Shown: positions 1-64,000, numbered from the stretch's first letter. The stretch: DNA of 64,000 nucleotides from a virus (IMGVR_UViG_3300050491_000011), one strand, 5' to 3'. The notes: generated by a model not told the origin, from the letters alone. Numbers and translations are program-made.

Positions 1-41
1 ATAGAGCAACATCCCTAAACCCCGTAACAAGGAAGCGACAA

Positions 42-359
42 ATGCCTAAACAGCACCCAGCACTCGTAATCCCTGAAGAAGTATTGGCCAACCTGATCAA
101 GGAAGAAGGCAAAGAAGGCGGCTACTACCAGATCGCACACCAGGGCGAAGACACGATGACCGTGATCATCGCCAACAACGTGCTGTTCGAGATCCCGATC
201 TCCGCTGAGCTCAAGGCTGCGTCGACTCGCCCACACCCGGTCGGCACCAAAGTCTGGTGGTCTCCTGAAGGCAAACTGCTGGACGCCTTCGAGCCTACCT
301 TCGCACAGCCGAAAGCTTCGAAAGCCCAAGGCTGCGACACCCCGCGTAAGCAGGCCTAA
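42..359 (+). CDS. hypothetical protein
   Basis: 105-aa ORF, AAGGAAG RBS, followed by hairpin 368-397. Confidence 0.75.
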   Translation: MPKQHPALVIPEEVLANLIKEEGKEGGYYQIAHQGEDTMTVIIANNVLFEIPISAELKAASTRPHPVGTKVWWSPEGKLLDAFEPTFAQPKASKAQGCDTPRKQA

Positions 360-367
360 GTAATAAG

Positions 368-397
368 CATGGCAGGGGTTACTCCCTGCCATGTATG
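368..397 (+). terminator. hairpin CATGGCAGGGG/TCCCTGCCATG + TATG
   Basis: 11-bp stem between genes. Confidence 0.6.
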
Positions 398-427
398 CCC
401 TTTATTTTTGACACTAGGAGGACAAGC

Positions 428-955
428 ATGTCCATTGTAATTTATTCAGAAGGCGTCTTAGGCGCTGACCGTCGTTGTGTTATTGCTGGTGGGGCTTGGA
501 ACGTACATCAGACCTCGATGCACAAGCTGCACATCCATGAGTCGAAGACGTTCGCTGTAGCCAGCGCTGGTCACCTCCCAGGTCCTCGTGGCCTCAAGGT
601 CATCATGGATACTATTCAGGGGATGCTCCTGAAGTTCTTCCTTGAAGATTCCCAAGAATCGATGGAGTTGACGAAAGAGCTTAAAGAAAGACTCTTCTCC
701 GAGAGCCGCACCAGCATGATCGTGATGACCAAGACCGATGTCTGGTTCTTTCACGCCGATCAGCCGACGTGGATCGAGATCACCCACCATCCGTACTACT
801 CTGGCAATGGCTCCCCGGCAGCATCGGTTTGTATTGCCGCTGGTCTCAGCGTACAGCAAGCGCTTGAGGAAGTTCCTCATGTGTCTACCGAATGTGGGGA
901 CGGGTGCGATGTTGTCAAATTCAGTATGCTCAAAGCAATGAAGGTGGAGAAGTAA
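428..955 (+). CDS. HslV/proteasome-beta-like (Ntn-hydrolase) peptidase
   Basis: AGGAGG RBS before ATG 428 (track start 395). N-term SIVIYSEGVLGADRR resembles TTI..G....AD; also HKL Lys and GNGS motif. Confidence 0.55.
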   Translation: MSIVIYSEGVLGADRRCVIAGGAWNVHQTSMHKLHIHESKTFAVASAGHLPGPRGLKVIMDTIQGMLLKFFLEDSQESMELTKELKERLFSESRTSMIVMTKTDVWFFHADQPTWIEITHHPYYSGNGSPAASVCIAAGLSVQQALEEVPHVSTECGDGCDVVKFSMLKAMKVEK

Positions 956-956
956 G

Positions 957-1535
957 ATGGCTAACGTCTGCGCGATTTACAATGACGAACTCTACGTCTG
1001 CACCACGCTCAAGAAACCTAACGGTCTTTCTGCGACAATCCCACTGGCCTCGCTTTACTGCCGTTACGGACTGATCCTACCTACCGAATACGCGTCGATG
1101 AACTTGCTCGATGTTCTCGAAGGTAAGTCGAGCCATCACTTCAGCGGTGACGTGGCGATCCTTGGATGTATCCTAACTCACTTGGGTGATGTCTACGAGT
1201 TCTATCTCGGCAACCTCGTCCCAAATGAAGTCGGTGATACCAGTGTACGTATTCGCCGCATCCCAACCGGTGATGGCGTTCGGTACGTTAAGTCCAACGG
1301 GGCTCGTACTGAAGAACAAGTGCAGATGCTGATGCACTTGTACGACATCGGTAGAATTGAAAGTATGCAGCACGGCTTCTCGATCCTCAACCAATGCTCG
1401 CCGGGTAACTTGGCGCACATGGAACAACTCAGCGTCGACGCTGTGATGAAGAGCCTGATTGAGAAAGGCTGCACTGAACCGTTCCCATCGAACATTATCT
1501 TCAACGACATGCCAGTCACCAAAGTTAAGGAATAA
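957..1535 (+). CDS. hypothetical protein
   Basis: 192-aa ORF abutting neighbours. Confidence 0.8.
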   Translation: MANVCAIYNDELYVCTTLKKPNGLSATIPLASLYCRYGLILPTEYASMNLLDVLEGKSSHHFSGDVAILGCILTHLGDVYEFYLGNLVPNEVGDTSVRIRRIPTGDGVRYVKSNGARTEEQVQMLMHLYDIGRIESMQHGFSILNQCSPGNLAHMEQLSVDAVMKSLIEKGCTEPFPSNIIFNDMPVTKVKE

Positions 1536-1538
1536 ATC

Positions 1539-2378
1539 ATGCTCTGCGCGTATCATGCCCACTGTACAGACGGTTTGGTTAGTGCCTGGGTCGTAGCCAG
1601 ATGGGCTGCGCAACAAAAGATAGAAGACGTTCATTACGTGCCGTGCGTCTATAAAGGCGAAGTTCCTGAAGTTAAGGAAGGCGAGACCGTCATGATCGTT
1701 GACTTCTCGTTCGAACCTGAAGTCTTGGTTGAGATGTGTAAGGTCGCCAAGACCGTGGTTCTGATCGATCACCACGAATCGGCTATCACCAAGATCTGGA
1801 AGTTCTTCGACAATAACCCTATCCCGAGTAATCTGGATCTGCGGTTGAATGAAGATCTGTCTGGCGCTGGTGGTACGTGGAACTTCCTGTTCCCTAATGT
1901 GGCGATGCCTGCGTTGGTAGCTGTAGCTCAGGACTACGATCTGTGGCGCTTCAAGTACGACCATACCCGCGCCATCATCGCAGGTATCAAAGGTAAGCCG
2001 CAGACTTTCGAAACTCTCGACTATGTCAGTGAGAACATGGAAGAGACCGCCACTCTCGGCCAACCTCTCGTTGATAAAGAAGACGAGATGATCGCCACCC
2101 ATGTCCGCGATGCGGTAATGGTTGAGTTCGAAGGTTACATGGTTCCGATGGCCAACGTCCCTCGGTACATCCACAGCTTGGCTGCTCACGAGCTGGCGAA
2201 GAAACATCCTTTCTGTATCACGTACTTCGATAACGGTAAGGTGCGTGAGTTCAGTCTTCGCTCTAACCGTGAAACTGGCATCGTCATTAATAAGTTTGCT
2301 GAGAAGCACGGAGGTGGTGGGCACCCATACGCCGCAGGCTTCCGCAAACCTCTCCCTAATCCACTAGAAGGAATCTAA
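1539..2378 (+). CDS. DHH/DHHA1 phosphoesterase (NrnA/NrnB oligoribonuclease-like)
   Basis: YHAHCTDG, VDFS, IDHH and C-terminal GGGGHPYAAGF motifs. Confidence 0.9.
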   Translation: MLCAYHAHCTDGLVSAWVVARWAAQQKIEDVHYVPCVYKGEVPEVKEGETVMIVDFSFEPEVLVEMCKVAKTVVLIDHHESAITKIWKFFDNNPIPSNLDLRLNEDLSGAGGTWNFLFPNVAMPALVAVAQDYDLWRFKYDHTRAIIAGIKGKPQTFETLDYVSENMEETATLGQPLVDKEDEMIATHVRDAVMVEFEGYMVPMANVPRYIHSLAAHELAKKHPFCITYFDNGKVREFSLRSNRETGIVINKFAEKHGGGGHPYAAGFRKPLPNPLEGI

Positions 2379-2380
2379 CG

Positions 2381-3028
2381 ATGGCTGAAGTTACAAGTGC
2401 TCTGCCGCTACAGCTTGCCCGCATCGATCTAACCTGCGAGGGTGAAGAAGATCTCCAGTTCACTGCAAAGATCACCCTGGTCGAAGAAGGCTTTTCCACT
2501 CAGTCGATGGAAGACCTGATCCGCGACGTCTATCATGACGTTCACCCTAATCAGGGTGAAGCGGTAGTCAAAGTCAGCCATGTAAGTAGTGACTACATCG
2601 ACACACCTGCCAACCCGCAGATCCAAGTGCCGATCCATTTCCTGCGCAATACGGCGCTCGATTACGCAGTCGCCGAAGGATTGGAATGGTTATTCGACGA
2701 CGGTGAAGGTGTACGTGAGCTCATCTTCCGTGATGGGAATGTGTTTTCCTCCGGCCAGTGTACTCCATTCAGGCCGTCACGTTCCAATTCAATCTGTGCG
2801 TTCTTCATCGGCAAGCACGAGTTGAATGTCGAATGGGATTATCCTCAGGGCGTCGGCGCTGGCACGAAGCTACCTCGTGTCGGAGAGACAAGGTTGATGG
2901 GTTTCCCACACGGCATCGCTGGACAAACCCTTCCAGAAGCTGTGGCTCGCTACATGGTTCAATCGGTTACGCCTCGGCCGTACGTAGCCATCCCTTACTC
3001 TCTGATCCCAGAGCTTGCAAGTAAGTAA
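2381..3028 (+). CDS. hypothetical protein, C-terminal part NinX/DUF2591-like
   Basis: ALDYAVA and GQTLPEAVARYMV resemble NinX-family motifs. Confidence 0.5.
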   Translation: MAEVTSALPLQLARIDLTCEGEEDLQFTAKITLVEEGFSTQSMEDLIRDVYHDVHPNQGEAVVKVSHVSSDYIDTPANPQIQVPIHFLRNTALDYAVAEGLEWLFDDGEGVRELIFRDGNVFSSGQCTPFRPSRSNSICAFFIGKHELNVEWDYPQGVGAGTKLPRVGETRLMGFPHGIAGQTLPEAVARYMVQSVTPRPYVAIPYSLIPELASK

Positions 3029-3089
3029 TAACCCAGGACAGCTATCATGTGGTAACTGTCCTGATTGATCTCAACATGGGAAAGTAAAT

Positions 3090-4247
3090 ATGTCTTTGGT
3101 AATTGCTGACGAAGGTCCATTCATCAAGGTTGACCACATCAACTTCAAGAACCGCATCGAGAAGATTCCCGGTGGCGTTTACAAGGTTGGCGTTGTTGAC
3201 GAAGAGCCGGTCCTGGTAAAGGATCGTGAGAAGTTCGATCTTCCGAAACGCATCTACGGTAAGCACGAAGTTTACAAGAACACTGTCGTTCGTAAGTTCC
3301 GTGAAACCAAAGGTACGCTCGGCGTACTGATGGACGGCCTGAAAGGTACTGGTAAGTCGTTGCTGGCTGAAGGTATCTGCAACAAGCTGATCGAAACCGA
3401 CATGCCAATCCTGCTGGTATCGGACTCCGTCTCGCCGTCGTTGCTCAAGCACTTCATCGAAGCCATGGGTCCTTGTGCGATCTACTTCGACGAGTTCGGC
3501 AAGTTCTACAAGGAAGAAGCTCGTGACAAGATGCTCACGCTCTTCTCCGACTCCAGCCTTAAGCAAGTCATGTTCATCGTGACATCGAACCACACCGGCG
3601 AACTGACGGACGCCATGGTTCACCGTCCTGGCCGCTTCTTCTACAAGTTCAACTACAAAGGCTTGGAAGAAGAAGAGATCCTCGAGATCATCGAAGACAA
3701 CAAGATCGAACCCGCGGTCTTGGCGTACATGCTCGACTACTGCAAGTATCACCAGTGCAGTTTCGATGTGGTGCGTGTCTTGATCGGGTGTGCATTCAAC
3801 ATGCCGACTGTCGAGAAGTACATCGAGGAACTGAAGATCCACAACGTTCCTAATCAGGTATACACGCAGTACCGTGTATCTGAAGTGATGTACAAGGCTG
3901 AGAAGTTCGAAGGCGACATCACTGTCTCCGAAGAGAACGGCATCCTGAAGATCTGCCTGCGTGACAAGCTTACCACCGACGTCATCGAAGAATGCACCTT
4001 CGAGTGGACCAAGGCTGATAAGGTTCCTCTGGGCAAGGGCAATACTGAGTTCCGCATCAAGCTGTCCGATACGCTGACCGTCAAGATCGATCGCACTGTA
4101 TCGAGCTGGAAGGCTAACGGCGTCGTGCTGGATCTGCCGATGAGCTTCGAGAAAGGTGCTGGTGCAGGGTTAAAGCGCCGCCGCCGTGGCTTCGGCGGTG
4201 ACGACGACTACCCGCGTGGTCACCCACTGCATGACGGTGACGACTGA
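3090..4247 (+). CDS. AAA+ ATPase
   Basis: Walker A GLKGTGKS, Walker B IYFDE, sensor TSN, Arg finger RPGRF. Confidence 0.9.
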   Translation: MSLVIADEGPFIKVDHINFKNRIEKIPGGVYKVGVVDEEPVLVKDREKFDLPKRIYGKHEVYKNTVVRKFRETKGTLGVLMDGLKGTGKSLLAEGICNKLIETDMPILLVSDSVSPSLLKHFIEAMGPCAIYFDEFGKFYKEEARDKMLTLFSDSSLKQVMFIVTSNHTGELTDAMVHRPGRFFYKFNYKGLEEEEILEIIEDNKIEPAVLAYMLDYCKYHQCSFDVVRVLIGCAFNMPTVEKYIEELKIHNVPNQVYTQYRVSEVMYKAEKFEGDITVSEENGILKICLRDKLTTDVIEECTFEWTKADKVPLGKGNTEFRIKLSDTLTVKIDRTVSSWKANGVVLDLPMSFEKGAGAGLKRRRRGFGGDDDYPRGHPLHDGDD

Positions 4248-4251
4248 TTGA

Positions 4252-4279
4252 CTGCCGGGACTTCGGTCCCGGCTTTATG
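4252..4279 (+). terminator. hairpin GCCGGGAC-TTCG-GTCCCGGC + TTTATG
   Basis: ends first operon. Confidence 0.75.
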
Positions 4280-4288
4280 CCGCATTGC

Positions 4289-4309
4289 AATTAATTACAG
4301 TAACACATT
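4289..4309 (+). promoter_or_regulatory. putative early promoter (AT-rich + AGTAACACATT)
   Basis: recurrent intergenic motif directly after a terminator. Confidence 0.55.
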
Positions 4310-4349
4310 GTAAACACGTAACATCCCATCCATCCTAGAGGGTCGTAAA

Positions 4350-4754
4350 ATGAGCGGCTCAGGAAATACCAGTATACTGGATAAGGCAGAACATGCAGTA
4401 GTCTATCTTTGCAAGTTGTTTACGTACGCCACTCACCCTCGACGTAGAGTAGTAGTTGTAGAGCAACCTCGGGCGAAACCTGAAGTACGCCCAACGCCAC
4501 CACCTGACGTGGAGCAATCTGAAAATGAACACAATGGTTCGGATAGTGGCACGCGCCATGAACGCCGAAGGGAGGACATACGACGCCGAAGGGAAAGAAA
4601 TATCCAAGAGCATCGTGCGCACATACGCGCACTTCGCGAAGAAAGGGAAGATCTTCTTAAATACGGCGTTGAGATTGACCGTCTTCTGCACGACCAAGAA
4701 ACAGAACTAAAACAGGAAGGTCACGATATTAACAATCTTGACCTTAAAGATTAA
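4350..4754 (+). CDS. hypothetical R/E-rich coiled-coil protein
   Basis: 134-aa ORF with GAGGG RBS, downstream of promoter-like motif. Confidence 0.7.
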   Translation: MSGSGNTSILDKAEHAVVYLCKLFTYATHPRRRVVVVEQPRAKPEVRPTPPPDVEQSENEHNGSDSGTRHERRREDIRRRRERNIQEHRAHIRALREEREDLLKYGVEIDRLLHDQETELKQEGHDINNLDLKD

Positions 4755-4777
4755 CCGACGAAGTAAGGGGTAGTTAC

Positions 4778-5107
4778 ATGTCGATTGGAAGTGTCATCGC
4801 CAAGGTTGGAACAATCGCTGCCGTAGGAGCTGGTGGCTATTGGCTGTATAAGAAACTTCGTGCGGCTTCTGTCGAGATCTCAGCTGAAGAGCGTCTGCGT
4901 GAGCTCAACGCTGAACTTAACCAGAGTTGGAAGATTCTGAGCAGTTGCGCTAAAGCCGCCAAGAAAGAAACAGTTAAGGGCGACTGGTTGGCCGACTACG
5001 AAGTTCTTCGCGAACGCATGACTGGCCCACGGGATAACTATCAAGTAGTTGCCCAGCTCCTCAACGACATCAACCTGCTTGTAGAGCGTGTCGTTAGCCT
5101 GACGTAA
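4778..5107 (+). CDS. N-terminally membrane-anchored protein
   Basis: Gly/Ala hydrophobic helix then YWLYKK. Confidence 0.75.
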   Translation: MSIGSVIAKVGTIAAVGAGGYWLYKKLRAASVEISAEERLRELNAELNQSWKILSSCAKAAKKETVKGDWLADYEVLRERMTGPRDNYQVVAQLLNDINLLVERVVSLT

Positions 5108-5166
5108 CCCGTAAGCAAACATAACGGCGGGGTTTCTCCCCGCCCACTTCTAAAGTAAGGATACAT

Positions 5167-5532
5167 ATGAAATACTTAGCAGCTATCGCAATCGCCCTCA
5201 TCGCATCCACCACCTACGCAGCAGAAAACCCATTCGCCAACGGTGATGAAACTTCCCAGCATGAAATCACCGGTAACAACTGCAAGATGCTGGAAGCGAT
5301 TGGTCGGTCTGCCGTTGATGCTAAATCCAAAGGGGTTACTGAATCAACGGTAATCGCCACTCTCATCAAACCTCACCACATGGAGTCTACTGCGTTCAGG
5401 GCGTTCTTCCCTGAGATCGTGACGATGGTCCACGAGATTTACGAAATGGATGGTGACGCCAACCCGATCTCCGATGTCCACTATGCGGACTGTGAGAAAA
5501 GCCTTGGTCGATTTCTTGTCTACTATAACTGA
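5167..5532 (+). CDS. secreted/periplasmic hypothetical protein
   Basis: Sec signal MKYLAAIAIALIASTTYA; two Cys. Confidence 0.8.
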   Translation: MKYLAAIAIALIASTTYAAENPFANGDETSQHEITGNNCKMLEAIGRSAVDAKSKGVTESTVIATLIKPHHMESTAFRAFFPEIVTMVHEIYEMDGDANPISDVHYADCEKSLGRFLVYYN

Positions 5533-5541
5533 AGGAATACA

Positions 5542-5994
5542 GTGATGCTCAAAGGTCCTATCGTACAGAAAGAAGTACTTGCCGGTAGCACGGCATTGAA
5601 AGTCTGCTCCAGCGTTGCAAAGTCTGGCGCTTTGGCCCAGTCGATCTGCGCACTGGATAACTCCAAGATCGGGACGAAGTTCTCTTTCGTCTATGACAAG
5701 CCGTTCCAGAAAGGTCAGACCGGCATCATCATTGCCACAAGTCGTGGATGGATCGCTCTCTCAATGCAGGAAGAGATCCTCGGCATCTCCACTAACTGGT
5801 CCGGTACAGATCTCTTCTTGAATGAAGAGTTCATCGATCAGTTCAAAGATGTCATCATGGTCGGCCTCCCATCAATCACCATGGCTAAGCTCATGGACCT
5901 TTCCACCGAAGATGCCCCTAAGGCTATCCGGATCTGGAAGTCCATTGCAATGGCTGTTCACGAAGGCATCGTCGCCTTTACGGAAATCGAATGA
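5542..5994 (+). CDS. hypothetical protein
   Basis: GTG start, AAGGA RBS. Confidence 0.75.
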   Translation: MMLKGPIVQKEVLAGSTALKVCSSVAKSGALAQSICALDNSKIGTKFSFVYDKPFQKGQTGIIIATSRGWIALSMQEEILGISTNWSGTDLFLNEEFIDQFKDVIMVGLPSITMAKLMDLSTEDAPKAIRIWKSIAMAVHEGIVAFTEIE

Positions 5995-6004
5995 TAGATA
6001 ACAC

Positions 6005-6046
6005 ACTACGGAGGGTAACACCTCCGTAGTCTTACTTCTTTTTTTT
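6005..6046 (+). terminator. intrinsic terminator with displaced T8
   Basis: 10-bp stem, CTTACTTC spacer, T8. Confidence 0.8.
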
Positions 6047-6071
6047 GGTTAAAAGATACTGGCAGTATAAA

Positions 6072-6092
6072 TATTTTAGGCAACACATTACC
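6072..6092 (+). promoter_or_regulatory. putative early promoter (GGCAACACATT)
   Basis: recurrent motif. Confidence 0.5.
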
Positions 6093-6129
6093 GACTCAGT
6101 AACACCACCCCTAAACCAAGGAGTCTGAA

Positions 6130-6435
6130 ATGACTAAGCCTGAAGTAACCAACGTTTACGAAATCAACAGCATCGAAGAACTGGCCGGCCTCATCACCAA
6201 GGTCGACACTGTCATCCAAGACAAGGGCGGCATTATCGAAACCACCATCACCATCGGTGGCGAAGAGTTCATGGCCCGTTCCGAGAACCACCAGAAGACC
6301 GGCGAGAGCGGCGAGATTCTGGCCCGCATTGCTGAGAACATGAAAGACGCGCTGACCGCTGCGCTCGACGCCATCGTCAAAGACGGCGAAGTGTACATCG
6401 AAGGCGTGCAGTTGATGTTCATTGGTGAAATGTAA
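6130..6435 (+). CDS. hypothetical acidic protein
   Basis: AGGAG RBS, strong codon bias. Confidence 0.8.
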   Translation: MTKPEVTNVYEINSIEELAGLITKVDTVIQDKGGIIETTITIGGEEFMARSENHQKTGESGEILARIAENMKDALTAALDAIVKDGEVYIEGVQLMFIGEM

Positions 6436-6546
6436 GTGGAGTGGCTAACTCCGGAACTTGTAACAGCGTTCAAACCAATCGCCTGGGCGTTCTGTTTAGC
6501 TATCGTCGGTTACGGCGTGGTTAAACACGGACACCACTGGTTCTAA
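6436..6546 (+). CDS. small membrane peptide (36 aa, not in ORF track)
   Basis: GTG directly after upstream TAA; one hydrophobic helix IAWAFCLAIVGYGVV. Confidence 0.45.
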   Translation: MEWLTPELVTAFKPIAWAFCLAIVGYGVVKHGHHWF

Positions 6547-6570
6547 ATAATAAACCCGTAACATCCATTA

Positions 6571-7473
6571 GTGAGTGCAACAATGAAAAAGATGATTCTC
6601 GCTGGTCTGGCCATGATGGCCGTTTCGTTCGGTGCAATGGCCGATGTTAAGCAACTGCACTTCTGCACTGGTGCCGAGGGTGGTTTCTACGACTCCTTCG
6701 GCCACCAGCTCGGTGGCGACATCAAGAAGCAATCCAAAGGCCTGGCCGCCGTCGAATACCTGACCACTGAAGGTTCGGTATCCTCGGCAAACATGCTGAA
6801 GTCCGGCGAATGCAACATCGCTCTGCTGCAAGCCGACGCGGTGATCTCCCGTCCAATGCCTTCTGACATCGCCCTGTCGGATGCTCACGCCGAAGCAATC
6901 TTCTGGTTGCACGGTAAGACTGGCGTCAAAGACTTCGACGACATGAGCGACGACGAGAACAAGAACTACGGTGTTGCCATCGTATCTGGTTCTGGCGCTG
7001 AAGTGACCCTGCGTAACTTCGGTAATGTTGACAAGAAGTTCAAGAACCTGAACATCATCACTTTTGATGACTGGTTCTCGGCAGCCAAGGCTACCGCTGA
7101 AGGCAAGATCCGCCGCGCTGGTAATGACATCATTATCGCTGGCATGATCTACGTCGGACGTATGGGTAACATCTCTTCTGAAATCACTGGTGACTTCAAG
7201 GACGATCTGACTATCGGCGAAATCGATGTCAGTTCTTTCGGCGACGTGAAGGATGGGAACAACAATCCACTCTACACCAAGTGCAGCGTTGAAAAGACCA
7301 ACGGCATCAAGACCGATACCTGGGGCGATCCTGTAACCTACTGCGTCCGTGCGCAAGTGGTTTACAACAACGAGATCTTCGCCGACATGGCTGCCAAAGA
7401 TGCGCGCGAACTGCGCAAGTCGATGGACAAAGCCATCGTGCAGAACATCCGTCAGCAACAAGCTGCCAAGTAA
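6571..7473 (+). CDS. TAXI-family (TRAP) periplasmic solute-binding protein-like
   Basis: signal peptide (likely ATG 6583); TGAEGGFY and TEGSVSSANMLKSGECNIALLQAD match TAXI motifs. Confidence 0.75.
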   Translation: MSATMKKMILAGLAMMAVSFGAMADVKQLHFCTGAEGGFYDSFGHQLGGDIKKQSKGLAAVEYLTTEGSVSSANMLKSGECNIALLQADAVISRPMPSDIALSDAHAEAIFWLHGKTGVKDFDDMSDDENKNYGVAIVSGSGAEVTLRNFGNVDKKFKNLNIITFDDWFSAAKATAEGKIRRAGNDIIIAGMIYVGRMGNISSEITGDFKDDLTIGEIDVSSFGDVKDGNNNPLYTKCSVEKTNGIKTDTWGDPVTYCVRAQVVYNNEIFADMAAKDARELRKSMDKAIVQNIRQQQAAK

Positions 7474-7523
7474 CACGCTAAGCGGCGGGGAGGGAAACCT
7501 CTCCGCTTGCTAATGAGGTCCTC

Positions 7524-7775
7524 ATGTCTGTAATGCTACTGTTGAATACGTATCGTCGATTAGTGAAGCCTACTAACGATGAGTTTCAAGAGATGCGACT
7601 CGCTGCTGTAAGGGCGATGGATTCTGGTGGTGAGGTCACCCTCGCACATGGTCTTACCGGTGTCAAACTTGAGATTACTTTCGGTCGCAAGAAAGCCAAA
7701 GCTGTCAAGCTAGACAATCCCGATAAACCAACGCCTAGACCTAGAAAGCCTAGGGTTGATAAGAAAGCCGATTAG
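7524..7775 (+). CDS. hypothetical basic protein
   Basis: 83-aa ORF, GAGGT RBS. Confidence 0.7.
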   Translation: MSVMLLLNTYRRLVKPTNDEFQEMRLAAVRAMDSGGEVTLAHGLTGVKLEITFGRKKAKAVKLDNPDKPTPRPRKPRVDKKAD

Positions 7776-7805
7776 TTTTTTTTCTGCATAGATCAGGAGT
7801 TGTAA

Positions 7806-9449
7806 ATGGAAACTGTAAACAAAGTTGCTGTGGATAAGTCCGGCACTTCTTTCTCTGAGCTGAACGCCGTTGTACAAGCAACTTTCAACAAGAACATGGA
7901 GCTTTACGGCCCTAAGTTGTTTGTCGTTGAAATCAACAACCCGGAAGAACACGACAAGCCTCTGTTCGTGAAATACCTCGAAGGTTTCCCGGCCGAAGAG
8001 AAGCAGCACCACAATTGCCGCTGCTGCCGTCAGTTCATCCACCGCTACGGCGATCTGGCTTTCGTTAACGACGAAGGTGATCTGGTATCGGCACTGTGGG
8101 ATGCTGATGCGGTGTCTGATGAGTTCAAGGCGTCCATCCGTCTGCTGCAACGCGCTGTGACTACCAGCAAGAAGATCCTGCACATGTTCACTGAAGTACC
8201 GGGCGAAACCCTGGGCCTCGGCGAAACCAACGGCTGGAAGCACTTCGTGATCACTCACCCTGATCTCGAGAAGGTCGACGAGAAGCTGATCGGCGAACTC
8301 CGTGGCATGTCCATCGAGAAGGCTGAGCAAATCACCAAGGCTATCGCAGACTACCCAGTCAGCGCTATCCGCACCGGCCTGCACCTGCTGGAAGGTGACT
8401 TCCTGAACATGGCGAAGAAGTATCGCCGTATCGCTGAATGGTTCCTGGCCTTCGCTACCATCATGGAGCCTATCAAGAACGAGAAGCGCCGTGAGAACCT
8501 GATCGCTCGTGAAGCGGCCCGTGTGTCCAAGACTCACAGCCACATCCCAGGCAACGTTCTCGGCCGTCTGCTGGACGACATCAAGGAAGAGAAGTACAGC
8601 ACCACCACCCTGATCCGCCGCTCCAACGAACTGACCAAACCTGAACTGTATCAGCGCACCGTCGCTGCGCCGTCTGAAGGTAACGTCAAGGTGGCTGTCA
8701 AGATCTTCACCGAGCTGGGTATGGACGAGTCCGACCTCGAACGCCGTTCAGCGCGCCTGGAAGAAATCGAAACCATCTGGAAGCCGAAAGCTGACACCGC
8801 ACCGGTTAGCGAAGAGCCGAAGAAGATGTTCGGCAGCATCGTTACCAAAGAAGCTGAAGCCAAGCCAGACGACAAGCTGATCACTTCCCCAGTGCAGCAC
8901 GTTACTCTGCGTACCTTCATGGAAGATGTACTCCGTGCAGGTAAAGCTCTGTCGATGCAGTTGTACGTCCCTACCAGCACGATGCTCGATGTCAACTTCA
9001 CCACTTCGGTGAAACCAGATGCCGGCCGTATCTTCTGGTTCGACGACCATGAAGAGAAGCGTAACCGTTGCTCGTGGTACACCAAGAACAAGCCAGTCGA
9101 TCCTCGTGAACTGAACCTGACTCCTGGCACCTGGGTCAACATCACCGCTCTGGCAGACATCCCGGCTACATGGGGTGGCAATCCACGCGGCGAGCAATAC
9201 TCCACCTGCGCTGCGATCCTGGAAGGCGCTCACATGAAACTGGACAGCACCATGTGCTTGTTCCCTGAGCTGCTGCATCCTGAGCTGTCTGAAGTTGGAC
9301 GTGTTATTGAAACGTACTCCAACAACAACAAGATGCGCGATCAAGAACTGGGTACTACCACTGGTACTCCGCTGGGTCCTAAGCCGCACTTGGTGCGGGT
9401 GAAGACTCTGACCGGTATCAGTCAGTATCAGATCACCGGCTACAAGTAA
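7806..9449 (+). CDS. large hypothetical phage protein with HHNCRCC metal-binding-like motif
   Basis: 547-aa ORF, AGGAG RBS. Confidence 0.85.
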   Translation: METVNKVAVDKSGTSFSELNAVVQATFNKNMELYGPKLFVVEINNPEEHDKPLFVKYLEGFPAEEKQHHNCRCCRQFIHRYGDLAFVNDEGDLVSALWDADAVSDEFKASIRLLQRAVTTSKKILHMFTEVPGETLGLGETNGWKHFVITHPDLEKVDEKLIGELRGMSIEKAEQITKAIADYPVSAIRTGLHLLEGDFLNMAKKYRRIAEWFLAFATIMEPIKNEKRRENLIAREAARVSKTHSHIPGNVLGRLLDDIKEEKYSTTTLIRRSNELTKPELYQRTVAAPSEGNVKVAVKIFTELGMDESDLERRSARLEEIETIWKPKADTAPVSEEPKKMFGSIVTKEAEAKPDDKLITSPVQHVTLRTFMEDVLRAGKALSMQLYVPTSTMLDVNFTTSVKPDAGRIFWFDDHEEKRNRCSWYTKNKPVDPRELNLTPGTWVNITALADIPATWGGNPRGEQYSTCAAILEGAHMKLDSTMCLFPELLHPELSEVGRVIETYSNNNKMRDQELGTTTGTPLGPKPHLVRVKTLTGISQYQITGYK

Positions 9450-9459
9450 CACTGCGACA

Positions 9460-9490
9460 CATAGGGCGGGGAGTAATCCCCGCCTTTATG
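9460..9490 (+). terminator. CATA-GGGCGGGG/CCCCGCCT-TTATG hairpin
   Basis: after 547-aa gene. Confidence 0.7.
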
Positions 9491-9536
9491 CTGTACATTT
9501 ATATTCTACGCCCTCATTTATTAGAAGGACTTTATA

Positions 9537-10058
9537 ATGATTCAGATATTGCAAGTACGTTTGAAAGATGGCGAGACGTTCAACGATCTTCGTGAAGAGC
9601 CTCAGATGAAAGCTCTTAAGCTGTTGCTCGAATGTGAGTTCGGCTTTGGCTGCACAGTCACGGCGATCAGCGACGTCACCGTTTCCGTAACCACGGAGTT
9701 GATGGGTTGTGTTGACACTACGACTCTGACCGGCCCTAAAGAAGAGATGGCACTGGTCATTAAGGCTGCTGCCTACTACTCCCACATTAAGGACCAGATG
9801 TTCCTGCCGGAATACCGTAAGGATTTGGCTAAGCACGTTCTGGAAATGACTGACGGTAATCCTCGCATCATTGCACTTGGTGCTGGGCTATTTGTGGGCG
9901 TCTCGTTCTTACGCGGTACTTTGATTGCGCTGTTGTGTGAAGACGATGTTCAATACTTGCCTCGAATGCAGAAGCTCGATCAGCCTACATTGATGGCGAT
10001 GCTCGAGCTGAAGTTCGGTGACAAGATTCCGATGAATGAGATTCTTGAGCTGGTTTAA
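9537..10058 (+). CDS. hypothetical protein
   Basis: 173-aa ORF, AAGGA RBS. Confidence 0.8.
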   Translation: MIQILQVRLKDGETFNDLREEPQMKALKLLLECEFGFGCTVTAISDVTVSVTTELMGCVDTTTLTGPKEEMALVIKAAAYYSHIKDQMFLPEYRKDLAKHVLEMTDGNPRIIALGAGLFVGVSFLRGTLIALLCEDDVQYLPRMQKLDQPTLMAMLELKFGDKIPMNEILELV

Positions 10059-10097
10059 ATGCAACGACTCCCCGATCCCACGAGGGGCGACTATAGC

Positions 10098-10403
10098 ATG
10101 ACTTGTCATTTCGCCATCATGGAGAATGTCAATCTGACTGTACCGTGGTATTTGTCGCTATCACTCGCCTATTACGAGTACGACGTTTCGCTGGTGTCAG
10201 ACCATCTCTACGACAGGGTGTGTCAGATGCTGGCCCTACATTGGAAAGATATCGAACACCGCCACAAGCACTTAATAGATGTAGGCGCTGTGATGGCTGG
10301 TACTGGTTTCTATTTAAAGGAATGTGACTTGCCTTTAATAGTAGTCTCATCGACCAAGGTAATGGTCAACCACTACATGAAAAAATTGGATAGCAGAAGC
10401 TAA
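10098..10403 (+). CDS. stand-alone NAD-dependent DNA ligase domain Ia-like protein
   Basis: AYYEYDVSLVSDHLYD matches LigA Ia Y..D...sD..YD; GAGGGG RBS before ATG 10098. Confidence 0.65.
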   Translation: MTCHFAIMENVNLTVPWYLSLSLAYYEYDVSLVSDHLYDRVCQMLALHWKDIEHRHKHLIDVGAVMAGTGFYLKECDLPLIVVSSTKVMVNHYMKKLDSRS

Positions 10404-10404
10404 A

Positions 10405-10548
10405 ATGAATATTCTCATAAAGCGCCTACTCCTGACACTCATCCTCTTCGTTGTCCTCGCAGGTATCGTTGAGATCAGCAAAGGCCCAACGGCGTCTACG
10501 CTTGGCGCAATCATCACAGAACAGGTGAATCAACTCACCAAGGACTAG
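10405..10548 (+). CDS. small membrane protein (47 aa, not in track)
   Basis: KR followed by a long hydrophobic helix; fills intergenic gap. Confidence 0.55.
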   Translation: MNILIKRLLLTLILFVVLAGIVEISKGPTASTLGAIITEQVNQLTKD

Positions 10549-10550
10549 TC

Positions 10551-10883
10551 ATGCGTCCGAACACCGGAACGTCCGACTACCTCAAGGGCATGAACGTCAC
10601 TACAGAAGTGTCCGACATCCATGGGGAGTCAGTAATGAGGACGTACGGTTTGGCGAAGCGTAACTTCCCTGAGCTTTGCGTCCCCAAATATTTCTCTGAT
10701 TCAATCTGCCATGCAACAATGACCCAAGTGGTTCGCGAATGGCGGAGTAAAGGAAAGGTCTTCTACGGCGATCATGATTACGTCTTAGGGCCTAACGCTA
10801 TCATCAATATCCACACCGAGGTAATCACACTCGATGGGGAAACTATAATCAAAGCAACACCACGACCAAGGAGTAAGTCATGA
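10551..10883 (+). CDS. hypothetical protein
   Basis: AAGGA RBS. Confidence 0.75.
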   Translation: MRPNTGTSDYLKGMNVTTEVSDIHGESVMRTYGLAKRNFPELCVPKYFSDSICHATMTQVVREWRSKGKVFYGDHDYVLGPNAIINIHTEVITLDGETIIKATPRPRSKS

Positions 10884-11095
10884 AGAAAGATAACCTGCTG
10901 GAAGCAATCGACATTGCTAAGAGGAACAGTACTATCGACCTCGGTCGTGGGATCTCCATCTTCAGCATGTTCCGTCATAGTGACGGGCGTATGGGGATGG
11001 GGTTACATCCCACTCGTAACGACATCAACCGTCACGGTAAACCCACCAAGAAAAAGAAAGGCAACGTTAAGCAGGACAAGAACGTCTACAAGTAA
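10880..11095 (+). CDS. hypothetical basic protein
   Basis: ATGA overlap, AGGAG RBS. Confidence 0.7.
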   Translation: MKKDNLLEAIDIAKRNSTIDLGRGISIFSMFRHSDGRMGMGLHPTRNDINRHGKPTKKKKGNVKQDKNVYK

Positions 11096-11142
11096 CAATT
11101 TGTCGTACAGAACAGCTACTACTTTATTCTCAGGAGTTTCAC

Positions 11143-11724
11143 ATGAACCGCTTGCATAAACCGCAAACCAAAACCGATGCAGTTACACTCATCTCTCGTA
11201 ACCTGATGGATCTTGAGCCGGGTATCCCTAACTTCAGTGGTGATGGCTACGCCCAATCCGCCCTGCCTCACGGCTGGCACGCTCTGTTCAAATCGGCCGA
11301 GGGTACTGACCTACTCGACCACTTCTTCCTGGTCAACCAACTCACTGGCCAGCAGATTCAGATCAAGATGTTCCCTGAGCGTTCCGAATTCCGGACAATC
11401 ATCGAAGTGAATGATGAGCTGGACATGATGGACAACGCCGGGTACTTCTACCACCCGCGTCACGATTCGTCGATCACCATCTACTGGCAGTGCATCGATA
11501 AGGTTGGGATCAATCCTGACCACATCGACGTGCAGTACGTTCTCTACTGCTGTAAGGAAGGTTCGGCCTTCATCCGCATGGCTGATCTGCTGTCTCCGCT
11601 GCTCGACAAGAAGTGGCATGACGAGGGTATCAAGTTCGATGCTCCGCCGGTTGAATGGCGTCATCGCCAGTGGACTGACTACGAGCAAGGCTTTCATGAC
11701 CAAGCACCGAAAGGAGCTGAATAA
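11143..11724 (+). CDS. hypothetical protein
   Basis: AGGAG RBS, 193 aa. Confidence 0.8.
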   Translation: MNRLHKPQTKTDAVTLISRNLMDLEPGIPNFSGDGYAQSALPHGWHALFKSAEGTDLLDHFFLVNQLTGQQIQIKMFPERSEFRTIIEVNDELDMMDNAGYFYHPRHDSSITIYWQCIDKVGINPDHIDVQYVLYCCKEGSAFIRMADLLSPLLDKKWHDEGIKFDAPPVEWRHRQWTDYEQGFHDQAPKGAE

Positions 11725-12260
11725 TGACTGTCATGCACGGTGACTCTCCAGACCTCGACATGCAAGTAACCGTCCACAAAGATCGTGATGCTGGCGCTGA
11801 TGCTGCTGATCGTATCCGTACGGTCGGTGCTGCTATCGCCTACAACGCCAAGGTTGCTCTCAAGCGCCTGATCATTACCTGCATTGTTCTTACCATCGCT
11901 GCCCTTGCTGGCGTTATCTGGTACGGCTATGAAACCCGTGTCCTCGGCACTACCACTGATACCCGCACATGCGAGTTTGAAATCGGTAAGACCAAGATCA
12001 CAGCGGTCCGTAGCTACACCTACCCGTACCAAGAGTATTACGGATTCCACATCCGTGATAACAGCAAGATCTACGAGAAGACCGTAATGGCTCTCGACGG
12101 TACTCAGCTGATCGTCCTCGGCAATGATGCCGGTACTCTCTGGAGTTATTTCGTAGACTCCGGCGATCGTGGTCAGTTCATAATGAAGTCTTCCGATGAA
12201 TACACCTTCATCGTGGGCAAGCAGGCCGATAAGGTCAATTACAAATCCTTCTGCAAGTAG
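11724..12260 (+). CDS. single-pass membrane protein
   Basis: KR then TM LIITCIVLTIAALAGVIWYGY. Confidence 0.8.
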   Translation: MTVMHGDSPDLDMQVTVHKDRDAGADAADRIRTVGAAIAYNAKVALKRLIITCIVLTIAALAGVIWYGYETRVLGTTTDTRTCEFEIGKTKITAVRSYTYPYQEYYGFHIRDNSKIYEKTVMALDGTQLIVLGNDAGTLWSYFVDSGDRGQFIMKSSDEYTFIVGKQADKVNYKSFCK

Positions 12261-12269
12261 GAGCCTGTA

Positions 12270-12692
12270 ATGGGTAGCTACATTTACGCAACTGTAATTC
12301 GTCAACTGGAAAGTGGCGATTACGATCACGACAACCACAATTGGGATACTGTCCTGACTAAACCAAACGGCGTCAAGCGTCGTTTGTTGCTTGGGGATAA
12401 CCGCTACTATACCTTCCCTGAGATCAAGCCCCGCAATGGCATTCACGAGTCGCTGAGCGCTGATGTACTCAGTGGCGGTGCAATGGGGTGGGATTACTGC
12501 CGTCATGTCTGGTATACGCCTCAAGAGCTTCTGGCGTTTGACTGGGATCAGGTTATTACAGAGTCCCCGAAAGACATCGAAGTCATCGGCAAGACGTATC
12601 GCCAATGCATTCCGGATGAGTGGTTTGAATACATTCAAGCTCGTGCAAACGAAACAGCCGTAGTGGCTATCCAGTTCGCTGTCGATAATTGA
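12270..12692 (+). CDS. hypothetical phage protein
   Basis: AGGAG RBS; Trp/His-rich PRNG..WDY.RH.WY segment. Confidence 0.75.
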   Translation: MGSYIYATVIRQLESGDYDHDNHNWDTVLTKPNGVKRRLLLGDNRYYTFPEIKPRNGIHESLSADVLSGGAMGWDYCRHVWYTPQELLAFDWDQVITESPKDIEVIGKTYRQCIPDEWFEYIQARANETAVVAIQFAVDN

Positions 12693-12699
12693 GGTCGCT

Positions 12700-12930
12700 G
12701 TGGAATACGGTAAAGCTTCCGTTGTAAAGTTTGTAGGTCAGCTGTTGATCGATCGCCGTATCAGTCTCGCACAGTACGACGCACTCCTCGCAGCAAAGCA
12801 CATTGATCACCCGACGGTATTCGCCATGATCCTCACAGTACGTGATCATGAAGAAGTCGTCGTAAAGGCTAATGTCGGTGACCCCCTGTTCGCCGTCCTC
12901 AATCCACCTCACCCTATTAAGGAGTCCTGA
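12700..12930 (+). CDS. hypothetical protein
   Basis: GAGGT RBS, GTG start. Confidence 0.65.
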   Translation: MEYGKASVVKFVGQLLIDRRISLAQYDALLAAKHIDHPTVFAMILTVRDHEEVVVKANVGDPLFAVLNPPHPIKES

Positions 12931-13439
12931 TGGATCTCTTCGCAACTCTCTCTGGCATGATGACCACCAGTCTGAAAGCCCGCTTCAAAGAACTGGTCGA
13001 TACCAAGAAGATCGATCTCGCAAACTTCGCCAGTGAAGATAAGTACCACATCGCTGCGCGTCAGTGCATGGGTGCTTTGAGCAACTCCCTCACCAACGTC
13101 GACAAGTCCCACCTCACCTATCTGGACATCTCGGTGTTCAGCTTCCTGCTGTTCAGCCTCGAATCGGAAACACCGGCCGAAGTAATCGAAACAGGACTGG
13201 GTCTTACTCAGGGTGACGAATCCGTCGAAGCTGCTGCGCCCACACCTAATCCTTTGGGCGGTGGTCAGTCGGTCTGCGGTGCATGGGGTGCTACTCCAGT
13301 ATCCCTGACCGATGCTGATGCTCAGTTGCGTGAAGACGAGCGCCACATTCAGGAACAGCATAAAGGCCACCGTGTGGAAGACATCGGCATGTACACCGCC
13401 GAAGGCATCAAGCCGGTCAACCAATTCGATCAGGAGTAA
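12930..13439 (+). CDS. hypothetical acidic protein
   Basis: AGGAG RBS. Confidence 0.8.
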   Translation: MDLFATLSGMMTTSLKARFKELVDTKKIDLANFASEDKYHIAARQCMGALSNSLTNVDKSHLTYLDISVFSFLLFSLESETPAEVIETGLGLTQGDESVEAAAPTPNPLGGGQSVCGAWGATPVSLTDADAQLREDERHIQEQHKGHRVEDIGMYTAEGIKPVNQFDQE

Positions 13440-13442
13440 TCC

Positions 13443-13763
13443 ATGCAGGTAGTTCGCAACTATGTTCAAAAAGCAGTTCAGGTTGAGATCCTACAGTACG
13501 ACGGGAAGAACTACTCCGACCTGCTCGTATTCTGCAACCCGGACCCACTTACCGCTAATGCCGTTTACATGCCGGGCCTTAACCAGGTGCGTCTCAGTAT
13601 GCGTGTGCGGAAAGTGCCAAAGGTTCGGGCTGGCATTTCGATCCCCAATCCTGTCGAAGCACTTGTAAACATCGGCGACGTCATCGTCAAGTATCCAGAC
13701 GGTACTTTGAAGTTGATGTCGGTTGAAGAAATCCAGAACGAGTTCGATCAAGTAACGGAGTAA
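13443..13763 (+). CDS. small phage protein of the K.PV.(I/V)EA.Q...GD.I family (PGDYG-like)
   Basis: YVQKAVQVEILQYDG and NIGDVIVKYPDG pattern. Confidence 0.6.
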   Translation: MQVVRNYVQKAVQVEILQYDGKNYSDLLVFCNPDPLTANAVYMPGLNQVRLSMRVRKVPKVRAGISIPNPVEALVNIGDVIVKYPDGTLKLMSVEEIQNEFDQVTE

Positions 13764-13768
13764 TCGCC

Positions 13769-13864
13769 ATGCTTAGTTTCGTAGGTGGTATCGTTGTATT
13801 CGTCCTCTGCTGTCGTGGTGTCGTCGGTTTCGCCGAAGACTTCAAGAAAGCAAGTAAACCGTAA
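13769..13864 (+). CDS. small membrane peptide (31 aa, not in track)
   Basis: GGAG RBS, hydrophobic N-term, ends just before terminator. Confidence 0.5.
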   Translation: MLSFVGGIVVFVLCCRGVVGFAEDFKKASKP

Positions 13865-13873
13865 ATAAACGAT

Positions 13874-13913
13874 TGGGGGAGCTTCGGCTCCCCTAGTCCC
13901 ACTCTTTTTTTTT
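13874..13913 (+). terminator. intrinsic terminator with displaced T9
   Basis: GGGGAGC-TTCG-GCTCCCC, spacer, T9. Confidence 0.75.
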
Positions 13914-13926
13914 GAGTTAAAATGCC

Positions 13927-15020
<1,094 letters not shown>

Positions 15021-15023
15021 CAG

Positions 15024-15054
15024 CATACGGGCCGGGGTAATTCCCCGGCTTGTG
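15024..15054 (+). terminator. CATA-GCCGGGG/CCCCGGC hairpin
   Basis: after tmk. Confidence 0.65.
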
Positions 15055-15065
15055 TCCCTTACCTT

Positions 15066-15088
15066 AAATTTACACAGCCACACATTAC
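15066..15088 (+). promoter_or_regulatory. putative early promoter (AGCCACACATT)
   Basis: recurrent motif. Confidence 0.5.
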
Positions 15089-15122
15089 GCTATTAGAGTA
15101 ACTATAACCTTAGGAGAAAACG

Positions 15123-15494
15123 ATGGAAGTGTTTTACGTTATCGCTGCGGCCTGCTGGTCAGGCATGGGGATCTTTCTTTATAACGCTGAGCTGAACCGT
15201 CCCGGCCGTAAGAAAGAGAAAGATGCGATCGGTAAACGGGATCTGTTCCTGTGCTGCTGCGTATGGCCATTCATCTTCATTCTGTCGATGTTGGGCTCGT
15301 TGTTCGGGTTCTTCTTCGACAACTGGATTCAGACACTACAATGGTCGGCGTTCATCGGTGCGATCCTCTTTATCTTTATCGCTAAGGCTTCACTGCCTGA
15401 GCATTTGGCACTGTCTATATTCTACGCGAGTATCGTCGCACTCTGCGCAGGCTATTCGATAGCCGCATTAGAGAAGAAGCAAAACGAGGGATAG
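15123..15494 (+). CDS. multi-pass membrane protein
   Basis: AGGAG RBS; 3-4 hydrophobic helices. Confidence 0.8.
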   Translation: MEVFYVIAAACWSGMGIFLYNAELNRPGRKKEKDAIGKRDLFLCCCVWPFIFILSMLGSLFGFFFDNWIQTLQWSAFIGAILFIFIAKASLPEHLALSIFYASIVALCAGYSIAALEKKQNEG

Positions 15495-15497
15495 ATA

Positions 15498-16214
15498 ATG
15501 AAACTGGTTAAGCGTTTCGAAAGAAACGAAGTGGGTCGTGACATTGCAGTCGCTGACGTCCACGGCCATTTCAAGAAACTCCAGAAAGCATTAGACGCTA
15601 TCGGCTTTGATCCTAAAGTCGATCGTCTCTTCATCGCTGGGGATATGGTGGATCGTGGTCCAGACTGTTTGGATGCGTTGGATTGGTTAGAGAAGGCGAA
15701 CTGCGTACGCGGTAACCATGATAACTACATCATCCAATACATCAAAGGGGATTCAGGTAAATGGATCAACGAAGGCGGCGTATGGTTCGAACCGTTATCG
15801 GCCCAAGAGAAACGACGTTGGCTCTATTACTTCTACAGATTACCTCTGGCTATTGAAGTAAAGACCAGTCGTGGGACAGTTGGGATTATCCATGCGGATT
15901 GTGTAATGCCGCATTGGCCTGACTTGATGGCTGAGTTGGATGGTTACGATCAACTTGACTGTCATCGTAAGAAACTTATTCGTAACTGCTGCATGTGGTC
16001 AAGGGGTCGGTTTGAACTTAACGATACCACTTGGGTTACTGGCATCAGGGCGGTAGTGGTTGGGCATAACCCGACTAACTTGCCGAAGGTAATCGCAAAC
16101 GTACACCACATTGATACGACTGCTGGTTATCCGCAGGCTCGTTTCACTTTCATTGATTTGGAAACACTGCAAACATTCACGGCTCCGTTTGATTACGGAT
16201 GGATGATGCAGTAA
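15498..16214 (+). CDS. Ser/Thr protein phosphatase (lambda NinI/PphA-like metallophosphoesterase)
   Basis: DVHG, GDMVDRGP, RGNHD, HAD, GHNP, HIDT motifs. Confidence 0.93.
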   Translation: MKLVKRFERNEVGRDIAVADVHGHFKKLQKALDAIGFDPKVDRLFIAGDMVDRGPDCLDALDWLEKANCVRGNHDNYIIQYIKGDSGKWINEGGVWFEPLSAQEKRRWLYYFYRLPLAIEVKTSRGTVGIIHADCVMPHWPDLMAELDGYDQLDCHRKKLIRNCCMWSRGRFELNDTTWVTGIRAVVVGHNPTNLPKVIANVHHIDTTAGYPQARFTFIDLETLQTFTAPFDYGWMMQ

Positions 16215-16223
16215 GGAGATTGT

Positions 16224-16493
16224 TTGATGCGCACTAAGATTGCATGGCCTGAAACAGGACGTGAGATCGGTGGGCTGATGGGGTTCTCTGCTGAGTACGA
16301 GGAGTACGGCGCCGGCGCTTATAAGCGGTGGGTTGTACCTCTCGTAACAGCGGCCATCACTACACTCGAACATGAGATCGATGTCTTGAAGCAGCAGAAT
16401 GAAGCGCTTAAGCAAACGATCGCTGCAAGTAAACCTAAAGTTAAATACTGCCATGAAACAGGCAACTGGATCGTGGTTAAGGAAGCACTATGA
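16224..16493 (+). CDS. hypothetical protein with short coiled coil
   Basis: AGGAG RBS (ATG 16227 likely). Confidence 0.7.
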   Translation: MMRTKIAWPETGREIGGLMGFSAEYEEYGAGAYKRWVVPLVTAAITTLEHEIDVLKQQNEALKQTIAASKPKVKYCHETGNWIVVKEAL

Positions 16494-16723
16494 CTTACGT
16501 GATTTATGGCTCGATGGTTTTGCTGGTCTACCTCGCCATCAGCGCCACGCTTTACTTCCACATGAGGAAGCTAAGGAAGACCCGCTTCATTCCACCACAA
16601 ACCGTTTACGAATGGAATCGCATGTCGGTCATCTGGCCCGGTCATTTAGCTTTCATTATTTTCGGTATCGTCTACGGCTTCTTTGCAGCCATCATTTCTT
16701 TCGTTATGGATAAGTTTCGATGA
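16490..16723 (+). CDS. two-TM membrane protein
   Basis: two hydrophobic helices, ATGA overlap. Confidence 0.75.
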   Translation: MTYVIYGSMVLLVYLAISATLYFHMRKLRKTRFIPPQTVYEWNRMSVIWPGHLAFIIFGIVYGFFAAIISFVMDKFR

Positions 16724-17421
16724 CACCACGCACTAAACACATTCTCAGACAAACCGCGATCTGCCTCCCTGTAGCGCTCGCGGCTGGTTGGGGTATCGCC
16801 GGCACGATAATACCCCTCATGGGACCACACTTCTGGACTGGGGCTATGTACGTGATGATCACGGCCATCTGCTTCGATGTATTCCTCAAGATGGTCTATC
16901 CGAAGTTTGCATGGACTCGTGATTACGAACCGGCGGCTTCAGACCCTAACGACCCGAAGCGGATTAACTTCATCAATGTCGGCCCTAAGCCACGGACCAC
17001 ATATCCGAGCGAACAGGAACTGATGAAGTTCTGCGGTCCCGATGAGAACCTGCGTAAGATGTATATCGCAGAATGGCGTAAGATTAACATCAAGTTGTGG
17101 GATGATGGGATCAATGATCAGTGGTTGCATAAAACGCTGGCTGAACGTCAAGCTGATAATGAAGAGTTCCGCAAACTCTTCTTCGGTGATTGGGTTCCTA
17201 AACATCCAATCCATCGCTATGCGTACTCGCCGCGGCTGGAGGATCTGTTGGTTGAGATTGATAAACTTGGTTACGGTGACGAGGTGTTCAATGAACTTCA
17301 GAACCAACCTCACCTCGATCCATACCTGCTGACGAACATTCTCATTAACTTCATCACTATGGTTAAGGTCAACCCGAATGAGAAAGCGATATTTAAGCCC
17401 TTCCCGGAAACACACGCCTGA
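16720..17421 (+). CDS. membrane-anchored hypothetical protein
   Basis: two N-terminal TM helices. Confidence 0.75.
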   Translation: MTPRTKHILRQTAICLPVALAAGWGIAGTIIPLMGPHFWTGAMYVMITAICFDVFLKMVYPKFAWTRDYEPAASDPNDPKRINFINVGPKPRTTYPSEQELMKFCGPDENLRKMYIAEWRKINIKLWDDGINDQWLHKTLAERQADNEEFRKLFFGDWVPKHPIHRYAYSPRLEDLLVEIDKLGYGDEVFNELQNQPHLDPYLLTNILINFITMVKVNPNEKAIFKPFPETHA

Positions 17422-17611
17422 AGAGAAGCGGCTTATTAATAAGCTATTTGCAGTAGAAAGATCGAAGAAGAGTGTCGACGTCCCTGTAGTCGAGTTCAAC
17501 GTTATCCCGTTCTCGTCTGAACCTCGTTTCGATCAGTTGTTGGAAAACCTCAGGCGTTCAATCGTGTTAACGATGGGTATGCCTCCACACTTAGTAAGGA
17601 GCTGGGGATGA
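17378..17611 (+). CDS. hypothetical protein
   Basis: fills gap; start uncertain. Confidence 0.5.
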   Translation: MRKRYLSPSRKHTPEEKRLINKLFAVERSKKSVDVPVVEFNVIPFSSEPRFDQLLENLRRSIVLTMGMPPHLVRSWG

Positions 17612-17871
17612 CTAAAGAAGGTGTACGTGAGATTGTCCATGAGGAACTCGAGGAACTGTTGACGCTGTACCCAACACTCCTCCCAATCTGCATTAAGCAG
17701 TTCGATGAGTTCCTTGAGAAAGCTCACATTCCAATCAAGAACCCCCGTGTGAAAGTCCGCACTCCGGATACCGAGTATTTCCCGCCGCCGTGGCACTGGG
17801 ATGTTGAGCTCGAAATCATGGGCGATATGTTTATCTTCGTTGCGCGTAGATTTGCGACACACGCTGAATAG
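17608..17871 (+). CDS. hypothetical protein
   Basis: AGGAG RBS. Confidence 0.7.
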   Translation: MTKEGVREIVHEELEELLTLYPTLLPICIKQFDEFLEKAHIPIKNPRVKVRTPDTEYFPPPWHWDVELEIMGDMFIFVARRFATHAE

Positions 17872-17885
17872 TTAAGAGGTGAGTA

Positions 17886-18701
17886 ATGAAAGAGAAAGGC
17901 TTTAAATGGATCGTTGTATCTGATACAGCTGAACTGGCTGTATTCGGTAATATCCTTCACGTCGGTAACTGTCTGTCTCTCGACGATCTGTTTCAGAAGA
18001 TCAGTGTAGACATCGACAATGACGAAGACGCTGCTATCGAAGAGTACCGTCGTCGCCACCCCGGTGTTCTCGATGAAGAGATGCCAACGGATATGCGTGG
18101 CATGAAGAAGGCTAAGGCCCGCTCCGCTCTGGTGCAGGAGTTGGCCGCGTTGGGGGATGGTTCGGCTACTTACGTCAGCGTCATCAGCCCTAAGGATGCC
18201 GACACCATTCAGGCGAGCTTTAGAAGCCTCATCCTGCCGATCACGACCAAGCACAAGACTTTCCAGGAAGTAACCCGCCGCGTATGTAAAGCTCCTGAAG
18301 CTACGTGGTTCTTGGTGGCCGGTGCTGCATTCATCCACAACGGAACGGTTGATATCATCCGTCGTGGTCAGGATACGTGGGCACATCTCCCAATGTCGTT
18401 CCAGATGATGGAACCTAAGGAGCTGGATGAGACGCGAACCTACGTCTGTCAATCCAAAGGTCCGACTGGGTTCACGACATGGATCTCTCAGGACGTTGAC
18501 CAGATCGTGCTGGTAGTTGAGGAGGGTGAAGGGTCTACCGTTAAGTTGGTGTCCTACACTCCGACCAATGCGTTCTGCGCAGAAACAGCGAAGGGTGAAG
18601 TTCAGCGACTGTACGAAGACGCTACCATTGCCTTACACGACGGGTTCATCGACTTCCAGTTCGAAGCTTCGAAGTACGACCCAGTTCGGGAAATAGTGTA
18701 G
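17886..18701 (+). CDS. hypothetical protein
   Basis: GAGGTG RBS, 271 aa. Confidence 0.8.
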   Translation: MKEKGFKWIVVSDTAELAVFGNILHVGNCLSLDDLFQKISVDIDNDEDAAIEEYRRRHPGVLDEEMPTDMRGMKKAKARSALVQELAALGDGSATYVSVISPKDADTIQASFRSLILPITTKHKTFQEVTRRVCKAPEATWFLVAGAAFIHNGTVDIIRRGQDTWAHLPMSFQMMEPKELDETRTYVCQSKGPTGFTTWISQDVDQIVLVVEEGEGSTVKLVSYTPTNAFCAETAKGEVQRLYEDATIALHDGFIDFQFEASKYDPVREIV

Positions 18702-18704
18702 GTT

Positions 18705-18738
18705 CCGTAAATAGTTACTGGCATAGTGCTATCTTATG
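18705..18738 (+). promoter_or_regulatory. CCGTAAATAGTTAC-N16-TATG putative promoter
   Basis: one of three bipartite copies; TATG is the known phiKZ late-promoter core. Confidence 0.6.
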
Positions 18739-19345
18739 TGAACATTCGCACTAAGGACTTCGATTGGACATTCGTGTTCGTATCGCGGTGGCTCTTTGCG
18801 CGGTTCTTGCTTCGGTAGACTCGACGGCTAAACCTCCCGAGATTCGGGTGGCGCAGCCGTCGTACTACACTTCCTCAGATGAACAACTTACCAAGATGCA
18901 AGTCTTCTTGCAGGCGAGGGAGTTGGAACTCGAGAAGCGCGAATTCGACCCGTTCTTAAGTACCACGTTCTTCTGGGGAACGAAAGGGCTGAGTGGGACG
19001 ATTATTGAACCTCGCACCTGCAACCCTGCCAGCGTATACTCAGTCACAGGGCGTTGGACCCTGGTTAGGCATGAGAGAGACTCCCTGACACCTTTCGGGA
19101 CTTGAAAGATTTACCCACCCGACTGATAAGTGTAGATAGTCAAAAATCGATTCGGGATAACCGGTCAAAGAGGCTCCTGTGTGGAGCAAATGCCAACCCT
19201 GTCCTCCGATGCGCTCGGATCGCCAGATGGTAGATGTATCCGCCACCCCAAGAACTGAAGGCGCCGCCGTTCCAATGCCAGGGATACCTGGGTTTGAGTT
19301 CGGGGTGACCAATAGGTGAGGGGTGGCCATTTCTTTTCTTTATGC
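18738..19345 (+). ncRNA. candidate structured RNA A (whole segment, or only 19106-19345)
   Basis: follows palindrome+TATG; hairpins 18823-18861 and 18897-18912; GCCACCCC 19242-19249 pairs with 19320-19327 before a U-rich run. Confidence 0.4.
18764..19105 (+). CDS. uncertain ORF with signal-peptide-like N-terminus, inside structured segment A
   Basis: TTG start with AAGGA upstream; overlaps several hairpins. Confidence 0.35.
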   Translation: MDIRVRIAVALCAVLASVDSTAKPPEIRVAQPSYYTSSDEQLTKMQVFLQARELELEKREFDPFLSTTFFWGTKGLSGTIIEPRTCNPASVYSVTGRWTLVRHERDSLTPFGT

Positions 19346-19373
19346 CGCAAACATTTATTAAGGTGCCATCATC

Positions 19374-19886
19374 ATGACTACACCACGTTTAGGTGATCCA
19401 ATCATCTCGACAGATAAAGACGGTAAGGAACGACGTTCGTATGTAACGGTAAACCCAGATCGTCGTACAGCTCCTCACCGCCGTATGAAGAAAGACATCG
19501 CTGAGCAAGCCAAACTCCGCGAGGAACGTGAAGCTGCGGAATGTCTAGCGGAACCAATCCCAATGTTTGATGGGACCGCAGCAGCGGCTGCTTACGACCT
19601 AGCCGCTGAACATCTCGGCATTAGCCTCATGGGTACGAACATCCGCGTTCTCGATATGCTGGAATCGTATCAGCTCCACGTTGAGCGTAGTCATGACGGC
19701 CTCCTCAAGATCCCGTACTCCAAGGATGTTGATGAACTCATCCAGAACGGTGCCTTCAAGCCGTACATCGGTAAGCTGTACAACCATCCTATCGACTATG
19801 TCGGTAATGTCGGCATCGCCTTAATGGAAGCCTTACCCAACTCCGGGTTTATGGGGTCCGCAACAATCACCTTCGTCGCAACATAA
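19374..19886 (+). CDS. hypothetical protein
   Basis: AAGGT RBS, 170 aa. Confidence 0.75.
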   Translation: MTTPRLGDPIISTDKDGKERRSYVTVNPDRRTAPHRRMKKDIAEQAKLREEREAAECLAEPIPMFDGTAAAAAYDLAAEHLGISLMGTNIRVLDMLESYQLHVERSHDGLLKIPYSKDVDELIQNGAFKPYIGKLYNHPIDYVGNVGIALMEALPNSGFMGSATITFVAT

Positions 19887-19898
19887 GGAAACAACGGA

Positions 19899-20654
19899 AT
19901 GAATCTGGTAATCGAAGATGTAGTGTACAGTCACTTCAGACTGAAGCTTAATAAGTCGATCGACCTGGCTAAAATGTGGTCCTTCATTGTAAGTAATAAC
20001 CCAGGTCGTGAGAACACCTACCATAATACTCAACACATGAAACACATGGCAGCTATCGCCTGCTACCTGTTCGAGAACAGCGACGCGTACAAGGTGATGT
20101 CTCCGGCTGAACAGCACCTACAAACCAACCTGCTGTTGATTGCTTGCTGCTGGCATGATTACGGTCATAGTGCCGGTAAGACAACTGATGTCGAGAACAT
20201 CCGCGTGGCTAGCGATGCTTTCATGGAATGGTTCGAAACGAACTGGGTGTCGATGGTTCCTTACCTGATCGGAAAGAAAGTTACTGAAGGTAAGTCTGAA
20301 GACGAGCGTGAAGCAGCCAATCTGGCTATGATCGTACTCGACATCATTAAGGTCACTGAGTTCCCATTCGTTCATCGACCACACGGAACCCTTCAGATGT
20401 GTGCCCGTGATGCCGACCTTCTGTATACGTTCGATACCGATACCGGCAAGATCGTACACGGTCTGTACATGGAGCTGAAAAGCTCTGGCAAGTTCCCACA
20501 AGGCTTCTCGTTCATGAACTTCATGAATCGTCAGGCAGACTTCCTCGATAGTTGTGAACACTTCACACCGCTGGGTAAACAGATCCACGAAACCATGAAG
20601 GCCGATGTATTGGCCCGTCAGTTCGAGTGGGCTGAATCCCAAGGCTTCGCGTAA
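19899..20654 (+). CDS. HD-superfamily phosphohydrolase
   Basis: YHNTQH, WHDYGH and DADL metal-binding motifs. Confidence 0.85.
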   Translation: MNLVIEDVVYSHFRLKLNKSIDLAKMWSFIVSNNPGRENTYHNTQHMKHMAAIACYLFENSDAYKVMSPAEQHLQTNLLLIACCWHDYGHSAGKTTDVENIRVASDAFMEWFETNWVSMVPYLIGKKVTEGKSEDEREAANLAMIVLDIIKVTEFPFVHRPHGTLQMCARDADLLYTFDTDTGKIVHGLYMELKSSGKFPQGFSFMNFMNRQADFLDSCEHFTPLGKQIHETMKADVLARQFEWAESQGFA

Positions 20655-20715
20655 TAAGAAACCAACAATGGAGAGGGTATATCCCTCTCCCACTTATGCC
20701 CCTAGGAGTATCATC

Positions 20716-20991
20716 ATGTCCGTTAAACTTACCGAAGTATCTTTCTCTGTTTCTGTCGGCGCTGAAGGTCACGTTAACGTGACTCAAACCGTCATGACCC
20801 TCGTTCCTAGCCTGACGGCTGAACAGATCCACATCGACAAGCGTGTCTATGAAGACAATGACTCGATCGTCTACGATGATGACGAAGGCGACAAGAAGCC
20901 TAACGAGAATGGCGACATCATTCTCGAATACAAGAAGTACGGTAATGAGCAAGCCCACCCCATCCACATCACCGCAATCATCACTCACTGA
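20716..20991 (+). CDS. hypothetical acidic protein
   Basis: AGGAG RBS before ATG 20716 (track start 20605). Confidence 0.75.
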   Translation: MSVKLTEVSFSVSVGAEGHVNVTQTVMTLVPSLTAEQIHIDKRVYEDNDSIVYDDDEGDKKPNENGDIILEYKKYGNEQAHPIHITAIITH

Positions 20992-21004
20992 TAAGGAAAT
21001 CGCC

Positions 21005-21397
21005 ATGCCTGAAGTTCAAGAATACCCAAAGACTCAAGTACTGGTAAATCAACGTCTGGTACTGCCGGATGCATTCACCAACCCTGACGTCCACCTGTAC
21101 CTGCCAACCGATGCCATCGGCAACATGACCTGCCCGCTCAAGGCCGTTCGTATCGAGTGCTGGAAGCGTTCCACCGGTGAGCAGAAGCGCAGTGTACTGG
21201 CAGACATCTTCAGCAGCAATCGCTCCGGCCTGGCGTTCAGTCTGTTGAAGCATCAGTCAGAGCTCGAATTCGGCATGCTGACCATGAGCGTGGCCTTCGG
21301 TAGCCTGAAGGTTCTGAACGACTGGCTGCACACGCTGGAGCGCTTCCCAGCAGGTGACCTGAACCGCTTTGACGCCTACTACACTCCAGGCAAGTAA
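21005..21397 (+). CDS. hypothetical protein
   Basis: AAGGA RBS before ATG 21005 (track start 20843). Confidence 0.75.
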   Translation: MPEVQEYPKTQVLVNQRLVLPDAFTNPDVHLYLPTDAIGNMTCPLKAVRIECWKRSTGEQKRSVLADIFSSNRSGLAFSLLKHQSELEFGMLTMSVAFGSLKVLNDWLHTLERFPAGDLNRFDAYYTPGK

Positions 21398-21438
21398 CTA
21401 ACACGGGGGACTGATACTCCCCCGACTTTATTAAGGAA

Positions 21439-22512
21439 ATGATCGTGTCGAATAAACGCCCTCTCGTTTTATTTTCTGGTGGTTTGGATTCAACCTTCAA
21501 CATGCTTCGCCACACACTCGAAGGTGAGTCAGTTGATTACGTTTATATTGACGGTGGTCAAGGTAAGAATAAGGTCAATTCAGAGGAAGCGACTATCGAC
21601 CGTATTCTTACTGCCTTGCATGAACATGCTCGACGTAAGGAAAAGAGTGTCCATCATCGGTTCAGCACGCATCCTCTGTCGAAGGTTAACTTCTGCAATA
21701 CTCCTAGCGCCGGATGGCGTCAACCTATTCCTTGGCTGGTATCGGCTCTAGAGGTCGTAGATCCGGAGAAGCACTCGGTAGTTGAAGTGTCCTACGTTCA
21801 GGGCGATGAGATCATCAGTCGTATTCCTGAGCTTAAAGCTGCGTGGGCTGCAATGTGGTCAGTCACCAAGATCGGCGAACTCGTCCCACTGGAGTTCCCA
21901 CTCAAGGACATCAGTAAGCAAGCCATCCTCTGTCAGATGCCCGAAGAGATTTACAAGCTGACGTGGGTGTGTGAATTACCGATCATGCAGACGTTCGCTT
22001 GGCCAAAGAGCTGCATCGAATACGGCCGTAGCCATAACGCTCGCTGCCGTGCGTGTGAAACTCGTCTCGTTGAGCTGTATCGTTTCGAACTCCGTAACGG
22101 TAAAACTCTCGAGCAGTATCACATCGAATGCGCTGAGAAGATTGCTCGTGAAGAGCAGGGAGAGAAAGACCGTCTGCGTCGTCGACAGGAACGTATCGCT
22201 GAAGACATGGCCGATGGTTACAAGTCCGCCCTACCTCAGGATGGCGCGGTAGAGACCTTCACTCAAGACTTCTCGTTACTCGAGAAGGAAACATCGCCTA
22301 CGTTCGATCGTTTACCTAATCGCGGTGACTGGAAAGAACCAACTGTTCTGGCGGTTACTAATGCCGACGGTGAGCCGGGTGGATTCTACGTTACTGATGC
22401 AACCACGATGGACCAATTGATGGCGTACGCACACACGTCTGACTTTGAACTGATCAATGCGTGTGAAGAAATAGCAGACGCAATCAAAGACGAGAAAGCA
22501 TCAGCGGCTTAA
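21439..22512 (+). CDS. QueC-like PP-loop ATP pyrophosphatase
   Basis: LVLFSGGLDS PP-loop; C-terminal Cys cluster WVCE..C..CRAC. Confidence 0.75.
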   Translation: MIVSNKRPLVLFSGGLDSTFNMLRHTLEGESVDYVYIDGGQGKNKVNSEEATIDRILTALHEHARRKEKSVHHRFSTHPLSKVNFCNTPSAGWRQPIPWLVSALEVVDPEKHSVVEVSYVQGDEIISRIPELKAAWAAMWSVTKIGELVPLEFPLKDISKQAILCQMPEEIYKLTWVCELPIMQTFAWPKSCIEYGRSHNARCRACETRLVELYRFELRNGKTLEQYHIECAEKIAREEQGEKDRLRRRQERIAEDMADGYKSALPQDGAVETFTQDFSLLEKETSPTFDRLPNRGDWKEPTVLAVTNADGEPGGFYVTDATTMDQLMAYAHTSDFELINACEEIADAIKDEKASAA

Positions 22513-22515
22513 CGA

Positions 22516-22546
22516 CATAATGGCCGGGGATCTTCCCCGGCCTGTG
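22516..22546 (+). terminator. CATA-GGCCGGGG/CCCCGGCC hairpin
   Basis: after QueC-like gene. Confidence 0.65.
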
Positions 22547-22609
22547 TTTGTATCTTGTTACATTTGGGACACTAAGTATGTCCACATATTCCCTTTTAGG
22601 TCGTTCATT

Positions 22610-23434
22610 ATGTCCGTATTTTCTGATGGCGAGCTGATGGCTCGCAGCATTAAACCCGTGTACTTCAAGATCTGCCCAGACGCAGCTCCAGTACCTGTAA
22701 TTCCCGGTGTCACTCACAACAGCGCCGAGATGCTCCAGTTGTTGAATCTCAAGGACATCTATCCCGAGATGGTCGTCGAAGCAACTGACGAGATGCTCGA
22801 GGAGATGAAATGGAAGCCTCTCATCACGCCGTTCGTAGCTGACTCTGTCAAGTACATGTCGACAACGGCACCAAAGGAAACAGCCAAGCCTCAGGGTAGC
22901 AACTACGAAATGCCAGGTGGCTACATCGCATGGGACCAACGTATCCCAAGCTACGGCGTTTCCAGCTACGGTTACGATATCCGTCTGGCTGAGAAAGACA
23001 TCAAGATCTTCAGTAACATCAATTCGCCGATCATTGATCCGATGGATGTGTCTGAAGATTGCTACGTGCAAGCTGAGATCCGCACCTGCCCGAAGACTGG
23101 TCTGCGCTACTACATGCAGCCGCCTAACAGTCTGGCACTTGCTCACACTGCTGAGATCTTCAACATCAGCCGTGACATGCTGGTCGGTTGCTTCGGTAAG
23201 TCCACCTACGCTCGTGTAGGTCTGGTTCCAATGATCACCATCCTCGAACCCGAGTGGTCTGGTCAATTGGTTCTGGAACTGGCTAACCAAACCAACTCCC
23301 CGGTCAAGGTCTACATCGACTGCGGTATTGCTCAGCTCGTGTTCTGGAAAGCCTCTGAAGTCTGCCGCGTAAGCTACGCAGATCGTGGTGGTAAGTACAT
23401 GCACCAGCGTGGCACTGTTGGCGCTATCATTTAA
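22610..23434 (+). CDS. dcd: dCTP deaminase
   Basis: SYGVSSYGYDIRL, GKSTYARVG, EPEWSGQLVLELAN, GIAQLVF, YADRGGKYMHQ; likely ATG 22610. Confidence 0.95.
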   Translation: MSVFSDGELMARSIKPVYFKICPDAAPVPVIPGVTHNSAEMLQLLNLKDIYPEMVVEATDEMLEEMKWKPLITPFVADSVKYMSTTAPKETAKPQGSNYEMPGGYIAWDQRIPSYGVSSYGYDIRLAEKDIKIFSNINSPIIDPMDVSEDCYVQAEIRTCPKTGLRYYMQPPNSLALAHTAEIFNISRDMLVGCFGKSTYARVGLVPMITILEPEWSGQLVLELANQTNSPVKVYIDCGIAQLVFWKASEVCRVSYADRGGKYMHQRGTVGAII

Positions 23435-23443
23435 GGAGGCAAT

Positions 23444-23647
23444 ATGCAAGTTGTCATTCGCCTTCTTATTTTGTTCGTCGTGACAGTCCTGACTTACGCC
23501 GGCGGTGCATTCGTCGCAGCAGGTTGGAACATCGCTGAGTGGAACACTACGGCTAAGGGTGTGTTGGTACTCATCTGGTCTCTCAAGATGCTAGGTATCA
23601 TCATCTACTTTATCAGCGTTGATCGTCGGGATTGTCGCTGCCGATGA
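23444..23647 (+). CDS. two-TM membrane protein
   Basis: AGGAGG RBS. Confidence 0.75.
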   Translation: MQVVIRLLILFVVTVLTYAGGAFVAAGWNIAEWNTTAKGVLVLIWSLKMLGIIIYFISVDRRDCRCR

Positions 23648-23664
23648 GCATAAGGAAATGGGGT

Positions 23665-24300
23665 ATGGAACTTCAACGAATCGGTCTCAGAATCAGAAGT
23701 CTCCTTAAGCTCACACCACCACCCATTGAAGAGCCAATCGCAGAAGAACCGGTGGTGATCCGTCGCCCGCCTATTCTCCTGCGATTGGAGGATTGTGAGC
23801 GCGATCTGGAAACCATTCCTCAGTTCTTGGGGTATGGTTGGGCGTTTGGTAGTGATCATTACCTGACGACTGCGATCCATGATTCAGTACATGGTGCCAG
23901 CGCTAATGACCATCCGTTCAATGTTAGGACGGCGTCGTTTGAGATTGAGACCCTATCAGAGCTGCATGATAGCTTGACCATAACCGTCAAGGCGTCTCAG
24001 ATCGTCAGCAGCGAACATTACGTGTTCGACGGTCCTCTATTCGCGGCCATGTTCTTACCGAGCGGATACTCGATCTACGGTGAGTCCACGCTCAACGAGT
24101 TAGTGGGTGGTCCTTCGGTAGTTTACCTGAGGCTCATCCAGAAGATCGCCATGAAGCTCAGCTGTAGGATCAACACAATCGAGACGGCAAGAGATGGGGC
24201 TACCTTGATCATCTTTACGCCGTGGGACACCAGCAAGACATTCTTTGATCTCATCGACAAGGTAGACGATAGAACTACCGCACGCGATGCTGATAGCTAA
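23665..24300 (+). CDS. hypothetical protein
   Basis: AAGGA RBS before ATG 23665 (track start 23632). Confidence 0.7.
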   Translation: MELQRIGLRIRSLLKLTPPPIEEPIAEEPVVIRRPPILLRLEDCERDLETIPQFLGYGWAFGSDHYLTTAIHDSVHGASANDHPFNVRTASFEIETLSELHDSLTITVKASQIVSSEHYVFDGPLFAAMFLPSGYSIYGESTLNELVGGPSVVYLRLIQKIAMKLSCRINTIETARDGATLIIFTPWDTSKTFFDLIDKVDDRTTARDADS

Positions 24301-24349
24301 ATAAAGGCGAGTCCAACAATCGCCACTTGTCGTAATTAGGAGTATCACG

Positions 24350-25027
24350 ATGAATAAGAAGCCAGCCGCTAAAAGCAAGAATCTGTCTCTGGGGATTCCC
24401 GCTGTTTCCAATGGGGATGGGACGGACATTGCAAGCATTAACGCGACGGTGTTTCACATCCTGCGCAAGAAGAAGACCGCTGACGTTAGCACCTACGGGC
24501 TGCCTACCGTTAACGACGATGTCTTCAGCCGCAAGATTCGTCTGGTCAAGCTTCCAAAGAAAGATGCCCTCGGTCCAATCGAAGACATCCCGGATCTGGA
24601 AGATGTGCATCACACTGACCTGCCGTGGATTGGTCAAGCCACCTTCGGTACGGCCAGTCGCCAATTCCGCTCCAAGAACATCCTGGCATGCGCTGTGGAA
24701 GTCGTTCGTGAGATCGACGGCTATCTGTACCGCTTGACTGTAGCGATCGACGAGCCGAGCAATGAGCCGCTTGCACCGACGCTGGTTTACCTGAACCGCG
24801 CTACACCGCTGGATCGTGAACACACCCTCGTGGTGAATCGCGAGGTCACAGAGGCTGAGCGTGAGTTCTACATGAAGGACGCACCGCCTGTTCCATTGTC
24901 GCTGCTGAATAAGCTGTCGGCTCTGGGCTACGGTTGCACGGGCACAACCTTCCAGCTCCTCAACGACGCTCGTATGGGTACATCCATCCGTTGCGAACTG
25001 TACGGGAAAATCCTATTGGCGTCTTAA
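24350..25027 (+). CDS. hypothetical protein
   Basis: AGGAG RBS, 225 aa. Confidence 0.8.
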   Translation: MNKKPAAKSKNLSLGIPAVSNGDGTDIASINATVFHILRKKKTADVSTYGLPTVNDDVFSRKIRLVKLPKKDALGPIEDIPDLEDVHHTDLPWIGQATFGTASRQFRSKNILACAVEVVREIDGYLYRLTVAIDEPSNEPLAPTLVYLNRATPLDREHTLVVNREVTEAEREFYMKDAPPVPLSLLNKLSALGYGCTGTTFQLLNDARMGTSIRCELYGKILLAS

Positions 25028-25036
25028 GGAGGTAAC

Positions 25037-25540
25037 ATGTTCGGTATAGACATCAAGGGAGTGTTGAAGACTTACATGCCGCTGATCGTGGGCTTGATCT
25101 GTCTCGCTATCTTCCTGATGATTCGTTCAGCGTTTGTGGGGTACGTTGATAATGCAAAGGCACTCACTGAAGCTAAGGCTGCAACGGCGAATGTACTTGC
25201 AGTCAACGCAGGCCTTAATTCTGAGATCACGCGGCTTACGCAAGATGTCAAAGATCGCGCTGATACGAATCAGAACATTAACAAAGACCAAGTGGTCTTA
25301 GGGAAAAGTATTGATGAACTCAAATACGAACTCGACCTCGGAATCGCCGCTCGAGACGAAGCCGCAGTCAAGTATGAGTCGCAGTGCAAAGCCCCGGTTT
25401 CTACTACGGTTCCACGACCAAGGCCGATTGCAAATGGCGGGCTACATCAAGACGTGGAAGAGGTAGGGCTGACAATAGCATGGAAGGCTTACTGCAAAGT
25501 AACGCCTGATGCTACCCAGTGTCTGGAGAAAGATAAATGA
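25037..25540 (+). CDS. i-spanin (Rz-like)
   Basis: N-terminal TM, Ala-rich coiled coil, 2 Cys; overlaps a lipoprotein gene. Confidence 0.75.
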   Translation: MFGIDIKGVLKTYMPLIVGLICLAIFLMIRSAFVGYVDNAKALTEAKAATANVLAVNAGLNSEITRLTQDVKDRADTNQNINKDQVVLGKSIDELKYELDLGIAARDEAAVKYESQCKAPVSTTVPRPRPIANGGLHQDVEEVGLTIAWKAYCKVTPDATQCLEKDK

Positions 25541-25860
25541 TTCGATCACTCATCCTACTCATCGCAGCGCTTGTATTGACAGGCTGCGGACATCAACAGA
25601 TTGTGGAGAAGACAGTCACCAAATACGTTGCACTGGATGAAAGATGGTTTGCGCCATGTCCAATGGTAGAACCACCGAAGGTGTCTGTATACAACGCCAC
25701 TACACCGGCGGGAAAGTCAGACATGTGGGCTCGTAAGTATCTCGATCAAGCAGGCGTCAATGGCGACTGTAACATCAGACTCTATCAAGCCCTCCAGTAC
25801 CAACGCAAGAAAGCTGCCGAAACTACGACAGTGACATGTGTGGATGGGGTTTGCGAATAA
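25537..25860 (+). CDS. o-spanin (Rz1-like lipoprotein)
   Basis: lipobox LTGC, Pro-rich, further Cys; 4-nt overlap with i-spanin. Confidence 0.8.
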   Translation: MIRSLILLIAALVLTGCGHQQIVEKTVTKYVALDERWFAPCPMVEPPKVSVYNATTPAGKSDMWARKYLDQAGVNGDCNIRLYQALQYQRKKAAETTTVTCVDGVCE

Positions 25861-25892
25861 CATACAGGCCGGGGTTGATCCCCGGCCTTATG
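25861..25892 (+). terminator. CATA-AGGCCGGGG/CCCCGGCCT-TATG hairpin
   Basis: after spanins. Confidence 0.7.
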
Positions 25893-25911
25893 TCTGTTAA
25901 TCTCATTAAAC

Positions 25912-25930
25912 TTTTTTATGGTCATACATT
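25912..25930 (+). promoter_or_regulatory. putative early promoter (GGTCATACATT)
   Basis: recurrent motif. Confidence 0.5.
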
Positions 25931-25971
25931 GTCGTCGTGTAATAAACATAACGAAAGCAAAGGAGGTCGAC

Positions 25972-26190
25972 GTGATTACTGATAATTCAAATGGAGTTAG
26001 TCGCGGCGAAATGCTTAATAGGCACTCCCACGCTACCGTCATGTTTAAACGCGCCATGCGTTTGCACGGTGTTAACTCTACCGAAGCAAAACACTGGGAT
26101 GGACTCTTGAATGAACTGGAGAAGATTCTCCACTCTAAAGGAATCATCCGCATTGACCACAAAAGCTTTTTGATCACAGAGGATAACTAA
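25972..26190 (+). CDS. hypothetical protein, paralog of 26711-26893
   Basis: AGGAGG RBS + GTG; FKRAMRLHGVNSTEAKHW. Confidence 0.75.
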   Translation: MITDNSNGVSRGEMLNRHSHATVMFKRAMRLHGVNSTEAKHWDGLLNELEKILHSKGIIRIDHKSFLITEDN

Positions 26191-26264
26191 ACAGTTGTCT
26201 TCTGCTACAGAACTGCTACAATGGACTCGTTCCAAAGTAGTAGTGCAACACCCGTGTAACTAAC

Positions 26265-26277
26265 GACCGTGGAGGTC
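26265..26277 (+). promoter_or_regulatory. SD hairpin GACC-GTGGA-GGTC
   Basis: 4-bp stem, ATG 26281. Confidence 0.8.
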
Positions 26278-26280
26278 AAG

Positions 26281-26574
26281 ATGTCGTATGGAGACAAGTT
26301 CAGCTACGACGAAGATTTCGTCGCTCTTTCATCAGATCTAGGTCTGGCGGTACAGGAGCTACGAGATAAGCGTAACGAACTGAACGAGAGCTACAGGTTG
26401 TTAGGAGCGGAGCGCATGACGATGCGCTTGCAAGGCTTAAGGACGGATGAGATTGATATTAAGATCTCGGAAGTATTGGGGGCAATCCGTGAGATTGGAG
26501 CTAAGATTGATTCCACTCAGTCCGCCCACTTAAGTTACTTGCGAAACTGTCAGGTTGGTTATACTGACAGGTAG
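26281..26574 (+). CDS. coiled-coil hypothetical protein
   Basis: SD hairpin then ATG 26281. Confidence 0.75.
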   Translation: MSYGDKFSYDEDFVALSSDLGLAVQELRDKRNELNESYRLLGAERMTMRLQGLRTDEIDIKISEVLGAIREIGAKIDSTQSAHLSYLRNCQVGYTDR

Positions 26575-26580
26575 CTGTAG

Positions 26581-26611
26581 GAGACGGGGGTAACACCCCG
26601 TCTTTTTTTTT
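26581..26611 (+). terminator. intrinsic terminator
   Basis: AGACGGGG/CCCCGTCT + T run. Confidence 0.85.
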
Positions 26612-26630
26612 GTCTGAATAATCGTAATGA

Positions 26631-26650
26631 AAAAAGTTATGGTCACACAT
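26631..26650 (+). promoter_or_regulatory. putative early promoter (GGTCACACAT)
   Basis: recurrent motif. Confidence 0.55.
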
Positions 26651-26710
26651 AGTCAGATTAGTGTTCCGCAACATTTAGTGGAACTAATCGACTATTAAAG
26701 GACTATAGCC

Positions 26711-26893
26711 ATGCTTACATTTCTGAGCAACCTGTTTGACAGCAATACCGAAACCCGCGATAAAGCTCGCAACGATCTACGTATCGCAAAGAACTGCTTT
26801 GAACGAGCAATGCGCAATCACGGCATTAACTCAAAAGAAGCAAACCACTGGGCAGCGAAAGCTGACGAAGCTGAGAAAGCCCTGGGTCTGTAA
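26711..26893 (+). CDS. hypothetical protein, paralog of 25972-26190
   Basis: AAGGA RBS; FERAMRNHGINSKEANHW. Confidence 0.75.
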   Translation: MLTFLSNLFDSNTETRDKARNDLRIAKNCFERAMRNHGINSKEANHWAAKADEAEKALGL

Positions 26894-26912
26894 CCCAGAA
26901 GGATGCAACAAG

Positions 26913-27083
26913 ATGAACTTTAAACTCATCGTTACGACAGTCTCATTAACTGCCGCTGGAATAGCGGCTTCTTATGCTGCGTACCGAATAGTGAAGAAGT
27001 CCCGTGAGGAAGGTACTCCAGTCCTCACGGTTATTGTGCAAGCCTACAACACCACCGTTGATGAAATCCGCAACAAGATCTAA
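26913..27083 (+). CDS. small membrane-anchored protein
   Basis: AAGGA RBS before ATG 26913; hydrophobic helix then YRIVKK. Confidence 0.65.
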   Translation: MNFKLIVTTVSLTAAGIAASYAAYRIVKKSREEGTPVLTVIVQAYNTTVDEIRNKI

Positions 27084-27093
27084 ATACCCTAAC

Positions 27094-27106
27094 GACCGAG
27101 GAGGTC
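27094..27106 (+). promoter_or_regulatory. SD hairpin GACC-GAGGA-GGTC
   Basis: ATG 27110. Confidence 0.8.
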
Positions 27107-27109
27107 AAC

Positions 27110-27364
27110 ATGAACACTGCATTCCACGAACAAGCAATCATCAAACTGAACAGCCGCTACATGGCTCTGCGTGATCGACTGAAGCTGATGGCTATCCAGC
27201 CTTGCGCTTGGCCAGTTGCTCAAGACCCGCTGTTCCAACGCTTCACTGATTTGATGCTGGATACTGATCCTACTCCTGACAACATCGAGCAGATCACTTC
27301 CGGCATCAATAAACTGATTCTGGTTATCGACGACGAAGTCGATGTCCTTGCTCTAGCTGATTAA
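27110..27364 (+). CDS. hypothetical protein
   Basis: SD hairpin upstream. Confidence 0.75.
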   Translation: MNTAFHEQAIIKLNSRYMALRDRLKLMAIQPCAWPVAQDPLFQRFTDLMLDTDPTPDNIEQITSGINKLILVIDDEVDVLALAD

Positions 27365-27411
27365 CTTAAACCCCCGGCGGGAATGTTCCCGCCAACCCCT
27401 TTCTTATAAAC

Positions 27412-27424
27412 GTCCGTGGAGGAC
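27412..27424 (+). promoter_or_regulatory. SD hairpin GTCC-GTGGA-GGAC (compensatory variant)
   Basis: ATG 27429. Confidence 0.8.
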
Positions 27425-27428
27425 TAGC

Positions 27429-27962
27429 ATGAAAAACCGTAACTTTATTACTAAGACCCCAATCAACACCAAGCGTCTGGTAACTGTTCTTGATGACACC
27501 TTCGGGATGGTCGGCTACAGTGTCGAGCGCAACATCGGCGATGCATTCGTGTACATCAAGGAACACGATTACTTCGTCCGCTTCAACTTCTTCACCGCTG
27601 ACTACAAGGACTACGCCACAGCGGCGCAGTACTTGGAGCTTCCCGTAATTACTAACTATCTGTACAACGATTATGTACAGCGGTTGGAATACGAGCAAGC
27701 AGTCAGCAATGCGCTCAGAGGTGCCATCAGCGAAGTCCAAATGGATCAGCTGCGTGTGTGTCTCGATAAGCTCGATAAGAACTTCGCTGGCGCTGACTTC
27801 GACGACTACGATCAAGTAGTCGAAAGCATCTACGCTATCAAGCGTCTGGCTGTAGTTGACTCAGTCGTTGGTGTGGGCGAAGCCTTCATCGATGATCGCA
27901 GCACTTACAACCCGGCTGTTCACTATTCGCTGAAAGTGATCCTGAGCTCCCGCCACTACTAA
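27429..27962 (+). CDS. hypothetical protein
   Basis: SD hairpin upstream. Confidence 0.8.
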   Translation: MKNRNFITKTPINTKRLVTVLDDTFGMVGYSVERNIGDAFVYIKEHDYFVRFNFFTADYKDYATAAQYLELPVITNYLYNDYVQRLEYEQAVSNALRGAISEVQMDQLRVCLDKLDKNFAGADFDDYDQVVESIYAIKRLAVVDSVVGVGEAFIDDRSTYNPAVHYSLKVILSSRHY

Positions 27963-27970
27963 CCCGCAGC

Positions 27971-28002
27971 AAGAGAGCAGCTAACCCTGCTCTCTTTTTT
28001 TT
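27971..28002 (+). terminator. intrinsic terminator
   Basis: AGAGAGCAG/CTGCTCTCT + T run. Confidence 0.85.
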
Positions 28003-28025
28003 TACCCTAAAAAAGGAATACCCCG

Positions 28026-28682
28026 ATGTTCGAACAAACCGAATCGCGTCAACTGACTGAAGCTCAGAAGAAAGACATTCAGAAGAAGTACGAGCAAGGT
28101 CTGAATCAGGACAAGGTCAAGAGCGCCCTGCACTCTGTCGACATGTCTCTGGGCATCTTCGGCGGCGGTAGCAAGATCTCCCTGATGGAGCGTCCAATCA
28201 GCCGTTTCGTCTTCCACGCAATCTTCTCCAGCCCGAAGGTCGAATCGTTCTTCCGTCGCTGCCACGAAGCCGATACTTTCATCACGGCCGAAGAGTTCGC
28301 CGAGTTCGAAAAGATCTGCCAAGAGATCACCGTCAAGATCTCCAAGACCTCCATCGAACAGATCTTCCTGTCGGCCGCCAAGCTGCCGCACACCAATGTT
28401 GATCTGTGGGTGATCGAAGCTGACTGGCGTGACCTGACTGCCCGCATCACCTGGACTCCAGAAATGGAAGAAGCGATCGAGCAGCAAATGGGCGGTATCT
28501 TCAACCACCTCGAGCGTCTGCGCGTACTCACCAGCCGTGACGTTCAGTACTCGACTCTGGCCGACGTACTGACCGGTGAAGCTGCCTCTGAAGCTCGTGG
28601 TAACGAAGCGCTGATGGAAGCATCCTGCGCCCTGCTGCGTCAGTACATGCTCTCCATGCCGATGCAACAACATATCGGCTAA
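28026..28682 (+). CDS. hypothetical protein
   Basis: AAGGA RBS, flanked by terminators. Confidence 0.8.
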   Translation: MFEQTESRQLTEAQKKDIQKKYEQGLNQDKVKSALHSVDMSLGIFGGGSKISLMERPISRFVFHAIFSSPKVESFFRRCHEADTFITAEEFAEFEKICQEITVKISKTSIEQIFLSAAKLPHTNVDLWVIEADWRDLTARITWTPEMEEAIEQQMGGIFNHLERLRVLTSRDVQYSTLADVLTGEAASEARGNEALMEASCALLRQYMLSMPMQQHIG

Positions 28683-28688
28683 ACGACT

Positions 28689-28727
28689 GGCGCTCCTTCG
28701 GGGGCGCCGCTCCACTTTCTTTTTTTT
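28689..28727 (+). terminator. intrinsic terminator with displaced T run
   Basis: GGCGCTCC-TTCG-GGGGCGCC, spacer, T8. Confidence 0.75.
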
Positions 28728-28742
28728 ATCTGGAGATTGGAT

Positions 28743-29198
28743 ATGAATGGGTTAAGACCTACCGTCCGTAATGTCTTCTTCTACATGGCAGTTATTCTTC
28801 TTGTACTCGCTGCATTGAAGTGCGGCGCTGTCTACAGTAAGTACGGTATTGAAGAACCGCGTGAGGTTAAGCTGACTGAAGCTTGGTCGTACCTAAGTGG
28901 CAATAAGCAATCCATGTCCGAACATTGGAAGGGCTATTTCATTGACGTGAAGTCAGGTAAGAGTTTCGAGCGTGAACTCGAAGGGCGTCTTTATAACCAG
29001 TTCCGTAACAACGGCCCTATCACGATGACAGTGAACTTGCCGCGAGAATACTGGGCTGCGCCCGGCGACAGTGTTGAGAACCGTGAGGAGGCTATTTCCT
29101 TCTTCGGTAAGTGGATTCTGTGGATCGTGATAGGGTTCCTACTCCTCAAGTGGTGGTTAGGTACTTGGGGCGAATGGGGAGACAAATACAACTATTGA
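28743..29198 (+). CDS. two-TM membrane protein, paralog of 29994-30455
   Basis: GGAGA RBS; N- and C-terminal TM helices. Confidence 0.8.
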   Translation: MNGLRPTVRNVFFYMAVILLVLAALKCGAVYSKYGIEEPREVKLTEAWSYLSGNKQSMSEHWKGYFIDVKSGKSFERELEGRLYNQFRNNGPITMTVNLPREYWAAPGDSVENREEAISFFGKWILWIVIGFLLLKWWLGTWGEWGDKYNY

Positions 29199-29225
29199 TG
29201 CTATGCCCACCTTGAGGATAGCATC

Positions 29226-29672
29226 ATGGCATCAAAAGAAAGACTGTTTGGTAATCTGGACACGCGTGAATTAGCACGTCAGGACTATCTCCTATTAGGA
29301 GACTTCTGGCGTCAAGACAAAGAGCTGGGACACATCGTTGCAAAGAAAGGCTTTCGTACCAACTACGCAAGTATCGATATCTTGCTGAAGACTGGTTTGA
29401 TTTTCTTCTATGCCTTCTTGGCAAGTTACGGGGATCAGTCTGCAACCATCCACGACTGGCTGTATAGCGGCTATGGCATCGAACGTGCTAACGGCAGTAT
29501 CTACTATCCTACCCGTAGAGAATGCGATGAGATCTTCCACAGAGCCTTGCTGGATGAGGGTGTGGGACCTATCAGAGCGATGTTGTTCTACATCGGTGTA
29601 AGGTTGGGCGGCGCTTCGCATTATTCACATGAACCAGTTACGTTTGTGCCTCAGGCTGTAATCGAGGCGTAG
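29226..29672 (+). CDS. DUF1353-like protein
   Basis: GFRTNYASI, HDWLY, ECDEIF, GVRLGG. Confidence 0.75.
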   Translation: MASKERLFGNLDTRELARQDYLLLGDFWRQDKELGHIVAKKGFRTNYASIDILLKTGLIFFYAFLASYGDQSATIHDWLYSGYGIERANGSIYYPTRRECDEIFHRALLDEGVGPIRAMLFYIGVRLGGASHYSHEPVTFVPQAVIEA

Positions 29673-29693
29673 TAGATTAATAGAAGGGCGACC

Positions 29694-29984
29694 ATGGAAC
29701 GATTTCATCGTAAGAAAGAAGCAGAAGCGAGAGGATTCTACTTTCTAGATCATGAATGTACCGGTAAGGTTTACACCGGGAAGTCCATGAACATCATGAA
29801 AGAAGTATTGGCCATCAGAGCGGCCTTGAGAGTCGGGAACTGTAAATGCAAGAAGCTTCAGAAGCTCTTCAATTCAGATCCTGAGTTTGATGTGCGGTTT
29901 GTATTAACGAAGGCAATGCCTGACGCTGCGCTACTCGAGAAAGAGTTCCGTAAAGGTAAGCCCAAACATCTATTGATCAACTGA
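29694..29984 (+). CDS. small GIY-YIG nuclease-like protein
   Basis: GFYFLDHECTGKVYTG followed by the typical helix and a C-terminal E..N. Confidence 0.6.
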   Translation: MERFHRKKEAEARGFYFLDHECTGKVYTGKSMNIMKEVLAIRAALRVGNCKCKKLQKLFNSDPEFDVRFVLTKAMPDAALLEKEFRKGKPKHLLIN

Positions 29985-29993
29985 GGTAAAGAC

Positions 29994-30455
29994 ATGAAGT
30001 CTATCTGGACTGTATTCAAACCGTGGAATCTTCCGTGGCTACTCATCACCATCGGGTTGGCGTTTACGTCGTACCACTATTACGGTGAGTATTCAGCTTA
30101 CCGTAATAAGGCGCCTCGTGAAGTCGTTCTCCTCGATACGTGGAGTGAAATGCGCGGATCGAAACACAGCGTACATGAGGAGTTCGTTGGATACTTCCGC
30201 GATAACCTCACGGGTGCTGGTTTCGAGTATCCGGTAAGTGGTGGTCTTCACAAGTCGTTCTCCAAGACACTGAAGGCGATGCCTCTGAAGTTTCCGTTGG
30301 CGGAGCGCGACCTGAAGTTAGGGCAGCATAAAGACTGGATGATGTTCGTCTTCCTGATTGCCGGCATTGTGTCGTTGGTATCGCTGGTAGTACGTGTCGG
30401 TATCTGGGGCGAATCGATCAGCAAGAAGTCGTACGAGAAACACAAGAAAGAATAG
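29994..30455 (+). CDS. two-TM membrane protein, paralog of 28743-29198
   Basis: GAGGT RBS; shared EV.L...WS...G.K.S..E...GYF.D motif. Confidence 0.8.
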   Translation: MKSIWTVFKPWNLPWLLITIGLAFTSYHYYGEYSAYRNKAPREVVLLDTWSEMRGSKHSVHEEFVGYFRDNLTGAGFEYPVSGGLHKSFSKTLKAMPLKFPLAERDLKLGQHKDWMMFVFLIAGIVSLVSLVVRVGIWGESISKKSYEKHKKE

Positions 30456-30462
30456 TACGCGA

Positions 30463-30492
30463 CATAAGGCCCGGCGTGAGCCGGGCTTTATG
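30463..30492. terminator. bidirectional CATAAGGCCCGGC/GCCGGGCTTTATG hairpin
   Basis: between convergent genes. Confidence 0.8.
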
Positions 30493-30499
30493 CTGTTCG

Positions 30500-33400
30500 T
30501 TACTTGATGCTGCGTTCCATCCACAACAGCAGAGCGATGATCGTGTCCTTAGCGATCGAGTCTGGATGAGGTAGGCTCTCCACGAAGACTTGACAAACTC
30601 CCTGGTGATACCACTTATCGTAGAAATCCATGTACAGGGGATTGTCGTAATCGTAGATAGCGTCACTGAAAGCAGAGCCATCCGAGTGATCCAACCAAGT
30701 GAACCAGTAGTCCTGCTCATACATCGGAAGGAGCTGCTCGATCAACTTAACTGCCTGTAGGATCTCAGCTTGTGTCAATGCCTTGATCGTATCAGGAGCC
30801 TTCACTGGGATTTCACGACGGTTAATCCAAATGTCGAACTCACGTTTCTCCACCTTTTCGGTGAAGACCATGTGGCCACCGATAGAGTGAGTAGGCTTCA
30901 GATCAGTGATAGGGGTTGGGATTTTGTTGAAGTCGGCGATAGCCTTCTCCCCCAGCTCCTTTACCTTATCCGCATCATCTTCATTGATCGCCGCGATGAT
31001 CTTCGGCTTCACATCCTTGTAGATCGATTGAACCGCGTCGTTCATGGCTTTCAGTTGACCATGGTACTTATCGCACATCCGACTAGCGTCATTCACAGCG
31101 CTACTGACAGCAGATACCGATCCCAAGAACTTACCGTTCACCGACAGTTCTTGAGCGATGCCACCACTTGATACCGTGGTATTGAAAGTCTGTTCCGACA
31201 ACCATTTACTGTTGCCGAAGTATTCTTTCAGGTATCTGTCGAGGCCTGTCGCATCGAGATGGTTGTGCTTTTCTTTAATGACGGCCTTGTTCTTGGCTTC
31301 ATCCATCTTCTTCTTTGGATCGCCGACGATCAGACTTTTAATGCTCTTCAGCATGTCGGAGAAACTTTCAAAGGAAGGTGGAATAACCTTGATCTGCACA
31401 GAGTAACCATGCAGAGCCTGCTTGATATCGACAGGCACGCAACGAACGATGTTCTTGCTGACTTCGCCTTGAGTCTTGTACTCGCCAGACAATCCATTGA
31501 CTGGGTTGTAGTTCGCCATCCAACCATCTTTGACGTCAGGTTTGATCGTGTACAGGAATACCTGCAACGAATGAACATCAGCGAGTGTCAGAGGTTCGTT
31601 CGACTCGATCTCGATACGACGGCCAGTGAACTTGTAGCGGTTGAGTTTGAACTTCTTCTCGATAGCCGAGGAGATACCCAACATCACCGCTGCATCTTTA
31701 TCGTCAGATGCGTAGAGCCATTCATTAGACTCGCACTTATCCCAACGAACGATCTCACCGCTACGCTGGAAGCCAGGCATCAACTCACCTTGCTTGAACG
31801 CAGAACCATGGTACAGATAGTTCGGCAGATCCACTTCTGGTTCTTCACGCATGGAGTGCGGCGCAACGGTGTCGCTCACTTCGCGGCTATAAGCAGCCGA
31901 CTGAGAGTTCCAGCCTTCGCCACCACCACGATGCATGTCGCCTTGGAAGACACCAAGCAGATCAGCAACGAACCCAGCCAGATCAGACATGAAGTCGAAC
32001 ACTTCCAGAGACAGAGTCTCAGTGTCCACGTTCTTGATGCCGAGGATAGATGCGGTCATTTCAGCCGACCACGTCAGGATGTCGTTACTGCGAGTGGAGA
32101 TGTTTGGAGCATCGCCAGTATCCAGCAAGAAATCGAAGACGAATACTTCACTGTCTTGACCCAAGCGGGCAGCACGAGCGATTGTCTGTGTGCGAATCGC
32201 ATCACGGAACGGTTGGTTCAACATCAGGATGGTGTTGGCTACTGTCAACGGAACGGCAGTTGACAGACTCTGGAACGTAGCCACCAGAGGATTGAGATCC
32301 TCATCCTTGTAGTACTTGGCCACGATGGTTGGTAAGTCCTTGTTGGTCTCACCGTAAACCTTCGCTGGGGTATACCCATCGTGGTACAGTTTGTCGGCAG
32401 CAGCTTCCAGCACTTCAACGTAACTGGTGAAGACCAGCGTCTTCTTCTTAGCCGCATCGATATACTTCTCAAGATCGATGTGTGCCAGCATGTCCAGGTG
32501 GCATGCACTGCGAGCCTTACCAAGCACCCCGCCGAGTGCTTCACCCATGATCTTCAACTTGACATATTTAACAACGCTGCGGGCACCTTTGAACTCAGCT
32601 TTCAGAGAACCATTCAGCTGCGGCATGATGGTCTTCAGCTCGTACCGATTACAGAGCTGAGCCTCAGCCTTCATGGTCATCGGATCAAATCCGCCAGATA
32701 CAGTTGCAAAAGCAGATCGATAAGCATTGAACTCACGACGATCAAGATCAGTACGAAGAGTCTTCTCAAATTCATTGAGACCTTCCTTGTACTTATCTTC
32801 GTAGAACTTCCGGTTCTTCTCGTAGTAGTCCCTGCGTTCATCAATGAACTTACGCATCCGAGCGCCGATGGCTTCCAACGTATAGTCGTTACCATTAGGC
32901 ATCTTCACCATGACCTGTTCCACAGTCACCACTGTGTCTACCACGTCCTGTTTAGGAACGTGATACTTCAGGTGACCGATACGGTTACGGAGAATGTCGT
33001 TTGCGCGCTTAGCATCCTTGCCGTAGATCTTACGGAAGGCTTCTTCGCAGTTGTCATCAAAGTACGGATCGACACACTTAAGGAAAGGAATACATTCCGA
33101 TCCCATCGCTTGGATTGGTGTGCCAGACATCCAGAGGCAGTAAGCAATAGTCGGCATCTTACACATCTCGACCAAGAGCTGGGTGCGGTCGGCAGCAAGA
33201 CGGTTGAAGTTGTGCGACTCGTCGACGATGATCATGGCGTCTTTGAAGTCACGAGGGTTGGCTTTAACGAAATCGAAGATCGTTTGGATCGACTCGTAGT
33301 GGCAAACGTAGAAGTGCTCGTCCAGCGTCGGGAGACGACCTTCAGTACTCACCCAGTAACGACGCTTGGTCATCATGATGTCTTGGATGGTATCTTTCCA

Positions 33401-33955
33401 AACACGCTCTGCGGCGTTCTTAGGAGTGAAGATGATAACCTTCGGCGCATGTAAGCATTCACTCAGCACGAGACTAGTGACGGTCTTGCCGGTGCCTGCG
33501 CCAGCATCCAGCAGATAACCTTTAAGCTTGTAAGCAGGAACCATACGCCCGTACAGTTGAGCGAACTCACGCTGGAATGGCTTCAGCGGGAATGGTACTT
33601 GCTTGTCCACAACGGACATGTCAGTGATCGACTTGACATCACGGTCAACATCACCGAGCCAAGTCTTCTCACGCAGTTCTTCAATGACCTTAGCCAGTAC
33701 ACGCTTCGGAGTACGGGTCTGCTTGTCATCGTACATCGTTTGACACATGTACAGGAAGTCGAACCCGAAGAAGTGACGCATCTTGAATTCACTACTACGG
33801 ACGTTCTGGAACATGTGCTTGTAGAGGGCGCTGGTTCCCCAGATACGATACACGTCCTTAAAGAACAACATCGTACTGATACCTTCCACTACAATGAAAT
33901 CACGGGTAGTGGTCACGTCCACTAATCCTAGACGACGCCTTAATCCTGCTAACAT
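30500..33955 (-). CDS. SF2/SNF2-like helicase fused to an ART-like domain and a third domain (probable virion protein)
   Basis: GAGTGKT, IIVDESHNF, MSGTPI and QTIARAARLGQ in aa 1-650; then LYHGS/WLYAS/GEY. Confidence 0.85.
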   Translation of the reverse strand: MLAGLRRRLGLVDVTTTRDFIVVEGISTMLFFKDVYRIWGTSALYKHMFQNVRSSEFKMRHFFGFDFLYMCQTMYDDKQTRTPKRVLAKVIEELREKTWLGDVDRDVKSITDMSVVDKQVPFPLKPFQREFAQLYGRMVPAYKLKGYLLDAGAGTGKTVTSLVLSECLHAPKVIIFTPKNAAERVWKDTIQDIMMTKRRYWVSTEGRLPTLDEHFYVCHYESIQTIFDFVKANPRDFKDAMIIVDESHNFNRLAADRTQLLVEMCKMPTIAYCLWMSGTPIQAMGSECIPFLKCVDPYFDDNCEEAFRKIYGKDAKRANDILRNRIGHLKYHVPKQDVVDTVVTVEQVMVKMPNGNDYTLEAIGARMRKFIDERRDYYEKNRKFYEDKYKEGLNEFEKTLRTDLDRREFNAYRSAFATVSGGFDPMTMKAEAQLCNRYELKTIMPQLNGSLKAEFKGARSVVKYVKLKIMGEALGGVLGKARSACHLDMLAHIDLEKYIDAAKKKTLVFTSYVEVLEAAADKLYHDGYTPAKVYGETNKDLPTIVAKYYKDEDLNPLVATFQSLSTAVPLTVANTILMLNQPFRDAIRTQTIARAARLGQDSEVFVFDFLLDTGDAPNISTRSNDILTWSAEMTASILGIKNVDTETLSLEVFDFMSDLAGFVADLLGVFQGDMHRGGGEGWNSQSAAYSREVSDTVAPHSMREEPEVDLPNYLYHGSAFKQGELMPGFQRSGEIVRWDKCESNEWLYASDDKDAAVMLGISSAIEKKFKLNRYKFTGRRIEIESNEPLTLADVHSLQVFLYTIKPDVKDGWMANYNPVNGLSGEYKTQGEVSKNIVRCVPVDIKQALHGYSVQIKVIPPSFESFSDMLKSIKSLIVGDPKKKMDEAKNKAVIKEKHNHLDATGLDRYLKEYFGNSKWLSEQTFNTTVSSGGIAQELSVNGKFLGSVSAVSSAVNDASRMCDKYHGQLKAMNDAVQSIYKDVKPKIIAAINEDDADKVKELGEKAIADFNKIPTPITDLKPTHSIGGHMVFTEKVEKREFDIWINRREIPVKAPDTIKALTQAEILQAVKLIEQLLPMYEQDYWFTWLDHSDGSAFSDAIYDYDNPLYMDFYDKWYHQGVCQVFVESLPHPDSIAKDTIIALLLWMERSIK

Positions 33956-33992
33956 GGTGTTCCCCGTACTTCAAATAATGGAAGGTAAATGA

Positions 33993-33996
33993 CATA
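33993..33996 (-). promoter_or_regulatory. putative late promoter core TATG upstream of helicase fusion
   Basis: AT-rich context 38 nt upstream of start; a 4-mer carries little information. Confidence 0.35.
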
Positions 33997-34020
33997 AAAT
34001 GTGTTGCTGCTTACTGAACG

Positions 34021-34040
34021 GTTTTATAGGCACACATAAT
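34021..34040 (+). promoter_or_regulatory. putative early promoter (GGCACACAT)
   Basis: recurrent motif in divergent intergenic region. Confidence 0.45.
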
Positions 34041-34060
34041 CAAAGTACATAACCGCAATC

Positions 34061-34073
34061 GACTGAGGAAGTC
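34061..34073 (+). promoter_or_regulatory. SD hairpin GACT-GAGGA-AGTC (compensatory variant)
   Basis: ATG 34077. Confidence 0.8.
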
Positions 34074-34076
34074 AGC

Positions 34077-34625
34077 ATGACCGAGCTTAAAGATCCGTAC
34101 GTTTTGTTTGAAGCACTGGTAGCAATTTCTAAGGGCTGCACTAACGTAACTCAGGCCAAGAGTATCGCAGCACAAGCGCTTAAAGACTACAGCGCTGGTG
34201 ATGTACGTTTGGCTGTGAAGTCTGGCGTAGACAAAGTGACTGGCGCGGTGTTCCAACCTGTTACTCCGGGAATGTATACGAAGCCTGGCCAGAACTTAAC
34301 TAGCTACGTTCTGGACATTCCTTATAACGACGAATGCGAATACCGCTGCGTGTACGTCAGTTATCGTAACGGCGATTCCACTCGATTCATCCTTGAGACT
34401 CCTAAAGGCGTTGATACTAACGTACTCAAGAACGAACTCAAGGATGCTGGTCTCGGTTGGTATCTGCGTAACAATCCTGAATTCAAATACTGGATTCTGG
34501 ATGATGTCGCTAAGACCAAGATCGAAGCAGACTTCAAACCAACCACTCCGGTAATCACAATCCGCGAGTGGAACCACAATAAACGTTTCCGCCATGGCTA
34601 CATTGTGGTGGGTAAACACTCATGA
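34077..34625 (+). CDS. hypothetical protein
   Basis: SD hairpin upstream. Confidence 0.8.
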   Translation: MTELKDPYVLFEALVAISKGCTNVTQAKSIAAQALKDYSAGDVRLAVKSGVDKVTGAVFQPVTPGMYTKPGQNLTSYVLDIPYNDECEYRCVYVSYRNGDSTRFILETPKGVDTNVLKNELKDAGLGWYLRNNPEFKYWILDDVAKTKIEADFKPTTPVITIREWNHNKRFRHGYIVVGKHS

Positions 34626-35962
34626 GGAACCCATCGATGTCCAGCACTACTTCCATTGCGTTCTCCACCGTCAACCGTTACGCGCCTCAAGCGGCTTACC
34701 TGGTCGGCAATCCTGTCAGCGTACTTCCTGACGAGATCACTGCTGCAAACTTGGCTGAACATTTCTGCCACCGGAAAGATACATTGCACGAACGTATCTT
34801 CGATGCTTCCCAAGAGAACCGTCTGCAATTCGTCATTACCCACACGGTAAGCCAGTCTGCTAACTCGACCCTGGTTTACCACCTGTTCGGGTATTCCGAT
34901 CACGACGGTAACCCTGAACTCCTGTCCGATGACATGAAGCTCTATTTCAGCCGGGCGGTCACAATCCGTTCTACGCTGATCCGCGACATCACCGGTTGCC
35001 GAACCATCTCCAACGTGGTAGAAGATGCACTGCTGACGCAGGGCTGGATGGAAGGCGCTCGGGTTCTACGTCCTAGCGACATCTTCCAGAATCTGGGTTC
35101 CGAGGCGGCTTTCAGTGCGTTCATCACGCCCGGTATGAAATGCATCAACCTGTCTGGCGCTTTCAATAAGAATCAGGTGAAGATGATGCACACGAGTAAC
35201 GAGAGTCCTGCTCGTTATATCAAGACCATCTCTGATGCACTTCACGGTGCTATCAAAGACTGCATCGCTGATCCGATAGAAATGAAAGACGACTATCTGT
35301 TCAGCGCGGCGATGGATCGTACCTGCGAACCTTCGCTCATGCACCACTGGTTCCTCAGTGAATTGGTGCGTTCAACCAAGTTCGAATTCGACGGGTTCGT
35401 AACTCTCGGCGACTTCAAGCAAGTGTTTGAACCTGAAACGGTATCGGCGATGATCACCGAGTCTGTTGATCGTACAGACCTCACCCCGTGGACTGGCTCG
35501 GTAGAATCTTATCTGGCCAACCTTCTGATCAATACCGTCAACGCGAGCATGACTGACTACGGTTACATGTCTGTTCGCGTTGACGGGGTAATCGGTAAGG
35601 TTACAACGGCAGCGCTAAACGGTTCCAGCATGCTGGATAAGAATACGTTCGATGATCTCATTCCTGAGTTCGATATCAAACGTCCTCCGTTTGTCAGTAT
35701 CGTGAAGAACGATCTGAAGGCCTTCGTGTGGAATCCAGCAGATGCGGAAATCCAGTTCAACGTGAAAGTCGATATCGCAGGCGTTGCTACAGTCAGCATT
35801 AAAGTCGGCGAAGAAGCACCTCAGATCTTCGAACGTCCGATGTACATGGTCGGTATGTTGTCCGGTCAGTGGGCGGTTGATGAATCTCTTATCGATCGCA
35901 CTCGTTCGTACTTCAAGGACGCTATCAGTGTTCTGACCAGTCGGGCAATCGTTCAGCAGTAA
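34622..35962 (+). CDS. hypothetical protein (446 aa; alternative ATG 34637)
   Basis: long ORF ending at bidirectional terminator. Confidence 0.85.
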   Translation: MRNPSMSSTTSIAFSTVNRYAPQAAYLVGNPVSVLPDEITAANLAEHFCHRKDTLHERIFDASQENRLQFVITHTVSQSANSTLVYHLFGYSDHDGNPELLSDDMKLYFSRAVTIRSTLIRDITGCRTISNVVEDALLTQGWMEGARVLRPSDIFQNLGSEAAFSAFITPGMKCINLSGAFNKNQVKMMHTSNESPARYIKTISDALHGAIKDCIADPIEMKDDYLFSAAMDRTCEPSLMHHWFLSELVRSTKFEFDGFVTLGDFKQVFEPETVSAMITESVDRTDLTPWTGSVESYLANLLINTVNASMTDYGYMSVRVDGVIGKVTTAALNGSSMLDKNTFDDLIPEFDIKRPPFVSIVKNDLKAFVWNPADAEIQFNVKVDIAGVATVSIKVGEEAPQIFERPMYMVGMLSGQWAVDESLIDRTRSYFKDAISVLTSRAIVQQ

Positions 35963-35966
35963 GCGG

Positions 35967-36014
35967 CATAAGTACCCACTCCTTCGGGAGTGGGTACTGT
36001 CACTTCTTTTTTTT
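35967..36014. terminator. terminator between convergent genes
   Basis: 12-bp stem AGTACCCACTCC/GGAGTGGGTACT, spacer, T8. Confidence 0.85.
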
Positions 36015-36330
36015 AGAGTTCTTCTTCCGGAATGTCCACCATCGACACCGTCTGACCAGCCAGCTCGTGAGTGCAGTCATTGAGGAATTCCCACTGACCG
36101 TTACGAATAAAGCTGTGGCAAACAACGGCTTCCGTGCAGAACTTATTGAACTGAACCATAATGCTCGGAGAGTAAGTCGGCATATTGACGTTACCGTCCC
36201 ACTGCCATTGCTGACCGCTCCCACTTGGCTTATCGATTGCGATGTGATGCATCCACTTACAGCCTGGGCAATAGAGCCCGTGCATATGTCCAGCAAAGAG
36301 TTCGATCTTTGGTGAAAGTAATTCACTCAT
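36013..36330 (-). CDS. small Cys/His metal-binding protein, DUF6527-like
   Basis: CPGCKWMH, PTYSPSI, CHSFIRNGQWEFLNDCTHELAGQ. Confidence 0.7.
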   Translation of the reverse strand: MSELLSPKIELFAGHMHGLYCPGCKWMHHIAIDKPSGSGQQWQWDGNVNMPTYSPSIMVQFNKFCTEAVVCHSFIRNGQWEFLNDCTHELAGQTVSMVDIPEEEL

Positions 36331-36366
36331 GATTTGTATGTCCTATAGAACCGTTGGGGAACTAAC

Positions 36367-37209
36367 ATGTTGGCCGTGATAATCAAAGGTAATCCTAAGT
36401 TCATCAATACAGCATTAGCGAGAACGTACTACTCCGACATCGAGAAGTATCTCAAAGCCCTCGGCTATAAGGTTGAATTCGATGAGGGTAATGACTACAC
36501 CAGACCCCGACAAGATGCTGATCTGTACGTCGCACACTCCCGCGGTGTCGGACGTTACGAGTTCATGGAAGAGAGGAATAAATCGAAGTTCGTGAAGCTT
36601 GGTAGTCTGGACGGTGCAATCGATCCAGTCGATCGTAAGTGGCAGGAAGAAGTCTGGCATCCGGGCATCAAGACGCCACCGCCGCATGAACACTTCATCT
36701 TCACCGACATCCAGAAAGATGCGATCCTTCAAGTAGGCGGCGTTTCGATTGATTCGCTCAAGAAGGTAAATGGTCTATCCAGTACTCTTAGTCCAGATCT
36801 TCGAAGACTCGTAGAGCTGGCGATGAAGGACCCTTACCTCGGGACGCCTGCATTGAAGAGCAACATGGAGAACATCACACCTCTCCTCTATAAAGGTCGC
36901 ACCGTTGGTTTCGCCGTTCCGTTCCGTGAGAGCGACGGTTACTGGCGTACTGGTTCTATCTATATAGAACCCGCATTCCGGCGTAAAGGGATTGCTCACG
37001 AATGGATTGAATCCTTCATGGAAGGTAAAGCTGGACGTGCGTGGATCGATCCACGTAACGCATCGAGCATCGCAGCTTACACTGCGGCAGGCTTTACCAA
37101 GTCAGGGCGGCATGTCAAATCCCCGATCTCAGGTAATTGGTTTGATGAGTATCTAACCGAAGAAGCCGGCATGGAAAGTGCACCACCTAAGACCTTATTG
37201 ACCTGGTGA
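36367..37209 (+). CDS. alpha/beta-hydrolase-like domain fused to a GNAT acetyltransferase
   Basis: YVAHSRG elbow; IYIEPAFRRKGIA acetyl-CoA motif A; N..S.A.Y...GF motif B. Confidence 0.75.
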   Translation: MLAVIIKGNPKFINTALARTYYSDIEKYLKALGYKVEFDEGNDYTRPRQDADLYVAHSRGVGRYEFMEERNKSKFVKLGSLDGAIDPVDRKWQEEVWHPGIKTPPPHEHFIFTDIQKDAILQVGGVSIDSLKKVNGLSSTLSPDLRRLVELAMKDPYLGTPALKSNMENITPLLYKGRTVGFAVPFRESDGYWRTGSIYIEPAFRRKGIAHEWIESFMEGKAGRAWIDPRNASSIAAYTAAGFTKSGRHVKSPISGNWFDEYLTEEAGMESAPPKTLLTW

Positions 37210-37223
37210 TCACTATTATATAT

Positions 37224-37490
37224 GTACTAGGCTGCTTCGGGCTGATGAAGCCAAGTATCATGCTAGGTGGGCTCACACGCTCCTCCACCTAGCCACTGAG
37301 GTCGGGACGCTCTCCTCGACCTAGGCGTTGATGTTCGCGGGTTCGTCAACGTCTTGTTAGGTACTCAGTACTTAGCCGTTTGTTCAGGGTATTGCGAGAG
37401 CGCGCCTTGAGCAAACGGATAGCTACTGCGCCCCTGTGTGTTATCGGTATTCTCCCCACCCACTGGATTCGTCTGGTGGGTGGGGTTTAT
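37224..37490 (+). ncRNA. candidate structured ncRNA B (about 265 nt)
   Basis: no ORF >=60 aa on either strand; TATG at 37221; five consecutive hairpins, loop-loop complement, terminal hairpin 37454-37485. Confidence 0.65.
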
Positions 37491-37500
37491 GCTGCGTTAA

Positions 37501-37522
37501 TAAACCGCAGTCACACATTACC
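37501..37522 (+). promoter_or_regulatory. putative early promoter (AGTCACACATT)
   Basis: recurrent motif. Confidence 0.5.
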
Positions 37523-37554
37523 ATTTTAGATACACCAACCAAAGGAGAAGTTCC

Positions 37555-37947
37555 ATGACTCACATGCTGAACATCACGCTGGATAAGAACGATCGCGATA
37601 AACACTTCACCACTTACAAAGGTCGTAAGATCTACATCTCACCTCTTGCCGATAGTCGCGATAAGCCAGCCGCACCTGTCATCGCATTCAAAGGTCTTCT
37701 AGAAGGACATCTGACCGTCCACATGGTTAAGACTTTTGACGGATACACTGACGAGTATCGACACACAATCCACAGTGGCGATTATAAGGGATACGTCTTC
37801 GTACTCGACCACGGATTCAAGATCAGCGTAGAAGAATTCAATAAGCGCTTCTATCCACATTACTACAAAGAAGATGGCGATAGAATCTGGCGCTGTCCTA
37901 CACGTAGTTTAGACGAAGCGTGGGAGCATTCAGAAGAATACATTTAA
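37555..37947 (+). CDS. hypothetical protein
   Basis: AGGAG RBS after CACACAT motif. Confidence 0.75.
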   Translation: MTHMLNITLDKNDRDKHFTTYKGRKIYISPLADSRDKPAAPVIAFKGLLEGHLTVHMVKTFDGYTDEYRHTIHSGDYKGYVFVLDHGFKISVEEFNKRFYPHYYKEDGDRIWRCPTRSLDEAWEHSEEYI

Positions 37948-37952
37948 ATCGT

Positions 37953-38040
37953 AGTCAAATTAATTACAGTCACACATAGCGAGAGTACATACACACAACG
38001 ATATCCATTCCGGATACGTTAAACGACCGTGGAGGTCAAC
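37953..38040 (+). repeat. promoter-leader module, copy 1
   Basis: 25-bp exact match AGTCAAATTAATTACAGTCACACAT with 59207-59231, plus shared AACGATATC..GATACGTT hairpin and SD hairpin. Confidence 0.85.
38025..38037 (+). promoter_or_regulatory. SD hairpin GACC-GTGGA-GGTC
   Basis: ATG 38041. Confidence 0.8.
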
Positions 38041-38433
38041 ATGTCTGCAATCACTATCGCTACTATCGAAGCCACCCTGCGTGCAGTACTGACCGCTCCA
38101 GAAGGCGCTCAGGTAATTACCTTCTCTCAAGGTGCTCTCGATCAGATGAATGAAGTAACCGACGTCATCATCACTGCCACCGGCTACGATGAAACCAAGG
38201 TTACTGAAGAAGAGCTGATGATCGCTGCTGCCTTCGCCAACCACTTCACCAAAGACGCAGTTACCGGCGAGGTAGTGGATGGCGTTATCCAGCCATCGCC
38301 TGAAGTAGAGTTCCGTGCCGAAGTTGTTCGGGTGAAAGAACTCTACAGTCTGGGTAGCGAGATGCACGGCGTAGCTCTGCCTGTAGTCCTGCTTTGCAAA
38401 GTGTTCAATTCCCTGACTCACTTCACTCGCTAA
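38041..38433 (+). CDS. hypothetical protein, tandem paralog of 38460-38846
   Basis: SD hairpin; MS.IT.A.IE..LR.V.TAP.GA. Confidence 0.85.
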   Translation: MSAITIATIEATLRAVLTAPEGAQVITFSQGALDQMNEVTDVIITATGYDETKVTEEELMIAAAFANHFTKDAVTGEVVDGVIQPSPEVEFRAEVVRVKELYSLGSEMHGVALPVVLLCKVFNSLTHFTR

Positions 38434-38443
38434 TCAAACCAAC

Positions 38444-38456
38444 GACCGAGGAGGTC
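38444..38456 (+). promoter_or_regulatory. SD hairpin GACC-GAGGA-GGTC
   Basis: ATG 38460. Confidence 0.8.
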
Positions 38457-38459
38457 AAC

Positions 38460-38846
38460 ATGAGCAATATCACTGTAGCTCTTATCGAAGAGCAGCTTCG
38501 CAATGTTATCACCGCTCCTACTGGGGCTCACTTGATCGTCATCCCGGAAGCTTCGTTGAAGCAACTCCAGCAGGTGAGTGATGCGTTTGTTGAGGCTAGC
38601 AACCTCGACCTCAACAACGTTTCCGATGACGCATTGCAAGCCGCCTGGATGGCTGCTGAGATGTACAGCAAGAATCACATCACCGGTGAGATCGTTGCCG
38701 GTGAGTTGATCACTTACAATCAGGAAGCATTGGACAAGAACCTCAAGTCCATTCGTGAGAACCCTGACTTCGTCAATGAAGGCTTGGCTCTCACCATCTA
38801 CCTGCTGAACAAGATCTTCGCCGAAGTCAAACAATTCCGTCGTTAA
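38460..38846 (+). CDS. hypothetical protein, tandem paralog of 38041-38433
   Basis: SD hairpin; aligns with paralog over full length. Confidence 0.85.
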   Translation: MSNITVALIEEQLRNVITAPTGAHLIVIPEASLKQLQQVSDAFVEASNLDLNNVSDDALQAAWMAAEMYSKNHITGEIVAGELITYNQEALDKNLKSIRENPDFVNEGLALTIYLLNKIFAEVKQFRR

Positions 38847-38856
38847 GGAGATTGAG

Positions 38857-39177
38857 ATGCGCTGGGTAGAAGTCCATGGATTAACGATCGCTGCTGTCAT
38901 GGTGATTATCGCATCACTGATACTCATCGGCATGGTGCTTTACAAATACAGCCGCTATAACGATGAGACTCACGAATACTGGGAACGGGTTATCAAGAAG
39001 ACTATCAATCAGATTGATAAGCTCTCCCAGAAGAAAGGGTACAGGCTCAAGCCAGCTGATTCAGCAATGATCATCTGGGCTGGGCATCACTGTACCGTGA
39101 AGAACTTCCGCAAGGAAGAGCTGGAAACGTATTTCATTCAATTGAAAGACGTGCTACACTCGATTGAGAAACACTAG
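38857..39177 (+). CDS. membrane-anchored protein
   Basis: AGGAG RBS; N-terminal TM. Confidence 0.75.
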   Translation: MRWVEVHGLTIAAVMVIIASLILIGMVLYKYSRYNDETHEYWERVIKKTINQIDKLSQKKGYRLKPADSAMIIWAGHHCTVKNFRKEELETYFIQLKDVLHSIEKH

Positions 39178-39187
39178 ACCACCTATC

Positions 39188-39200
39188 GCCCGAGGAGGGC
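39188..39200 (+). promoter_or_regulatory. SD hairpin GCCC-GAGGA-GGGC (compensatory variant)
   Basis: ATG 39207. Confidence 0.8.
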
Positions 39201-39206
39201 AACATC

Positions 39207-39653
39207 ATGTTCTGCGCAACCCGTAATGAAGTAGCACTGACCAAGAAACGTTTTGAAGCTAAAACTCAAGACGACTTCACGGCCGGCATGTACACCATCG
39301 CGACTAAGCTGAACAAGTTCGCCGATTTCGCAATGTTCGATTCGTCTCACAACAATGACGGCATTCGGATGACTTTCTTTGTAGAGAATGCAAAAGGCGA
39401 GGAAATCGTTAAAGGGATCTACCGCAAGTGGGCTCAGCTTCTGGCTAGCTCAATGCCAACCGGTGGCGTGAAGCGCAAGATGTACGCTACGACTCAAATC
39501 GCCGTACGTCAAATGCGTCACCCGTACGCGGAAGGTCGTGATGTCCCAGTCTGGGTTTGGGAGATCTCTACCGGGTACGAACCTCGCACCAACGTTGGTA
39601 CAGTCTACGAGCTATTGAAGACTGCTATCGAATACGTTGAGAAGCATCATTAA
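39207..39653 (+). CDS. hypothetical protein
   Basis: SD hairpin variant GCCC/GGGC. Confidence 0.8.
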   Translation: MFCATRNEVALTKKRFEAKTQDDFTAGMYTIATKLNKFADFAMFDSSHNNDGIRMTFFVENAKGEEIVKGIYRKWAQLLASSMPTGGVKRKMYATTQIAVRQMRHPYAEGRDVPVWVWEISTGYEPRTNVGTVYELLKTAIEYVEKHH

Positions 39654-39711
39654 TTGAAACCCAGGCGGGGTTCCTCCCCGCCAACCTCATTTCTTATTTA
39701 GGAGCTTCACC

Positions 39712-40422
39712 ATGACTGCTACAAATAACGCTGTACGGGTAATGGCTGCACTGGTTGAATCCGGTGGTCGTTACATCGATGGTCACAACAACCAGACGAC
39801 CGCCGTCAAGTACGCTGCAATCTTCAAGCGTCCTGACATGGAAGACATGGTTGTACCTCTCCTCACCAACACTTACTTCTCCTTGAGCGCCATCGAGGTC
39901 AATGAGGATGGTGTACTCCGCATGTCTCCGTGGTCTGTCGGCGGTGTAGTCGATAGCCGTGGTCTGACCATGGAACAAACTATCGCTGCTTTCAACGAGT
40001 CCTACAAGACCAGCTCTCTGGTAGAGCTTACCGAGTTCGAAGCGAAGCCTGAGCCTAAGGAAGAGAAACCTTTCTTCCTGCGCCGTGAAGCTTTCTACAG
40101 TGGCAACACTGAAGGTGAGACTCACGATGCTGAAGGTACGATCTTCTACCGTAACTCTTACCACAACACCATCAGCGACAAGCCGGCTGTTGACTGGCAG
40201 ATCGCACGCGCCACTGGGTTGAAACCGAACGACGTCTATGTTCGTGAGTACACCGAAGAAGGCAAGATCCGCAACTACGTTCACCTGCCGGTGATGGAGA
40301 AGCTGATCGAGTACAGCGACTTCTGCAACGCCAACGGTATCCAGTGCGCCGAGATCCGTAATCTGGATGCTATCAAAGCGGCCATCGCTCAGTTCTATCA
40401 GCTGCGCGGCATCATCTGCTAA
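39712..40422 (+). CDS. hypothetical protein
   Basis: AGGAG RBS. Confidence 0.8.
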   Translation: MTATNNAVRVMAALVESGGRYIDGHNNQTTAVKYAAIFKRPDMEDMVVPLLTNTYFSLSAIEVNEDGVLRMSPWSVGGVVDSRGLTMEQTIAAFNESYKTSSLVELTEFEAKPEPKEEKPFFLRREAFYSGNTEGETHDAEGTIFYRNSYHNTISDKPAVDWQIARATGLKPNDVYVREYTEEGKIRNYVHLPVMEKLIEYSDFCNANGIQCAEIRNLDAIKAAIAQFYQLRGIIC

Positions 40423-40425
40423 TTA

Positions 40426-40459
40426 GGGTGGGGACTTCGGTCCCCATTCTTTTTTTTTG
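40426..40459 (+). terminator. intrinsic terminator
   Basis: GGGGAC-TTCG-GTCCCC + T9. Confidence 0.85.
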
Positions 40460-40466
40460 TCGTAAT

Positions 40467-40501
40467 CCGTAATTAGTTACAGATGGCGATGTACTACTAT
40501 G
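40467..40501 (+). promoter_or_regulatory. CCGTAATTAGTTAC-N17-TATG putative promoter
   Basis: bipartite copy. Confidence 0.6.
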
Positions 40502-40827
40502 TAGAAACACCCTCGTTGATTAGTCAACGCCCAGTTGATACACCTAGCTCTTTTACAATTTGGGTCTCCCTGCCGATAGTCTTGAGTACGGTGCCAATAC
40601 GGTCACGCTCTTGCTTCCCTCGCATAGACAACTCGCTTAGCTGGTATAAAGCCCAGCAAACCCCTAGCGGTCTGACAGAGTCTGATCGCGTTCCCTAAGA
40701 GTTTGGAATAGTACCAGTACAGTACGGGTTCAATCGCCGCGATTGCTTTAGTACTCGAACAAACGTGCCGGGCCTTTCGGAGCATCCCGTAAGAAATATA
40801 AAGCCCGGCCTCGCGCCGGGCTTTATG
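40501..40827 (+). ncRNA. candidate structured RNA C / attenuator-like leader
   Basis: palindrome+TATG promoter; hairpins 40514-40529, 40640-40657, 40732-40744; terminator 40798-40826. Confidence 0.45.
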
Positions 40828-40910
40828 CTGCATGCGTAATAAAAGAAAACAGAGTCTTATATTGTACACTTGAATCTATACCGCCCCTAATACCCGCACG
40901 GAGCATCAAC

Positions 40911-41708
40911 ATGTCTGCCTACCTGTCGCAACAAGATCAAATCAAAGTCAACATTCTGGAAGGCTACGCTCCTCGCAAGCTTACCAATGTGGAAGTCATC
41001 ATCAACGAGATCCGTCTGTTCGATTGGACCTATCCTGATAGTGACTGCCCTAAGGCCTACAGGGCTGGCGCTGAGCGTAAAGAAGTTCTGCGTAGCGCTA
41101 TCTCCTACACGCTTGGCGATAACCCGTCTCTCGCTACTCTGGCGCGTGCTGCGCTGGAAGGTCAACAGGCCCGTAACGATCTGTTTGACAAATACCCGTA
41201 CGTCAAGCACTTCGATCTGATGAATGCCAAGCACCACAAAGGTCTGCTCGGTTGTCATCTGGCTGGTATTGAAGAACATCGTGTCCGTGGAGCCATCAGC
41301 TTCCTCAAAGACCTCTACGACGTCGTTGTAGCGCTTCCAGCGAACAAGAGCAACGTATTCATCTCCACCAATAGAACGCCGATGTATCGCGAGCTGAGAG
41401 CCATTGCTACCAACTCCAAGGTTCCGGCTCTCTTCGGTATGGCGATCCCGGCTCCGCTTCAGAAGCAGGTCTATGAACTCCTGCGTATCAACACGTATAC
41501 GCTCGACACCATCCAGACGTACAGCCTGCACTGCACCGACGAAATGATGGATTACTACAAGAACCATCCGAGCGCCAAAGAAGCTTTCCGCGTCTTCAAT
41601 ATGTTTGAAGTCGTTAACTGCCCTTACGTGCAGGATGCGAAGTATCTTCAGGTCATCATGAATGATCGGTACTACTCGTTCTACGTCAAGCGTAATCAAT
41701 TCGTGTAA
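40911..41708 (+). CDS. hypothetical protein
   Basis: GGAG RBS, 265 aa. Confidence 0.8.
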   Translation: MSAYLSQQDQIKVNILEGYAPRKLTNVEVIINEIRLFDWTYPDSDCPKAYRAGAERKEVLRSAISYTLGDNPSLATLARAALEGQQARNDLFDKYPYVKHFDLMNAKHHKGLLGCHLAGIEEHRVRGAISFLKDLYDVVVALPANKSNVFISTNRTPMYRELRAIATNSKVPALFGMAIPAPLQKQVYELLRINTYTLDTIQTYSLHCTDEMMDYYKNHPSAKEAFRVFNMFEVVNCPYVQDAKYLQVIMNDRYYSFYVKRNQFV

Positions 41709-41710
41709 CT

Positions 41711-41751
41711 AGGTGGGAGGCTTCGGCCTCCTGCCCCTCCTTCTTTTTTTT
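41711..41751 (+). terminator. intrinsic terminator with displaced T run
   Basis: GGAGGC-TTCG-GCCTCC, spacer, T8. Confidence 0.75.
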
Positions 41752-41753
41752 GG

Positions 41754-42569
41754 GTGATTTCCGTGAGCGATATTAAAGTCATGGTTAGCGGTGCAGTGGG
41801 CGTTGGTAAGAGTCACGTATTGGCGGTCATTGAGCGAGCCTTGAATGAGGCTTACGGAGATACCATCAAGATCGAATGTGAGGACACTGAGAGCGAGCGT
41901 CGATCTATCGGTGAAGACATCCGTGAGTGGCAGCAGCCTACGGTTGAGAAGATCATTCTAACGCCGTATACGGCGTGGCGTCGAGAAGAGATCGTTGAGG
42001 ATGGCGACGTACCTGCCCTCGATTACTTTAGTGAGTGGACGACAGGTCGGGTAAGTGAAGTAGTCCCTGCTAATCTGTCTCCGTCTGAAGTCAGCGATAT
42101 GGTTAAAGCTTTCGATGAACTGTATCCTCCGTTCAAGCCTCGGTACGAATCGCTGAATGGTCGGATCATTCGGATGGATGAAGGTCATCCAACTGCGGCT
42201 AAAGCAGCTCTCGCCAAACTGGCTGAGTCTGCGAACTTACTGCACGTCGAAATGTTCATGCCGGGTGATACCAACCAGATGATCGGGCTGGGTTACATGA
42301 ATGACGCCAACCTCGCAGTGCAGTACGCGAACCTTATTAAAGGCATGGTCTTCGATATGGCATTCGTTGAACCGTACTTCGGTGATCAGGAAAAGGTCAC
42401 TACGTTCCGTAATGTAGAAGTCCAGTCTGCGATGACTCAAAAGAATGACGGTAAGACTTCAGCGTCCGTTGGATTCAAAGTCGGTAAGATGCGCGTCCAC
42501 CTTCGGAATAAGCACGACAACGATCCATTGCAGTTCGGCATTCCTCTTGGCGTTACCGAGGAAAGCTAA
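41754..42569 (+). CDS. hypothetical protein with N-terminal P-loop-like motif
   Basis: GAVGVGKS near N-terminus. Confidence 0.7.
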   Translation: MISVSDIKVMVSGAVGVGKSHVLAVIERALNEAYGDTIKIECEDTESERRSIGEDIREWQQPTVEKIILTPYTAWRREEIVEDGDVPALDYFSEWTTGRVSEVVPANLSPSEVSDMVKAFDELYPPFKPRYESLNGRIIRMDEGHPTAAKAALAKLAESANLLHVEMFMPGDTNQMIGLGYMNDANLAVQYANLIKGMVFDMAFVEPYFGDQEKVTTFRNVEVQSAMTQKNDGKTSASVGFKVGKMRVHLRNKHDNDPLQFGIPLGVTEES

Positions 42570-42570
42570 T

Positions 42571-42603
42571 CCGTAATTAATTACGGGTGATGGAATCAGT
42601 ATG
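42571..42603 (+). promoter_or_regulatory. CCGTAATTAATTACGG (perfect palindrome)...TATG putative promoter
   Basis: bipartite copy, 15-nt spacer after TTAC. Confidence 0.65.
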
Positions 42604-42796
42604 TGAGAACGTCCTCCGACCATTAAAGTCCTAAGCTTGGTCGCCCAATGTCCTGCGTGGTCGTGGGGTGTCTTCACGTTCAATGAGAAGTTGTACGGTT
42701 GCGGTATTTCCTGTGCTTAAACTCTCATCCGCTCATTGAACATCTTGCACTCCGTCGGTGGCTTCGGTCATCGACGGGGTTATTTTTCGCTTTATG
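42603..42796 (+). ncRNA. candidate structured RNA D (about 190 nt)
   Basis: perfect 16-bp palindrome+TATG; 10-bp stem 42678-42687/42732-42741; terminator 42750-42779; no + strand ORF. Confidence 0.5.
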
Positions 42797-42856
42797 CTGC
42801 ATGTTAGGGATCGTATGTAGTGAATTGGTTCGCTACTTTTAGCAAGGAACTTCACC

Positions 42857-43381
42857 ATGAAAGTGAATATCGCTATCACCGCCAAGGCTAACATCTTGGC
42901 AGCAATCAACGCGGCCAACGCTGCAACGTCCACCAACATCACTGAAGCTCAAGTGACCTGGGAGTTGCCTGTCGTATCCGCCGGCATTGCCGGCCGTAAC
43001 ACTAGCGTAACTCTGTTCGGCATTGACGGTCAAGGCATCGAAGGTGGTCGTACCTTCTCATACACCCGTCAACCGCTGAGCGGCGGCGCTATCGCCACCA
43101 CCGCCCCTGCTTTCGTACCAATCCTCGAGGCCGACACCCGTCCTCAGGTATTGGCGAAGGTCATCACCGCTCTGGGCCTGCTGGCCAGCGAGATCGAAGA
43201 CATCTCGTACACCGCTCCTGTGGATCTCGCCACTCCGGGCACCATGCAGATCGCGGCAATCGCGAACAGTTACCTGTACTACGATCTGAAAGACGTCGAA
43301 ATCCGTCTGGCAGACCTGGACGTACCGTTCGCTGAAATCGCTCCAATCGTTGACTTGGATGCTTTCGAAGCTGAAGAGTAA
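42857..43381 (+). CDS. virion tail/baseplate adaptor-family protein
   Basis: G.....F.Y.R..L motif shared with the minus-strand array. Confidence 0.7.
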   Translation: MKVNIAITAKANILAAINAANAATSTNITEAQVTWELPVVSAGIAGRNTSVTLFGIDGQGIEGGRTFSYTRQPLSGGAIATTAPAFVPILEADTRPQVLAKVITALGLLASEIEDISYTAPVDLATPGTMQIAAIANSYLYYDLKDVEIRLADLDVPFAEIAPIVDLDAFEAEE

Positions 43382-43391
43382 TTGATGTAAA

Positions 43392-43421
43392 CATAAGGCC
43401 CGGCTTCGGCCGGGCTTTATG
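43392..43421 (+). terminator. CATAAGGCCCGGC-TTCG-GCCGGGCTTTATG hairpin
   Basis: near-identical to 30463 copy. Confidence 0.75.
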
Positions 43422-43465
43422 CTATGCGAGGGGTGTTTATACTCTTCACAGTTTGAGGGTTCCTT

Positions 43466-43912
43466 ATGAAAATCAATTTGGCGATCAGTTCCGTTGCCAA
43501 CGTATTGGGTTTGATCAACGAGAAGAATGGATCGAACATCACCGAGTCTCAAGTTACTGTCGATGAAATTATCGAGAGCGATGAGAACCCAGGCGATAAC
43601 ACCAAGATCACGTTGTCAGGGAAGAACGGCCACGGTATTGATGGAACGCGTTCGTTTTACTACGGACGTGTAAATGTGGTGTCGCAACAGTCGCCACCGA
43701 CAGGGATCGTCATCTTGGCTCCTGGCGAAGTAGGTGGTGAGGCTGTGGCGAAGATCCTCACACAACTCAACATCCGGCTTGAAGACATAGCCTACGACAA
43801 TTGGGTATTCCCAACTGAAGGCGTGGATGGTGGTGTAGATATCTGGGGGTTGGAAGGTTCGCCTATCTATACTCCAGATGTAATCAGAGTCACCCTTACG
43901 CAGTCAGCGTAA
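43466..43912 (+). CDS. virion adaptor-family protein
   Basis: GTRSFYYGRVNV motif. Confidence 0.7.
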   Translation: MKINLAISSVANVLGLINEKNGSNITESQVTVDEIIESDENPGDNTKITLSGKNGHGIDGTRSFYYGRVNVVSQQSPPTGIVILAPGEVGGEAVAKILTQLNIRLEDIAYDNWVFPTEGVDGGVDIWGLEGSPIYTPDVIRVTLTQSA

Positions 43913-43919
43913 TCAACAG

Positions 43920-43949
43920 CATACAGCCCGGCTTACGCCGGGCCTTATG
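43920..43949. terminator. bidirectional CATACAGCCCGGC/GCCGGGCCTTATG hairpin
   Basis: between convergent structural genes. Confidence 0.8.
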
Positions 43950-43954
43950 TCGCG

Positions 43955-44611
43955 TTATGCTTCTGGATCGAAACCCGGAAGGTCTGTTACAGGAGCAACG
44001 GTAGCGAATGGAACATCCGAATCAGTGGAGCCGATGCGGATTGTCGTGCCTGGCAAGAAGTAGATACTGCTAGCCAGAGTTGTCAGCAAGATCGAAGTAG
44101 CGTCCGGCGCGATAGGTCCATCGGCCACATCTGTTTGATCTAGCTTCACGGTGAACTTGGTATTGATAGCCGCCAAGGTCTCCCAGATGGTAGCGCCCAC
44201 CGTTGCCGGTAGGCTCAACGTCTGTCCATCGAAAGCATCCGATATAGGCATGCGAGCGTAGACAAACGTGTAGCTACCAGAATACCCTGAACTCTTTCTC
44301 GCGGTTACAAGAATGGTCGTGTTGTTCGACGTCTGAGTGTCAGGGTTTGGCTGTGGTGTGGCGAAGGTCAGCTGAGACGCGATGAAGTTTACAGCTTTCT
44401 CTTTATTGATCGCCGCCAGTAACCCGTCCTTACCAAACAAGTTAAGGTTTGGGCGCTTCACCACATCCACTAGCGCGTAGCCACTTACACGCCGAAGCGT
44501 GACAGGCTCCACAGCGTCGGCAAGCGTATAACCATCGATCGCACGAACTTCAAATGTCGGTAACGATCTTACAGCTACGTAAAGGTCAACACCCCGCAAG
44601 GTAGTAGACAT
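43955..44611 (-). CDS. adaptor-family virion protein with 3 N-terminal GY(A/T)L-type repeats
   Basis: FVYARMPI, LAAIN motifs. Confidence 0.75.
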   Translation of the reverse strand: MSTTLRGVDLYVAVRSLPTFEVRAIDGYTLADAVEPVTLRRVSGYALVDVVKRPNLNLFGKDGLLAAINKEKAVNFIASQLTFATPQPNPDTQTSNNTTILVTARKSSGYSGSYTFVYARMPISDAFDGQTLSLPATVGATIWETLAAINTKFTVKLDQTDVADGPIAPDATSILLTTLASSIYFLPGTTIRIGSTDSDVPFATVAPVTDLPGFDPEA

Positions 44612-44622
44612 AAGTACTCCTA

Positions 44623-45696
44623 TTACGATGTAGGGGTAATGACCAATTCAAGATCACCCACGTTAGTCGCATTCAACTTACTTCCACCTGGGAGGGTGTT
44701 AGTGAGTATACCGCCTGCGACGTTGACTGTCGTCCCACCTGGAGACGGAGTCATGCCAACCGGCACCGTGTCGTTACCTGAATAACTGAAGTTCACATTG
44801 AAGTTCTGGCCGTCGGTAATCTTGGTCGATGCGACCTTTACATCTACACCAACCACATCCACTACTCCGAGGGCACTATTATCAAACTTCAGATGAAGCG
44901 GGGTGTTGCCGGCTGGCATGACGACGTTCGGCGTATTCAGACTGGCAGTACCTTCGCGACCTGTGTTCAGTACACTTGGCATATCCGATCCATCGGATGT
45001 GGTATACCCAGAACCTACAGCGGAAAGCACAGGGAGTCGCTTCACGCTAATCGGACCAAGTCTTTCGAGTGGAACTGGCGCGTCGTTACCGTCATCACAC
45101 ATCGCGTAGATATCCGAGAACATCCAGACGTCTTCAGGAGCACCGGCAGGAATCCAGCTAGCGTTCGGTTGACCGATACCCCACCAAGCCACGGTACTGA
45201 TCGTCGTCCTACTGAAGCCAGAGATCGTACCTGTAGCGGCCTGGACGTCATCGACGAATCGATACCATTTACTGGCAGTGAAGTCCATGACGATTTCGAC
45301 GTAGCAGTCATCTGGCAACGTACTAGCAGGACAATAGACCCCAAGATCAGCAGCGACCGCCGATGCTGATCCACGCACTACGAATGCGTTAGGTGCGCCA
45401 GTCGTTGCGGCTAGACGCTTAAACCTAAATCCAATGACTACCCAATTAGGGCTAGCAGCATCGCCGATCATTTTACTGATCTTCATCACGTTCTGGCCGG
45501 AAGAGGCAGCGGCGTTACCGATCGTTTTCCCAACCACGAGTTTGTTGGCAGAAATACGTGCCGGTGACAAGATCGAAAGTGTGGTGACGCATATCGGCGC
45601 CAACTCATGGTACGATAAGCCGTAGCATGTGGCTGGCGTACCAATGGCGTTACCTTCCGGCAGATTATCGAAACCGAAAAGCCTGAGTTTCTTCAT
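44623..45696 (-). CDS. lectin/ConA-like tail fibre protein (paralog L5)
   Basis: shares GFD, YVE..D...R.VD and DIY..LGP blocks. Confidence 0.7.
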   Translation of the reverse strand: MKKLRLFGFDNLPEGNAIGTPATCYGLSYHELAPICVTTLSILSPARISANKLVVGKTIGNAAASSGQNVMKISKMIGDAASPNWVVIGFRFKRLAATTGAPNAFVVRGSASAVAADLGVYCPASTLPDDCYVEIVMDFTASKWYRFVDDVQAATGTISGFSRTTISTVAWWGIGQPNASWIPAGAPEDVWMFSDIYAMCDDGNDAPVPLERLGPISVKRLPVLSAVGSGYTTSDGSDMPSVLNTGREGTASLNTPNVVMPAGNTPLHLKFDNSALGVVDVVGVDVKVASTKITDGQNFNVNFSYSGNDTVPVGMTPSPGGTTVNVAGGILTNTLPGGSKLNATNVGDLELVITPTS

Positions 45697-45701
45697 GAGA
45701 G

Positions 45702-46799
45702 TCAGCCTGTCGTCAGTTTGAGTTTAGCGGCCTGAAGTGCCGATCGAGTCCAACGGATGCCGGCAGGCGACTTCTCAGCCAGATACAATCTGTATCCAGA
45801 TGTTGGAGTGTTCGTCAGGTTAGCATTGACGTTCGCCGAACTGTTAGCGCCGGATACGACTTGACTACCGACGATCCCTGACGCGCCGTCTTTCTTACGT
45901 CCAGCCATGGTGAGAATCACGCCATTGATCTGACCTTGGAAATTAGGCACCGATAGACCGATGTTTGCAATAGGGTTAGCGATATCTGTAGTTACGATGG
46001 GTGTCGCCAGACTGGCCGTGTCAGTGATGTCGGTATTCAGAGCTGATGTCACGTCAGCTGCACCAGTCGCTACCCATGTAGGTTGGTCAAGGTTAGCTAC
46101 TGTAATAGGAACTACCTGTTGGGGACCCAGGAAGTTATCCGCAGTACCGTCGCCAGTCTTCTCGATCAGGTACATGTCCTTGATCCACCAGCTGTAATCT
46201 AATCTCGCAAGAGTGGTGGACCCAGGGTTGTAGCACCCCATGATAAGCCGTGCAGTTCCCGCGCCGAATGCGGTTACGATGTTCGAGTCCATCACTTTAT
46301 CGGCGATAGCCACACCGTCGACACGCCGGCGAATTACGGCTGCGGGTACATCGTACTGAGCTTCAAGGTAATACTCTTTACCGGCCGTCCACCCAGGGAT
46401 ATCTCCGAATGAAAACGCTGAACCGAGGATGATGTTTGCCTGGCTCAACCCAGCGACAGTGATAGCTATCGGGTGCGGCCAATGCGTAACCAGTGTTACA
46501 ACGGCAGGACAAACCCACCGCAAACCAACCGTCACTACGGAAGACGCTGTCGGATTAAGTCCGACCTCCTGTAAGGTATTGGTAGTGTAATTGTTTTTAA
46601 CGCCCTGTGTGCTGCTGTCCGGCGCGGTGTTCTTACATTTCAACCACCCACCTTCTTTAAGGTAGGTAACCCCACCGACACCAGCTGTTGTACCTGGTTT
46701 GAAAGCAAACGGCAATGGCGGTAGCAGAACAGTAATTGCAATCTGCTCACCAGCCGGCACCGGTACGTCATCGAAACCAAAGAAATTACGAATAGCCAT
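45702..46799 (-). CDS. lectin/ConA-like tail fibre protein (L4)
   Basis: GFDD, EYYLE..YD..RRRVDG, DMY..LGP, P.G..WT. Confidence 0.7.
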   Translation of the reverse strand: MAIRNFFGFDDVPVPAGEQIAITVLLPPLPFAFKPGTTAGVGGVTYLKEGGWLKCKNTAPDSSTQGVKNNYTTNTLQEVGLNPTASSVVTVGLRWVCPAVVTLVTHWPHPIAITVAGLSQANIILGSAFSFGDIPGWTAGKEYYLEAQYDVPAAVIRRRVDGVAIADKVMDSNIVTAFGAGTARLIMGCYNPGSTTLARLDYSWWIKDMYLIEKTGDGTADNFLGPQQVVPITVANLDQPTWVATGAADVTSALNTDITDTASLATPIVTTDIANPIANIGLSVPNFQGQINGVILTMAGRKKDGASGIVGSQVVSGANSSANVNANLTNTPTSGYRLYLAEKSPAGIRWTRSALQAAKLKLTTG

Positions 46800-46809
46800 A
46801 TTGAATCCC

Positions 46810-47352
46810 TCAGCTCCAACGGATAATTGGATCGCTAAACAGAGCTGCGAATGAAGGCAGTTGTTTACCTGCCATGACTTTAGACCCTGCGGTGAAGAAG
46901 TAGCTGCCGGACTTGACCGTCAGCTCTACCATACTCGCCTCAGGATCGATTGGACCGTCCTCGACATCATTCTGGGTGAGGACCATCCCTGAACCAGCAT
47001 TGATGACTGCAAGGGCTCCGTAGATCGTTGTAGCGGAACCGAGATCGATATTGGAGAGACTAACGCTCCTACCAGCAATCGAAGCTCGGTTATACCGTAC
47101 GACCATCTGCCCCTTGTAACCCTGACCAACAATAGAGTCCAGAGTCACCTGGGTATTGAAGCGGGCATCGCCAGATGGAGTATCAACTGGCGGACCGACA
47201 GTAACCTGACGAGCCAGCAACGTGACACTGTTTTCAAGGTTGATCTGTGCGATGATACCGGCACCATCAGCAGCCAAGGGCTTCGGCGTGCTGATGGTGG
47301 TGTACATCACCCAGGCGTCAAGTGACCTGAGAGCTTGTTGTGGATTCGCCAT
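46810..47352 (-). CDS. adaptor-family virion protein (1 N-terminal repeat)
   Basis: VRYNRASI. Confidence 0.75.
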   Translation of the reverse strand: MANPQQALRSLDAWVMYTTISTPKPLAADGAGIIAQINLENSVTLLARQVTVGPPVDTPSGDARFNTQVTLDSIVGQGYKGQMVVRYNRASIAGRSVSLSNIDLGSATTIYGALAVINAGSGMVLTQNDVEDGPIDPEASMVELTVKSGSYFFTAGSKVMAGKQLPSFAALFSDPIIRWS

Positions 47353-47354
47353 GA

Positions 47355-48464
47355 CTACACCTTAGGCTTGACTTTGACTGTCAATCCAGCCAAATTAGGT
47401 TGAGTCCAGGCCTGCCCGGACGGGTTCTTGTCCGTGATGAATACCCTGTCCGTGAACGACTGAGTAACTCCGTAAGTGACATCGACATCCGATGTTTCAA
47501 CACCACCTACAGTTAGCGATACGCCAACCTTACCGATCGGAGCAGCTGTCCACTGCACACCACGAGTCTTGACGTTAACGCCGCGGATCTTGGCATTCAG
47601 TGGAATAGCCGAAGCATCGTAAGTGATTACAGCTGGCGTCAGCGCTTCGGCACTAAGCACCAGAGGTGTTGTGACGCCACTAGTAGGGTTGCTATAACCG
47701 CGTTGCATCGCAGCTAGTGTCGTACCTGAAGCTGGGTTAACCGGCGCCCATCCGTTAGCATCCACTGCGGCGATAGGCAGCTTGTTGATGTTCACAGGAC
47801 CGAGAGGCTGAGGAGTCTCACCAGCTTCCCACTCGACGTAATACATGTCACGCCACGACCAGAAGCATGGGTTGCCGGGCGAGACGCTTGAACTAACGAG
47901 TGCGCCTAGGGCTAACCAGATCTCCTGCCCAGCCGGTGTCGCTGAAACAGCCGTCTTCATGAAAGCTTCCATCGGCACAGATGGGAGTTTCTTCCCGTCT
48001 ACCCAACGGTTGATGACGTTATTCGTGAAGTCCAACTGGTGCTCAAGGTAGTACTCTTTGTTGAGAGCATATCCCGGCAGGTCAGTTTTAGCGAACACGA
48101 GTGTAGTGTTAGTACCACCAGCGTCGTAGCTGTTCATGTAGCTGAGAACTTGACTATCCGGTGATACCGACGCTACCGAATACCGGATGCCGTGGAACAG
48201 GTTCGAGGTCGGACCTATTGTTGGGATCGCTGTCTTCAAGTTACCTGCGATACGGTTGCGCCAGTTACCGTAGTTGGATTGAGTGATGGTGGTGTACACC
48301 ATCAACCAGCCAAGAGCAGTCGTCTGTGCAGTGATGTACTCGTCACCGTTAGTGGCCATGATCTCAAACATGGTGTTTGGGATTGGGCCACGACCCATGT
48401 TGGGACCACTACCGCCAATCGACGTAGTCGGCACGTCCCAACCAGACATTAAATGAATCTTCAT
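47355..48464 (-). CDS. lectin/ConA-like tail fibre protein (L3)
   Basis: EYYLEHQLD..NRWVDG, DMY..LGP, NPSGQAWT. Confidence 0.7.
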   Translation of the reverse strand: MKIHLMSGWDVPTTSIGGSGPNMGRGPIPNTMFEIMATNGDEYITAQTTALGWLMVYTTITQSNYGNWRNRIAGNLKTAIPTIGPTSNLFHGIRYSVASVSPDSQVLSYMNSYDAGGTNTTLVFAKTDLPGYALNKEYYLEHQLDFTNNVINRWVDGKKLPSVPMEAFMKTAVSATPAGQEIWLALGALVSSSVSPGNPCFWSWRDMYYVEWEAGETPQPLGPVNINKLPIAAVDANGWAPVNPASGTTLAAMQRGYSNPTSGVTTPLVLSAEALTPAVITYDASAIPLNAKIRGVNVKTRGVQWTAAPIGKVGVSLTVGGVETSDVDVTYGVTQSFTDRVFITDKNPSGQAWTQPNLAGLTVKVKPKV

Positions 48465-48476
48465 GATTGGGCTCCT

Positions 48477-49157
48477 TTACGGGAAGAGTAGCATGTCAGA
48501 CTTGAAGATACTTGCCAGCGTAGGTGTGTTGCCGACGTTAACAGTAGATCCAGGCTGGAAGATATAACTGGTAGCTGCTGCGGTAAGGGTGACCTCAACA
48601 GAACCAGCCACGATTGGATCGTTGACAAGATCCGCTGTAGTCAGCACCATGCCAGTGGCCGTGTTGATGGCTGGGATCAATGCATGTACGTTAGCTGCCG
48701 AACCAATAACGATGTTGGCGATGTTACCTGCACTGGACAACTTACTCATTGGAGAGCGGTTGTAGTACCAGTACATGCTACCGCCCAGCAGCGAGGCTGG
48801 GAGCGCCGTCAGCAACGCCTTGGTGTCAAAGCCTGGCTCTGTACTAACTTCTACAGGACCGAGCGTAAACTGCGACGCAGGACGTACAGACTTAGACTTC
48901 TGAAGGATCAGAGTCATCAACGCTGTAGGGCCGTTAGCCCCAACCGGCAACTTAGCGAATGGCACCATCGCGTATCCGCCTAGCTGACGGAGAGCAACGG
49001 TGTTAGCTTGGGCCGCCATGGCGTAGCCACTAAGCTGACGCAAAGCGACCGGGTTGGGTGGTGCGATCAGGCCGTAAGCCTGAATGGTAGCCACCTTAGC
49101 TCCCATCGCCGGACGCGTCAGGGCGTAACCCTGAAGTGTGGAAACGTTAACAGACAT
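48477..49157 (-). CDS. adaptor-family virion protein with 4 N-terminal repeats
   Basis: WYYNRSPM; TLQGYAL, TIQAYGL, QLSGYAM, QLGGYAM. Confidence 0.75.
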   Translation of the reverse strand: MSVNVSTLQGYALTRPAMGAKVATIQAYGLIAPPNPVALRQLSGYAMAAQANTVALRQLGGYAMVPFAKLPVGANGPTALMTLILQKSKSVRPASQFTLGPVEVSTEPGFDTKALLTALPASLLGGSMYWYYNRSPMSKLSSAGNIANIVIGSAANVHALIPAINTATGMVLTTADLVNDPIVAGSVEVTLTAAATSYIFQPGSTVNVGNTPTLASIFKSDMLLFP

Positions 49158-49167
49158 GGACTACTCC

Positions 49168-50136
49168 CTACGCATCAGGCGATAAGATGAAATCCGTGGC
49201 GTCAATACTCGCAGCGTCCCACGTCCCACCGGCTGGGTTCTTATGGAATACGCCGGCGCTAGCATTATAGCCGTACGCACCAGAAGGACCAACCATCGGG
49301 AGACCGGCAACCTCATTGGCGCCGTTCTTGATCTTGGTCGCGCAGGTAACCGTACCGGCACCGTTCGAACTAAGACCAGCTACCACCTCAATGGCGGCGA
49401 CGACGGTTCCTACTGGTATCGTGGCTTTCAAGCTAGCCGCCAATGGACCTTTGGTGGTGGTGTTAGATGTCGCGATCTTGGCAGTTGGTACTGTGCCTGC
49501 TTCATAGATCGCGGTAGCCAACGCCGTTCCACCCGGAGTAGTGGTCCAATCAGAACCGGTAGCGGAATCGATGCTAATCGGAATAACGGACTGCGCGCCC
49601 AGCGGTCCAACCGGCAGACCTTGCGAGGCCCCCTGGTCGTCGCAGATGTAGAAGTCCCGGTAATCGAAACGGCCATTCAGACTACCTTTGGCTTCAAGAC
49701 CAAAGGTCATGCTACGACCGCCGGCGGCGGCGGCGTTACCGATCGACACACCGTTGACCCAACGCTCTACCACACCTGTATTCACGTCGTACGAGAATTC
49801 GATGTAAACTGTGTTACCGCTAGCCGGGAGAGTGTAGTCCAAAAGGACGTAGCTTGTGCCGAAGTAAACGATACCAGCGCCGCCGTTGACGTTGGTTACG
49901 ATACGGCAGCGATAACCTATCCAGATCTTATTGACAGGTGCTTCAAGATACTTGTCTAATGGAATGCTGACGCGTTCGGCGCCAGCGGCTTGCGACTGAC
50001 TTACGAGCCATCCGTTGACAATCGTATTCTGCAACGATAAGTCTTGGTTACGCGTTATTCCGTGAGTGGCGTAGTTAGCCCAGTTCACGTCATTCTGCGG
50101 CAAGTGCTCGAAGCCTATAACTGCTCTAATTGCCAT
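49168..50136 (-). CDS. lectin/ConA-like tail fibre protein (L2)
   Basis: GFE, YIEFSYD..RWVNG, DFY..LG, NPAGGTW. Confidence 0.7.
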   Translation of the reverse strand: MAIRAVIGFEHLPQNDVNWANYATHGITRNQDLSLQNTIVNGWLVSQSQAAGAERVSIPLDKYLEAPVNKIWIGYRCRIVTNVNGGAGIVYFGTSYVLLDYTLPASGNTVYIEFSYDVNTGVVERWVNGVSIGNAAAAGGRSMTFGLEAKGSLNGRFDYRDFYICDDQGASQGLPVGPLGAQSVIPISIDSATGSDWTTTPGGTALATAIYEAGTVPTAKIATSNTTTKGPLAASLKATIPVGTVVAAIEVVAGLSSNGAGTVTCATKIKNGANEVAGLPMVGPSGAYGYNASAGVFHKNPAGGTWDAASIDATDFILSPDA

Positions 50137-50153
50137 GATTATAAAACCTCTTA

Positions 50154-51200
50154 TCAGACACTGGTGTCAGGTGTCAGTTTGACGGCTGTGGCGTCGAGCT
50201 TGGCTAAGGTCCACGTAGCTCCATCAGGCGCTTTAGTCAGCAGACTGATCTGAGATACAGCCTGTGCAGCCGCCGGCGAGGTAAGGAATTTAGCTGCAAG
50301 CGTCGTTCCACCTTGCGTGACTTCGACTTTGCTACTAGATCCCGCATCGCCAAGACTACGACCGGTGAGTGAAAGTTTTACAGCACTGATGCGTGCTCCA
50401 GTCGGGATTGAGTGCTTCAGGCTCGTAACCAACGGAGTCTTATCTGTCGCAGACGTCACCGCGTTTGCAGCTGGGAGAGGTGCGTTCAATGTATCCATGA
50501 TCGAACCGCCACCTGCTGCTACCCACCCTGCACCATCAGCAGCATCTAGTGTAACAGGATACATACGCTGAGAACCGAGTGGTCCAGTCATGCCATCGCC
50601 AGCGATGTCATCCAGAACGTAGATGTCCCGGATAGCGTAGCGTCCACCGTTGACCGTGCCGAGTCTGAACATCAGGCACCCAGTACCAGCCACGAATGCA
50701 GCCTTACTACCTGCCGACATCGCAGGAGCTGTATAGTTGGCGATAGCGACACCGTTGATCCATGTAGCCACAACACCGGTCACGAAGTCGTACGTATGCT
50801 CTACGTAATACTCAGTGCCAATGCCAGTGAGCCACGGAGCACCGGCAGAACCGGCTAGATACATGTAGCAGGTCAGATCGTTCGGTGTCGTATCGGCAGT
50901 AAGATGGCAGATGGAATGTCCACTTGCGTACGCAACCAACGTCTTGATACGATAGCCGATGGTCAGCTTGTTAGGATTGTTTGGAACCAATCCATTCAGG
51001 AAGATCGGAACCATTTGGTCCTGACCGTTAGACAGAGCCGAGATCCAACCATCCTGGTCGATCGCGCAGCGGGCGATGTTCGTTCCCTGACCGGCGCCCG
51101 GAATACCGGACAGCGTCCACCAATCAGGGAATGCTGGAGTAGCAACCGCCGGGTTGGTGGTCTTCAAGGCATTATCTGTACCGAAGATTGCACGAAGCAT
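50154..51200 (-). CDS. lectin/ConA-like tail fibre protein (L1)
   Basis: EYYVEHTYD..WING, DIY..LG, PDGATWT. Confidence 0.7.
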   Translation of the reverse strand: MLRAIFGTDNALKTTNPAVATPAFPDWWTLSGIPGAGQGTNIARCAIDQDGWISALSNGQDQMVPIFLNGLVPNNPNKLTIGYRIKTLVAYASGHSICHLTADTTPNDLTCYMYLAGSAGAPWLTGIGTEYYVEHTYDFVTGVVATWINGVAIANYTAPAMSAGSKAAFVAGTGCLMFRLGTVNGGRYAIRDIYVLDDIAGDGMTGPLGSQRMYPVTLDAADGAGWVAAGGGSIMDTLNAPLPAANAVTSATDKTPLVTSLKHSIPTGARISAVKLSLTGRSLGDAGSSSKVEVTQGGTTLAAKFLTSPAAAQAVSQISLLTKAPDGATWTLAKLDATAVKLTPDTSV

Positions 51201-51204
51201 GATA

Positions 51205-51582
51205 TTACTCCTCGCTAGCGGCTGGTTCAGCAGACTCTTCTACAGCCGGATCATTCCAGCAGAGGTACAGGCGCCCGCATGGCGCCACAGAGCCCTCTGG
51301 GAACTTCACACAGAGCGCGTACTTGAAGATGCTGAAGGTAGGCAGGCTATGGTCGTTAAGCCCGTTATAGAGGACCTCAACGCCGAACGTCGAGTACTCA
51401 CGCAAGTCAGCCTGAGCGTTCCATTTACTGCGATCTTCTTCGGGACCGTAGTTAGCCAGAACGCTGGAGAGGAGTTGCATGTTGCGAATGTCGCACTGAC
51501 CCAGCTGTATCCCCGCCAGCAGCTCACCCATTTCAGTGAAGTCAGCACGCAGCAGGTAATTTGGCCAATCGTTCATTTTCAA
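51205..51582 (-). CDS. stand-alone C-terminal domain of the long adaptor-family proteins
   Basis: YLLRADFTE start; LYLCWNDP end resembles LHYNDP. Confidence 0.6.
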   Translation of the reverse strand: MKMNDWPNYLLRADFTEMGELLAGIQLGQCDIRNMQLLSSVLANYGPEEDRSKWNAQADLREYSTFGVEVLYNGLNDHSLPTFSIFKYALCVKFPEGSVAPCGRLYLCWNDPAVEESAEPAASEE

Positions 51583-51594
51583 ATTCCCAATTAA

Positions 51595-52089
51595 TTAGAA
51601 GGCCTGCAACGTGTTACCGTTGAATGCAGTGGCGATGTCAGGATAGCCGCCGAACTTCAGAGTAGCGGAGCCTGTCCAACCGAGATGGTTAGGACCAACC
51701 TCAATCTTGACGTTAACCTTACCGTCTGCGGTAAAGCTCGGGTTATCAACCAACTCACTCACAAGGAATGGAACTCGAGTGTAGGCGAAGACGATAGGAA
51801 CCCACGTCGCTACTGGAGCTGCGTCTGGACAGACGCAGAGATTGAGGTTGAAGTTCTCCAGCGGTTGCAGTGGAATGCGATCGTAGAAGACCGTCGTGAA
51901 ACCAACCGTCTTGGTGGACGCTGGAGCTGAGTTCACTTGAATGGCAGTGTTCTTGCCGTACTTGGTAACCTCCGCGCCTGTCGCTGCACGAGGAGTACCG
52001 AAGACAACGTCGGCTTCTACAAGCGATAGACCAGAAGCTACGTTGATCATCGCGACAAGGTCAGCCGCACTAGATACGAAAATAGTCAT
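51595..52089 (-). CDS. adaptor-family virion protein (short)
   Basis: VFYDRIPL. Confidence 0.75.
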   Translation of the reverse strand: MTIFVSSAADLVAMINVASGLSLVEADVVFGTPRAATGAEVTKYGKNTAIQVNSAPASTKTVGFTTVFYDRIPLQPLENFNLNLCVCPDAAPVATWVPIVFAYTRVPFLVSELVDNPSFTADGKVNVKIEVGPNHLGWTGSATLKFGGYPDIATAFNGNTLQAF

Positions 52090-52097
52090 GGCGGACC

Positions 52098-52997
52098 CTA
52101 TACTTTATATTGAAGGACACACCGGCCGGTAAACCAGCTATCGGCACTGGATTGGATAAGCACAACCGTGTTGTACTTGACGGAGTCGGCTTCTGGCACG
52201 TTGGCATTAGGTAGCGTGTAACGATACCACTGAATGTTCGCAGTGCCGCCGGGCGTATTGGCGTTACCAATATTCCACCCGGTTTGGCCGGAGTTAGCAT
52301 TCAGCCAATCGCAGATCTGCTGAAGCCCGGCGTTAGCGCCGCCTGGTGGAACCCATGCACTTGGGATGGTTTGCAAGATCGTTTTGATCTCGGTAGCATC
52401 CTGAGTGATAGTCATGAACTCGCCTGTTGGTTTACGCCCAACGGAGAAGTCGTTACCGCCTGGATATAGGCGTCCAACCAGTCCACGGTTCGCATCGGTA
52501 ATCAGGTCAGTGATCGGACGCTTACCGAGAGTCCATGCGACAGTGAAAGTACCTTTATAACACAAACTAGCGGCGAGGATAGTTTGCGTTGTGTTGTTAC
52601 CGGTCACAATAATCGGACTACCGTTGATATCAGCAGCTACTAAGCTGACACCGTACTTTGCCGTATAAGCCGGAAGCCAAACCGAAAGAGGTATTGTAGA
52701 TCCACTGTACCAGATATCCAATCTCTGAGTAGTGTTCTTAAATAGCTTAGTCAGGTCGATACGACGATACTTGACAGTGACCTTACCGATACCACCGGAA
52801 GCGGCTGTCGGCGTAACCAGAATGCTGGTGTCATTCTTGAACGGGTCAGCGCCATCCACCGTAATGGCGGTTGGGGTTCCGAACGTCACAGAGCCGATCG
52901 GATATACATCTTTGAAGCCGGGGTTACTTTTCTCAATCAGATCGTAGATCATCTCTGATTGAGGTTTACGGTAATCTGTAGGGACCGCAGTAGCCAT
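52098..52997 (-). CDS. adaptor-family virion protein (long)
   Basis: GGAGA RBS before ATG 52997 (track start 53051); VKYRRIDL. Confidence 0.75.
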   Translation of the reverse strand: MATAVPTDYRKPQSEMIYDLIEKSNPGFKDVYPIGSVTFGTPTAITVDGADPFKNDTSILVTPTAASGGIGKVTVKYRRIDLTKLFKNTTQRLDIWYSGSTIPLSVWLPAYTAKYGVSLVAADINGSPIIVTGNNTTQTILAASLCYKGTFTVAWTLGKRPITDLITDANRGLVGRLYPGGNDFSVGRKPTGEFMTITQDATEIKTILQTIPSAWVPPGGANAGLQQICDWLNANSGQTGWNIGNANTPGGTANIQWYRYTLPNANVPEADSVKYNTVVLIQSSADSWFTGRCVLQYKV

Positions 52998-53051
52998 GAG
53001 TATTCTCCCAATGGAAGTAGCAGACGGGTGTTGCCACCCGTCTGCATCCAC

Positions 53052-53930
53052 TTATGTCGCGTTCGGATCGAACGGATCGTTGTAGTGGAGATACATGACA
53101 CCGGCTGGCGTGAGTACCGCTGGATCAAGCTGCAACGCCAGTACGTACTTGTACGCAGGGTTGGTTGGAAGCGAGACGGAGTTCAGACCGTTGCTAACAA
53201 CTGTTGCACCGGACACGTTCCAAGCAGTACCGCCCGGAGTGTTGGTCCACAGCGCTTTACCAGCCGAGATGTCAACAGCCTTGAGCATGGTGACCAATGC
53301 ATCAGCTTGAGTGCTGTTGATGACGCCAGGAGTCAGCGTCTGCACCTGAGTGAAGTACGACGTGAAGTCGTATCCGTACAGATACAGTTGACCGTAGGTA
53401 TCACTATCCAACGCGGTCGGGTAGTTAAGGCCCGGCAGCGAGGTAACTTGAACCATCTCGTTGATCGGCGCAGAACCTTTCTTAACGATCACGCTGACGT
53501 TACCGATCCAACCGATCGAACCCGGCTTAGCGGACAGGATCGCTGTCCACGTATTGTCGCCGTTATCCGTCAGTGGGTTATCGATGAGGTCATCGGTGGT
53601 GAAGTGAATGCCGGTCCAGTAAGCGATCATTGGAATCAGATCGTGTACCGAATCTTTGTTATACGCAGAGATCCGGAAACCCGGAATATGCGCGGCGGTG
53701 AGTTCGTTCAACTTCAAGCGATCGAACGTCAGCACTTTGGTGCCTTGGTACTGCCCGCCCGGTTTGGCCGTAAGGCGCAGAGCGGTGTTGTGGGTGGTGA
53801 CTTGACCTTGCCAAGTACCTTCTACAACTTGCGGTGTACCAATGACAACGTCTGCTATCGTGAACGCCGTCGAGTTGGCGGTATTGATGGCCGCCAAGAA
53901 ATCGTCGACTGACAGATTCATGTAAGACAT
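53052..53930 (-). CDS. adaptor-family virion protein (long)
   Basis: LTFDRLKL ... YLHYNDP. Confidence 0.8.
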   Translation of the reverse strand: MSYMNLSVDDFLAAINTANSTAFTIADVVIGTPQVVEGTWQGQVTTHNTALRLTAKPGGQYQGTKVLTFDRLKLNELTAAHIPGFRISAYNKDSVHDLIPMIAYWTGIHFTTDDLIDNPLTDNGDNTWTAILSAKPGSIGWIGNVSVIVKKGSAPINEMVQVTSLPGLNYPTALDSDTYGQLYLYGYDFTSYFTQVQTLTPGVINSTQADALVTMLKAVDISAGKALWTNTPGGTAWNVSGATVVSNGLNSVSLPTNPAYKYVLALQLDPAVLTPAGVMYLHYNDPFDPNAT

Positions 53931-53941
53931 TGTTTCTATCC

Positions 53942-54883
53942 TCAGACGTTGAAGTGGACGTAGTTCCGACCAGGGCCGAAGTCAGCCAGCATGGACTCAG
54001 GAGTTTCCCACGTCAACAGGCGGTTGAAGTATTCAGAGTTCGCCTCTGGGTACTTCGTCGATGGAAGAGTGACGACTTCGAAGACGTTGTTCGGTACGCC
54101 GTTCCATGCAGCGTTGATCGGGAAGGCCGTACCCAAATCGGCGTTGAGCTGACCGAACACGAAGTTGAGGAACTGTGCCGAGAGTGGGTAGTTCCCGAAC
54201 ACAACGAAGCTGTTTGGGTAACCACTCCATGGGTTAGTGGCCAGACGCCCACTCCAATCGTACGCGTACGCGGCGTTACTCATGATCGGACGACGCTCAC
54301 CAGTGAAGTCGTTACCGCCTGGGTACATACGTGCATTCAGGTCAGTCACGGTGATCATGGAGCTGAGGTCTTGTGGAGCACCTTTCCACTTCAGCGCGAA
54401 CGACCCGGTGTACGCCAAGCTTGTAGCCTTGGTAGCCACGGTAACGGTACGGGTATAGAAGCCATCTTCCAGAGTCGAGCCACGGGTGATGTTCTGATCC
54501 ACCACGTCGTCTTGAGTCAGGTTGATACCGTACTTCGCATTGATCAGCGGAAGCAGACTGTACACCGAGAACACAACTGCACCAGCGCCAGCAGCGGCAC
54601 CTTGGTTAGCCGAGTAGCGTTCGATCTGGATCGTGATACTGCGGAACAAGACAGCCATGTCGCGACGGCGATAGTTAACTTCCTTACGACCGATGAAATC
54701 GGCGTTGGGGAGCGAGTTCAGCATGATCTTGGTGTTCATTGCCGAGTTGCCTGGAACAGTAGCTGGCGCAGGCACCCCCAGAAGAACGTTGGTCTTCGTC
54801 ACTGGAATCCAATCAGGACCAGCGTTTGCCAAGTTGATAAGGTCATAAACCTCATCGATAGGCGGTTTGCTAAAAATAGGCAT
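53942..54883 (-). CDS. adaptor-family virion protein (long)
   Basis: VNYRRRDM ... YVHFN; close to 52098 paralog (LYPGGNDF). Confidence 0.8.
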   Translation of the reverse strand: MPIFSKPPIDEVYDLINLANAGPDWIPVTKTNVLLGVPAPATVPGNSAMNTKIMLNSLPNADFIGRKEVNYRRRDMAVLFRSITIQIERYSANQGAAAGAGAVVFSVYSLLPLINAKYGINLTQDDVVDQNITRGSTLEDGFYTRTVTVATKATSLAYTGSFALKWKGAPQDLSSMITVTDLNARMYPGGNDFTGERRPIMSNAAYAYDWSGRLATNPWSGYPNSFVVFGNYPLSAQFLNFVFGQLNADLGTAFPINAAWNGVPNNVFEVVTLPSTKYPEANSEYFNRLLTWETPESMLADFGPGRNYVHFNV

Positions 54884-54888
54884 CTTGA

Positions 54889-55689
54889 TTAAGCCTCTTC
54901 GAGGATGTTGTAGTGAAGATACATCGGCCCGATCAGCTGGTCGCTGTAGAAGCCAGCCTGAACAACCACGCGGTCAAAGGCAGGGTTACTATCTTCGATA
55001 GCCGAGGTCGGATAGTCGGCAATATAACCTTCAGCCCAACCGGGAATACCCAGATACGAGCAGGCGTTCTGAAGAGCAGCCCAATCGGTGTAACGCGCCC
55101 CAGGATTTGTAGGCTTGATCGCATCACGAAGACTGGTGAAGTCAACATCCCACGTAACCATCCGAGCGGACATCTTCGAATTCACCGGGTCCGGGTGGTT
55201 ACGGACTGGGAGGATCTTGATGCCAACGATGCTATCAAGCAAGGACTTGGCGTGGGTGATGTTGATTACCGCTGAGCCGATGAAGCCACGACTGGTTGCC
55301 CGCGCGGTCAAGGTCAGTGTGTCAGCCTCGCCATTGGCCGGATTAGGCGGCGTAAACGGTACGAAGTCATCAACGGTAAGGAATAGGCCGAACGCGCCGT
55401 TAATCAGCGATACGATGCTTTCCTGCGTGAACACTTCTTCACTACGAACGTCCGCATCCTGAATGATGTCGCCAAGCACCAGACGTTTGTAATAGATGTC
55501 GACTTCGTTGTAGTAACCACGCCCCGGAACCGACTTCACAGTCAGCTTGGTATTCGCAGTTTCCGTATCAACGACTTCGAGGTCTATCAGGCTGACGTTC
55601 ATTTCAGTGAACGTCTTCGGCGGCACGTTGAGGATGTTTAGTTCCTCAATGATTTTACTGGTAGCAGACGGAACTGGAGGAACGGCCAT
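54889..55689 (-). CDS. adaptor-family virion protein (long)
   Basis: IYYKRLVL ... YLHYN. Confidence 0.8.
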   Translation of the reverse strand: MAVPPVPSATSKIIEELNILNVPPKTFTEMNVSLIDLEVVDTETANTKLTVKSVPGRGYYNEVDIYYKRLVLGDIIQDADVRSEEVFTQESIVSLINGAFGLFLTVDDFVPFTPPNPANGEADTLTLTARATSRGFIGSAVINITHAKSLLDSIVGIKILPVRNHPDPVNSKMSARMVTWDVDFTSLRDAIKPTNPGARYTDWAALQNACSYLGIPGWAEGYIADYPTSAIEDSNPAFDRVVVQAGFYSDQLIGPMYLHYNILEEA

Positions 55690-55700
55690 GACTACACCTC

Positions 55701-56534
55701 TTAATCCACAATCGGATCGTTAAAGTGAAGAACCAGTTGGCCAGACCAACCCAACGACTTGGTGTCATCGAGATCGACGATGATCACGTTGTCATAGTCC
55801 TGGTTGGAGATAGGTTCGCCAGAGGTCGGCCCTACGTAGCTAACGACCGCCCCATCCAAGGAGAAGCGGGAAGCGCCGACGAGCTGCCACGCATCGCCAG
55901 AGGCCGCCACAAGGGCATCCTTGATGATACCGAGACTATCTTGTCCAGTAACCACCGTACTTAGAGTAGCGTAGTAGCCACTCATGTTACGCCAGTAGGA
56001 ATAACCGACCGAAGCGTAAGGTTTGGTGATCTGAGCCGAAGGGTAGTTCAAGCCCGGCAGTTGAGTGACGGTGATCACGTCAGATAGAGGCTGTGCCCCC
56101 AGAGCGAGACTGAACGTAACTGTGCCAACCCAACCCATGCTATCAGCTTCAGCCACCAGCGTAACTTCACCAGCACCGTTCACCAAGGTCAATGGCGAAG
56201 AGACGATGTCGCCCGGCTCAAAGCCGATACCGTGCCGTTTGTTCAGCATGGCGACGAAGTCGTCAGTGGTACTGATGTCGTAGCCCTTGATGTTCGAGCT
56301 GATCAGGATCAGAAGATCCGCCAGATCCAAACGCTTATAGCGGATGGTAGTCGAACCATCGTAAGGACTCAGTGGGTTGAGTGCAGTAACCAGCAACGAA
56401 GTGTTAGTGCCTGATGCGTCCGGAGCAACTGCCGTAGGCGTACCGAACGTATACTCACCCGCAATCAGTTCGACGTTGTTTAACGTCTTGATCGCTTCGA
56501 GGATGGCATCAAGCGGTCTTTTATACAAAGCCAT
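55701..56534 (-). CDS. adaptor-family virion protein (long)
   Basis: IRYKRLDL ... LHFNDP. Confidence 0.8.
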   Translation of the reverse strand: MALYKRPLDAILEAIKTLNNVELIAGEYTFGTPTAVAPDASGTNTSLLVTALNPLSPYDGSTTIRYKRLDLADLLILISSNIKGYDISTTDDFVAMLNKRHGIGFEPGDIVSSPLTLVNGAGEVTLVAEADSMGWVGTVTFSLALGAQPLSDVITVTQLPGLNYPSAQITKPYASVGYSYWRNMSGYYATLSTVVTGQDSLGIIKDALVAASGDAWQLVGASRFSLDGAVVSYVGPTSGEPISNQDYDNVIIVDLDDTKSLGWSGQLVLHFNDPIVD

Positions 56535-56546
56535 ATCGAAACCTCT

Positions 56547-57344
56547 TTATGACCGGTTGAAGTGAATATACGCGTCGCCTTTGTAGCCGTTGATGTCAAC
56601 GCCCGTCTGGATGCAGACGTTGGTGAAATCTTGGTTGGCTTCAGGTACGTCTTTGGTCGAATACGACTTCACTGATTGAGTCATGAACACAGGGATGTCT
56701 GGGAAGCCCATCTCAATGAACATCTTCTGGACAGCAGGCCAGTTGGTCCAACCGTACCAAGCAACGCCCAGAATGTTGGAGTAGTACGAGAAGTCCAGGC
56801 CCCACGTCGCCATGTCAAGGGAAGGTTTACCCAAGTCCAATGGATTGTGGTGGGATAGGACGTCCAGCTCTTTCTCCGCGATCGCTACTTCAAGCAGCGG
56901 ACGGATACGGATGAACTGGATAACAAACGTGCCTTCATAACCCAATGAGTTCGGGCTAGCCTTGATCACCAAGTTCGCCTGTTCGTTACCACCCAGCCAG
57001 TCAATCGGCTCGTTGATGATATCGATAGGTTGTAGGTTCAGGCCAAGACGTTTGTTCAGAATTGGGAGCAACCGATGGATGGTTGTCTGACCCAAGTCTT
57101 GGATGATCGGACGCACACCACCAAAGACCTTATCGAAGTTGATGCGACGATATTTCCACCGCGCGTATCCTTCGTAGTCCTCGTTGTTGTACATCGTAAC
57201 GGAGGGAAGTTCGATCGATCCATCAGCCAACGACTTCACGTTGCCGTAGTAAAGACCGCCTACTTCCAGCGGTACAGCCAAAGCGTTCTGTTCGTTGATG
57301 AGACCGACCAGCGCTTCTTCCGACGATCCCGGTAAAAGTAACAT
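56547..57344 (-). CDS. adaptor-family virion protein (long)
   Basis: WKYRRINF ... YIHFN. Confidence 0.8.
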   Translation of the reverse strand: MLLLPGSSEEALVGLINEQNALAVPLEVGGLYYGNVKSLADGSIELPSVTMYNNEDYEGYARWKYRRINFDKVFGGVRPIIQDLGQTTIHRLLPILNKRLGLNLQPIDIINEPIDWLGGNEQANLVIKASPNSLGYEGTFVIQFIRIRPLLEVAIAEKELDVLSHHNPLDLGKPSLDMATWGLDFSYYSNILGVAWYGWTNWPAVQKMFIEMGFPDIPVFMTQSVKSYSTKDVPEANQDFTNVCIQTGVDINGYKGDAYIHFNRS

Positions 57345-57449
57345 AAGGCATCTCCTGGAGTCGAAGCTGACTTAAACGGTAAATAAGAGAGGACGAGGCC
57401 GAAACCCCGCCCTCTCAGATTTATTTGTATTAAGGCAGTGGTGAAGACC

Positions 57450-57974
57450 TTACGCTACTGGAACGTAGGTCAGACCGTTCAGTTCAGTCACGGTCAGGTA
57501 TTCAGCCAGGTCGATCTCGTCGGACTTCAGATGGAAGGTCAGGCTGCCGATATACGCCAGCGAGTCAGCCTTCGCCACGACTTGTACGTCGTGAGTTTCG
57601 TTCGGGATACCACCGGTGAAGGTTGGCAGCACGCCGTCGACGAAGTCTTCAGCCTGGAGATTGATGTTCAGGAGAGCGTTCAGCTCTGGGATGATGTCAG
57701 CGATGTTGACCGCGTCACCCAGGTTGAAGGTTGCGTCCTTGCCCGATGGCACGAGGATCGCGGTGTTCAGGTGCAGACGGTTGTACTTGAACGTCTGGCT
57801 ACCGACGAAACCCGAACCAGCTTTGGCGGTCAGGGTCACGGAGGTGTTCTTGTCGCCAGTGCTGTTTACGGTTGGCAGACCGATGTCGACGACGCCGTAG
57901 GTGATACCTTTGCCGTTGTCGGAGTTGATAAGGTCAAGGACTACGACCTTGCTTGCTTTAGTCATATCGCTCAT
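57450..57974 (-). CDS. adaptor-family virion protein (short)
   Basis: FKYNRLHL ... LNGLTY. Confidence 0.8.
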   Translation of the reverse strand: MSDMTKASKVVVLDLINSDNGKGITYGVVDIGLPTVNSTGDKNTSVTLTAKAGSGFVGSQTFKYNRLHLNTAILVPSGKDATFNLGDAVNIADIIPELNALLNINLQAEDFVDGVLPTFTGGIPNETHDVQVVAKADSLAYIGSLTFHLKSDEIDLAEYLTVTELNGLTYVPVA

Positions 57975-58045
57975 TACAGGTACTCTTCAGTAAGTAAGGA
58001 CAAGTCGGCCTTGGCCAACCACATAGAATTCTACTTATACACGGA

Positions 58046-58573
58046 TCAAACAACCGGCTCGTAAGTCAAGCCATTCAGATCAGTGACAGGTAGATACGCG
58101 CTCAGAGGAATCAATTCAGGCTGCACTTCAAGAATCAATGAGCCAAGGTACACCATCGAATCGAACGTCACCTTGAGTTCAATGTTCGCCGACAGATTTG
58201 CACTGAGATCTGGCAGAGGTTTGTCGATGATCTTGCTTGCTGTCAGGTTGATGTTCAACCGTTCGTTAATAGCCGGCAAGAGATCGGACAGGTTCACTTC
58301 ATCCGTGATAGTGAACTCTAGCGACGTCGTATCAGGATCTACGAAGTCTACTAGTCTTACTCGGTTGTAATAGAAGCTTTGACTACCTTCATAGCCTCTG
58401 CCCGCGACAGCCGTACCAACCATCAGGGTATTACGATTCACCCCAGCAATAGGGGTATAAACGCTCGGAGTGCCAAAGGTCACCTGACTGGACGTTAAGG
58501 TCCTGTTCTGGTTATCTTGGCGAATGAGATCGATAACGACGTCTATCTCACTCCGTGTGTAGTCAATGGCCAT
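58046..58573 (-). CDS. adaptor-family virion protein (short)
   Basis: FYYNRVRL ... LNGLTY. Confidence 0.8.
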   Translation of the reverse strand: MAIDYTRSEIDVVIDLIRQDNQNRTLTSSQVTFGTPSVYTPIAGVNRNTLMVGTAVAGRGYEGSQSFYYNRVRLVDFVDPDTTSLEFTITDEVNLSDLLPAINERLNINLTASKIIDKPLPDLSANLSANIELKVTFDSMVYLGSLILEVQPELIPLSAYLPVTDLNGLTYEPVV

Positions 58574-58616
58574 ACACGAGTTCTCGTTAAGGAATCAGGA
58601 GGTCATAGAATTTCGG

Positions 58617-59156
58617 TCAGTGGACTAACTGATCGTAAACTCCGCCGTCGGTCATTGGCTCGCCCCCAGGCGCTACAAGGCCGTTCAAAACGTTGTTCGG
58701 GAATTGTGACGCTAGGGTGAGGACTCCTTGGCTTGCGTTGAGTACAAGCGTTCCTAGCCACACGAAAGACCTATTCGAAACGGTGATGGTGACAACGCCG
58801 TCCACGTTGGTGTAATCTTTGATATCGTTCAGGCTCAATACGAAGTTGTACTTGAGCTTCAGGGCATTCACCACAGACGCAGGTGTGATCTCTCCCTGTA
58901 CTTCGACACTGACATCGGGCTCGCCAATATCGATGAATGCTTGCTGCATATCCAAGCGGTTGTAATAGTAGACGTAACTGCCGGTGATCTGCCTACCACG
59001 AGCCGTAGCACCCACCTTCGTATTCTTTCCATCGAACTCGCCCAGCACCAAACCGGTGAAAGACAGGTTCGACGTACTAAGCGTTACGCCGTATCCTTCC
59101 AAGATGGCCTGATTCGCTACCTGAATCATCTCGGCCAGCATTTCCTCACCGGTCAT
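58617..59156 (-). CDS. adaptor-family virion protein (short), first gene of late operon
   Basis: YYYNRLDM ... LNGL. Confidence 0.8.
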   Translation of the reverse strand: MTGEEMLAEMIQVANQAILEGYGVTLSTSNLSFTGLVLGEFDGKNTKVGATARGRQITGSYVYYYNRLDMQQAFIDIGEPDVSVEVQGEITPASVVNALKLKYNFVLSLNDIKDYTNVDGVVTITVSNRSFVWLGTLVLNASQGVLTLASQFPNNVLNGLVAPGGEPMTDGGVYDQLVH

Positions 59157-59170
59157 AGTCGATACCTGTG

Positions 59171-59174
59171 CATA
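59171..59174 (-). promoter_or_regulatory. putative late promoter core TATG upstream of structural operon
   Basis: AT-rich context just upstream of 59156. Confidence 0.35.
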
Positions 59175-59206
59175 AATGGATTAACTCTACATCCTATTTG
59201 GATTGG

Positions 59207-59294
59207 AGTCAAATTAATTACAGTCACACATTGTCTCGGTACAACATAACAACGATATCAATTCCTGATACGTTGCAACGACCGAGGAGGTCAC
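59207..59294 (+). repeat. promoter-leader module, copy 2
   Basis: as copy 1. Confidence 0.85.
59280..59292 (+). promoter_or_regulatory. SD hairpin GACC-GAGGA-GGTC
   Basis: ATG 59295. Confidence 0.8.
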
Positions 59295-59615
59295 ATGGAC
59301 AATAGTAAACTCGCTAACACGTTGATGGGTATGGCTACTGAGCTGATGATTCAGTTCAATCGTACCACTGCGTTGAGTGAGACACTGCACAACCAGTACA
59401 TGGAGCGTACGTCTGTAAAAGGACGGCACGAGTGCAGTAAGCCGGTGGATGCAAATGCCGAGGAGTTGGCTATTATCAGCAACTCTTTAGGTAAGCGGGT
59501 TCTTGAGATCGCTAATCTCTTGCGTCTGCTGCATCCGGCATACGAAGTCAAGATACCTGAAAGGGTTAAGTTGACTTACGTATCCACTGAGCTCGAGCTA
59601 ACGCCTCGATCTTAG
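59295..59615 (+). CDS. hypothetical protein
   Basis: SD hairpin upstream. Confidence 0.75.
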   Translation: MDNSKLANTLMGMATELMIQFNRTTALSETLHNQYMERTSVKGRHECSKPVDANAEELAIISNSLGKRVLEIANLLRLLHPAYEVKIPERVKLTYVSTELELTPRS

Positions 59616-59660
59616 TCGGCCGGCTACAGACGGGTGGAATTCTCCACCCGTTACCATAAC

Positions 59661-59673
59661 GACTGAGGAAGTC
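59661..59673 (+). promoter_or_regulatory. SD hairpin GACT-GAGGA-AGTC
   Basis: ATG 59678. Confidence 0.8.
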
Positions 59674-59677
59674 TAAC

Positions 59678-60007
59678 ATGATGAACATCCCTACATTCTT
59701 GAAGCTGTGTGCAGTAGTTGCTACCGTTGGTGCAGCAGCAGGTGCTACAGTTGGTTACTTCGAAAAGAAAGAACGCGATCGTCAGGCTGAGGTTGTTAAG
59801 CGCAATATCAAAGACCTCACCGCTCTCTGCAATGACATCATTGACGTCCACGGCCAGAAGGCTCTCAGCGCTAACCAGCTGGCGAACCTGCTGGAGATAC
59901 GTCGGCGCATCGGTTCCGACTTCAGCAACATGAAGTACCACGAGATCATGGTTCTTCAAAGCCAGATCGAAGTGATCTACAACGTTCTTAATTCTGCTCG
60001 CAAATAA
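59678..60007 (+). CDS. membrane-anchored protein, paralog of 60026-60364
   Basis: SD hairpin; TM then KK; ALS..QL..L. Confidence 0.8.
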   Translation: MMNIPTFLKLCAVVATVGAAAGATVGYFEKKERDRQAEVVKRNIKDLTALCNDIIDVHGQKALSANQLANLLEIRRRIGSDFSNMKYHEIMVLQSQIEVIYNVLNSARK

Positions 60008-60008
60008 C

Positions 60009-60021
60009 GACCGTGGAGGTC
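60009..60021 (+). promoter_or_regulatory. SD hairpin GACC-GTGGA-GGTC
   Basis: ATG 60026. Confidence 0.8.
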
Positions 60022-60025
60022 TGTC

Positions 60026-60364
60026 ATGATTTCTGATGTACTCAAGATAGCAGCAGGCGTAACAATACTCGCCAGTGCCATTGGTGGAGCGATCTATTAC
60101 GTCACCAAGAAGGATAACGAGAACAAGTTGGCAAGTATCAAACGGCAGGTGGGCGATAACCTGGACTTCATCGACGCTTACATCGCGTTGATGACCAGCG
60201 ATGCGCTGTCTGTGAAGCAGCTGGGTGAGTTGGAGAAATTGCGTGAAGCGCACCAGACTCAATTCGCTGGAATCCCTTACAACGTGATGGTCGTTATGTT
60301 GGCTCAGTCCAACGGTATCTACATGACCGTCCGTGATGCTGCAAAGGCACATCAGAAGAAATGA
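60026..60364 (+). CDS. membrane-anchored protein, paralog of 59678-60007
   Basis: SD hairpin; TM then KK; ALS..QL..L. Confidence 0.8.
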   Translation: MISDVLKIAAGVTILASAIGGAIYYVTKKDNENKLASIKRQVGDNLDFIDAYIALMTSDALSVKQLGELEKLREAHQTQFAGIPYNVMVVMLAQSNGIYMTVRDAAKAHQKK

Positions 60365-60450
60365 TCGGGAAAGACCCTGATCTACCTACCCGATGAACCG
60401 CGGATCTTCAAAGAAGCTTTCCGCTGGCAATACCAACCCGAACCCGAATC

Positions 60451-60463
60451 GACTGAGGAAGTC
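60451..60463 (+). promoter_or_regulatory. SD hairpin GACT-GAGGA-AGTC
   Basis: ATG 60469. Confidence 0.8.
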
Positions 60464-60468
60464 CTACC

Positions 60469-60999
60469 ATGCAAGATATCCAAAAGCAAATCGAAGATGA
60501 CGTTAGCAAAGTCATTCGCGACAAGAACACTCTCGCAGCTATCGACGCTGCTATTGAAGTTGGTGCGGACTACGAAACAAAGTTCCACGCCAACTGGATG
60601 ATCGCTCGTGGTTTCTATAACCTCGGCATCGTCACCGCGCTGTTCCATGCTGCTGATCGCGCCATCGAACGGATCGCTAAAGATCCTGAAGAACTCGGTT
60701 GCAAGATGGCATTCATCGACAAAGATGGACGCGAGTGCATCATCATCGCAGGGCACCATGGCTACGTGTTCATGTATGCCAATGGTTACGTCTCTATCCA
60801 TAGCGGGTATCACTGCGATAACCTCGATGTCTTGATGGCCCTTGACGGAATTAGCTTAAAGCAAACATTCCGTGACCTCATGGTACAAGGCTTGCCATTC
60901 ATGGGGCTGATTCCTATCCTCGATTCGATTGTAGAAAACCGATCGAACCAGGAAGAGATGACTCGCCTCCACGCAAAATTCAGAAGCTACTTGGCTTAA
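60469..60999 (+). CDS. hypothetical protein
   Basis: SD hairpin upstream. Confidence 0.8.
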   Translation: MQDIQKQIEDDVSKVIRDKNTLAAIDAAIEVGADYETKFHANWMIARGFYNLGIVTALFHAADRAIERIAKDPEELGCKMAFIDKDGRECIIIAGHHGYVFMYANGYVSIHSGYHCDNLDVLMALDGISLKQTFRDLMVQGLPFMGLIPILDSIVENRSNQEEMTRLHAKFRSYLA

Positions 61000-61009
61000 G
61001 GAAACAATC

Positions 61010-61363
61010 ATGTCACTCGTATCTGTAACCATCATGGGTAACGACCTGGTTCTCGGTTCTCAATCCGACCCACCGGTTGGTCACCGGATCGGCACAGTTC
61101 CGTTGAAGTTTGATAACGGTAAGACCGAGCATATCTGCGTGTTCGGTTCTGTCCACATCTACACCGATTCGAGAGAGCGTGATCACTTCGAGGCAGAGCT
61201 GCGTAAGTTCTGCCAAGATCCTGATACCGTTCAGAAGGTTCTCGACATCACCGGGCAATCTGCCTACGCTAAACGTTTCAATCCATCGCGGTCCCAAACG
61301 GATCGCGGCTGGTATCGTGCCGGTAAAACCGGTGGTCTAGAAACCCAACATAGCTGCGCGTAG
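61010..61363 (+). CDS. hypothetical protein
   Basis: AAGGA RBS. Confidence 0.7.
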   Translation: MSLVSVTIMGNDLVLGSQSDPPVGHRIGTVPLKFDNGKTEHICVFGSVHIYTDSRERDHFEAELRKFCQDPDTVQKVLDITGQSAYAKRFNPSRSQTDRGWYRAGKTGGLETQHSCA

Positions 61364-61375
61364 GAGTGGTCCTGA

Positions 61376-61732
61376 ATGCGTGGACGATGTGAGTTGACCA
61401 CAGATAGTAAACGCAGCAAAGAGCAGATGCTTAACAAACTGATGCGGATCAACCTCGCAATCGGTAAAGATCCTAGGTTCGCTGATCTACTGAATGACGA
61501 GATGTTTATTCAGAATCTGAAAGAGGCGCAAAAATACCTCAATCTGATGATCAACGATAATACTCTAATGGGTCGTGATCTTCGACACGTAATCACGTTA
61601 TACCACGCACATGTTCACGAATGGCTAGACGCTATACAAACCCATTGCGACTATAACCAAATCCTCGAAATAAATTTCAGGACTACGACTCTGGGTGAGT
61701 TGATCGAAGCCTTAGAACCGACTACAAAGTAA
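61376..61732 (+). CDS. hypothetical protein (alternative ATG 61427)
   Basis: AGGAG upstream of 61376. Confidence 0.65.
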   Translation: MRGRCELTTDSKRSKEQMLNKLMRINLAIGKDPRFADLLNDEMFIQNLKEAQKYLNLMINDNTLMGRDLRHVITLYHAHVHEWLDAIQTHCDYNQILEINFRTTTLGELIEALEPTTK

Positions 61733-61749
61733 TACCCATTATACCCAAC

Positions 61750-61762
61750 GACCGTGGAGGTC
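61750..61762 (+). promoter_or_regulatory. SD hairpin GACC-GTGGA-GGTC
   Basis: ATG 61766. Confidence 0.8.
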
Positions 61763-61765
61763 AAG

Positions 61766-62284
61766 ATGTCTACTTACAAAGCATACAAACTTGAAGGCCG
61801 TAAAGTTGTTCTCTCCGAGAATGGCGTATCCAAAGTAATCATCCCGCCAGTCGGCATCTGCTTCAGTGAAATCCGCAACACTTGGCAAGCCAACATTCTC
61901 GATGATGAAGGCAACTGGATGGCGGTGCGTTACAGTGCCAACGCCCACGGTTTCATGGAAGCGCTTCAAATGGCAATGGATGTGCGGGAACTGTCTCTGA
62001 CATTCCTCCTGAACGTTCGTATGCTTCCACGCTTGCGTAAAGCTTATGACATCAAAGAAGTCGGTGGTCTGTACCGCGTCCGAGATCCTCTCGAGAAGTG
62101 CTACAAGTTCTTCACATCCCGTAAGTTCGCTGAAGCTTTCAACAAGGAAGTAACAGCGAAGTGGGTTGATAAGCACACCTTCGACACAAACGAAATGGTT
62201 CAACCGTACATGCCAACGATTCCACTTGTACGGATGGATTACCTCACCGCCATTAGCCCAGCTGCCTCACGGAGCATTCACTAA
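61766..62284 (+). CDS. hypothetical protein
   Basis: SD hairpin then ATG 61766. Confidence 0.8.
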   Translation: MSTYKAYKLEGRKVVLSENGVSKVIIPPVGICFSEIRNTWQANILDDEGNWMAVRYSANAHGFMEALQMAMDVRELSLTFLLNVRMLPRLRKAYDIKEVGGLYRVRDPLEKCYKFFTSRKFAEAFNKEVTAKWVDKHTFDTNEMVQPYMPTIPLVRMDYLTAISPAASRSIH

Positions 62285-62442
62285 TGAATAAGCCAGGGAT
62301 TCCGTTGGAAGATGTAATCGACGCTTCCGTTAAGCGCCGCAAGCGTCGTAACCGCGATAAGGCTATCCGCGCATTCTGCGCAGTATTCATCGCGCTCAAC
62401 TTTGTCTTCATCATCGGCTATGCGGTGAAGACCTATGTCTGA
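62284..62442 (+). CDS. small membrane protein (52 aa, not in track)
   Basis: TAATG coupling; KRRKRR followed by TM helix. Confidence 0.6.
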   Translation: MNKPGIPLEDVIDASVKRRKRRNRDKAIRAFCAVFIALNFVFIIGYAVKTYV

Positions 62443-62653
62443 GGTAGAGTCTGAGTTTGAAGAAGACGGGGTTGATAACCTGACCCTGTGGTTACTCGCA
62501 GCCGCTCTCTCGTTCGCGTTCTCTGTCTCGATGGTATTCATCGATTGGCACGAACAGATGAGCCGCTGCGTCGGCCCTAAAGAAGTGGCTAAGGCTGGTA
62601 TCACTTTGGACGTAAGTTCAGGGGTAGTTGTTCGAGACTGTCCAGTCGAATAA
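62435..62653 (+). CDS. small membrane protein
   Basis: acidic N-term, TM helix. Confidence 0.5.
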   Translation: MSEVESEFEEDGVDNLTLWLLAAALSFAFSVSMVFIDWHEQMSRCVGPKEVAKAGITLDVSSGVVVRDCPVE

Positions 62654-62707
62654 ATTACAGATAGATATCATCCACCTGCAATTATCCCCTAATGCAAGGA
62701 GTTGGAC

Positions 62708-62851
62708 ATGCGTGAAGTACTGTTGATCAGCTTTGGTATTGGCCTCGGCTATTACATTCGTCATCTGCGCGCACAGCGTGATGACCAGGAACTGAGAATG
62801 AAAGGTGCTGAAGCTGCGGCTAAAGCATCTGCTTCAGCGGCAACGGCCTAA
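62708..62851 (+). CDS. small membrane-anchored peptide (47 aa, not in track)
   Basis: AGGAG RBS; LLISFGIGLGYYIRH; ends at terminator. Confidence 0.6.
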   Translation: MREVLLISFGIGLGYYIRHLRAQRDDQELRMKGAEAAAKASASAATA

Positions 62852-62854
62852 CGG

Positions 62855-62901
62855 CATAGAGAGCGTGGCGCAAGCCACGCTCTCTTTACTTCTTTTTTTT
62901 T
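62855..62901. terminator. terminator between convergent genes
   Basis: 12-bp stem, TTACTTC spacer, T9. Confidence 0.85.
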
Positions 62902-62910
62902 GTCGTGAAA

Positions 62911-64000
62911 TCAGTCGTCGAAGTCACGCCAGTCATTACCACCTTCGCCATTAGTAGTACGCGCACCTACTTTCTTATACGAAAGATCTTCGTCAAGAAG
63001 CAGATCGTACTTGAAGCCCATCATCGGGTAATCCAAGAACTTCAATGCGTAATACTTATCCTGTTCCTGAGTTGCACCGATCTTACGATGCTTACCCCAT
63101 TGGAACTCAGCCCATGCTTGACCTTGGTGGATAGTCTTCGCGGTAAAGACCTCATAGTCAAACTCGGTGTTGAGCTTCTTGGAGCCCTCGTAGTAGCCTT
63201 TATCTACCAGACGCTTGATGTAGTCGTCAGGATAGGTTCGAGCCAAGTCACGAGTCGCTGGAGACAGTTGGTGAGCTGTGTACGCAAAGATGTTGTTCGG
63301 AGACGTGAACTTACGGACGCGACGGTGCGCTCCTTGAATCTCGTCACCGGCAACAGCAGCCACGATGTTGTTTTTTGTCAACAGGTTGATGTAGTCGCAA
63401 CCAGCCGAAACAATCTCGTAACCTTCTTTGATGAATTGCTTCAAGTCATCGATATAGTCATCGACGTCTGCACCACGAGTGTAGTCCAGAATCATGACGT
63501 GCCAGCCATTGGCTGTCATCTTATCGAAAACGTACTGGGCGATCTCACGGGAGTCGACGCCCTTGGTTACAACAGGTAGACCAAACTCGTATTGCATCAA
63601 CAGGGTGTATAGCTTCTGAAGAACCAGCTCGGGTTTATCTTCCGCAGTAGCAAATACATGTAGCGGTTTCTTCGTCTCATCAAACAGCACGGGACTGTTG
63701 AAGATACAGAATGCAAACAATTGATCCAGCAGAGTACCGGACTTGTTCATACCCGGCAATGCGGATACGTTAGCCCACTCACCACGTCGTGCGCCTTCCT
63801 GATCGCCGGTCATCCGGTTAGCAGCCTTGAAGCCGTACTTGAGGATAGCCCGTGGATCAATAGCAAGCTGAGCCATCGCGTAGACTTCCGACAGACTTTC
63901 AACGTCACTGATGTCAATGCGACGCATCGCACCACCAGCTTGACGCTTACCAGACAGTGGAAGCTCTGTCATCTTGGCGATGATCTCTTCACGGAAGCGC
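62911..64000 (-). CDS. DnaB-like replicative helicase (5' end outside window)
   Basis: ALPGMNKS P-loop, CDYINLL, TAHQLS, KHR; frame stays open to the window edge. Confidence 0.85.
   Translation of the reverse strand, partial: RFREEIIAKMTELPLSGKRQAGGAMRRIDISDVESLSEVYAMAQLAIDPRAILKYGFKAANRMTGDQEGARRGEWANVSALPGMNKSGTLLDQLFAFCIFNSPVLFDETKKPLHVFATAEDKPELVLQKLYTLLMQYEFGLPVVTKGVDSREIAQYVFDKMTANGWHVMILDYTRGADVDDYIDDLKQFIKEGYEIVSAGCDYINLLTKNNIVAAVAGDEIQGAHRRVRKFTSPNNIFAYTAHQLSPATRDLARTYPDDYIKRLVDKGYYEGSKKLNTEFDYEVFTAKTIHQGQAWAEFQWGKHRKIGATQEQDKYYALKFLDYPMMGFKYDLLLDEDLSYKKVGARTTNGEGGNDWRDFDD

Follow-up and report, generated by a model that had tools for sequence, protein, structure and literature searches.

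The DNA analysed here, a window of 64,000 nt, is part of an uncultured 188-kb phiKZ-like, chimallin-encoding soil phage. The chimallin product was matched by PF25677 (38.3 bits for a cut-off of 27 bits) and by phrog_4795 (1e-34), and an RNA polymerase (RNAP) β subunit (phrog_2987) is encoded next to the chimallin gene; judged from these sequence matches, the phage is a chimallivirus. Three sites in the window (18705, 40467 and 42571) share the consensus TCCGTAAwwArTTAC followed, after 15-17 nt, by TATG. These sites, the segments downstream of them and one look-alike are listed below.

18703 to 18718, + strand: box A, TTCCGTAAATAGTTAC, upstream element of a probable middle-type promoter; core CCGTAAATAGTTAC at 18705-18718
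18735 to 18738, + strand: TATG initiator A, 16 nt past box A; predicted start, G 18738
18738 to 19345, + strand: segment A, structured non-coding RNA of ~608 nt with a long-range GCCACCCC/GGGGTGGC stem at ~19241-19329, a T-rich run and TTTATG (TATG at 19341-19344)
27643 to 27675, + strand: in-ORF box look-alike, CCGTAATTACTAAC, 15 nt, TATG
40425 to 40458, + strand: intrinsic terminator of the gene upstream of box 2, hairpin and T9, 8 nt 5' of box 2
40465 to 40480, + strand: box 2, ATCCGTAATTAGTTAC; core CCGTAATTAGTTAC at 40467-40480
40498 to 40501, + strand: TATG initiator 2, 17 nt past box 2; predicted start, G 40501
40501 to 40835, + strand: RNA 2, structured non-coding RNA of ~330 nt with a hairpin at 40798-40826, then TTTATG (TATG at 40824-40827)
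42569 to 42586, + strand: box 3, ATCCGTAATTAATTACGG; core CCGTAATTAATTAC at 42571-42584
42600 to 42603, + strand: TATG initiator 3, 15 nt past the box 3 core; predicted start, G 42603
42603 to 42796, + strand: RNA 3, structured non-coding RNA of ~190 nt with a terminator hairpin at 42749-42780, a T-run and TTTATG (TATG at 42793-42796)

The three box-TATG sites and the perfect 16-bp palindrome of box 3 had been proposed by a sequence-only reading of the window, and both were recovered as described. The palindrome spans 42571-42586, and the pattern with up to two mismatches was matched seven times in the window compared to 0.67 expected, a count that none of 100 shuffles reached. The location of each site behind a gene end or a terminator was also borne out: the stop codon of gene 17886-18701 (271 aa) lies 2 nt before box A, box 2 follows the intrinsic terminator, and box 3 overlaps the stop codon of gene 41754-42569. 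Box A is also present in the complete 254-kb relative G001 with a single change, at the outer C, and identity between the two genomes reaches 95% from box to TATG compared to 77-79% in the flanks. Box 2 is retained in five relatives; at this single orthologous site, the distance to TATG ranges between 15 and 17 nt.

The same reading had placed a structured, ORF-poor segment after each site. ORF-free segments of ~608, 330 and 190 nt, each ending in a hairpin and TTTATG, were indeed found. The alifold z-score of segment A is -3.4; of its 163 consensus pairs none is broken at 79% identity and nine are compensatory. A 113-aa ORF within segment A was rejected as coding, given substitutions of 25/25/22 by codon position and a stop codon within the ORF in G001. 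RNA 2 (alifold z-score -5.1) shows four covarying pairs and frame-breaking indels among six sequences, and its end motif is the phiKZ-type terminator motif. RNA 3 has a z-score of -4.55 (single-sequence fold) and folds at -70.8 kcal/mol in sense compared to -49.1 kcal/mol in antisense; among its 60 pairs, 9-12 still pair after a one-sided change, one is compensatory and 2-3 are broken. A search of Rfam 15 with the three RNAs gave no match at the gathering score and chance-level matches only at E up to 10, and no sequence relatives were detectable beyond their own lineage. The three downstream segments are conserved, structured, non-coding RNAs. In RNA 2, RNA 3, segment A and the leader of the tRNA operon described below, the first helix starts at the predicted +1 G.

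Genome-wide, six intergenic copies of the box were found, all on the + strand and each 15-17 nt ahead of an initiator-like TATG, TATAG or GATG (TATAG or GATG replaces TATG at three of the six). The copies outside the window lie at the front of a tRNA operon, in the leader of the gene for chimallin, the nuclear-shell protein, and at the front of a gene for a 224-aa protein, and G001 retains all six sites. Background scatter of the box inside ORFs, checked over the whole genome, amounts to one conserved look-alike, the copy at 27643, whose box and TATG are unchanged in G001 and whose spacer is altered. The exact pattern gave only seven matches in IMG/VR, four of them in jumbo contigs of 250-270 kb. 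Among tetramers, TATG itself ranks second in under-representation (observed/expected 0.555), a genome-wide depletion expected of a functional signal; the antisense strand of genes avoids it (95 vs 245), and it is enriched between genes. RNA genes lie downstream of four of the six sites here. A promoter class dedicated to ncRNA genes, as had been suggested, is contradicted by the boxes in the chimallin leader, before the 224-aa protein gene and before the nvRNAP genes of 201phi2-1, and another ncRNA candidate of the window (37221-37490) is without a box. The box class has a real bias toward RNA genes though it is not exclusive to them.

The statement that TATG is the core of phiKZ late promoters read by the non-virion RNAP (nvRNAP) is correct: these promoters consist of TATG only, which is bound by the β-like gp123 (PMC4666361, PMC12809450). 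As in these late promoters, TATG occupies -3 to +1 at the window sites. Assignment of the box sites to the late class was nevertheless rejected, since a strongly conserved upstream box is present and three sister sites are without an exact TATG. In phiKZ, insertion of the middle motif into a late promoter decreased its activity threefold.

Half-sites of the box had also been noted at putative early promoters. They do exist at 4289, 37958 and 59212, and are the -20/-30 part of an early-type motif, TAAAwwwTTAyAGnyAyACATwr, with about 14 copies in the genome, all in + sense.

4289 to 4310, + strand: early-type promoter motif with the half-site AATTAATTAC
37958 to 37979, + strand: early-type promoter motif with the half-site AATTAATTAC
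59212 to 59233, + strand: early-type promoter motif with the half-site AATTAATTAC

Chimallivirus early promoters are used by the virion RNAP and carry conserved A/T-rich -10, -20 and -30 blocks; both they and the boxes carry a block of TTAC around -20 and one of A/T-rich sequence around -30. The box moreover shares the GTnA-N4-TTAC frame of the early -10 motif GTnAyACATTAC, which makes use by the virion polymerase conceivable. The box could then be a variant early promoter of the injected polymerase, with a start about 7-9 nt past TTAC, and the downstream TATG an independent late promoter, so that the tandem would give expression throughout infection; an early need for tRNAs and chimallin is plausible, and AATTAATTAC is found in three early-type promoters. 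We consider this arrangement quite unlikely. The early-specific bases AyACAT occur in no box, nor does the -10 block AyACATTA (7-9 nt before the start), and TATG is found at the start instead. Furthermore, the distance from box to TATG is kept across distant genera, including phiKZ P78M, the RNA helices start at the G of TATG and not upstream, and the chimallin leader has genuine early motifs separately, downstream of its box.

Lying 15-17 nt apart, TTAC and TATG could superficially be taken for the -35 (TTAC) and -10 (TATGTn) of a host σ70 promoter, each of them a poor match. This reading is extremely improbable: a scan for TTGACA, 16-18 nt and TATAAT with at least 9 of 12 matches flagged none of the three window sites, the conserved GTAA, TTAC and G of TATG are not σ70 consensus bases, and transcription of phiKZ-like phages is independent of the host RNAP.

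The known element that the box does contain is that of the phiKZ middle promoters, AAanTTACc centred about -24 (Yakunina 2015, PMC4666361). The boxes here read AAAGTTACg, ATAGTTACt, TTAGTTACa and TTAATTACg and end in AAAGTTAC, ATAGTTAC, TTAGTTAC or TTAATTAC. Counted from the G of TATG, TATAG or GATG as the presumed start, the C of TTAC lies at -19 to -21. As quoted in Yakunina 2015, the phiKZ promoters P62M and P78M (Ceyssens 2014) carry TATG at the start too (PMC4666361). Scanning phiKZ recovered AAAATTACC, 13 nt and TATG at 76 nt upstream of gene 78 (predicted start 74086), which is the published P78M motif in the same geometry. The same architecture precedes the phiKZ genes for tRNA-Leu, tRNA-Asp, tRNA-Asn and tRNA-Thr (predicted starts at the phiKZ tRNAs 273454, 271923, 269756 and 266809), and a predicted G at 270596 is 1 nt from the published 5' end of an ncRNA at 270595; the tRNA/ncRNA region, 1.3% of the search space, holds 6 of the 33 genome matches (P about 4e-6). 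In 201phi2-1, middle promoters have been reported for tRNA-Leu and for the nvRNAP genes gp129/gp130 (PMC11512511), and we found GTAAAAAATTACC-N14-TATG upstream of gp129 (predicted start 71796) and GTAAAAGAATACC-N16-TATG 89 nt upstream of tRNA-Leu (predicted start 300438), sequences to which we infer that the published promoters correspond. A box with the same spacing to TATGTAAA is also present in the chimallin leaders of OBP, AH04, Kc263, N1M2, pEt-SU, SXP01, Sureiya and three IMG/VR genomes.

These comparisons indicate that the box and TATG are probably the form that the middle-class promoter of chimalliviruses (phiKZ-like phages) takes in this genome, a match made on the motif quoted in the literature, P78M and gene-level statements. 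The earlier suggestion of an extended promoter class was right in kind; the class is not a new one, because the published AAanTTACc motif at about -24 (PMC4666361) lies in the box, the P78M spacing is kept and the 201phi2-1 and phiKZ sites have the same architecture. With six sites per 254 kb here compared to the 13-33 reported for 201phi2-1 and phiKZ, the class is small; weaker middle promoters may look different, or the boxes may form a subclass.

How phiKZ middle promoters are recognized has been posed as a question (PMC10612078). The core of the box, GTAA-N4-TTAC, forms an inverted repeat that is consistently centred near -24, and at the chimallin locus its arms differ between genera yet remain complementary; both the inverted-repeat nature and this arm covariation may be new. 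Such symmetry fits a putative dimeric middle-transcription factor. The repeat might be recognized by a dimeric DNA-binding protein of the phage that is dedicated to it, an nvRNAP-recruiting activator or a repressor/timer, and this protein rather than the polymerase would define the class. Purified phiKZ nvRNAP is inactive on middle promoters (PMC4666361), and a further DNA- or RNAP-binding factor has been called for (PMC4666361, PMC10612078). Complementarity of the GTAA/TTAC core arms was seen in 88-100% of the 24 sites compiled, a count biased by the choice of several chimallin-locus sites by eye, and sliding the centre decreased complementarity from 5.75 of 8 positions to 0.75-2.96. Between genera, arm position 4 changes from G:C to T:A and position 5 from C:G to A:T with complementarity kept. 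By contrast, no candidate for the dimeric protein was found, the site in the phiKZ chimallin leader and most of those at phiKZ tRNAs lack a palindrome, and the flanks of the box are asymmetric, the left TCCG having no mirror on the right. In addition, in the phiKZ nvRNAP-promoter structure the C-terminal domain of the sigma-like gp68 contacts the backbone at -18 to -23, so that direct reading by the polymerase is possible. On balance we hold the dimeric protein to be possible, at less than an even chance; it refines the middle-promoter assignment more than excluding it.

Arms that vary and still pair, as they do among genera and in two OBP sites (CAGTAA/TTACTG vs TTGTAA/TTACAA), would also suit a palindrome acting as nucleic-acid structure, either a DNA hairpin or cruciform promoter, as in the phage N4 early promoters, or an RNA hairpin directing UAU|G processing of read-through RNA. 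OBP has a perfect 10-bp repeat, and processing has been named as an alternative source of middle transcripts (Antonova 2023). However, in this genome the right arm changes without compensation in the constant left arm, stems of 4-7 A/T-rich pairs are weak, and two sites lie behind strong terminators or in divergent intergenic regions, where little read-through RNA is expected. Cap-dependent sequencing of phiKZ and 201phi2-1 moreover scored middle-class 5' ends as primary, and we rate a structural role as very unlikely. A constant left arm, TCCGTAA, with a degenerate outer right arm is what is expected of a consensus half-site read by a protein. We tentatively propose that the chimallivirus -24 element is an inverted repeat kept by compensatory arm changes because a dimeric phage protein, the missing middle-transcription factor, reads it and hands the nvRNAP to tRNA, ncRNA and chimallin promoters. 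If so, the near-perfect copies here and in OBP-like phages would be ideal baits for that factor.

On the middle-promoter reading, the upstream element would extend from about -32 to -19, with a GTAA-wwAr-TTAC core that contains AAanTTACc near -24, and would be followed by a late-type TATG initiator whose G is the predicted transcription start. Transcription would be carried out within the phage nucleus by the phage's own multisubunit RNA polymerase, by analogy with phiKZ most probably the non-virion enzyme, with a putative helper factor reading the upstream element. The six strong copies would drive a tRNA/tRNA-like operon, the three structured ncRNAs, the chimallin leader and one protein gene. 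Transcripts from the three window sites would end at the phiKZ-type hairpin-TTTATG terminator, whose TATG could in turn serve the gene that follows as a late promoter of its own. The motif, its statistics, conservation and geometry and the match to published promoters were computed directly; start site, timing and polymerase are assigned to this phage by analogy, and the factor is likewise a prediction.

Like phiKZ, this phage has a chimallin nucleus and two multisubunit RNAPs, and like P78M and P62M its sites have an A/T-rich element ending in TTAC(c) with its centre near -24. The window sites, wArTTACn-N14-16-TATG, are in the same register as AAAATTACC-N13-TATG of P78M, with the G as the start. 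Unlike in the phiKZ middle promoters, the element here is longer (left TCCGTAA) and partly palindromic, and its copies are far more alike; only six are present, mostly before RNA genes, and they are known here from sequence alone. In common with 201phi2-1 are a GTAA-N4-(T/A)TAC(C) box 14-16 nt before TATG and a tRNA with a structured leader behind a box promoter, whereas the 201phi2-1 middle class also drives polymerase and structural genes. A 5'UTR-derived sRNA has been reported directly upstream of a tRNA in 201phi2-1 (PMC11512511), and short RNAs of phiKZ and 201phi2-1 arise by termination soon after the start site (Putzeys 2024; PMC11512511). The RNAs described here resemble these in that transcription from a promoter meets, within 0.1-0.6 kb and ahead of a gene, a hairpin-TTAT(G) terminator, so that a discrete structured RNA results; they differ in belonging to no Rfam family and in the unusual length, about 600 nt, of one of them.

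The three boxes (TCCGTAAwwArTTAC-type elements with the core GTAA-N4-TTAC) were confirmed at the positions given by the sequence-only reading, TATG following after 16, 17 and 15 nt, and the perfect 16-bp palindrome described for the third box is present at 42571-42586. As that reading also held, a stop codon or strong intrinsic terminator (terminator at 40425-40450) lies before each box, and the ORF-poor stretch after it closes with a hairpin and then TTTATG. When up to two mismatches were allowed, the box gave 7 matches in the window versus 0.67 expected, and none of 100 shuffles reached 7. Searching for TTAC-N14-17-TATG without the full box gave no enrichment (14 matches versus 16 for the reversed control), so that it takes the full box to define the class. 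Three further copies of the architecture, all intergenic, were found elsewhere in the genome.

Box copies and one box-like sequence in the phage genome
18705: box 5' of segment A (18738 to ~19345, ~600 nt)
40467: box 5' of RNA 2 (40501 to ~40835)
42571: box 5' of RNA 3 (42603 to ~42796)
Beyond the window, + strand: 110 nt 5' of the tRNA-Asn/Ser operon; TCCGTAAAAAGTTACGGA, 15 nt, GATG
Beyond the window, + strand: chimallin leader, 5' of two early-type motifs; GCGTAAAAAGTTAC, 15 nt, TATAG
Beyond the window, + strand: divergent region between the ribonucleotide reductase gene and a 224-aa gene; TTAAAAAGTTACC, 15 nt, TATAG
27643-27675: look-alike within a 177-aa ORF (27429-27962); CCGTAATTACTAAC, 15 nt, TATG

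All six box sites are conserved in G001, a complete 253,921-bp relative from IMG/VR with ~90% protein identity, which was found together with four metagenome contigs. The look-alike at 27643 keeps its box and TATG in G001 with an altered spacer; this may mark a promoter within the gene, or conservation of the coding sequence may have kept both by coincidence. IMG/VR contains only seven exact matches to the box pattern, and four of these lie in jumbo-phage contigs of 250-270 kb.

The window spans bases 97179-161178 of the virus record, a single contig of 188 kb with a G+C content of 51%, and DNA of this phage is present in soil and rhizosphere metagenomes. Profile searches identified a gene for chimallin, the nuclear-shell protein (Pfam PF25677 above cut-off; phrog_4795, 1e-34); tblastn with partial chimallin and BLASTP against OBP chimallin gave no match. 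A divergent virion structural protein gene flanks the chimallin gene, which is followed by an RNA polymerase beta subunit gene, and the large helicase most closely resembles those of phiKZ-like jumbo phages. Chimallin, the beta subunit and the phiKZ-like helicase together mark the phage, by its predicted gene content, as an uncultured chimallivirus. No match to the window regions was returned by blastn against 50,697 phage records.

The middle promoters of phiKZ carry the motif 5'-AAanTTACc-3' centred at about -24, and P62M and P78M, which belong to them, have a correctly placed TATG (Yakunina et al. 2015, PMC4666361). The boxes of the phage include an AAanTTACc-type motif in which TTAC has its C at -19 to -21. 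Scanning phiKZ with the box architecture retrieved AAAATTACC-N13-TATG, located 76 nt 5' of gene 78; this is the P78M motif as published, and its register is that of the phage's boxes. In 201phi2-1, middle promoters transcribe tRNA-Leu and gp129/gp130, the genes of the non-virion multisubunit RNA polymerase (nvRNAP) (PMC11512511); the only match of that genome to the strict pattern GTAA-N4-TTAC-N14-18-TATG stands directly 5' of gp129, and tRNA-Leu has a copy with one mismatch 89 nt 5' of it. The tRNA-Leu, tRNA-Asp, tRNA-Asn and tRNA-Thr genes of phiKZ are each preceded by the box architecture, and the G of one phiKZ copy falls at 270596, 1 nt off the published ncRNA boundary at 270595. The phiKZ tRNA/ncRNA region holds 6 of the 33 genome matches in 1.3% of the search space (P ~4e-6). 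These correspondences with P78M, with the gp129 and tRNA-Leu sites of 201phi2-1 and with the tRNA and ncRNA sites of phiKZ argue that the box with its TATG is very likely the known middle-promoter class, here in a longer and better conserved form.

The sequence-only reading had proposed an 'extended promoter class dedicated to ncRNA genes'. Its promoter part holds; the class itself was already known, and dedication to ncRNA genes was rejected because chimallin and protein-gene sites also carry the box and RNA B does not. RNA B (37221-37490) is an ORF-free structured stretch running from TATATATG to a hairpin plus TTTATG, with no box upstream, showing that the box promoter is not used by every ncRNA candidate. 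Chimalliviruses nevertheless tend to put RNA genes under the middle-promoter class. A host sigma-70 promoter was likewise rejected, a sigma-70 scan having flagged none of the three window sites.

The early-type motif of the phage (TAAAwwwTTAyAGnyAyACATwr, ~14 copies in the genome) shares with the box a TTAC block at about -20 and an A/T-rich block at about -30 but, unlike the boxes, also contains a -10 block. The three 'half-sites' previously noted in front of early promoters are present and simply belong to this early class. The hairpin-TTTATG ends fit the phiKZ terminator motif (a hairpin then TTAT), and k-mer enrichment anchored on TATG returned chiefly terminator hairpins immediately 5' of TTTATG. 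The RNA 2 terminator hairpin (40798-40826) is A-rich on one flank and T-rich on the other; it is also scored as a terminator on the - strand (40826-40798) and may work in both directions. Genome-wide, TATG/CATA is the second most depleted tetramer after CTAG (observed/expected 0.555). Within genes, 245 sense versus 95 antisense copies of TATG were counted, and the tetramer is enriched between genes. This pattern is as expected of a live initiator in the phage, and suggests selection against stray initiators, antisense ones above all.

Inverted-repeat symmetry was assessed on 24 compiled sites, of which some were picked by eye and the orthologous ones are not independent: complementarity holds at the four inner arm positions in 88-100% of them and, over eight positions, averages 5.75 with the true centre versus 0.75-2.96 when the centre is slid. 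The arms differ between genera yet remain complementary (CTATCAGTAA/TTACTGATAG in OBP, TTCATTAA/TTAATGAA in Kc263 and TGTAATTAA/TTAATCACA in pEt-SU), with a centre near -24. The box of the OBP chimallin leader (L026:1973-1996) is a perfect 10-bp inverted repeat, CTATCAGTAA-TTTT-TTACTGATAG, and a second OBP box, 5' of OBP_227 (locus L096, OBP 215950-215992), has different yet complementary arms, TTGTAA/TTACAA. Palindromic symmetry is missing from the chimallin-leader site of phiKZ and from most tRNA sites of that phage. Among the phage's own copies the left arm, TCCGTAA, is invariant and the outer right arm varies with no compensation, a pattern that a consensus read by a protein fits better than a hairpin does. 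No published description of the symmetry of the box was found in the literature searched.

A box with the same spacing to TATGTAAA was found in the chimallin leaders of three IMG/VR jumbo genomes and of the cultured phages OBP, AH04, Kc263, N1M2, pEt-SU, SXP01 and Sureiya, and in each of these phages it stands 5' of early-promoter-like sequence. In phiKZ the order is a middle-type TATG at 45490, hairpins, the early motif TATATTAC and gp54. From phiKZ to the phage and the OBP-like phages, the leader thus reads as a middle-type box with initiator, a hairpin, one or two early-type promoters and chimallin (12184-12650 of the phage genome, outside the window; L082:1791-2244; L089/L090 for phiKZ). 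This conserved layout suggests that two promoter classes act in series on the chimallin gene.

Purified nvRNAP does not use the phiKZ middle promoters (Yakunina et al. 2015, PMC4666361), at which an extra DNA- or RNAP-binding factor is expected (PMC4666361, PMC10612078). By analogy with phiKZ, the beta-like subunit of nvRNAP would contact TATG and the C-terminal domain of the sigma-like gp68 would touch the DNA backbone from -18 to -23, a stretch that coincides with the right half of the box. Since nvRNAP alone ignores middle promoters and an extra factor is expected, the most likely working model is that a phage factor, possibly dimeric, would bind the box and bring nvRNAP to start at the G. 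We infer polymerase, timing and factor alike at the box promoters. The dimeric DNA-binding factor put forward by the first reading is somewhat supported by the conserved inverted-repeat symmetry.

Segment A, RNA 2 and RNA 3 are predicted to be non-coding and structured, with expected lengths of ~608, ~330 and ~190 nt. The 113-aa ORF of segment A shows 25, 25 and 22 substitutions by codon position and a stop codon in G001. The consensus fold of segment A, built from two sequences with 79% identity, comprises 163 pairs; nine of these are compensatory and none is broken. Although 53% of columns pair, only 30 of the 131 variable columns do so. Segment A was absent from the three other jumbo genomes searched. 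For RNA 2, six sequences gave four covarying pairs, frame-breaking indels and an alifold z-score of -5.1. RNA 3 folds with a z of -4.55, far better on the sense than on the antisense strand, and most changes keep pairing through G-U. No Rfam model reached its gathering score in the whole window, and permissive thresholds on the three segments gave only chance-level matches.

ARAGORN detected no tRNA and no tmRNA in the window. In the tRNA operon, the 79-nt leader (L003:1533-1611 in G001, equivalent to 88900-88978 of the phage genome, just 5' of the window) forms one closed hairpin from the predicted +1 (z -3.98), which ends 5 nt 5' of tRNA-Asn. In this leader, as in segment A, RNA 2 and RNA 3, the first helix begins at the predicted +1 G, which indirectly supports the predicted start site. 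The leader may serve as a stem for processing or form a separate small RNA; the latter would resemble the sRNA reported 5' of the 201phi2-1 tRNA. The operon's 76-nt tRNA-Ser(GCT) (89072-89147, outside the window; ARAGORN) has no long variable arm; bacterial serine tRNAs are expected to carry one.

Three conserved structured RNAs, one of ~600 nt, are now assigned a promoter, a likely 5' end and a terminator, and the strong symmetric boxes offer baits and mutational targets for the factor that recognises middle promoters. The three RNAs are new and the promoter class is known; this lineage and the OBP-, AH04- and Kc263-like phages carry unusually long, well-conserved and symmetric middle promoters at fixed places, namely the chimallin leader, the tRNA operon and ncRNA genes.

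Follow-up and report, generated by a model that had tools for sequence, protein, structure and literature searches.

A small-protein gene and a conserved structured RNA in one segment of an uncultured virus related to jumbo phages

Between two protein genes of an uncultured virus lies a segment (18738-19345) that can fold into nested stems and that also contains a small open reading frame. Does this segment work as an RNA, as a message, or as both? The original prediction took it for a functional RNA that exposes a 10-nt complement of ribosome-binding hairpins elsewhere in the genome, with the caution that the 5′ part may be mRNA. Sequence reading together with inverted-repeat and pattern searches located every motif that it had named. 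The claim of an RNA function stood for the 3′ half, which has a conserved fold with strong covariation, but not for the exposed 10-mer.

The window, that is, the whole stretch of 64,000 nucleotides analysed here, is part of a 188-kb virus record in IMG/VR (G000) that is about 75% complete, and the proteins of this genome show distant kinship with jumbo phages such as PaBG and Erwinia phages. Coordinates are those of the window unless stated otherwise. Fifteen close relatives (loci L003 to L017, L021 and L022) were obtained from protein look-ups with the ORF, from protein look-ups with the downstream gene, and from one metagenome pattern scan. They are mosaics with few alleles per module (two alleles per module). 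Distant members are L023, the contig of the homologous protein P0011, and the IMG/VR contigs L024-L026. Two other exact-pattern matches from metagenomes, L019 and L020, were chance matches to unrelated DNA and were discarded. The cultured-phage collection had no match to the segment by DNA or by the two proteins, and a tRNA/tmRNA scan found none. The features of the 5′ part and the neighbouring genes are as follows.

17886-18701, + strand: upstream neighbour, a 271-aa ORF
18706-18738, + strand: promoter-like conserved block CGTAA-N5-TTACTGGCA..TGC..TATG with a putative transcript start at G 18738, recognised by conservation and a phiKZ-like layout
18739-18763, + strand: 5′ UTR, with the Shine-Dalgarno (SD) sequence AAGGA at 18753-18757, 6 nt 5′ of the TTG start (read directly)
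18764-19105, + strand: 113-aa small-protein gene with a signal-peptide-like N-terminus, a conserved core to codon 78 and a variable tail, recognised by dN/dS, an open frame in relatives and a homologue
18822-18862, + strand: nested mRNA hairpin over codons 20-33, recognised by fold energy and by a hairpin at the same site in relatives
18869-18878, + strand: ACTTCCTCAG, complement of the core of the GACT-type SD hairpin, codons T-S-S; exact here, and judged probably coincidental
18897-18912, + strand: hairpin TGCAAG-TCTT-CTTGCA (read directly)
19374-19886, + strand: downstream neighbour, a 170-aa ORF

The small-protein gene

The ORF at 18764-19105 is a genuine protein-coding gene. Its TTG start is unvarying among the close relatives, and the frame is open in 15/15 of them, as a 100-aa or a 113-aa form. 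Over codons 2-78 the dN/dS values among close relatives are 0.18-0.58, and variable columns number 18/14/31 at codon positions 1/2/3, which is a third-position excess. The signal-peptide-like region varies by synonymous and conservative substitutions. The caution that the 5′ part may be mRNA was thus correct, as the ORF is under purifying selection. From codon 79 onwards the ratios are 1.3-2.3, and this tail is without protein-level constraint. A profile search of 1.84 billion representatives yielded one further family member, P0011 (101 aa, 49% identity over 74 residues), which has an ATG start and a hydrophobic N-terminus. The 113-aa protein had no match in Pfam, PHROG or cultured phages and no usable match in the ESM Atlas, and its AlphaFold model is poor (pLDDT 50). 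The N-terminus has two Arg and then a 12-residue hydrophobic run, with a helix at residues 3-17 in the AF2 model, and we propose that the product would be exported or membrane-anchored.

The tail of the ORF (18998-19105) occurs as two unrelated alleles, the 100-aa and 113-aa forms, with dN/dS above 1, and that of the 113-aa form extends into helix H1 of the RNA described below. P0011 shares features of the 100-aa form (NPxD...TPxxWS), which suggests that in this genome the 113-aa tail is the derived one. In codons 60-78 (DPFLSTTFFWGTKGLSG, 18940-19000) synonymous change is almost absent, whereas dS among the same relatives is 0.2-0.5 elsewhere. Third-position identity is higher in the ORF core (72-88%) than in neighbouring genes (29-71%).

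The nested hairpin inside the ORF has arms (18822-18840 and 18844-18862) with 79% complementarity and a perfectly paired outer stem, CGACGGCT/AGCCGTCG. Its fold has an energy of -29.4 kcal/mol (z = -4.0), was equalled in stability by 0/200 shuffles and leaves 18869-18878 unpaired. The relatives also have a hairpin at this site, partly in other registers (z -1.5 to -3.8), and distant L023 has one with different arm sequences (z -2.5). The hairpin as predicted is present and recurs in altered form, but the ACCTCC in its internal loop, which had been read as an anti-SD element, varies in relatives. For the outer stem, no more than 66% of cells show pairing, and its covariation and pair counts lie within those of shuffles and controls. 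Because a hairpin forms there in every lineage, selection may favour an mRNA hairpin where the signal peptide meets the mature protein, which is a suggestion only.

The structured RNA in the 3′ half

The 3′ half (19079-19348) is a real, uncatalogued structured RNA. Five helical domains, H1-H5, span 19079-19327, about 270 nt, and are followed by a terminator-type signature.

19079-19141, + strand: H1, formed by GACU/AGUC (19079-82/19138-41), CUG.CAC/GUG.UAG (19085-91/19130-35) and UCGGG/CCCGA (19095-99/19118-22)
19149-19166, + strand: H2, hairpin GAUUCGG-GAUAA-CCGGUC, unvarying in close relatives
19173-19187, + strand: H3, hairpin GCUCC-UGUGU-GGAGC, with 100% of cells paired
19191-19232, + strand: H4, formed by UGCCA/UGGUA (19191-95/19228-32), CUG/CAG (19199-201/19224-26) and a variable apical UCCGA/UCGGA (19205-09/19215-19)
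19242-19327, + strand: H5, an 86-nt irregular hairpin with base GCCACCCC/GGGGUGGC and apex CCAGG-GAUA-CCUGG (19278-91), recognised by fold energy and covariation
19328-19348, + strand: U-rich tract and TTTATGCCGC (19339-48), a terminator-type signature that contains TATG, recognised by its recurrence after hairpins

With ten close relatives aligned in MAFFT, the paired fraction of cells is 97%, compared with 25-43% for slid partners, and 9 pairs are doubly changed, compared with 0-2. The covariation score was matched by 0/500 shuffles of this alignment and the count of doubly changed pairs by 2/500. Addition of L023 gives 18/67 compensated pairs. With L023-L026, 24/67 pairs carry compensatory double changes (3-5 when slid), 94% of cells are paired (31-42% when slid) and the covariation score is 0.286 (0.02-0.06 when slid), a value reached by 0/500 shuffles; these alignments with distant members were fitted to the covariance model, which favours pairing, and the MAFFT-based result for close relatives is free of this bias. 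Because the sequences are few and mosaic, the independent events are fewer than cell counts suggest. The architecture of H1, H4 and H5 was recovered from independent folds of each variant. The folding energy of the whole domain is ordinary, with z -0.97 here, +0.30 in L003 and -0.05 in L023.

H1 has an identical fold in every sequence variant, with two perfectly covarying pairs (G-C/A-U and C-G/G-C), and the stop codon of the ORF (19103-05) sits in its loop. In the distant members, the bulge of H2 is moved via paired changes, which gives GAGUCGG..CCGCUC, and H3 carries two double-sided pair changes, U-A to G-U and C-G to U-A. The apical hairpin of H4 is CCGUG/CACGG in other relatives; in the distant members three pairs of the basal helix are compensated, and the interior measures 65-67 nt compared with about 29-33 in the model. 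H5 folds at -46.3 kcal/mol (z -3.2) and has the same architecture in five sequence variants, with many compensated pairs, one of them in the base stem (distant members). Its apex is CCAGG/CCUGG here, CCCCG/CGGGG elsewhere and CCCUG/CAGGG in L023.

For the 3′ end, alternative pairings of CACCCC with either GGGGTG or GGGGTGGC had been predicted. One of the two holds: GCCACCCC (19242-19249) pairs with GGGGTGGC (19320-19327) at 8/8 positions, and CACCCC:GGGGTGGC is the invariant base of the last domain. The pairing with GGGGTG (19302-19307) is less good, and in the conserved fold GGGGTG is part of the middle helix of H5. Because GGGGTG is replaced in most relatives, a switch of CACCCC between two partners is unsupported. 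Two other candidate pairings were rejected. RNAalifold paired the A-rich 19167-72 with the U-tract, but U-tracts are promiscuous and the window's own MFE fold picks another partner. An inverted repeat would pair 18981-87 with 19091-97, but 19096 covaries with 19121 instead.

In the 3′ part, insertions or deletions of 1, 2 or 5-6 nt separate the relatives, and on both strands the invariant blocks fall in different frames in this genome and in L003. A minus-strand ORF of 96 aa (19040-19330) and + strand ORFs of 43 and 46 aa were rejected as genes; in relatives the invariant DNA is read in frames other than these, and such substitutions as occur in the three ORFs are few and non-synonymous. The covariance model finds exactly one copy of the RNA each in G000 and in G001, a complete relative, and neither a DNA search nor the covariance model found paralogues. 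Rfam 15 gave no match at the gathering score and, at E up to 10, only a spurious minus-strand match to a human lncRNA (E = 1.8). The H2 sequence TTCGGGATAACCGGT has a 15-nt exact copy on the minus strand at 40920-40934 of the genome (outside the window), in a coding-like context; about 0.1 were expected, and the copy is probably due to chance.

The leader, the end signature and the exchange of the ORF

In all close relatives, identity is 98-100% over the last 57 nt 5′ of the start codon, compared with only 38-65% for the upstream gene. Conservation of this leader sets in at the same point in L017 and L021 despite a different upstream gene. Its core, CGTAA, TTACTGGCA, TGC, TATGT and CGCAnTAAGG, is retained in distant L023-L026; CGCAnTAAGG is unvarying across all clades, and TTAC..TATGT is also kept across them. 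The G of TATG (18738), which had been guessed to be the transcript start, falls within this block conserved across all clades. A sigma-70 promoter scan found none. Nucleus-building jumbo phages transcribe with their own polymerases. In phiKZ, late promoters start at the G (+1) of TATG, and the middle promoters have AAanTTACc near -24 as well (PMC4666361). Here the centre of ATAGTTACT lies 24 nt 5′ of G 18738, TATG is present, and TTAC stands 16 nt before TATG; the layout of the leader block resembles that of a phiKZ middle/late promoter. Because the strict phiKZ middle-promoter pattern has only one occurrence in the whole genome, a transcript start at 18738 is likely but unproven. The loose pattern TTAC-N15-19-TATG has 12 and 4 matches compared with 7 and 9 in controls, which is no enrichment. 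The start of another candidate RNA unit (42569-42613) has TTAC-N15/16-TATGTGA in common with 18715-18745, and this pattern may be a common promoter class for such units.

At the 3′ end, the 8-bp GC stem base of H5 (19242-49/19320-27) encloses 70 nt and is followed by CAUUUCUUUUCUUUAUGCCGC. A generic terminator scan made no call at H5 because the loop is long. TTTATGCYGC has 11 copies in the 188-kb genome, compared with 0 and 1 for a reversed-pattern control on the two strands, and 8/11 copies, that at 19339 included, stand directly after a hairpin or after a T-rich spacer. The end signature is kept in L023 and L024 and slightly changed in L025/L026. Conserved terminator motifs have been reported in the chimalliviruses phiKZ and 201phi2-1 (PMC11512511, PMC10914365), and TTTATGCYGC after a hairpin looks like the terminator signature of the present clade. 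Its copies are distributed as follows.

4274, 19339, 37486, 40822 and 42791, + strand of the window: TTTATGCYGC
30332, - strand of the window: TTTATGCYGC
Elsewhere in the genome: five more copies

The start codon of the downstream gene lies 25 nt from TTTATGCCGC (at most 45 nt with the signature counted), and the spacer is 93-100% conserved in close relatives. The TATG within the signature may also start the next transcript, in which case the very small distance to the next gene would be accounted for. Several + strand copies of the signature have a start codon 25-90 nt later. In addition, an AT-rich stretch (TTAATTA or TAATAAA) and then CACATT or CACACTT occur 3′ of several signatures, and may serve the next gene as a promoter element.

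4284-4320, 37496-37525 and 40832-40870 of the window: AT-rich/CACATT stretches
22398-22440 and 180308-180340 of the genome: AT-rich/CACATT stretches

The distant members show which parts of the segment are kept. L023 has the order leader block, homologous ORF, RNA (103 bits), U-tract and TTTATGCCGC, and its flanking genes have no counterpart in G000. Nucleotide identity to L023 is 72-79% for the RNA compared with 61-62% for the ORF. Searching for the pattern of the H1 5′ arm brought up L024-L026, in which the RNA scores 84-101 bits. In L025 and L026 the genes on both sides are syntenic with those of G000, at 30-45% protein identity, so that this is one locus shared with distant relatives. In L024-L026, however, leader and RNA enclose an unrelated ORF of 87 aa (hhalign probability 0.06), which had no match in G000.

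L024:1362-1625 (- strand), L025:6539-6802 and L026:3093-3356: 87-aa acidic Cys-rich ORF, MFGSF...EEEDCC...AEIWTRFGMAQTP

The stop codon of the 87-aa ORF lies inside H1. Across the three versions of the ORF, the stop codon is found 21 nt before H1, in the H1 loop or in the H1 5′ arm. Because distant phages keep both leader and RNA around an unrelated ORF, the two form a conserved unit; as judged from these comparisons, leader and RNA are evolutionarily constrained and the ORF between them is exchangeable cargo. Persistence of leader and RNA during exchange of the ORF is an unusual property for a phage-encoded structured RNA. The RNA is held at one syntenic place even when the preceding ORF is replaced, although neighbouring proteins are only 30-45% identical, and this pattern separates the parts that are protected by selection (leader and RNA) from the unprotected cargo ORF.

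Possible functions of the unit

We see an even chance for the following model. The segment would be one compact transcription unit of a soil jumbo phage, in which a short transcript would start from the conserved promoter-like leader (about 18706-18763) and the small ORF (18764-19105) would be translated into a protein for export or for anchoring in the membrane. Immediately after the stop codon, the 270-nt RNA of five domains (19079-19327) would form the 3′ part of the mRNA, and transcription would stop at H5 and the U-rich/TTTATGCYGC signature. The RNA would be the main functional product of this unit with its exchangeable ORF, and would probably accumulate as a stable RNA derived from the 3′ end of the message. 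Its action would depend on the fold, through bound protein or tertiary structure, and not on the 10-nt anti-SD match.

Typical 3′-UTR-derived small RNAs are much smaller than 270-320 nt. Such RNAs are known in bacteria (review PMC9438474), and the present RNA is similar to them in that it stands directly behind a stop codon, would share the terminator of the mRNA and is more conserved than the coding part. It differs in its length of about 270-320 nt, its five domains, its exchangeable upstream ORF and the lack of a conserved single-stranded seed with identified targets. Small RNAs have been mapped by ONT-cappable-seq in the chimalliviruses 201phi2-1 and phiKZ, and one of this type is conserved by position across genera (PMC11512511, PMC10914365). 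These are likewise short jumbo-phage transcription units between phage promoter and terminator motifs; however, they are intergenic or derived from 5′ UTRs and are shorter than 250 nt, whereas the present RNA follows an ORF and belongs to an uncultured phage known from sequence alone. ROOL and GOLLD (Rfam RF03087 and RF01998) are also phage-encoded, conserved multi-helix RNAs, but Rfam searches at E up to 10 gave no genuine match for the present RNA, which is much smaller and is tied to an upstream ORF. The RNA biology of jumbo phages is barely charted, and the unit adds a well-supported structured RNA that is absent from catalogues and is a concrete target for probing, pull-downs and transcript mapping.

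A tentative alternative, to which we give clearly less weight, is that the RNA is a cis-acting 3′ UTR, that is, a terminator combined with a stabilising, translational or localisation element for the upstream small ORF, so that leader and tail would be a portable expression cassette. The RNA always adjoins a small ORF and could equally be a cis element of that mRNA. The position of the stop codon, 21 nt before H1 or within its loop or 5′ arm, fits this reading, as does the joint retention of leader and tail upon the ORF swap, and a separate promoter motif between ORF and RNA was not seen. However, a generic cassette would be expected to recur, and there is a single copy per genome. The sequence of loops and linkers is conserved, and protection from exonucleases would require far less than five domains over 270-320 nt. 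The RNA is also at least as conserved as the ORF that it would serve (72-79% compared with 61-62% identity to L023).

It is also conceivable, although rather unlikely, that leader and tail are two halves of one riboregulatory gene of a soil chimallivirus-like clade, and that termination of translation at or in H1 helps to fold, release or activate the RNA. If true, the RNA would be coupled to translation in a way that has not been described for structured RNAs of phages.

An explanation at the DNA level appears improbable. It holds that leader and hairpin-rich tail are boundaries between which recombination swaps accessory ORFs, as has been described for the PeSL promoter-terminator motifs of T4-like phages (PMC2839356, PMC4122927). 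In both cases unrelated small ORFs are exchanged between conserved regulatory flanks, which is seen here in L024-L026, and the mosaic structure of the close relatives, with two alleles per module, is in line with it. PeSLs flank many accessory genes per genome, whereas the tail here is single copy, long and has RNA covariation. Compensatory changes that preserve pairing are needless for a recombination substrate, and the element stays at the same syntenic position across 30-45% protein divergence.

Regulation of the downstream gene (19374-19886) is more doubtful still. The RNA would then be a leader or attenuator that switches between CACCCC:GGGGTG and CACCCC:GGGGTGGC. A stem and U-tract just 5′ of an SD sequence is the classical layout of attenuators, and the next start codon follows after only 25 nt of a 93-100% conserved spacer. 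This reading is weakened because the downstream gene differs in L023-L026, where it is unrelated and the RNA persists. The alternative partner GGGGTG is not conserved, and the TATG of the signature could itself start the next transcript (PMC4666361).

Finally, regulation in trans, in which the RNA would use its exposed ACTTCCTCAG to base-pair with GACT-type SD hairpins and thereby regulate translation at these sites, is very improbable, since the 10-mer lies inside a translated ORF under purifying selection. The match itself is exact. ACTTCCTCAG (18869-18878) is the complement, and the sole reverse-strand copy, of CTGAGGAAGT, which occurs on the + strand at 34063, 59663 and 60453, each time within cGACTGAGGAAGTC immediately 5′ of ATG; the CTGAGGAAGT/ACTTCCTCAG word has four matches compared with 0.12 expected, and the position of the 10-mer is single-stranded in the local MFE fold here. 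However, the target is matched three times because it is a repeated motif, and the 608-nt segment has 139 exact 10-nt complementarities to the + strand of the 188-kb genome, with about 107 expected. The position is partly paired in L003 and L017. Relatives of the L003 type have TGTTCCTCAG at this site, with 8 nt of the complementarity left, and those of the L005 type have TGCAACTCAG, with 5 nt left. The 10-mer is thus neither conserved nor covarying with its targets, though the L003 genome (G001) retains three GACTGAGGAAGTC target hairpins. No equivalent was evident on reading the ORF of L023. The 5′ part is conserved as a protein, with changes that break both the stems and the 10-mer, which for this part is the outcome that the original prediction had itself named as refuting it. 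Pairing of the 10-mer with the ribosome-binding hairpins is probably a coincidence, and the idea of base pairing between late RNAs and the ribosome-site hairpins of early genes has one pillar fewer. The likeness to CsrB/RsmZ-type or anti-SD riboregulators lay only in the predicted engagement of GGA-containing ribosome-site hairpins or their reader; unlike these regulators, the present RNA has no repeated GGA motifs and no conserved anti-SD element. The family of SD hairpins itself, GACYGWGGARGTC (26264-61762), is real and lies exclusively in the forward orientation, with 12 copies here and 11 in G001 (0 in reverse in both), and its T..A and C..G stem variants are compensated.

What the first reader, a model, noticed from the sequence alone, without database searches (positions are those of the whole stretch)
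26265..61762. Covarying G(A/T)GGA-loop hairpin over the Shine-Dalgarno of 12 genes: candidate phage translational operator regulon
Seen: 12 + strand genes (starts 26281, 27110, 27429, 34077, 38041, 38460, 39207, 59295, 59678, 60026, 60469, 61766) have A(A/T)C-[4-nt arm]-G(A/T)GGA-[complementary arm]-N2-6-ATG. The arms change in compensatory pairs (GACC/GGTC x7, GACT/AGTC x3, GCCC/GGGC, GTCC/GGAC), which points to selection on RNA structure, not just on an SD. I did not see it before enzyme genes (tmk, dcd) or late structural genes; it clusters downstream of the CACACAT promoter motif. Known: CsrA/RsmA proteins bind GGA in hairpin loops at SDs but prefer ANGGA, and T4 RegB cuts GGAG in SDs of early mRNAs. 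Inference: a 4-bp stem is weak alone, so a protein or RNA ligand probably recognises it. The G in place of the A of ANGGA argues for a phage-encoded or altered-specificity reader that switches these genes together.
Basis: partly seen in the sequence, partly recalled or inferred. Interest (0 to 1): 0.85.

Follow-up and report, generated by a model that had tools for sequence, protein, structure and literature searches.

The report
Early-gene ribosome-site hairpin, jumbo phage
An uncultured soil jumbo phage and six relatives put the ribosome-binding site of about 17 small early genes inside the same tiny RNA hairpin; compensating mutations keep it paired, which points to a shared, still unidentified control of early protein synthesis.

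Summary
All 12 sites exist. The window has 13 perfect N4-G(A/T)GGA-N4' hairpins on the + strand, 12 of them 2-6 nt before an ATG; dinucleotide shuffles give 0.65 and 0.07. The window lies in a 188-kb phiKZ-like (nucleus-forming type) phage record from rhizosphere or soil, with 17 such sites in all.

Six related metagenomic genomes carry 8-20 sites each, always on the coding strand. They use at least 12 different complementary arm pairs. Orthologous genes keep the hairpin through double, compensating changes and never show a single uncompensated change.

Only this geometry (4 bp, 5-nt loop) is enriched at gene starts. The genes are unrelated ORFans that lie just downstream of a strand-specific ATTACAGTCAYACAT motif, probably the early promoter. 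One relative uses UAGGA loops at the same orthologous genes, so loop identity is lineage-specific.

No phage CsrA, RegB, RegA, S1 or S21 homologue was found, and there is no Rfam match. The nearest cultured phages lack the motif.

My best reading (about 45%) is a translational operator read by a co-evolving trans factor, acting as repressor or RegB-like nuclease. A purely cis-acting ribosome-site structure is the main rival. The closest precedent is the unexplained start-associated sequences of Cluster K mycobacteriophages. This scan has noted other mini-hairpins at ribosome sites in unrelated phages.

The parts
26265..26277 (+). SD hairpin GACC-GTGGA-GGTC, 3 nt before the ATG at 26281 (97-aa ORFan)
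   Evidence: 31.5 bits; pair probability 0.94
27094..27106 (+). SD hairpin GACC-GAGGA-GGTC before the ATG at 27110 (84 aa). The orthologue in G001 has GACT/AGTC.
27412..27424 (+). SD hairpin GTCC-GTGGA-GGAC before the ATG at 27429 (177 aa)
34061..34073 (+). SD hairpin GACT-GAGGA-AGTC before the ATG at 34077 (182 aa). The orthologue in G001 has GACC/GGTC, a compensated change.
38025..38037 (+). SD hairpin GACC-GTGGA-GGTC before the ATG at 38041 (130 aa). Orthologues have ACCC/GGGT (G004), GTCC-TAGGA-GGAC (G007) and GTCC-GAGGA-GGAC (G008, G009).
38444..38456 (+). SD hairpin GACC-GAGGA-GGTC before the ATG at 38460 (128 aa; 33%-identical paralogue of the previous gene). The G001 orthologue has GTCC/GGAC.
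39188..39200 (+). SD hairpin GCCC-GAGGA-GGGC, 6 nt before the ATG at 39207 (148 aa)
   Evidence: -6.6 kcal/mol, pair probability 0.99
59280..59292 (+). SD hairpin GACC-GAGGA-GGTC before the ATG at 59295 (106 aa); first gene after a promoter motif
59661..59673 (+). SD hairpin GACT-GAGGA-AGTC before the ATG at 59678 (109 aa)
60009..60021 (+). SD hairpin GACC-GTGGA-GGTC before the ATG at 60026 (112 aa). The G001 orthologue has GTCC/GGAC.
60451..60463 (+). SD hairpin GACT-GAGGA-AGTC before the ATG at 60469 (176 aa). Orthologues have GTCC/GGAC (G004) and GACC-TAGGA-GGTC (G007).
61750..61762 (+). SD hairpin GACC-GTGGA-GGTC before the ATG at 61766 (172-aa AP2-like protein). A hairpin is kept in all 7 genomes, with ACCC/GGGT and GTCC/GGAC arms and a GGGA tetraloop in G007.
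37964..37977 (+). Promoter-like motif TTACAGTCACACAT (core of a roughly 40-nt conserved element), 64 nt upstream of the hairpin gene start at 38041
59218..59231 (+). Promoter-like motif TTACAGTCACACAT heading the operon of five hairpin genes (59295-62284)
34024..34037 (+). Promoter-like motif TTATAGGCACACAT upstream of the hairpin gene at 34077
25916..25929 (+). Promoter-like motif TTATGGTCATACAT upstream of a 59-aa ORF and then the hairpin gene at 26281
26637..26650 (+). Promoter-like motif TTATGGTCACACAT upstream of a 60-aa ORF and then the hairpin genes at 27110 and 27429
61766..62284 (+). Hairpin-controlled gene for a basic (pI about 9.1 for the G001 orthologue), clade-specific protein with an AP2-like nucleic-acid-binding domain; the fold model suggests a second similar unit. 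It is a low-confidence candidate for an autoregulated reader.

Best explanation
The 13-nt element is an RNA hairpin in the mRNA. It has a 4-bp stem of free but complementary sequence and a G(A/U)GGA pentaloop. It holds the Shine-Dalgarno sequence (GGAGG or GAGGA) of a discrete set of small genes in the phage's probable early operons. The GGA is displayed unpaired in the loop, and the next 1-2 purines of the SD are locked in the stem.

I infer that it is a translational operator. A trans-acting factor whose specificity co-evolves with the loop recognises the hairpin and controls these genes together. The factor is most likely phage-encoded. The most likely action is shutting the genes off after the early phase, either by blocking the 30S subunit or by cutting the SD as T4 RegB does. 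Without the factor, the hairpin is weak enough for the 30S subunit to open it through the exposed GGA.

Shown here: the structure is under selection, it sits at the SD, it has one discrete geometry, it is tied to one promoter class, and its loop identity is lineage-specific.

Inferred: that it acts as RNA rather than ssDNA, that the genes are early, that a reader exists, and the direction of regulation.
For: 1. Pairing is selected.
- Of 21 reciprocal-best orthologues of the G000 hairpin genes, 18 keep a perfect hairpin; it is 19 once one mis-called start is corrected.
- Eight orthologue pairs differ by double compensating changes, and none by a single uncompensated change, while the flanks and proteins diverge to 25-50% identity.
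- On 60 aligned sites, 3 of 4 pairs covary. 32 cells are changed on both sides, against 6.5 in shuffles. The covariation score is 0.47, against 0.135 in shuffles and at most 0.09 for slid registers. That alignment was selected on pairing.
- The distribution of arm pairing is bimodal.

2. The geometry is specific. Only 4-bp stems with 5-nt GWGGA loops are enriched at starts, and a covariance model finds no intermediates.

3. It is not a relic of duplication. The 17 genes fall into at least 14 unrelated ORFan families. Hairpins also appear or disappear at orthologous genes between sub-lineages, always with the same design.

4. Loop identity is lineage-specific. UAGGA makes up 8 of 9 loops in genome G007 but 1 of 93 in the other six genomes. 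This includes at least 2 orthologous genes that carry GWGGA elsewhere. The arms differ between copies, so gene conversion cannot explain this. A reader with a shifted specificity can.

5. It behaves as a regulon. 81 of 103 hairpin genes, against 340 of 1289 other + strand genes, lie within 3 kb downstream of the strand-specific ATTACAGTCAYACAT element (Fisher p = 5e-26). In phiKZ-like phages, a conserved AT-rich motif found upstream of presumed early operons is the early promoter used by the virion RNA polymerase (PMC7598289).

6. The hairpin is predicted to form. Energies are -4 to -8 kcal/mol in a 25-nt context, where it is the minimum-free-energy fold.

7. The geometry matches the best S1-independent substrate of T4 RegB, with GGA unpaired and the fourth G constrained. 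RegB also targets early-gene SDs (PMC3014915).
Against: - No reader was found. There are no Pfam matches to CsrA, RegB, RegA, S1 or S21 in the phage genomes.
- The only conserved, small, basic + strand proteins are an AP2-like protein, an Arc-like ribbon-helix-helix protein and a GNAT. The first two belong to families best known as DNA binders.
- No transcriptome or binding data exist.
- The assignment to the early class rests on analogy.
- G at loop position 1 could be structural (a sheared G-A closure) rather than a protein contact. U-A in G007 would also close the loop.
- 5 of the 12 window sites have a pair probability of 0.4 or less in a 113-nt context.
- A strong SD (GGAGGU) offset by a weak hairpin could simply be a cis design.
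Confidence: 0.45

Rival explanations
1. It is a purely cis-acting ribosome-site module with no dedicated reader. The hairpin presents GGA as a toehold for the anti-SD. It tunes a very strong SD (GGAGGU) down to a set level. It also shields the ribosome site of frequently exchanged accessory genes from pairing with variable neighbouring sequence, or from RNases. This would make it a portable, context-independent RBS for early-operon genes.
For: - The SD inside the hairpin is always strong (GGAGG in 52 of 60 sites, GAGGA in the rest) and sits at normal spacing.
- The stem is kept short. A fifth pair is possible in 6 of 60 sites, against 11-16 of 60 in control columns, so it can be opened.
- The 5' flank contains no G at the three positions next to the stem and is A/C-rich, as in a standby site.
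- No reader gene was found.
- Non-hairpin genes inside the same operons mostly have gaps of 12 nt or less and could be translationally coupled, so the hairpin may simply be the early operons' stand-alone RBS type.
Against: - A thermodynamic or SD-only need does not explain why one loop length and one loop sequence are used exclusively.
- It does not explain why new hairpins arise with the same design.
- It does not explain why one lineage switched nearly all its sites to UAGGA while the other six essentially never use it.
Confidence: 0.3
2. The hairpins are binding sites for the host's CsrA/RsmA-family protein. Either the host regulator gates early phage translation, or abundant early mRNAs soak up CsrA.
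For: - GGA in the loop of a short hairpin over an SD is the hallmark of CsrA/RsmA targets (established knowledge).
- About half of the loops contain AGGA.
- Each genome has about 17-20 sites.
Against: - The A two bases before GGA in the A(N)GGA consensus is replaced by an invariant G (60 of 60), or by U in G007.
- The loop has 5 nt rather than 6.
- Second GGA motifs, which a CsrA dimer needs for bridging, are not enriched near hairpin genes. They average 0.42 against 0.57 per 50 nt upstream, and 14% against 34% of genes have one in the first 40 nt of the coding sequence.
- The motif is absent from the nearest cultured phages tested, whose recorded hosts include Pseudomonas, Xanthomonas and Burkholderia; these genera are generally held to have CsrA/RsmA-family regulators (my own knowledge, not tested here).
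- The host is unknown.
Confidence: 0.12
3. It is a DNA-level signal. The inverted repeat would extrude or fold in single-stranded DNA and act as a promoter element (as with N4 virion-polymerase hairpin promoters), a pause site, or a nicking or priming site. Its match to an SD would be secondary.
For: - Covariation cannot tell RNA from ssDNA.
- The centre of the loop lies about 10-11 nt before the start codon, a distance like that from the hairpin to +1 in N4 early promoters (my own knowledge).
Against: - The invariant loop plus 3' arm spells a canonical SD at canonical spacing before an ORF at every site.
- Sites occur before internal genes of operons that already have a promoter motif.
- All sites are on the coding strand.
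- The single non-Watson-Crick member has G-U on the sense strand, which would be C-A on the other strand.
- A 4-bp stem is very weak for extrusion from duplex DNA.
Confidence: 0.05

Closest known systems
Start-associated sequences (SAS) of Cluster K mycobacteriophages (Pope et al. 2011, PMC3203893; read)
   Same: Both are 13-nt strand-specific elements, 3-7 nt before the start codon of 11-19 genes per genome. Both are confined to the non-structural part of the genome and contain the SD core. Both have complementary outer bases (GGG...CCC), sit before unrelated gene families, and are absent from the host. The function of SAS is unknown, and its authors left open whether a host or phage factor binds.
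   Different: SAS is one conserved sequence (GGGATAGGAGCCC) with 3 complementary outer bases and a 7-nt centre; no covariation was reported. Here the arms are 4 bp and free to vary while staying complementary (at least 12 arm pairs), and the loop is 5 nt. The phages are unrelated (actinobacterial siphovirus against phiKZ-like jumbo phage). There is also no ESAS-type upstream repeat here.
T4 RegB endoribonuclease and its GGAG targets in early-gene Shine-Dalgarno sequences (review PMC3014915)
   Same: Both involve a phage-wide set of early-gene SDs that contain GGAG and are marked for coordinated inactivation. [quoted passage not shown]
   Different: No RegB homologue was found (PF10715 best hit 13 bits, below cut-off, in 1 of 4 genomes). 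T4 targets need no hairpin, and secondary structure usually protects them. 8 of 60 sites here read GGAA. The 3' consensus GGAGRAYARAA is only partly matched. No cleavage data exist.
CsrA/RsmA/RsmE binding sites (GGA in hairpin loops over SDs; CsrB/RsmZ repeats)
   Same: GGA is exposed in the loop of a short hairpin that overlaps the SD, and there are many targets.
   Different: G or U replaces the consensus A of A(N)GGA. The loop is a pentaloop rather than a hexaloop, and there is no second GGA site. No phage CsrA was found (PF02599). Binding was not tested.
Single-gene phage translational operators (MS2/PP7 coat protein-replicase hairpin; T4 gp43 operator)
   Same: A small hairpin at the ribosome site is bound by a phage protein to repress translation, and hairpin and protein co-evolve between related phages.
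   Different: Those operators control one gene and have different loops and bulges. Here there are about 17 copies per genome before unrelated genes.
Lambda/P22 boxB hairpins (GNRNA pentaloop bound by the arginine-rich motif of N)
   Same: G(A/U)GGA fits the GNRNA pentaloop pattern on a short stem (my own knowledge of boxB; not tested structurally).
   Different: boxB lies in nut sites after promoters, 1-2 per operon, not on ribosome sites. The UAGGA variant does not fit GNRNA. No N-like protein was sought.
PeSL (promoter-early stem-loop) cassettes of T4-type phages
   Same: A repeated regulatory module precedes novel accessory ORFs in plastic genome regions.
   Different: PeSLs are longer promoter-plus-terminator modules thought to mediate recombination. 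They are not SD hairpins.

Membership tests
CsrA/RsmA target site | GGA in the loop of a hairpin overlapping the SD | tested here: met
   Loop GWGGA, 4-bp stem, and the minimum-free-energy fold in local context
CsrA/RsmA target site | A(N)GGA: a conserved A two bases 5' of GGA, in a hexaloop ANGGAN | tested here: not met
   G at that position in 60 of 60 sites, U in genome G007, and a 5-nt loop
CsrA/RsmA target site | A second GGA site nearby for dimer bridging | tested here: not met
   GGA is not enriched, and is in fact depleted, within 50 nt upstream and in the first 40 nt of the coding sequence
CsrA/RsmA target site | A cognate CsrA-family protein that binds it | tested here: inconclusive
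   No PF02599 match in four phage genomes. The host is unknown and binding cannot be tested here.
T4 RegB system | GGAG/U within the SD of early transcripts | tested here: met
   GGAG in 52 of 60 sites and GGAA in 8 of 60. The genes lie in operons behind the putative early promoter. The early class is inferred.
T4 RegB system | A RegB (PF10715) endoribonuclease gene | tested here: not met
   The best six-frame hit was 13.3 bits against a 27-bit cut-off, in 1 of 4 genomes. Control genomes give similar noise.
T4 RegB system | Cleavage between G and A of GGAG | not testable with these tools
   No RNA runs hold this phage
Cluster K start-associated sequence (SAS) | A 13-bp element 3-7 bp upstream of starts, in one orientation, before non-structural genes, with 11-19 copies | tested here: met
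   13 nt, 1-6 nt before the start, coding strand only, 8-20 copies per genome, ORFan early-operon genes
Cluster K start-associated sequence (SAS) | The consensus sequence GGGATAGGAGCCC | tested here: not met
   The consensus here is GACC-GWGGA-GGTC with variable arms. The analogy is functional only.
Any Rfam family | A score at or above the family's gathering threshold | tested here: not met
   No matches in the 64-kb window on either strand
phiKZ-like (nucleus-forming type) jumbo phage | Homology of core genes to phiKZ-like phages and a jumbo genome | tested here: met
   The helicase (30500-33955, - strand) matches phiKZ-related jumbo phages of Pseudomonas, Xanthomonas, Klebsiella, Erwinia and others at 38-45% identity. 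Complete relatives are 243-267 kb, some with terminal repeats. Chimallin and the RNA polymerase genes were not checked by me.

The most novel reading that the evidence does not exclude
This clade of uncultured nucleus-forming jumbo phages has a dedicated post-transcriptional early-gene switch. A clade-specific phage protein binds or cuts a 13-nt SD hairpin on about 17-20 early mRNAs. The one concrete candidate is the basic AP2-like protein, which itself carries the hairpin. Protein and loop would have co-evolved, from GWGGA to UAGGA in one lineage. That would be a new operator-reader pair.
Probability: 0.25. Interest if true: 0.8.

Novelty: new variant of a known kind. Interest (0 to 1): 0.6.

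Why it matters
Little is known about how phiKZ-like phages control translation. Their early genes are mostly unknown host-takeover proteins, and how early expression is shut off after the phage nucleus forms is an open question.

A short, portable and statistically unambiguous RNA signal that marks a subset of early genes gives a direct experimental handle.

It also gives the first covariation-backed structural reading of a start-associated sequence. That class was described in mycobacteriophages in 2011 and never explained. Together with other mini-hairpins noted by this scan, it suggests that gene-set-specific ribosome-site hairpins are a recurrent phage strategy.

Tried and rejected
- Near-identity search of 8 kb against 50,697 cultured phage records: no match.
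- Motif scan of the five nearest cultured relatives by helicase (pPa_SNUABM_DT01, LucasX, Eowyn, FLC9, Noxifer): counts at control level. The whole DT01 genome has no enriched NNGGA-loop hairpin class.
- Rfam over the window: nothing.
- Six-frame Pfam searches of four or five phage genomes each for CsrA, RegB, RegA, S21 and S1: nothing above cut-off.
- Pfam on all 17 hairpin-gene products and PHROGs on 10 of them: no family.
- Public sequencing runs: no RNA holder listed. The DNA holders are rhizosphere, soil and compost metagenomes.
- Search for a reader by phylogenetic profile: 43 proteins are shared by the five complete motif-bearing genomes and absent from DT01. Most are acidic or lie in - strand blocks.
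- Two small basic proteins queried in the ESM Atlas gave no lead.
- Family A (the 130-aa hairpin genes) is acidic and only weakly matches unrelated PDB chains, so I dropped it as a reader candidate.
- Foldseek of the AP2-like model found no match at E 0.001 or below. The AP2 assignment rests on weak but concordant sequence-profile and fold hits.
- Host identification was not achieved.
- Duplication or gene conversion as the source of the repeats is rejected. The downstream proteins are unrelated and the arms differ between copies.
- Complex prediction was not used, because no protein-protein claim is made.

Full report
**What is in the window**

They have the stated arms, the A(A/T)C 5' flank, and 2-6 nt between the stem and an ATG. 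The + strand of the window holds 13 perfect N4-G(A/T)GGA-N4' inverted repeats, and 12 of them lie directly before an ATG-initiated ORF. The - strand holds 2, neither at a start. In 300 dinucleotide-preserving shuffles of the window the mean was 0.65 hairpins (maximum 3), and 0.07 with an ATG within 9 nt.

A covariance model built from 60 sites scores the twelve window sites at 21.5-32.8 bits. The next best window hit scores 13 bits. The model was built from these sites, so the informative part is the gap: the class is discrete, not the tail of a continuum.

**Where the window comes from**

The window is bases 97179-161178 of a 188,198-bp IMG/VR virus record, estimated 75% complete and 51% G+C. 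The 1151-aa helicase at 30500-33955 (- strand) matches phiKZ-related jumbo phages of Pseudomonas, Xanthomonas, Klebsiella, Serratia, Erwinia and Burkholderia at 38-45% identity. No cultured phage is close at the DNA level. Near-identical DNA occurs in rhizosphere, soil and compost metagenomes, and no RNA run holds it. The whole record has 17 hairpin ribosome sites; one of them has a GGCC-GGGGA-GGCC hairpin.

**Relatives**

A scan of IMG/VR for the motif, and then for a conserved 606-aa protein, brought in six related genomes, which I fetched whole.

| Genome | Size | Status | Relationship |
|---|---|---|---|
| G001 | 254 kb | complete | about 84% mean protein identity to G000 |
| G004 | 258 kb | complete | about 48% mean protein identity |
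| G002 | 154 kb | partial | about 44% mean protein identity |
| G008 | 267 kb | complete | 62% identity of the 606-aa marker protein |
| G009 | 264 kb | complete | 63% identity of the marker protein |
| G007 | 243 kb | complete | 64% identity of the marker protein |

Each genome has 8-20 hairpin ribosome sites, all on the coding strand just before starts. The arm pairs seen are GACC/GGTC, GTCC/GGAC, GACT/AGTC, GCCC/GGGC, GGCC/GGCC, ACCC/GGGT, TCCC/GGGA, TACT/AGTA, TACC/GGTA, AGCT/AGCT, GTCT/AGAC and TGCC/GGCA. One site has a G-U wobble (GGCT/AGTC).

The five nearest cultured relatives have the core motif only at control frequency. The complete genome of Pseudomonas phage pPa_SNUABM_DT01 has no enriched hairpin class of this kind. 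The element is therefore specific to this uncultured clade.

**Is pairing selected?**

Three tests do not depend on choosing paired sites.

First, I took every predicted start with GNGGA at SD distance and counted Watson-Crick pairs between the flanking tetranucleotides. The distribution is bimodal.

| Genome | 0 pairs | 1 | 2 | 3 | 4 |
|---|---|---|---|---|---|
| G000 | 6 | 8 | 11 | 2 | 16 |
| G001 | 11 | 18 | 13 | 1 | 16 |
| G004 | 9 | 11 | 10 | 2 | 18 |
| G002 | 5 | 7 | 5 | 3 | 8 |
| G008 | 20 | 11 | 12 | 1 | 15 |
| G009 | 11 | 13 | 14 | 2 | 20 |

Second, I looked at all perfect 4-bp hairpins ending within 8 nt of a start in four genomes. Loop lengths 3, 4, 6, 7 and 8 occur at shuffle frequency. 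Loop length 5 occurs 92 times against 31.6 expected, and the excess is entirely GAGGA and GTGGA.

Third, I took the reciprocal-best orthologues of the G000 hairpin genes regardless of what lies upstream. 18 of 21 keep a perfect hairpin, or 19 after correcting one mis-called GTG start. Eight orthologue pairs differ by compensating double changes, for example GACT/AGTC to GACC/GGTC at 34061, GACC/GGTC to GTCC/GGAC at 38444 and 60009, and GACC/GGTC to ACCC/GGGT at 38025 and 61750. No pair differs by an uncompensated change, although the flanks and the proteins themselves have diverged to 25-50% identity.

On the 60-site alignment A1, three of four pairs covary. 32 cells are changed on both sides, against 6.5 in shuffles. 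The covariation score is 0.47, against 0.135 in shuffles and at most 0.09 for slid registers. That alignment was chosen for pairing, so its 100% pairing proves nothing, but the covariation figures stand.

**Anatomy**

The consensus is A-W-Y | G-N-C-Y | G-W-G-G-A | R-G-N-C | A/T. Positions C9, G11, G13, G14, A15 and G17 of the 25-nt alignment are invariant.

- The loop plus 3' arm spells GGAGG(U) in 52 of 60 sites. In the other 8 sites the 3' arm starts with A, and there the loop is always GAGGA. A functional SD is therefore always kept, at normal spacing (stem end to start 1-6 nt, mode 3-4).
- The three bases 5' of the stem never include G.
- A fifth pair would be possible in only 6 of 60 sites, against 11-16 of 60 for control columns. 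This is modest evidence that the stem is kept short.
- ViennaRNA gives -2.5 to -6.6 kcal/mol for the bare 13-mers and -4 to -8 kcal/mol in 25-nt contexts, where the hairpin is the minimum-free-energy fold.
- In 113-nt native contexts the four pairs form with probability 0.8 or more at 7 of the 12 window sites, and 0.1-0.4 at the other five.
- The flanks differ between sub-lineages. G000, G001 and G002 have AAC or ATC on the 5' side. G008 and G009 have YTA, TAA or TGA on the 5' side and AGYA on the 3' side. G004 is variable. The hairpin is the constant.

**Which genes**

The 17 products in this genome are 42-227 aa. None has a Pfam hit (17 tested) or a PHROGs hit (10 tested). They fall into at least 14 unrelated families, with only two paralogous pairs at about 30% identity. 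The repeats are therefore not leftovers of recent duplication.

All 17 lie within five genes (at most 2.6 kb) downstream of a roughly 40-nt strand-specific element whose core is ATTACAGTCAYACAT. That element occurs 10-23 times per genome, never on the other strand, and 45-90 nt before a gene. Over the seven genomes, 81 of 103 hairpin genes lie within 3 kb downstream of such an element, against 340 of 1289 other + strand genes (Fisher p = 5e-26).

In phiKZ-like phages, a conserved AT-rich motif found upstream of presumed early operons has turned out to be the early promoter used by the virion RNA polymerase wherever it was tested (review PMC7598289). By that analogy the hairpin genes are early genes. 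This is an inference, because no expression data exist.

Within these operons, most non-hairpin genes follow the previous gene by 12 nt or less. Genes beyond T-rich, terminator-like runs have ordinary TAAGGAG-type sites.

**The lineage-specific loop**

Genome G007 is complete and about as distant from G001 by the marker protein (64% identity) as G008 and G009. It has almost no GWGGA hairpins. Instead it carries eight N4-TAGGA-N4' hairpins and one GGGGA hairpin before starts. At least two of them precede orthologues of genes that carry GWGGA hairpins in the other genomes (the families of 38041 and 60469). The orthologue of 61766 has a GTCC-GGGA-GGAC tetraloop version.

The loop census is TAGGA in 8 of 9 sites in G007 against 1 of 93 elsewhere. 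The arms differ from copy to copy, so homogenisation by gene conversion is not a credible cause. TAGGAG is also the commonest ordinary SD context in all these genomes, so mutation supplies it everywhere. A concerted change at dispersed, orthologous sites is what one expects when many sites track one reader whose specificity has shifted.

Hairpins have also been gained or lost at orthologous genes. The Arc-like gene and a 190-aa gene carry one only in G008 and G009, and the gained hairpins have the standard design.

Six-frame profile searches found no CsrA, RegB, RegA, ribosomal S21 or S1 domain in the phage genomes. Rfam has no match in the window. Second GGA motifs near the hairpins, which a CsrA dimer would need for bridging, are not enriched and are in fact depleted.

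Forty-three proteins are shared by the five complete motif-bearing genomes and absent from DT01. Among conserved proteins of 230 aa or less with pI 8.5 or more, only three are on the + strand:

- A 172-aa protein (window 61766-62284). The alignment profile weakly matches AP2 domains (E = 0.0096). In the AlphaFold model (mean pLDDT 72) the best Foldseek matches are AP2-domain proteins of the Toxoplasma mitoribosome and the Plasmodium SIP2 tandem AP2 (probability 1.0, but E only 5e-3 to 0.1).
- An Arc-like ribbon-helix-helix protein (Pfam E = 1.4e-22).
- A GNAT acetyltransferase.

The AP2-like protein has no homologue in 50,697 cultured phage records. It is present in all seven genomes and itself carries the hairpin. 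That makes it the one concrete candidate for an autoregulated reader, though a weak one. It could equally be an early DNA-binding regulator.

**Mechanism**

What is shown:
- A selected hairpin of fixed geometry holds the SD.
- It marks a discrete gene set tied to one promoter class.
- Its loop identity is lineage-specific.

What I infer as most likely (about 45%): the hairpin is a translational operator for a co-evolving trans factor that switches these early genes together. The switch would most plausibly be off, by occluding the SD or by cutting it.

The T4 precedent is instructive. RegB inactivates early mRNAs by cutting GG^AG in their SDs. [quoted passage not shown] 2001). That is the predicted state of GGA|G here. 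[quoted passage not shown]

The main rival (about 30%) is a cis-only design: a strong SD offset by a weak, toehold-bearing hairpin that gives accessory early genes a context-independent ribosome site. It explains the strong SD, the short stem and the G-free flank. It does not explain the exclusive loop length and sequence, the repeated gain of the same design, or the UAGGA switch.

Host CsrA/RsmA (about 12%) fits the GGA-in-loop idea. It fails on the consensus A, the loop size and the second site.

A DNA-level role (about 5%) is hard to reconcile with an SD at canonical spacing at every site and with sites before internal operon genes.

**Comparison with what is known**

The closest described phenomenon is the start-associated sequence of Cluster K mycobacteriophages. 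It is a 13-bp element, GGGATAGGAGCCC, 3-7 bp before the start of 11-19 non-structural genes. It occurs in one orientation, has complementary outer bases, and is of unknown function (PMC3203893).

The present element shares that logic but not the sequence. It has a longer, freely covarying stem and a 5-nt loop, and it occurs in an unrelated phage group. It also adds what SAS lacked: evidence from compensatory change that the pairing itself is selected. I therefore class it as a new variant of a known but unexplained kind.

Earlier notes of this scan report other covarying mini-hairpins at or near ribosome sites in unrelated phages and plasmids, including one with CsrA-like loops plus a phage CsrA-like gene. 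I did not verify those. They prompted the SAS comparison, which I checked in the paper, and the extra look for small CsrA-like proteins, which found nothing.

**Limits**

- Gene calls come from my own simple caller, and a few starts are mis-called.
- The promoter class is assigned by analogy.
- The host is unknown.
- No RNA, binding or cleavage data exist.
- The AP2 assignment is weak.

Noticed in passing
window 37964-37977, 59218-59231, 34024-34037, 25916-25929, 26637-26650, 15070-15085: There is a roughly 40-nt strand-specific promoter-like element (gtAgTcAAAnnnATTACAGTCAYACATtgt...GTAc). It occurs 10-23 times per genome in all seven relatives, never on the other strand, and 45-90 nt before a gene. 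It is probably the early promoter for the virion RNA polymerase of this clade.
   Followed up: partly
G007 (L124-L136), e.g. L134:17184-17588:- and L126:7575-8081:-: One complete relative uses N4-TAGGA-N4' hairpins instead of GWGGA at 8 gene starts, including orthologues of window genes 38041 and 60469. The orthologue of 61766 has a GGGA tetraloop version.
   Followed up: yes
window 61766-62284 (+): This 172-aa basic protein has weak but concordant AP2-domain signals: a PDB profile match at E = 0.0096, and top Foldseek matches to apicomplexan AP2 proteins, including RNA-bound mitoribosomal ones. The fold model shows two beta-sheet-plus-helix units. It is conserved in all seven genomes and has no homologue in cultured phages.
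   Followed up: partly
G000:C1:72618-73010 (outside the window); G001 copy L074:1918-2310:+: The first gene behind one promoter motif encodes an Arc-like ribbon-helix-helix DNA-binding protein (Pfam PF03869, E = 1.4e-22). It carries the SD hairpin only in genomes G008 and G009.
   Followed up: partly
window 43955-59156 (- strand): A block of about 19 consecutive - strand genes (123-369 aa) with 2-20 nt gaps. Many belong to the set shared by the clade but absent from phage DT01. One relative's member (L065:1615-2298:-) matches DUF7941. They may be virion or tail-fibre paralogues. None has the hairpin.
   Followed up: no
window, first 40 nt of the hairpin-gene coding sequences: GGA trinucleotides are depleted at the start of hairpin-gene coding regions: 14% of these genes have at least one, against 34% of other genes. 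I did not control for composition.
   Followed up: no
window 36367-37209 region; G001 copy L077:2886-3317:+: A GNAT-family acetyltransferase (Pfam E about 1e-5) is among the clade-specific conserved basic proteins. The G000 gene call is longer (280 aa against 143 aa), and I did not resolve the difference.
   Followed up: no
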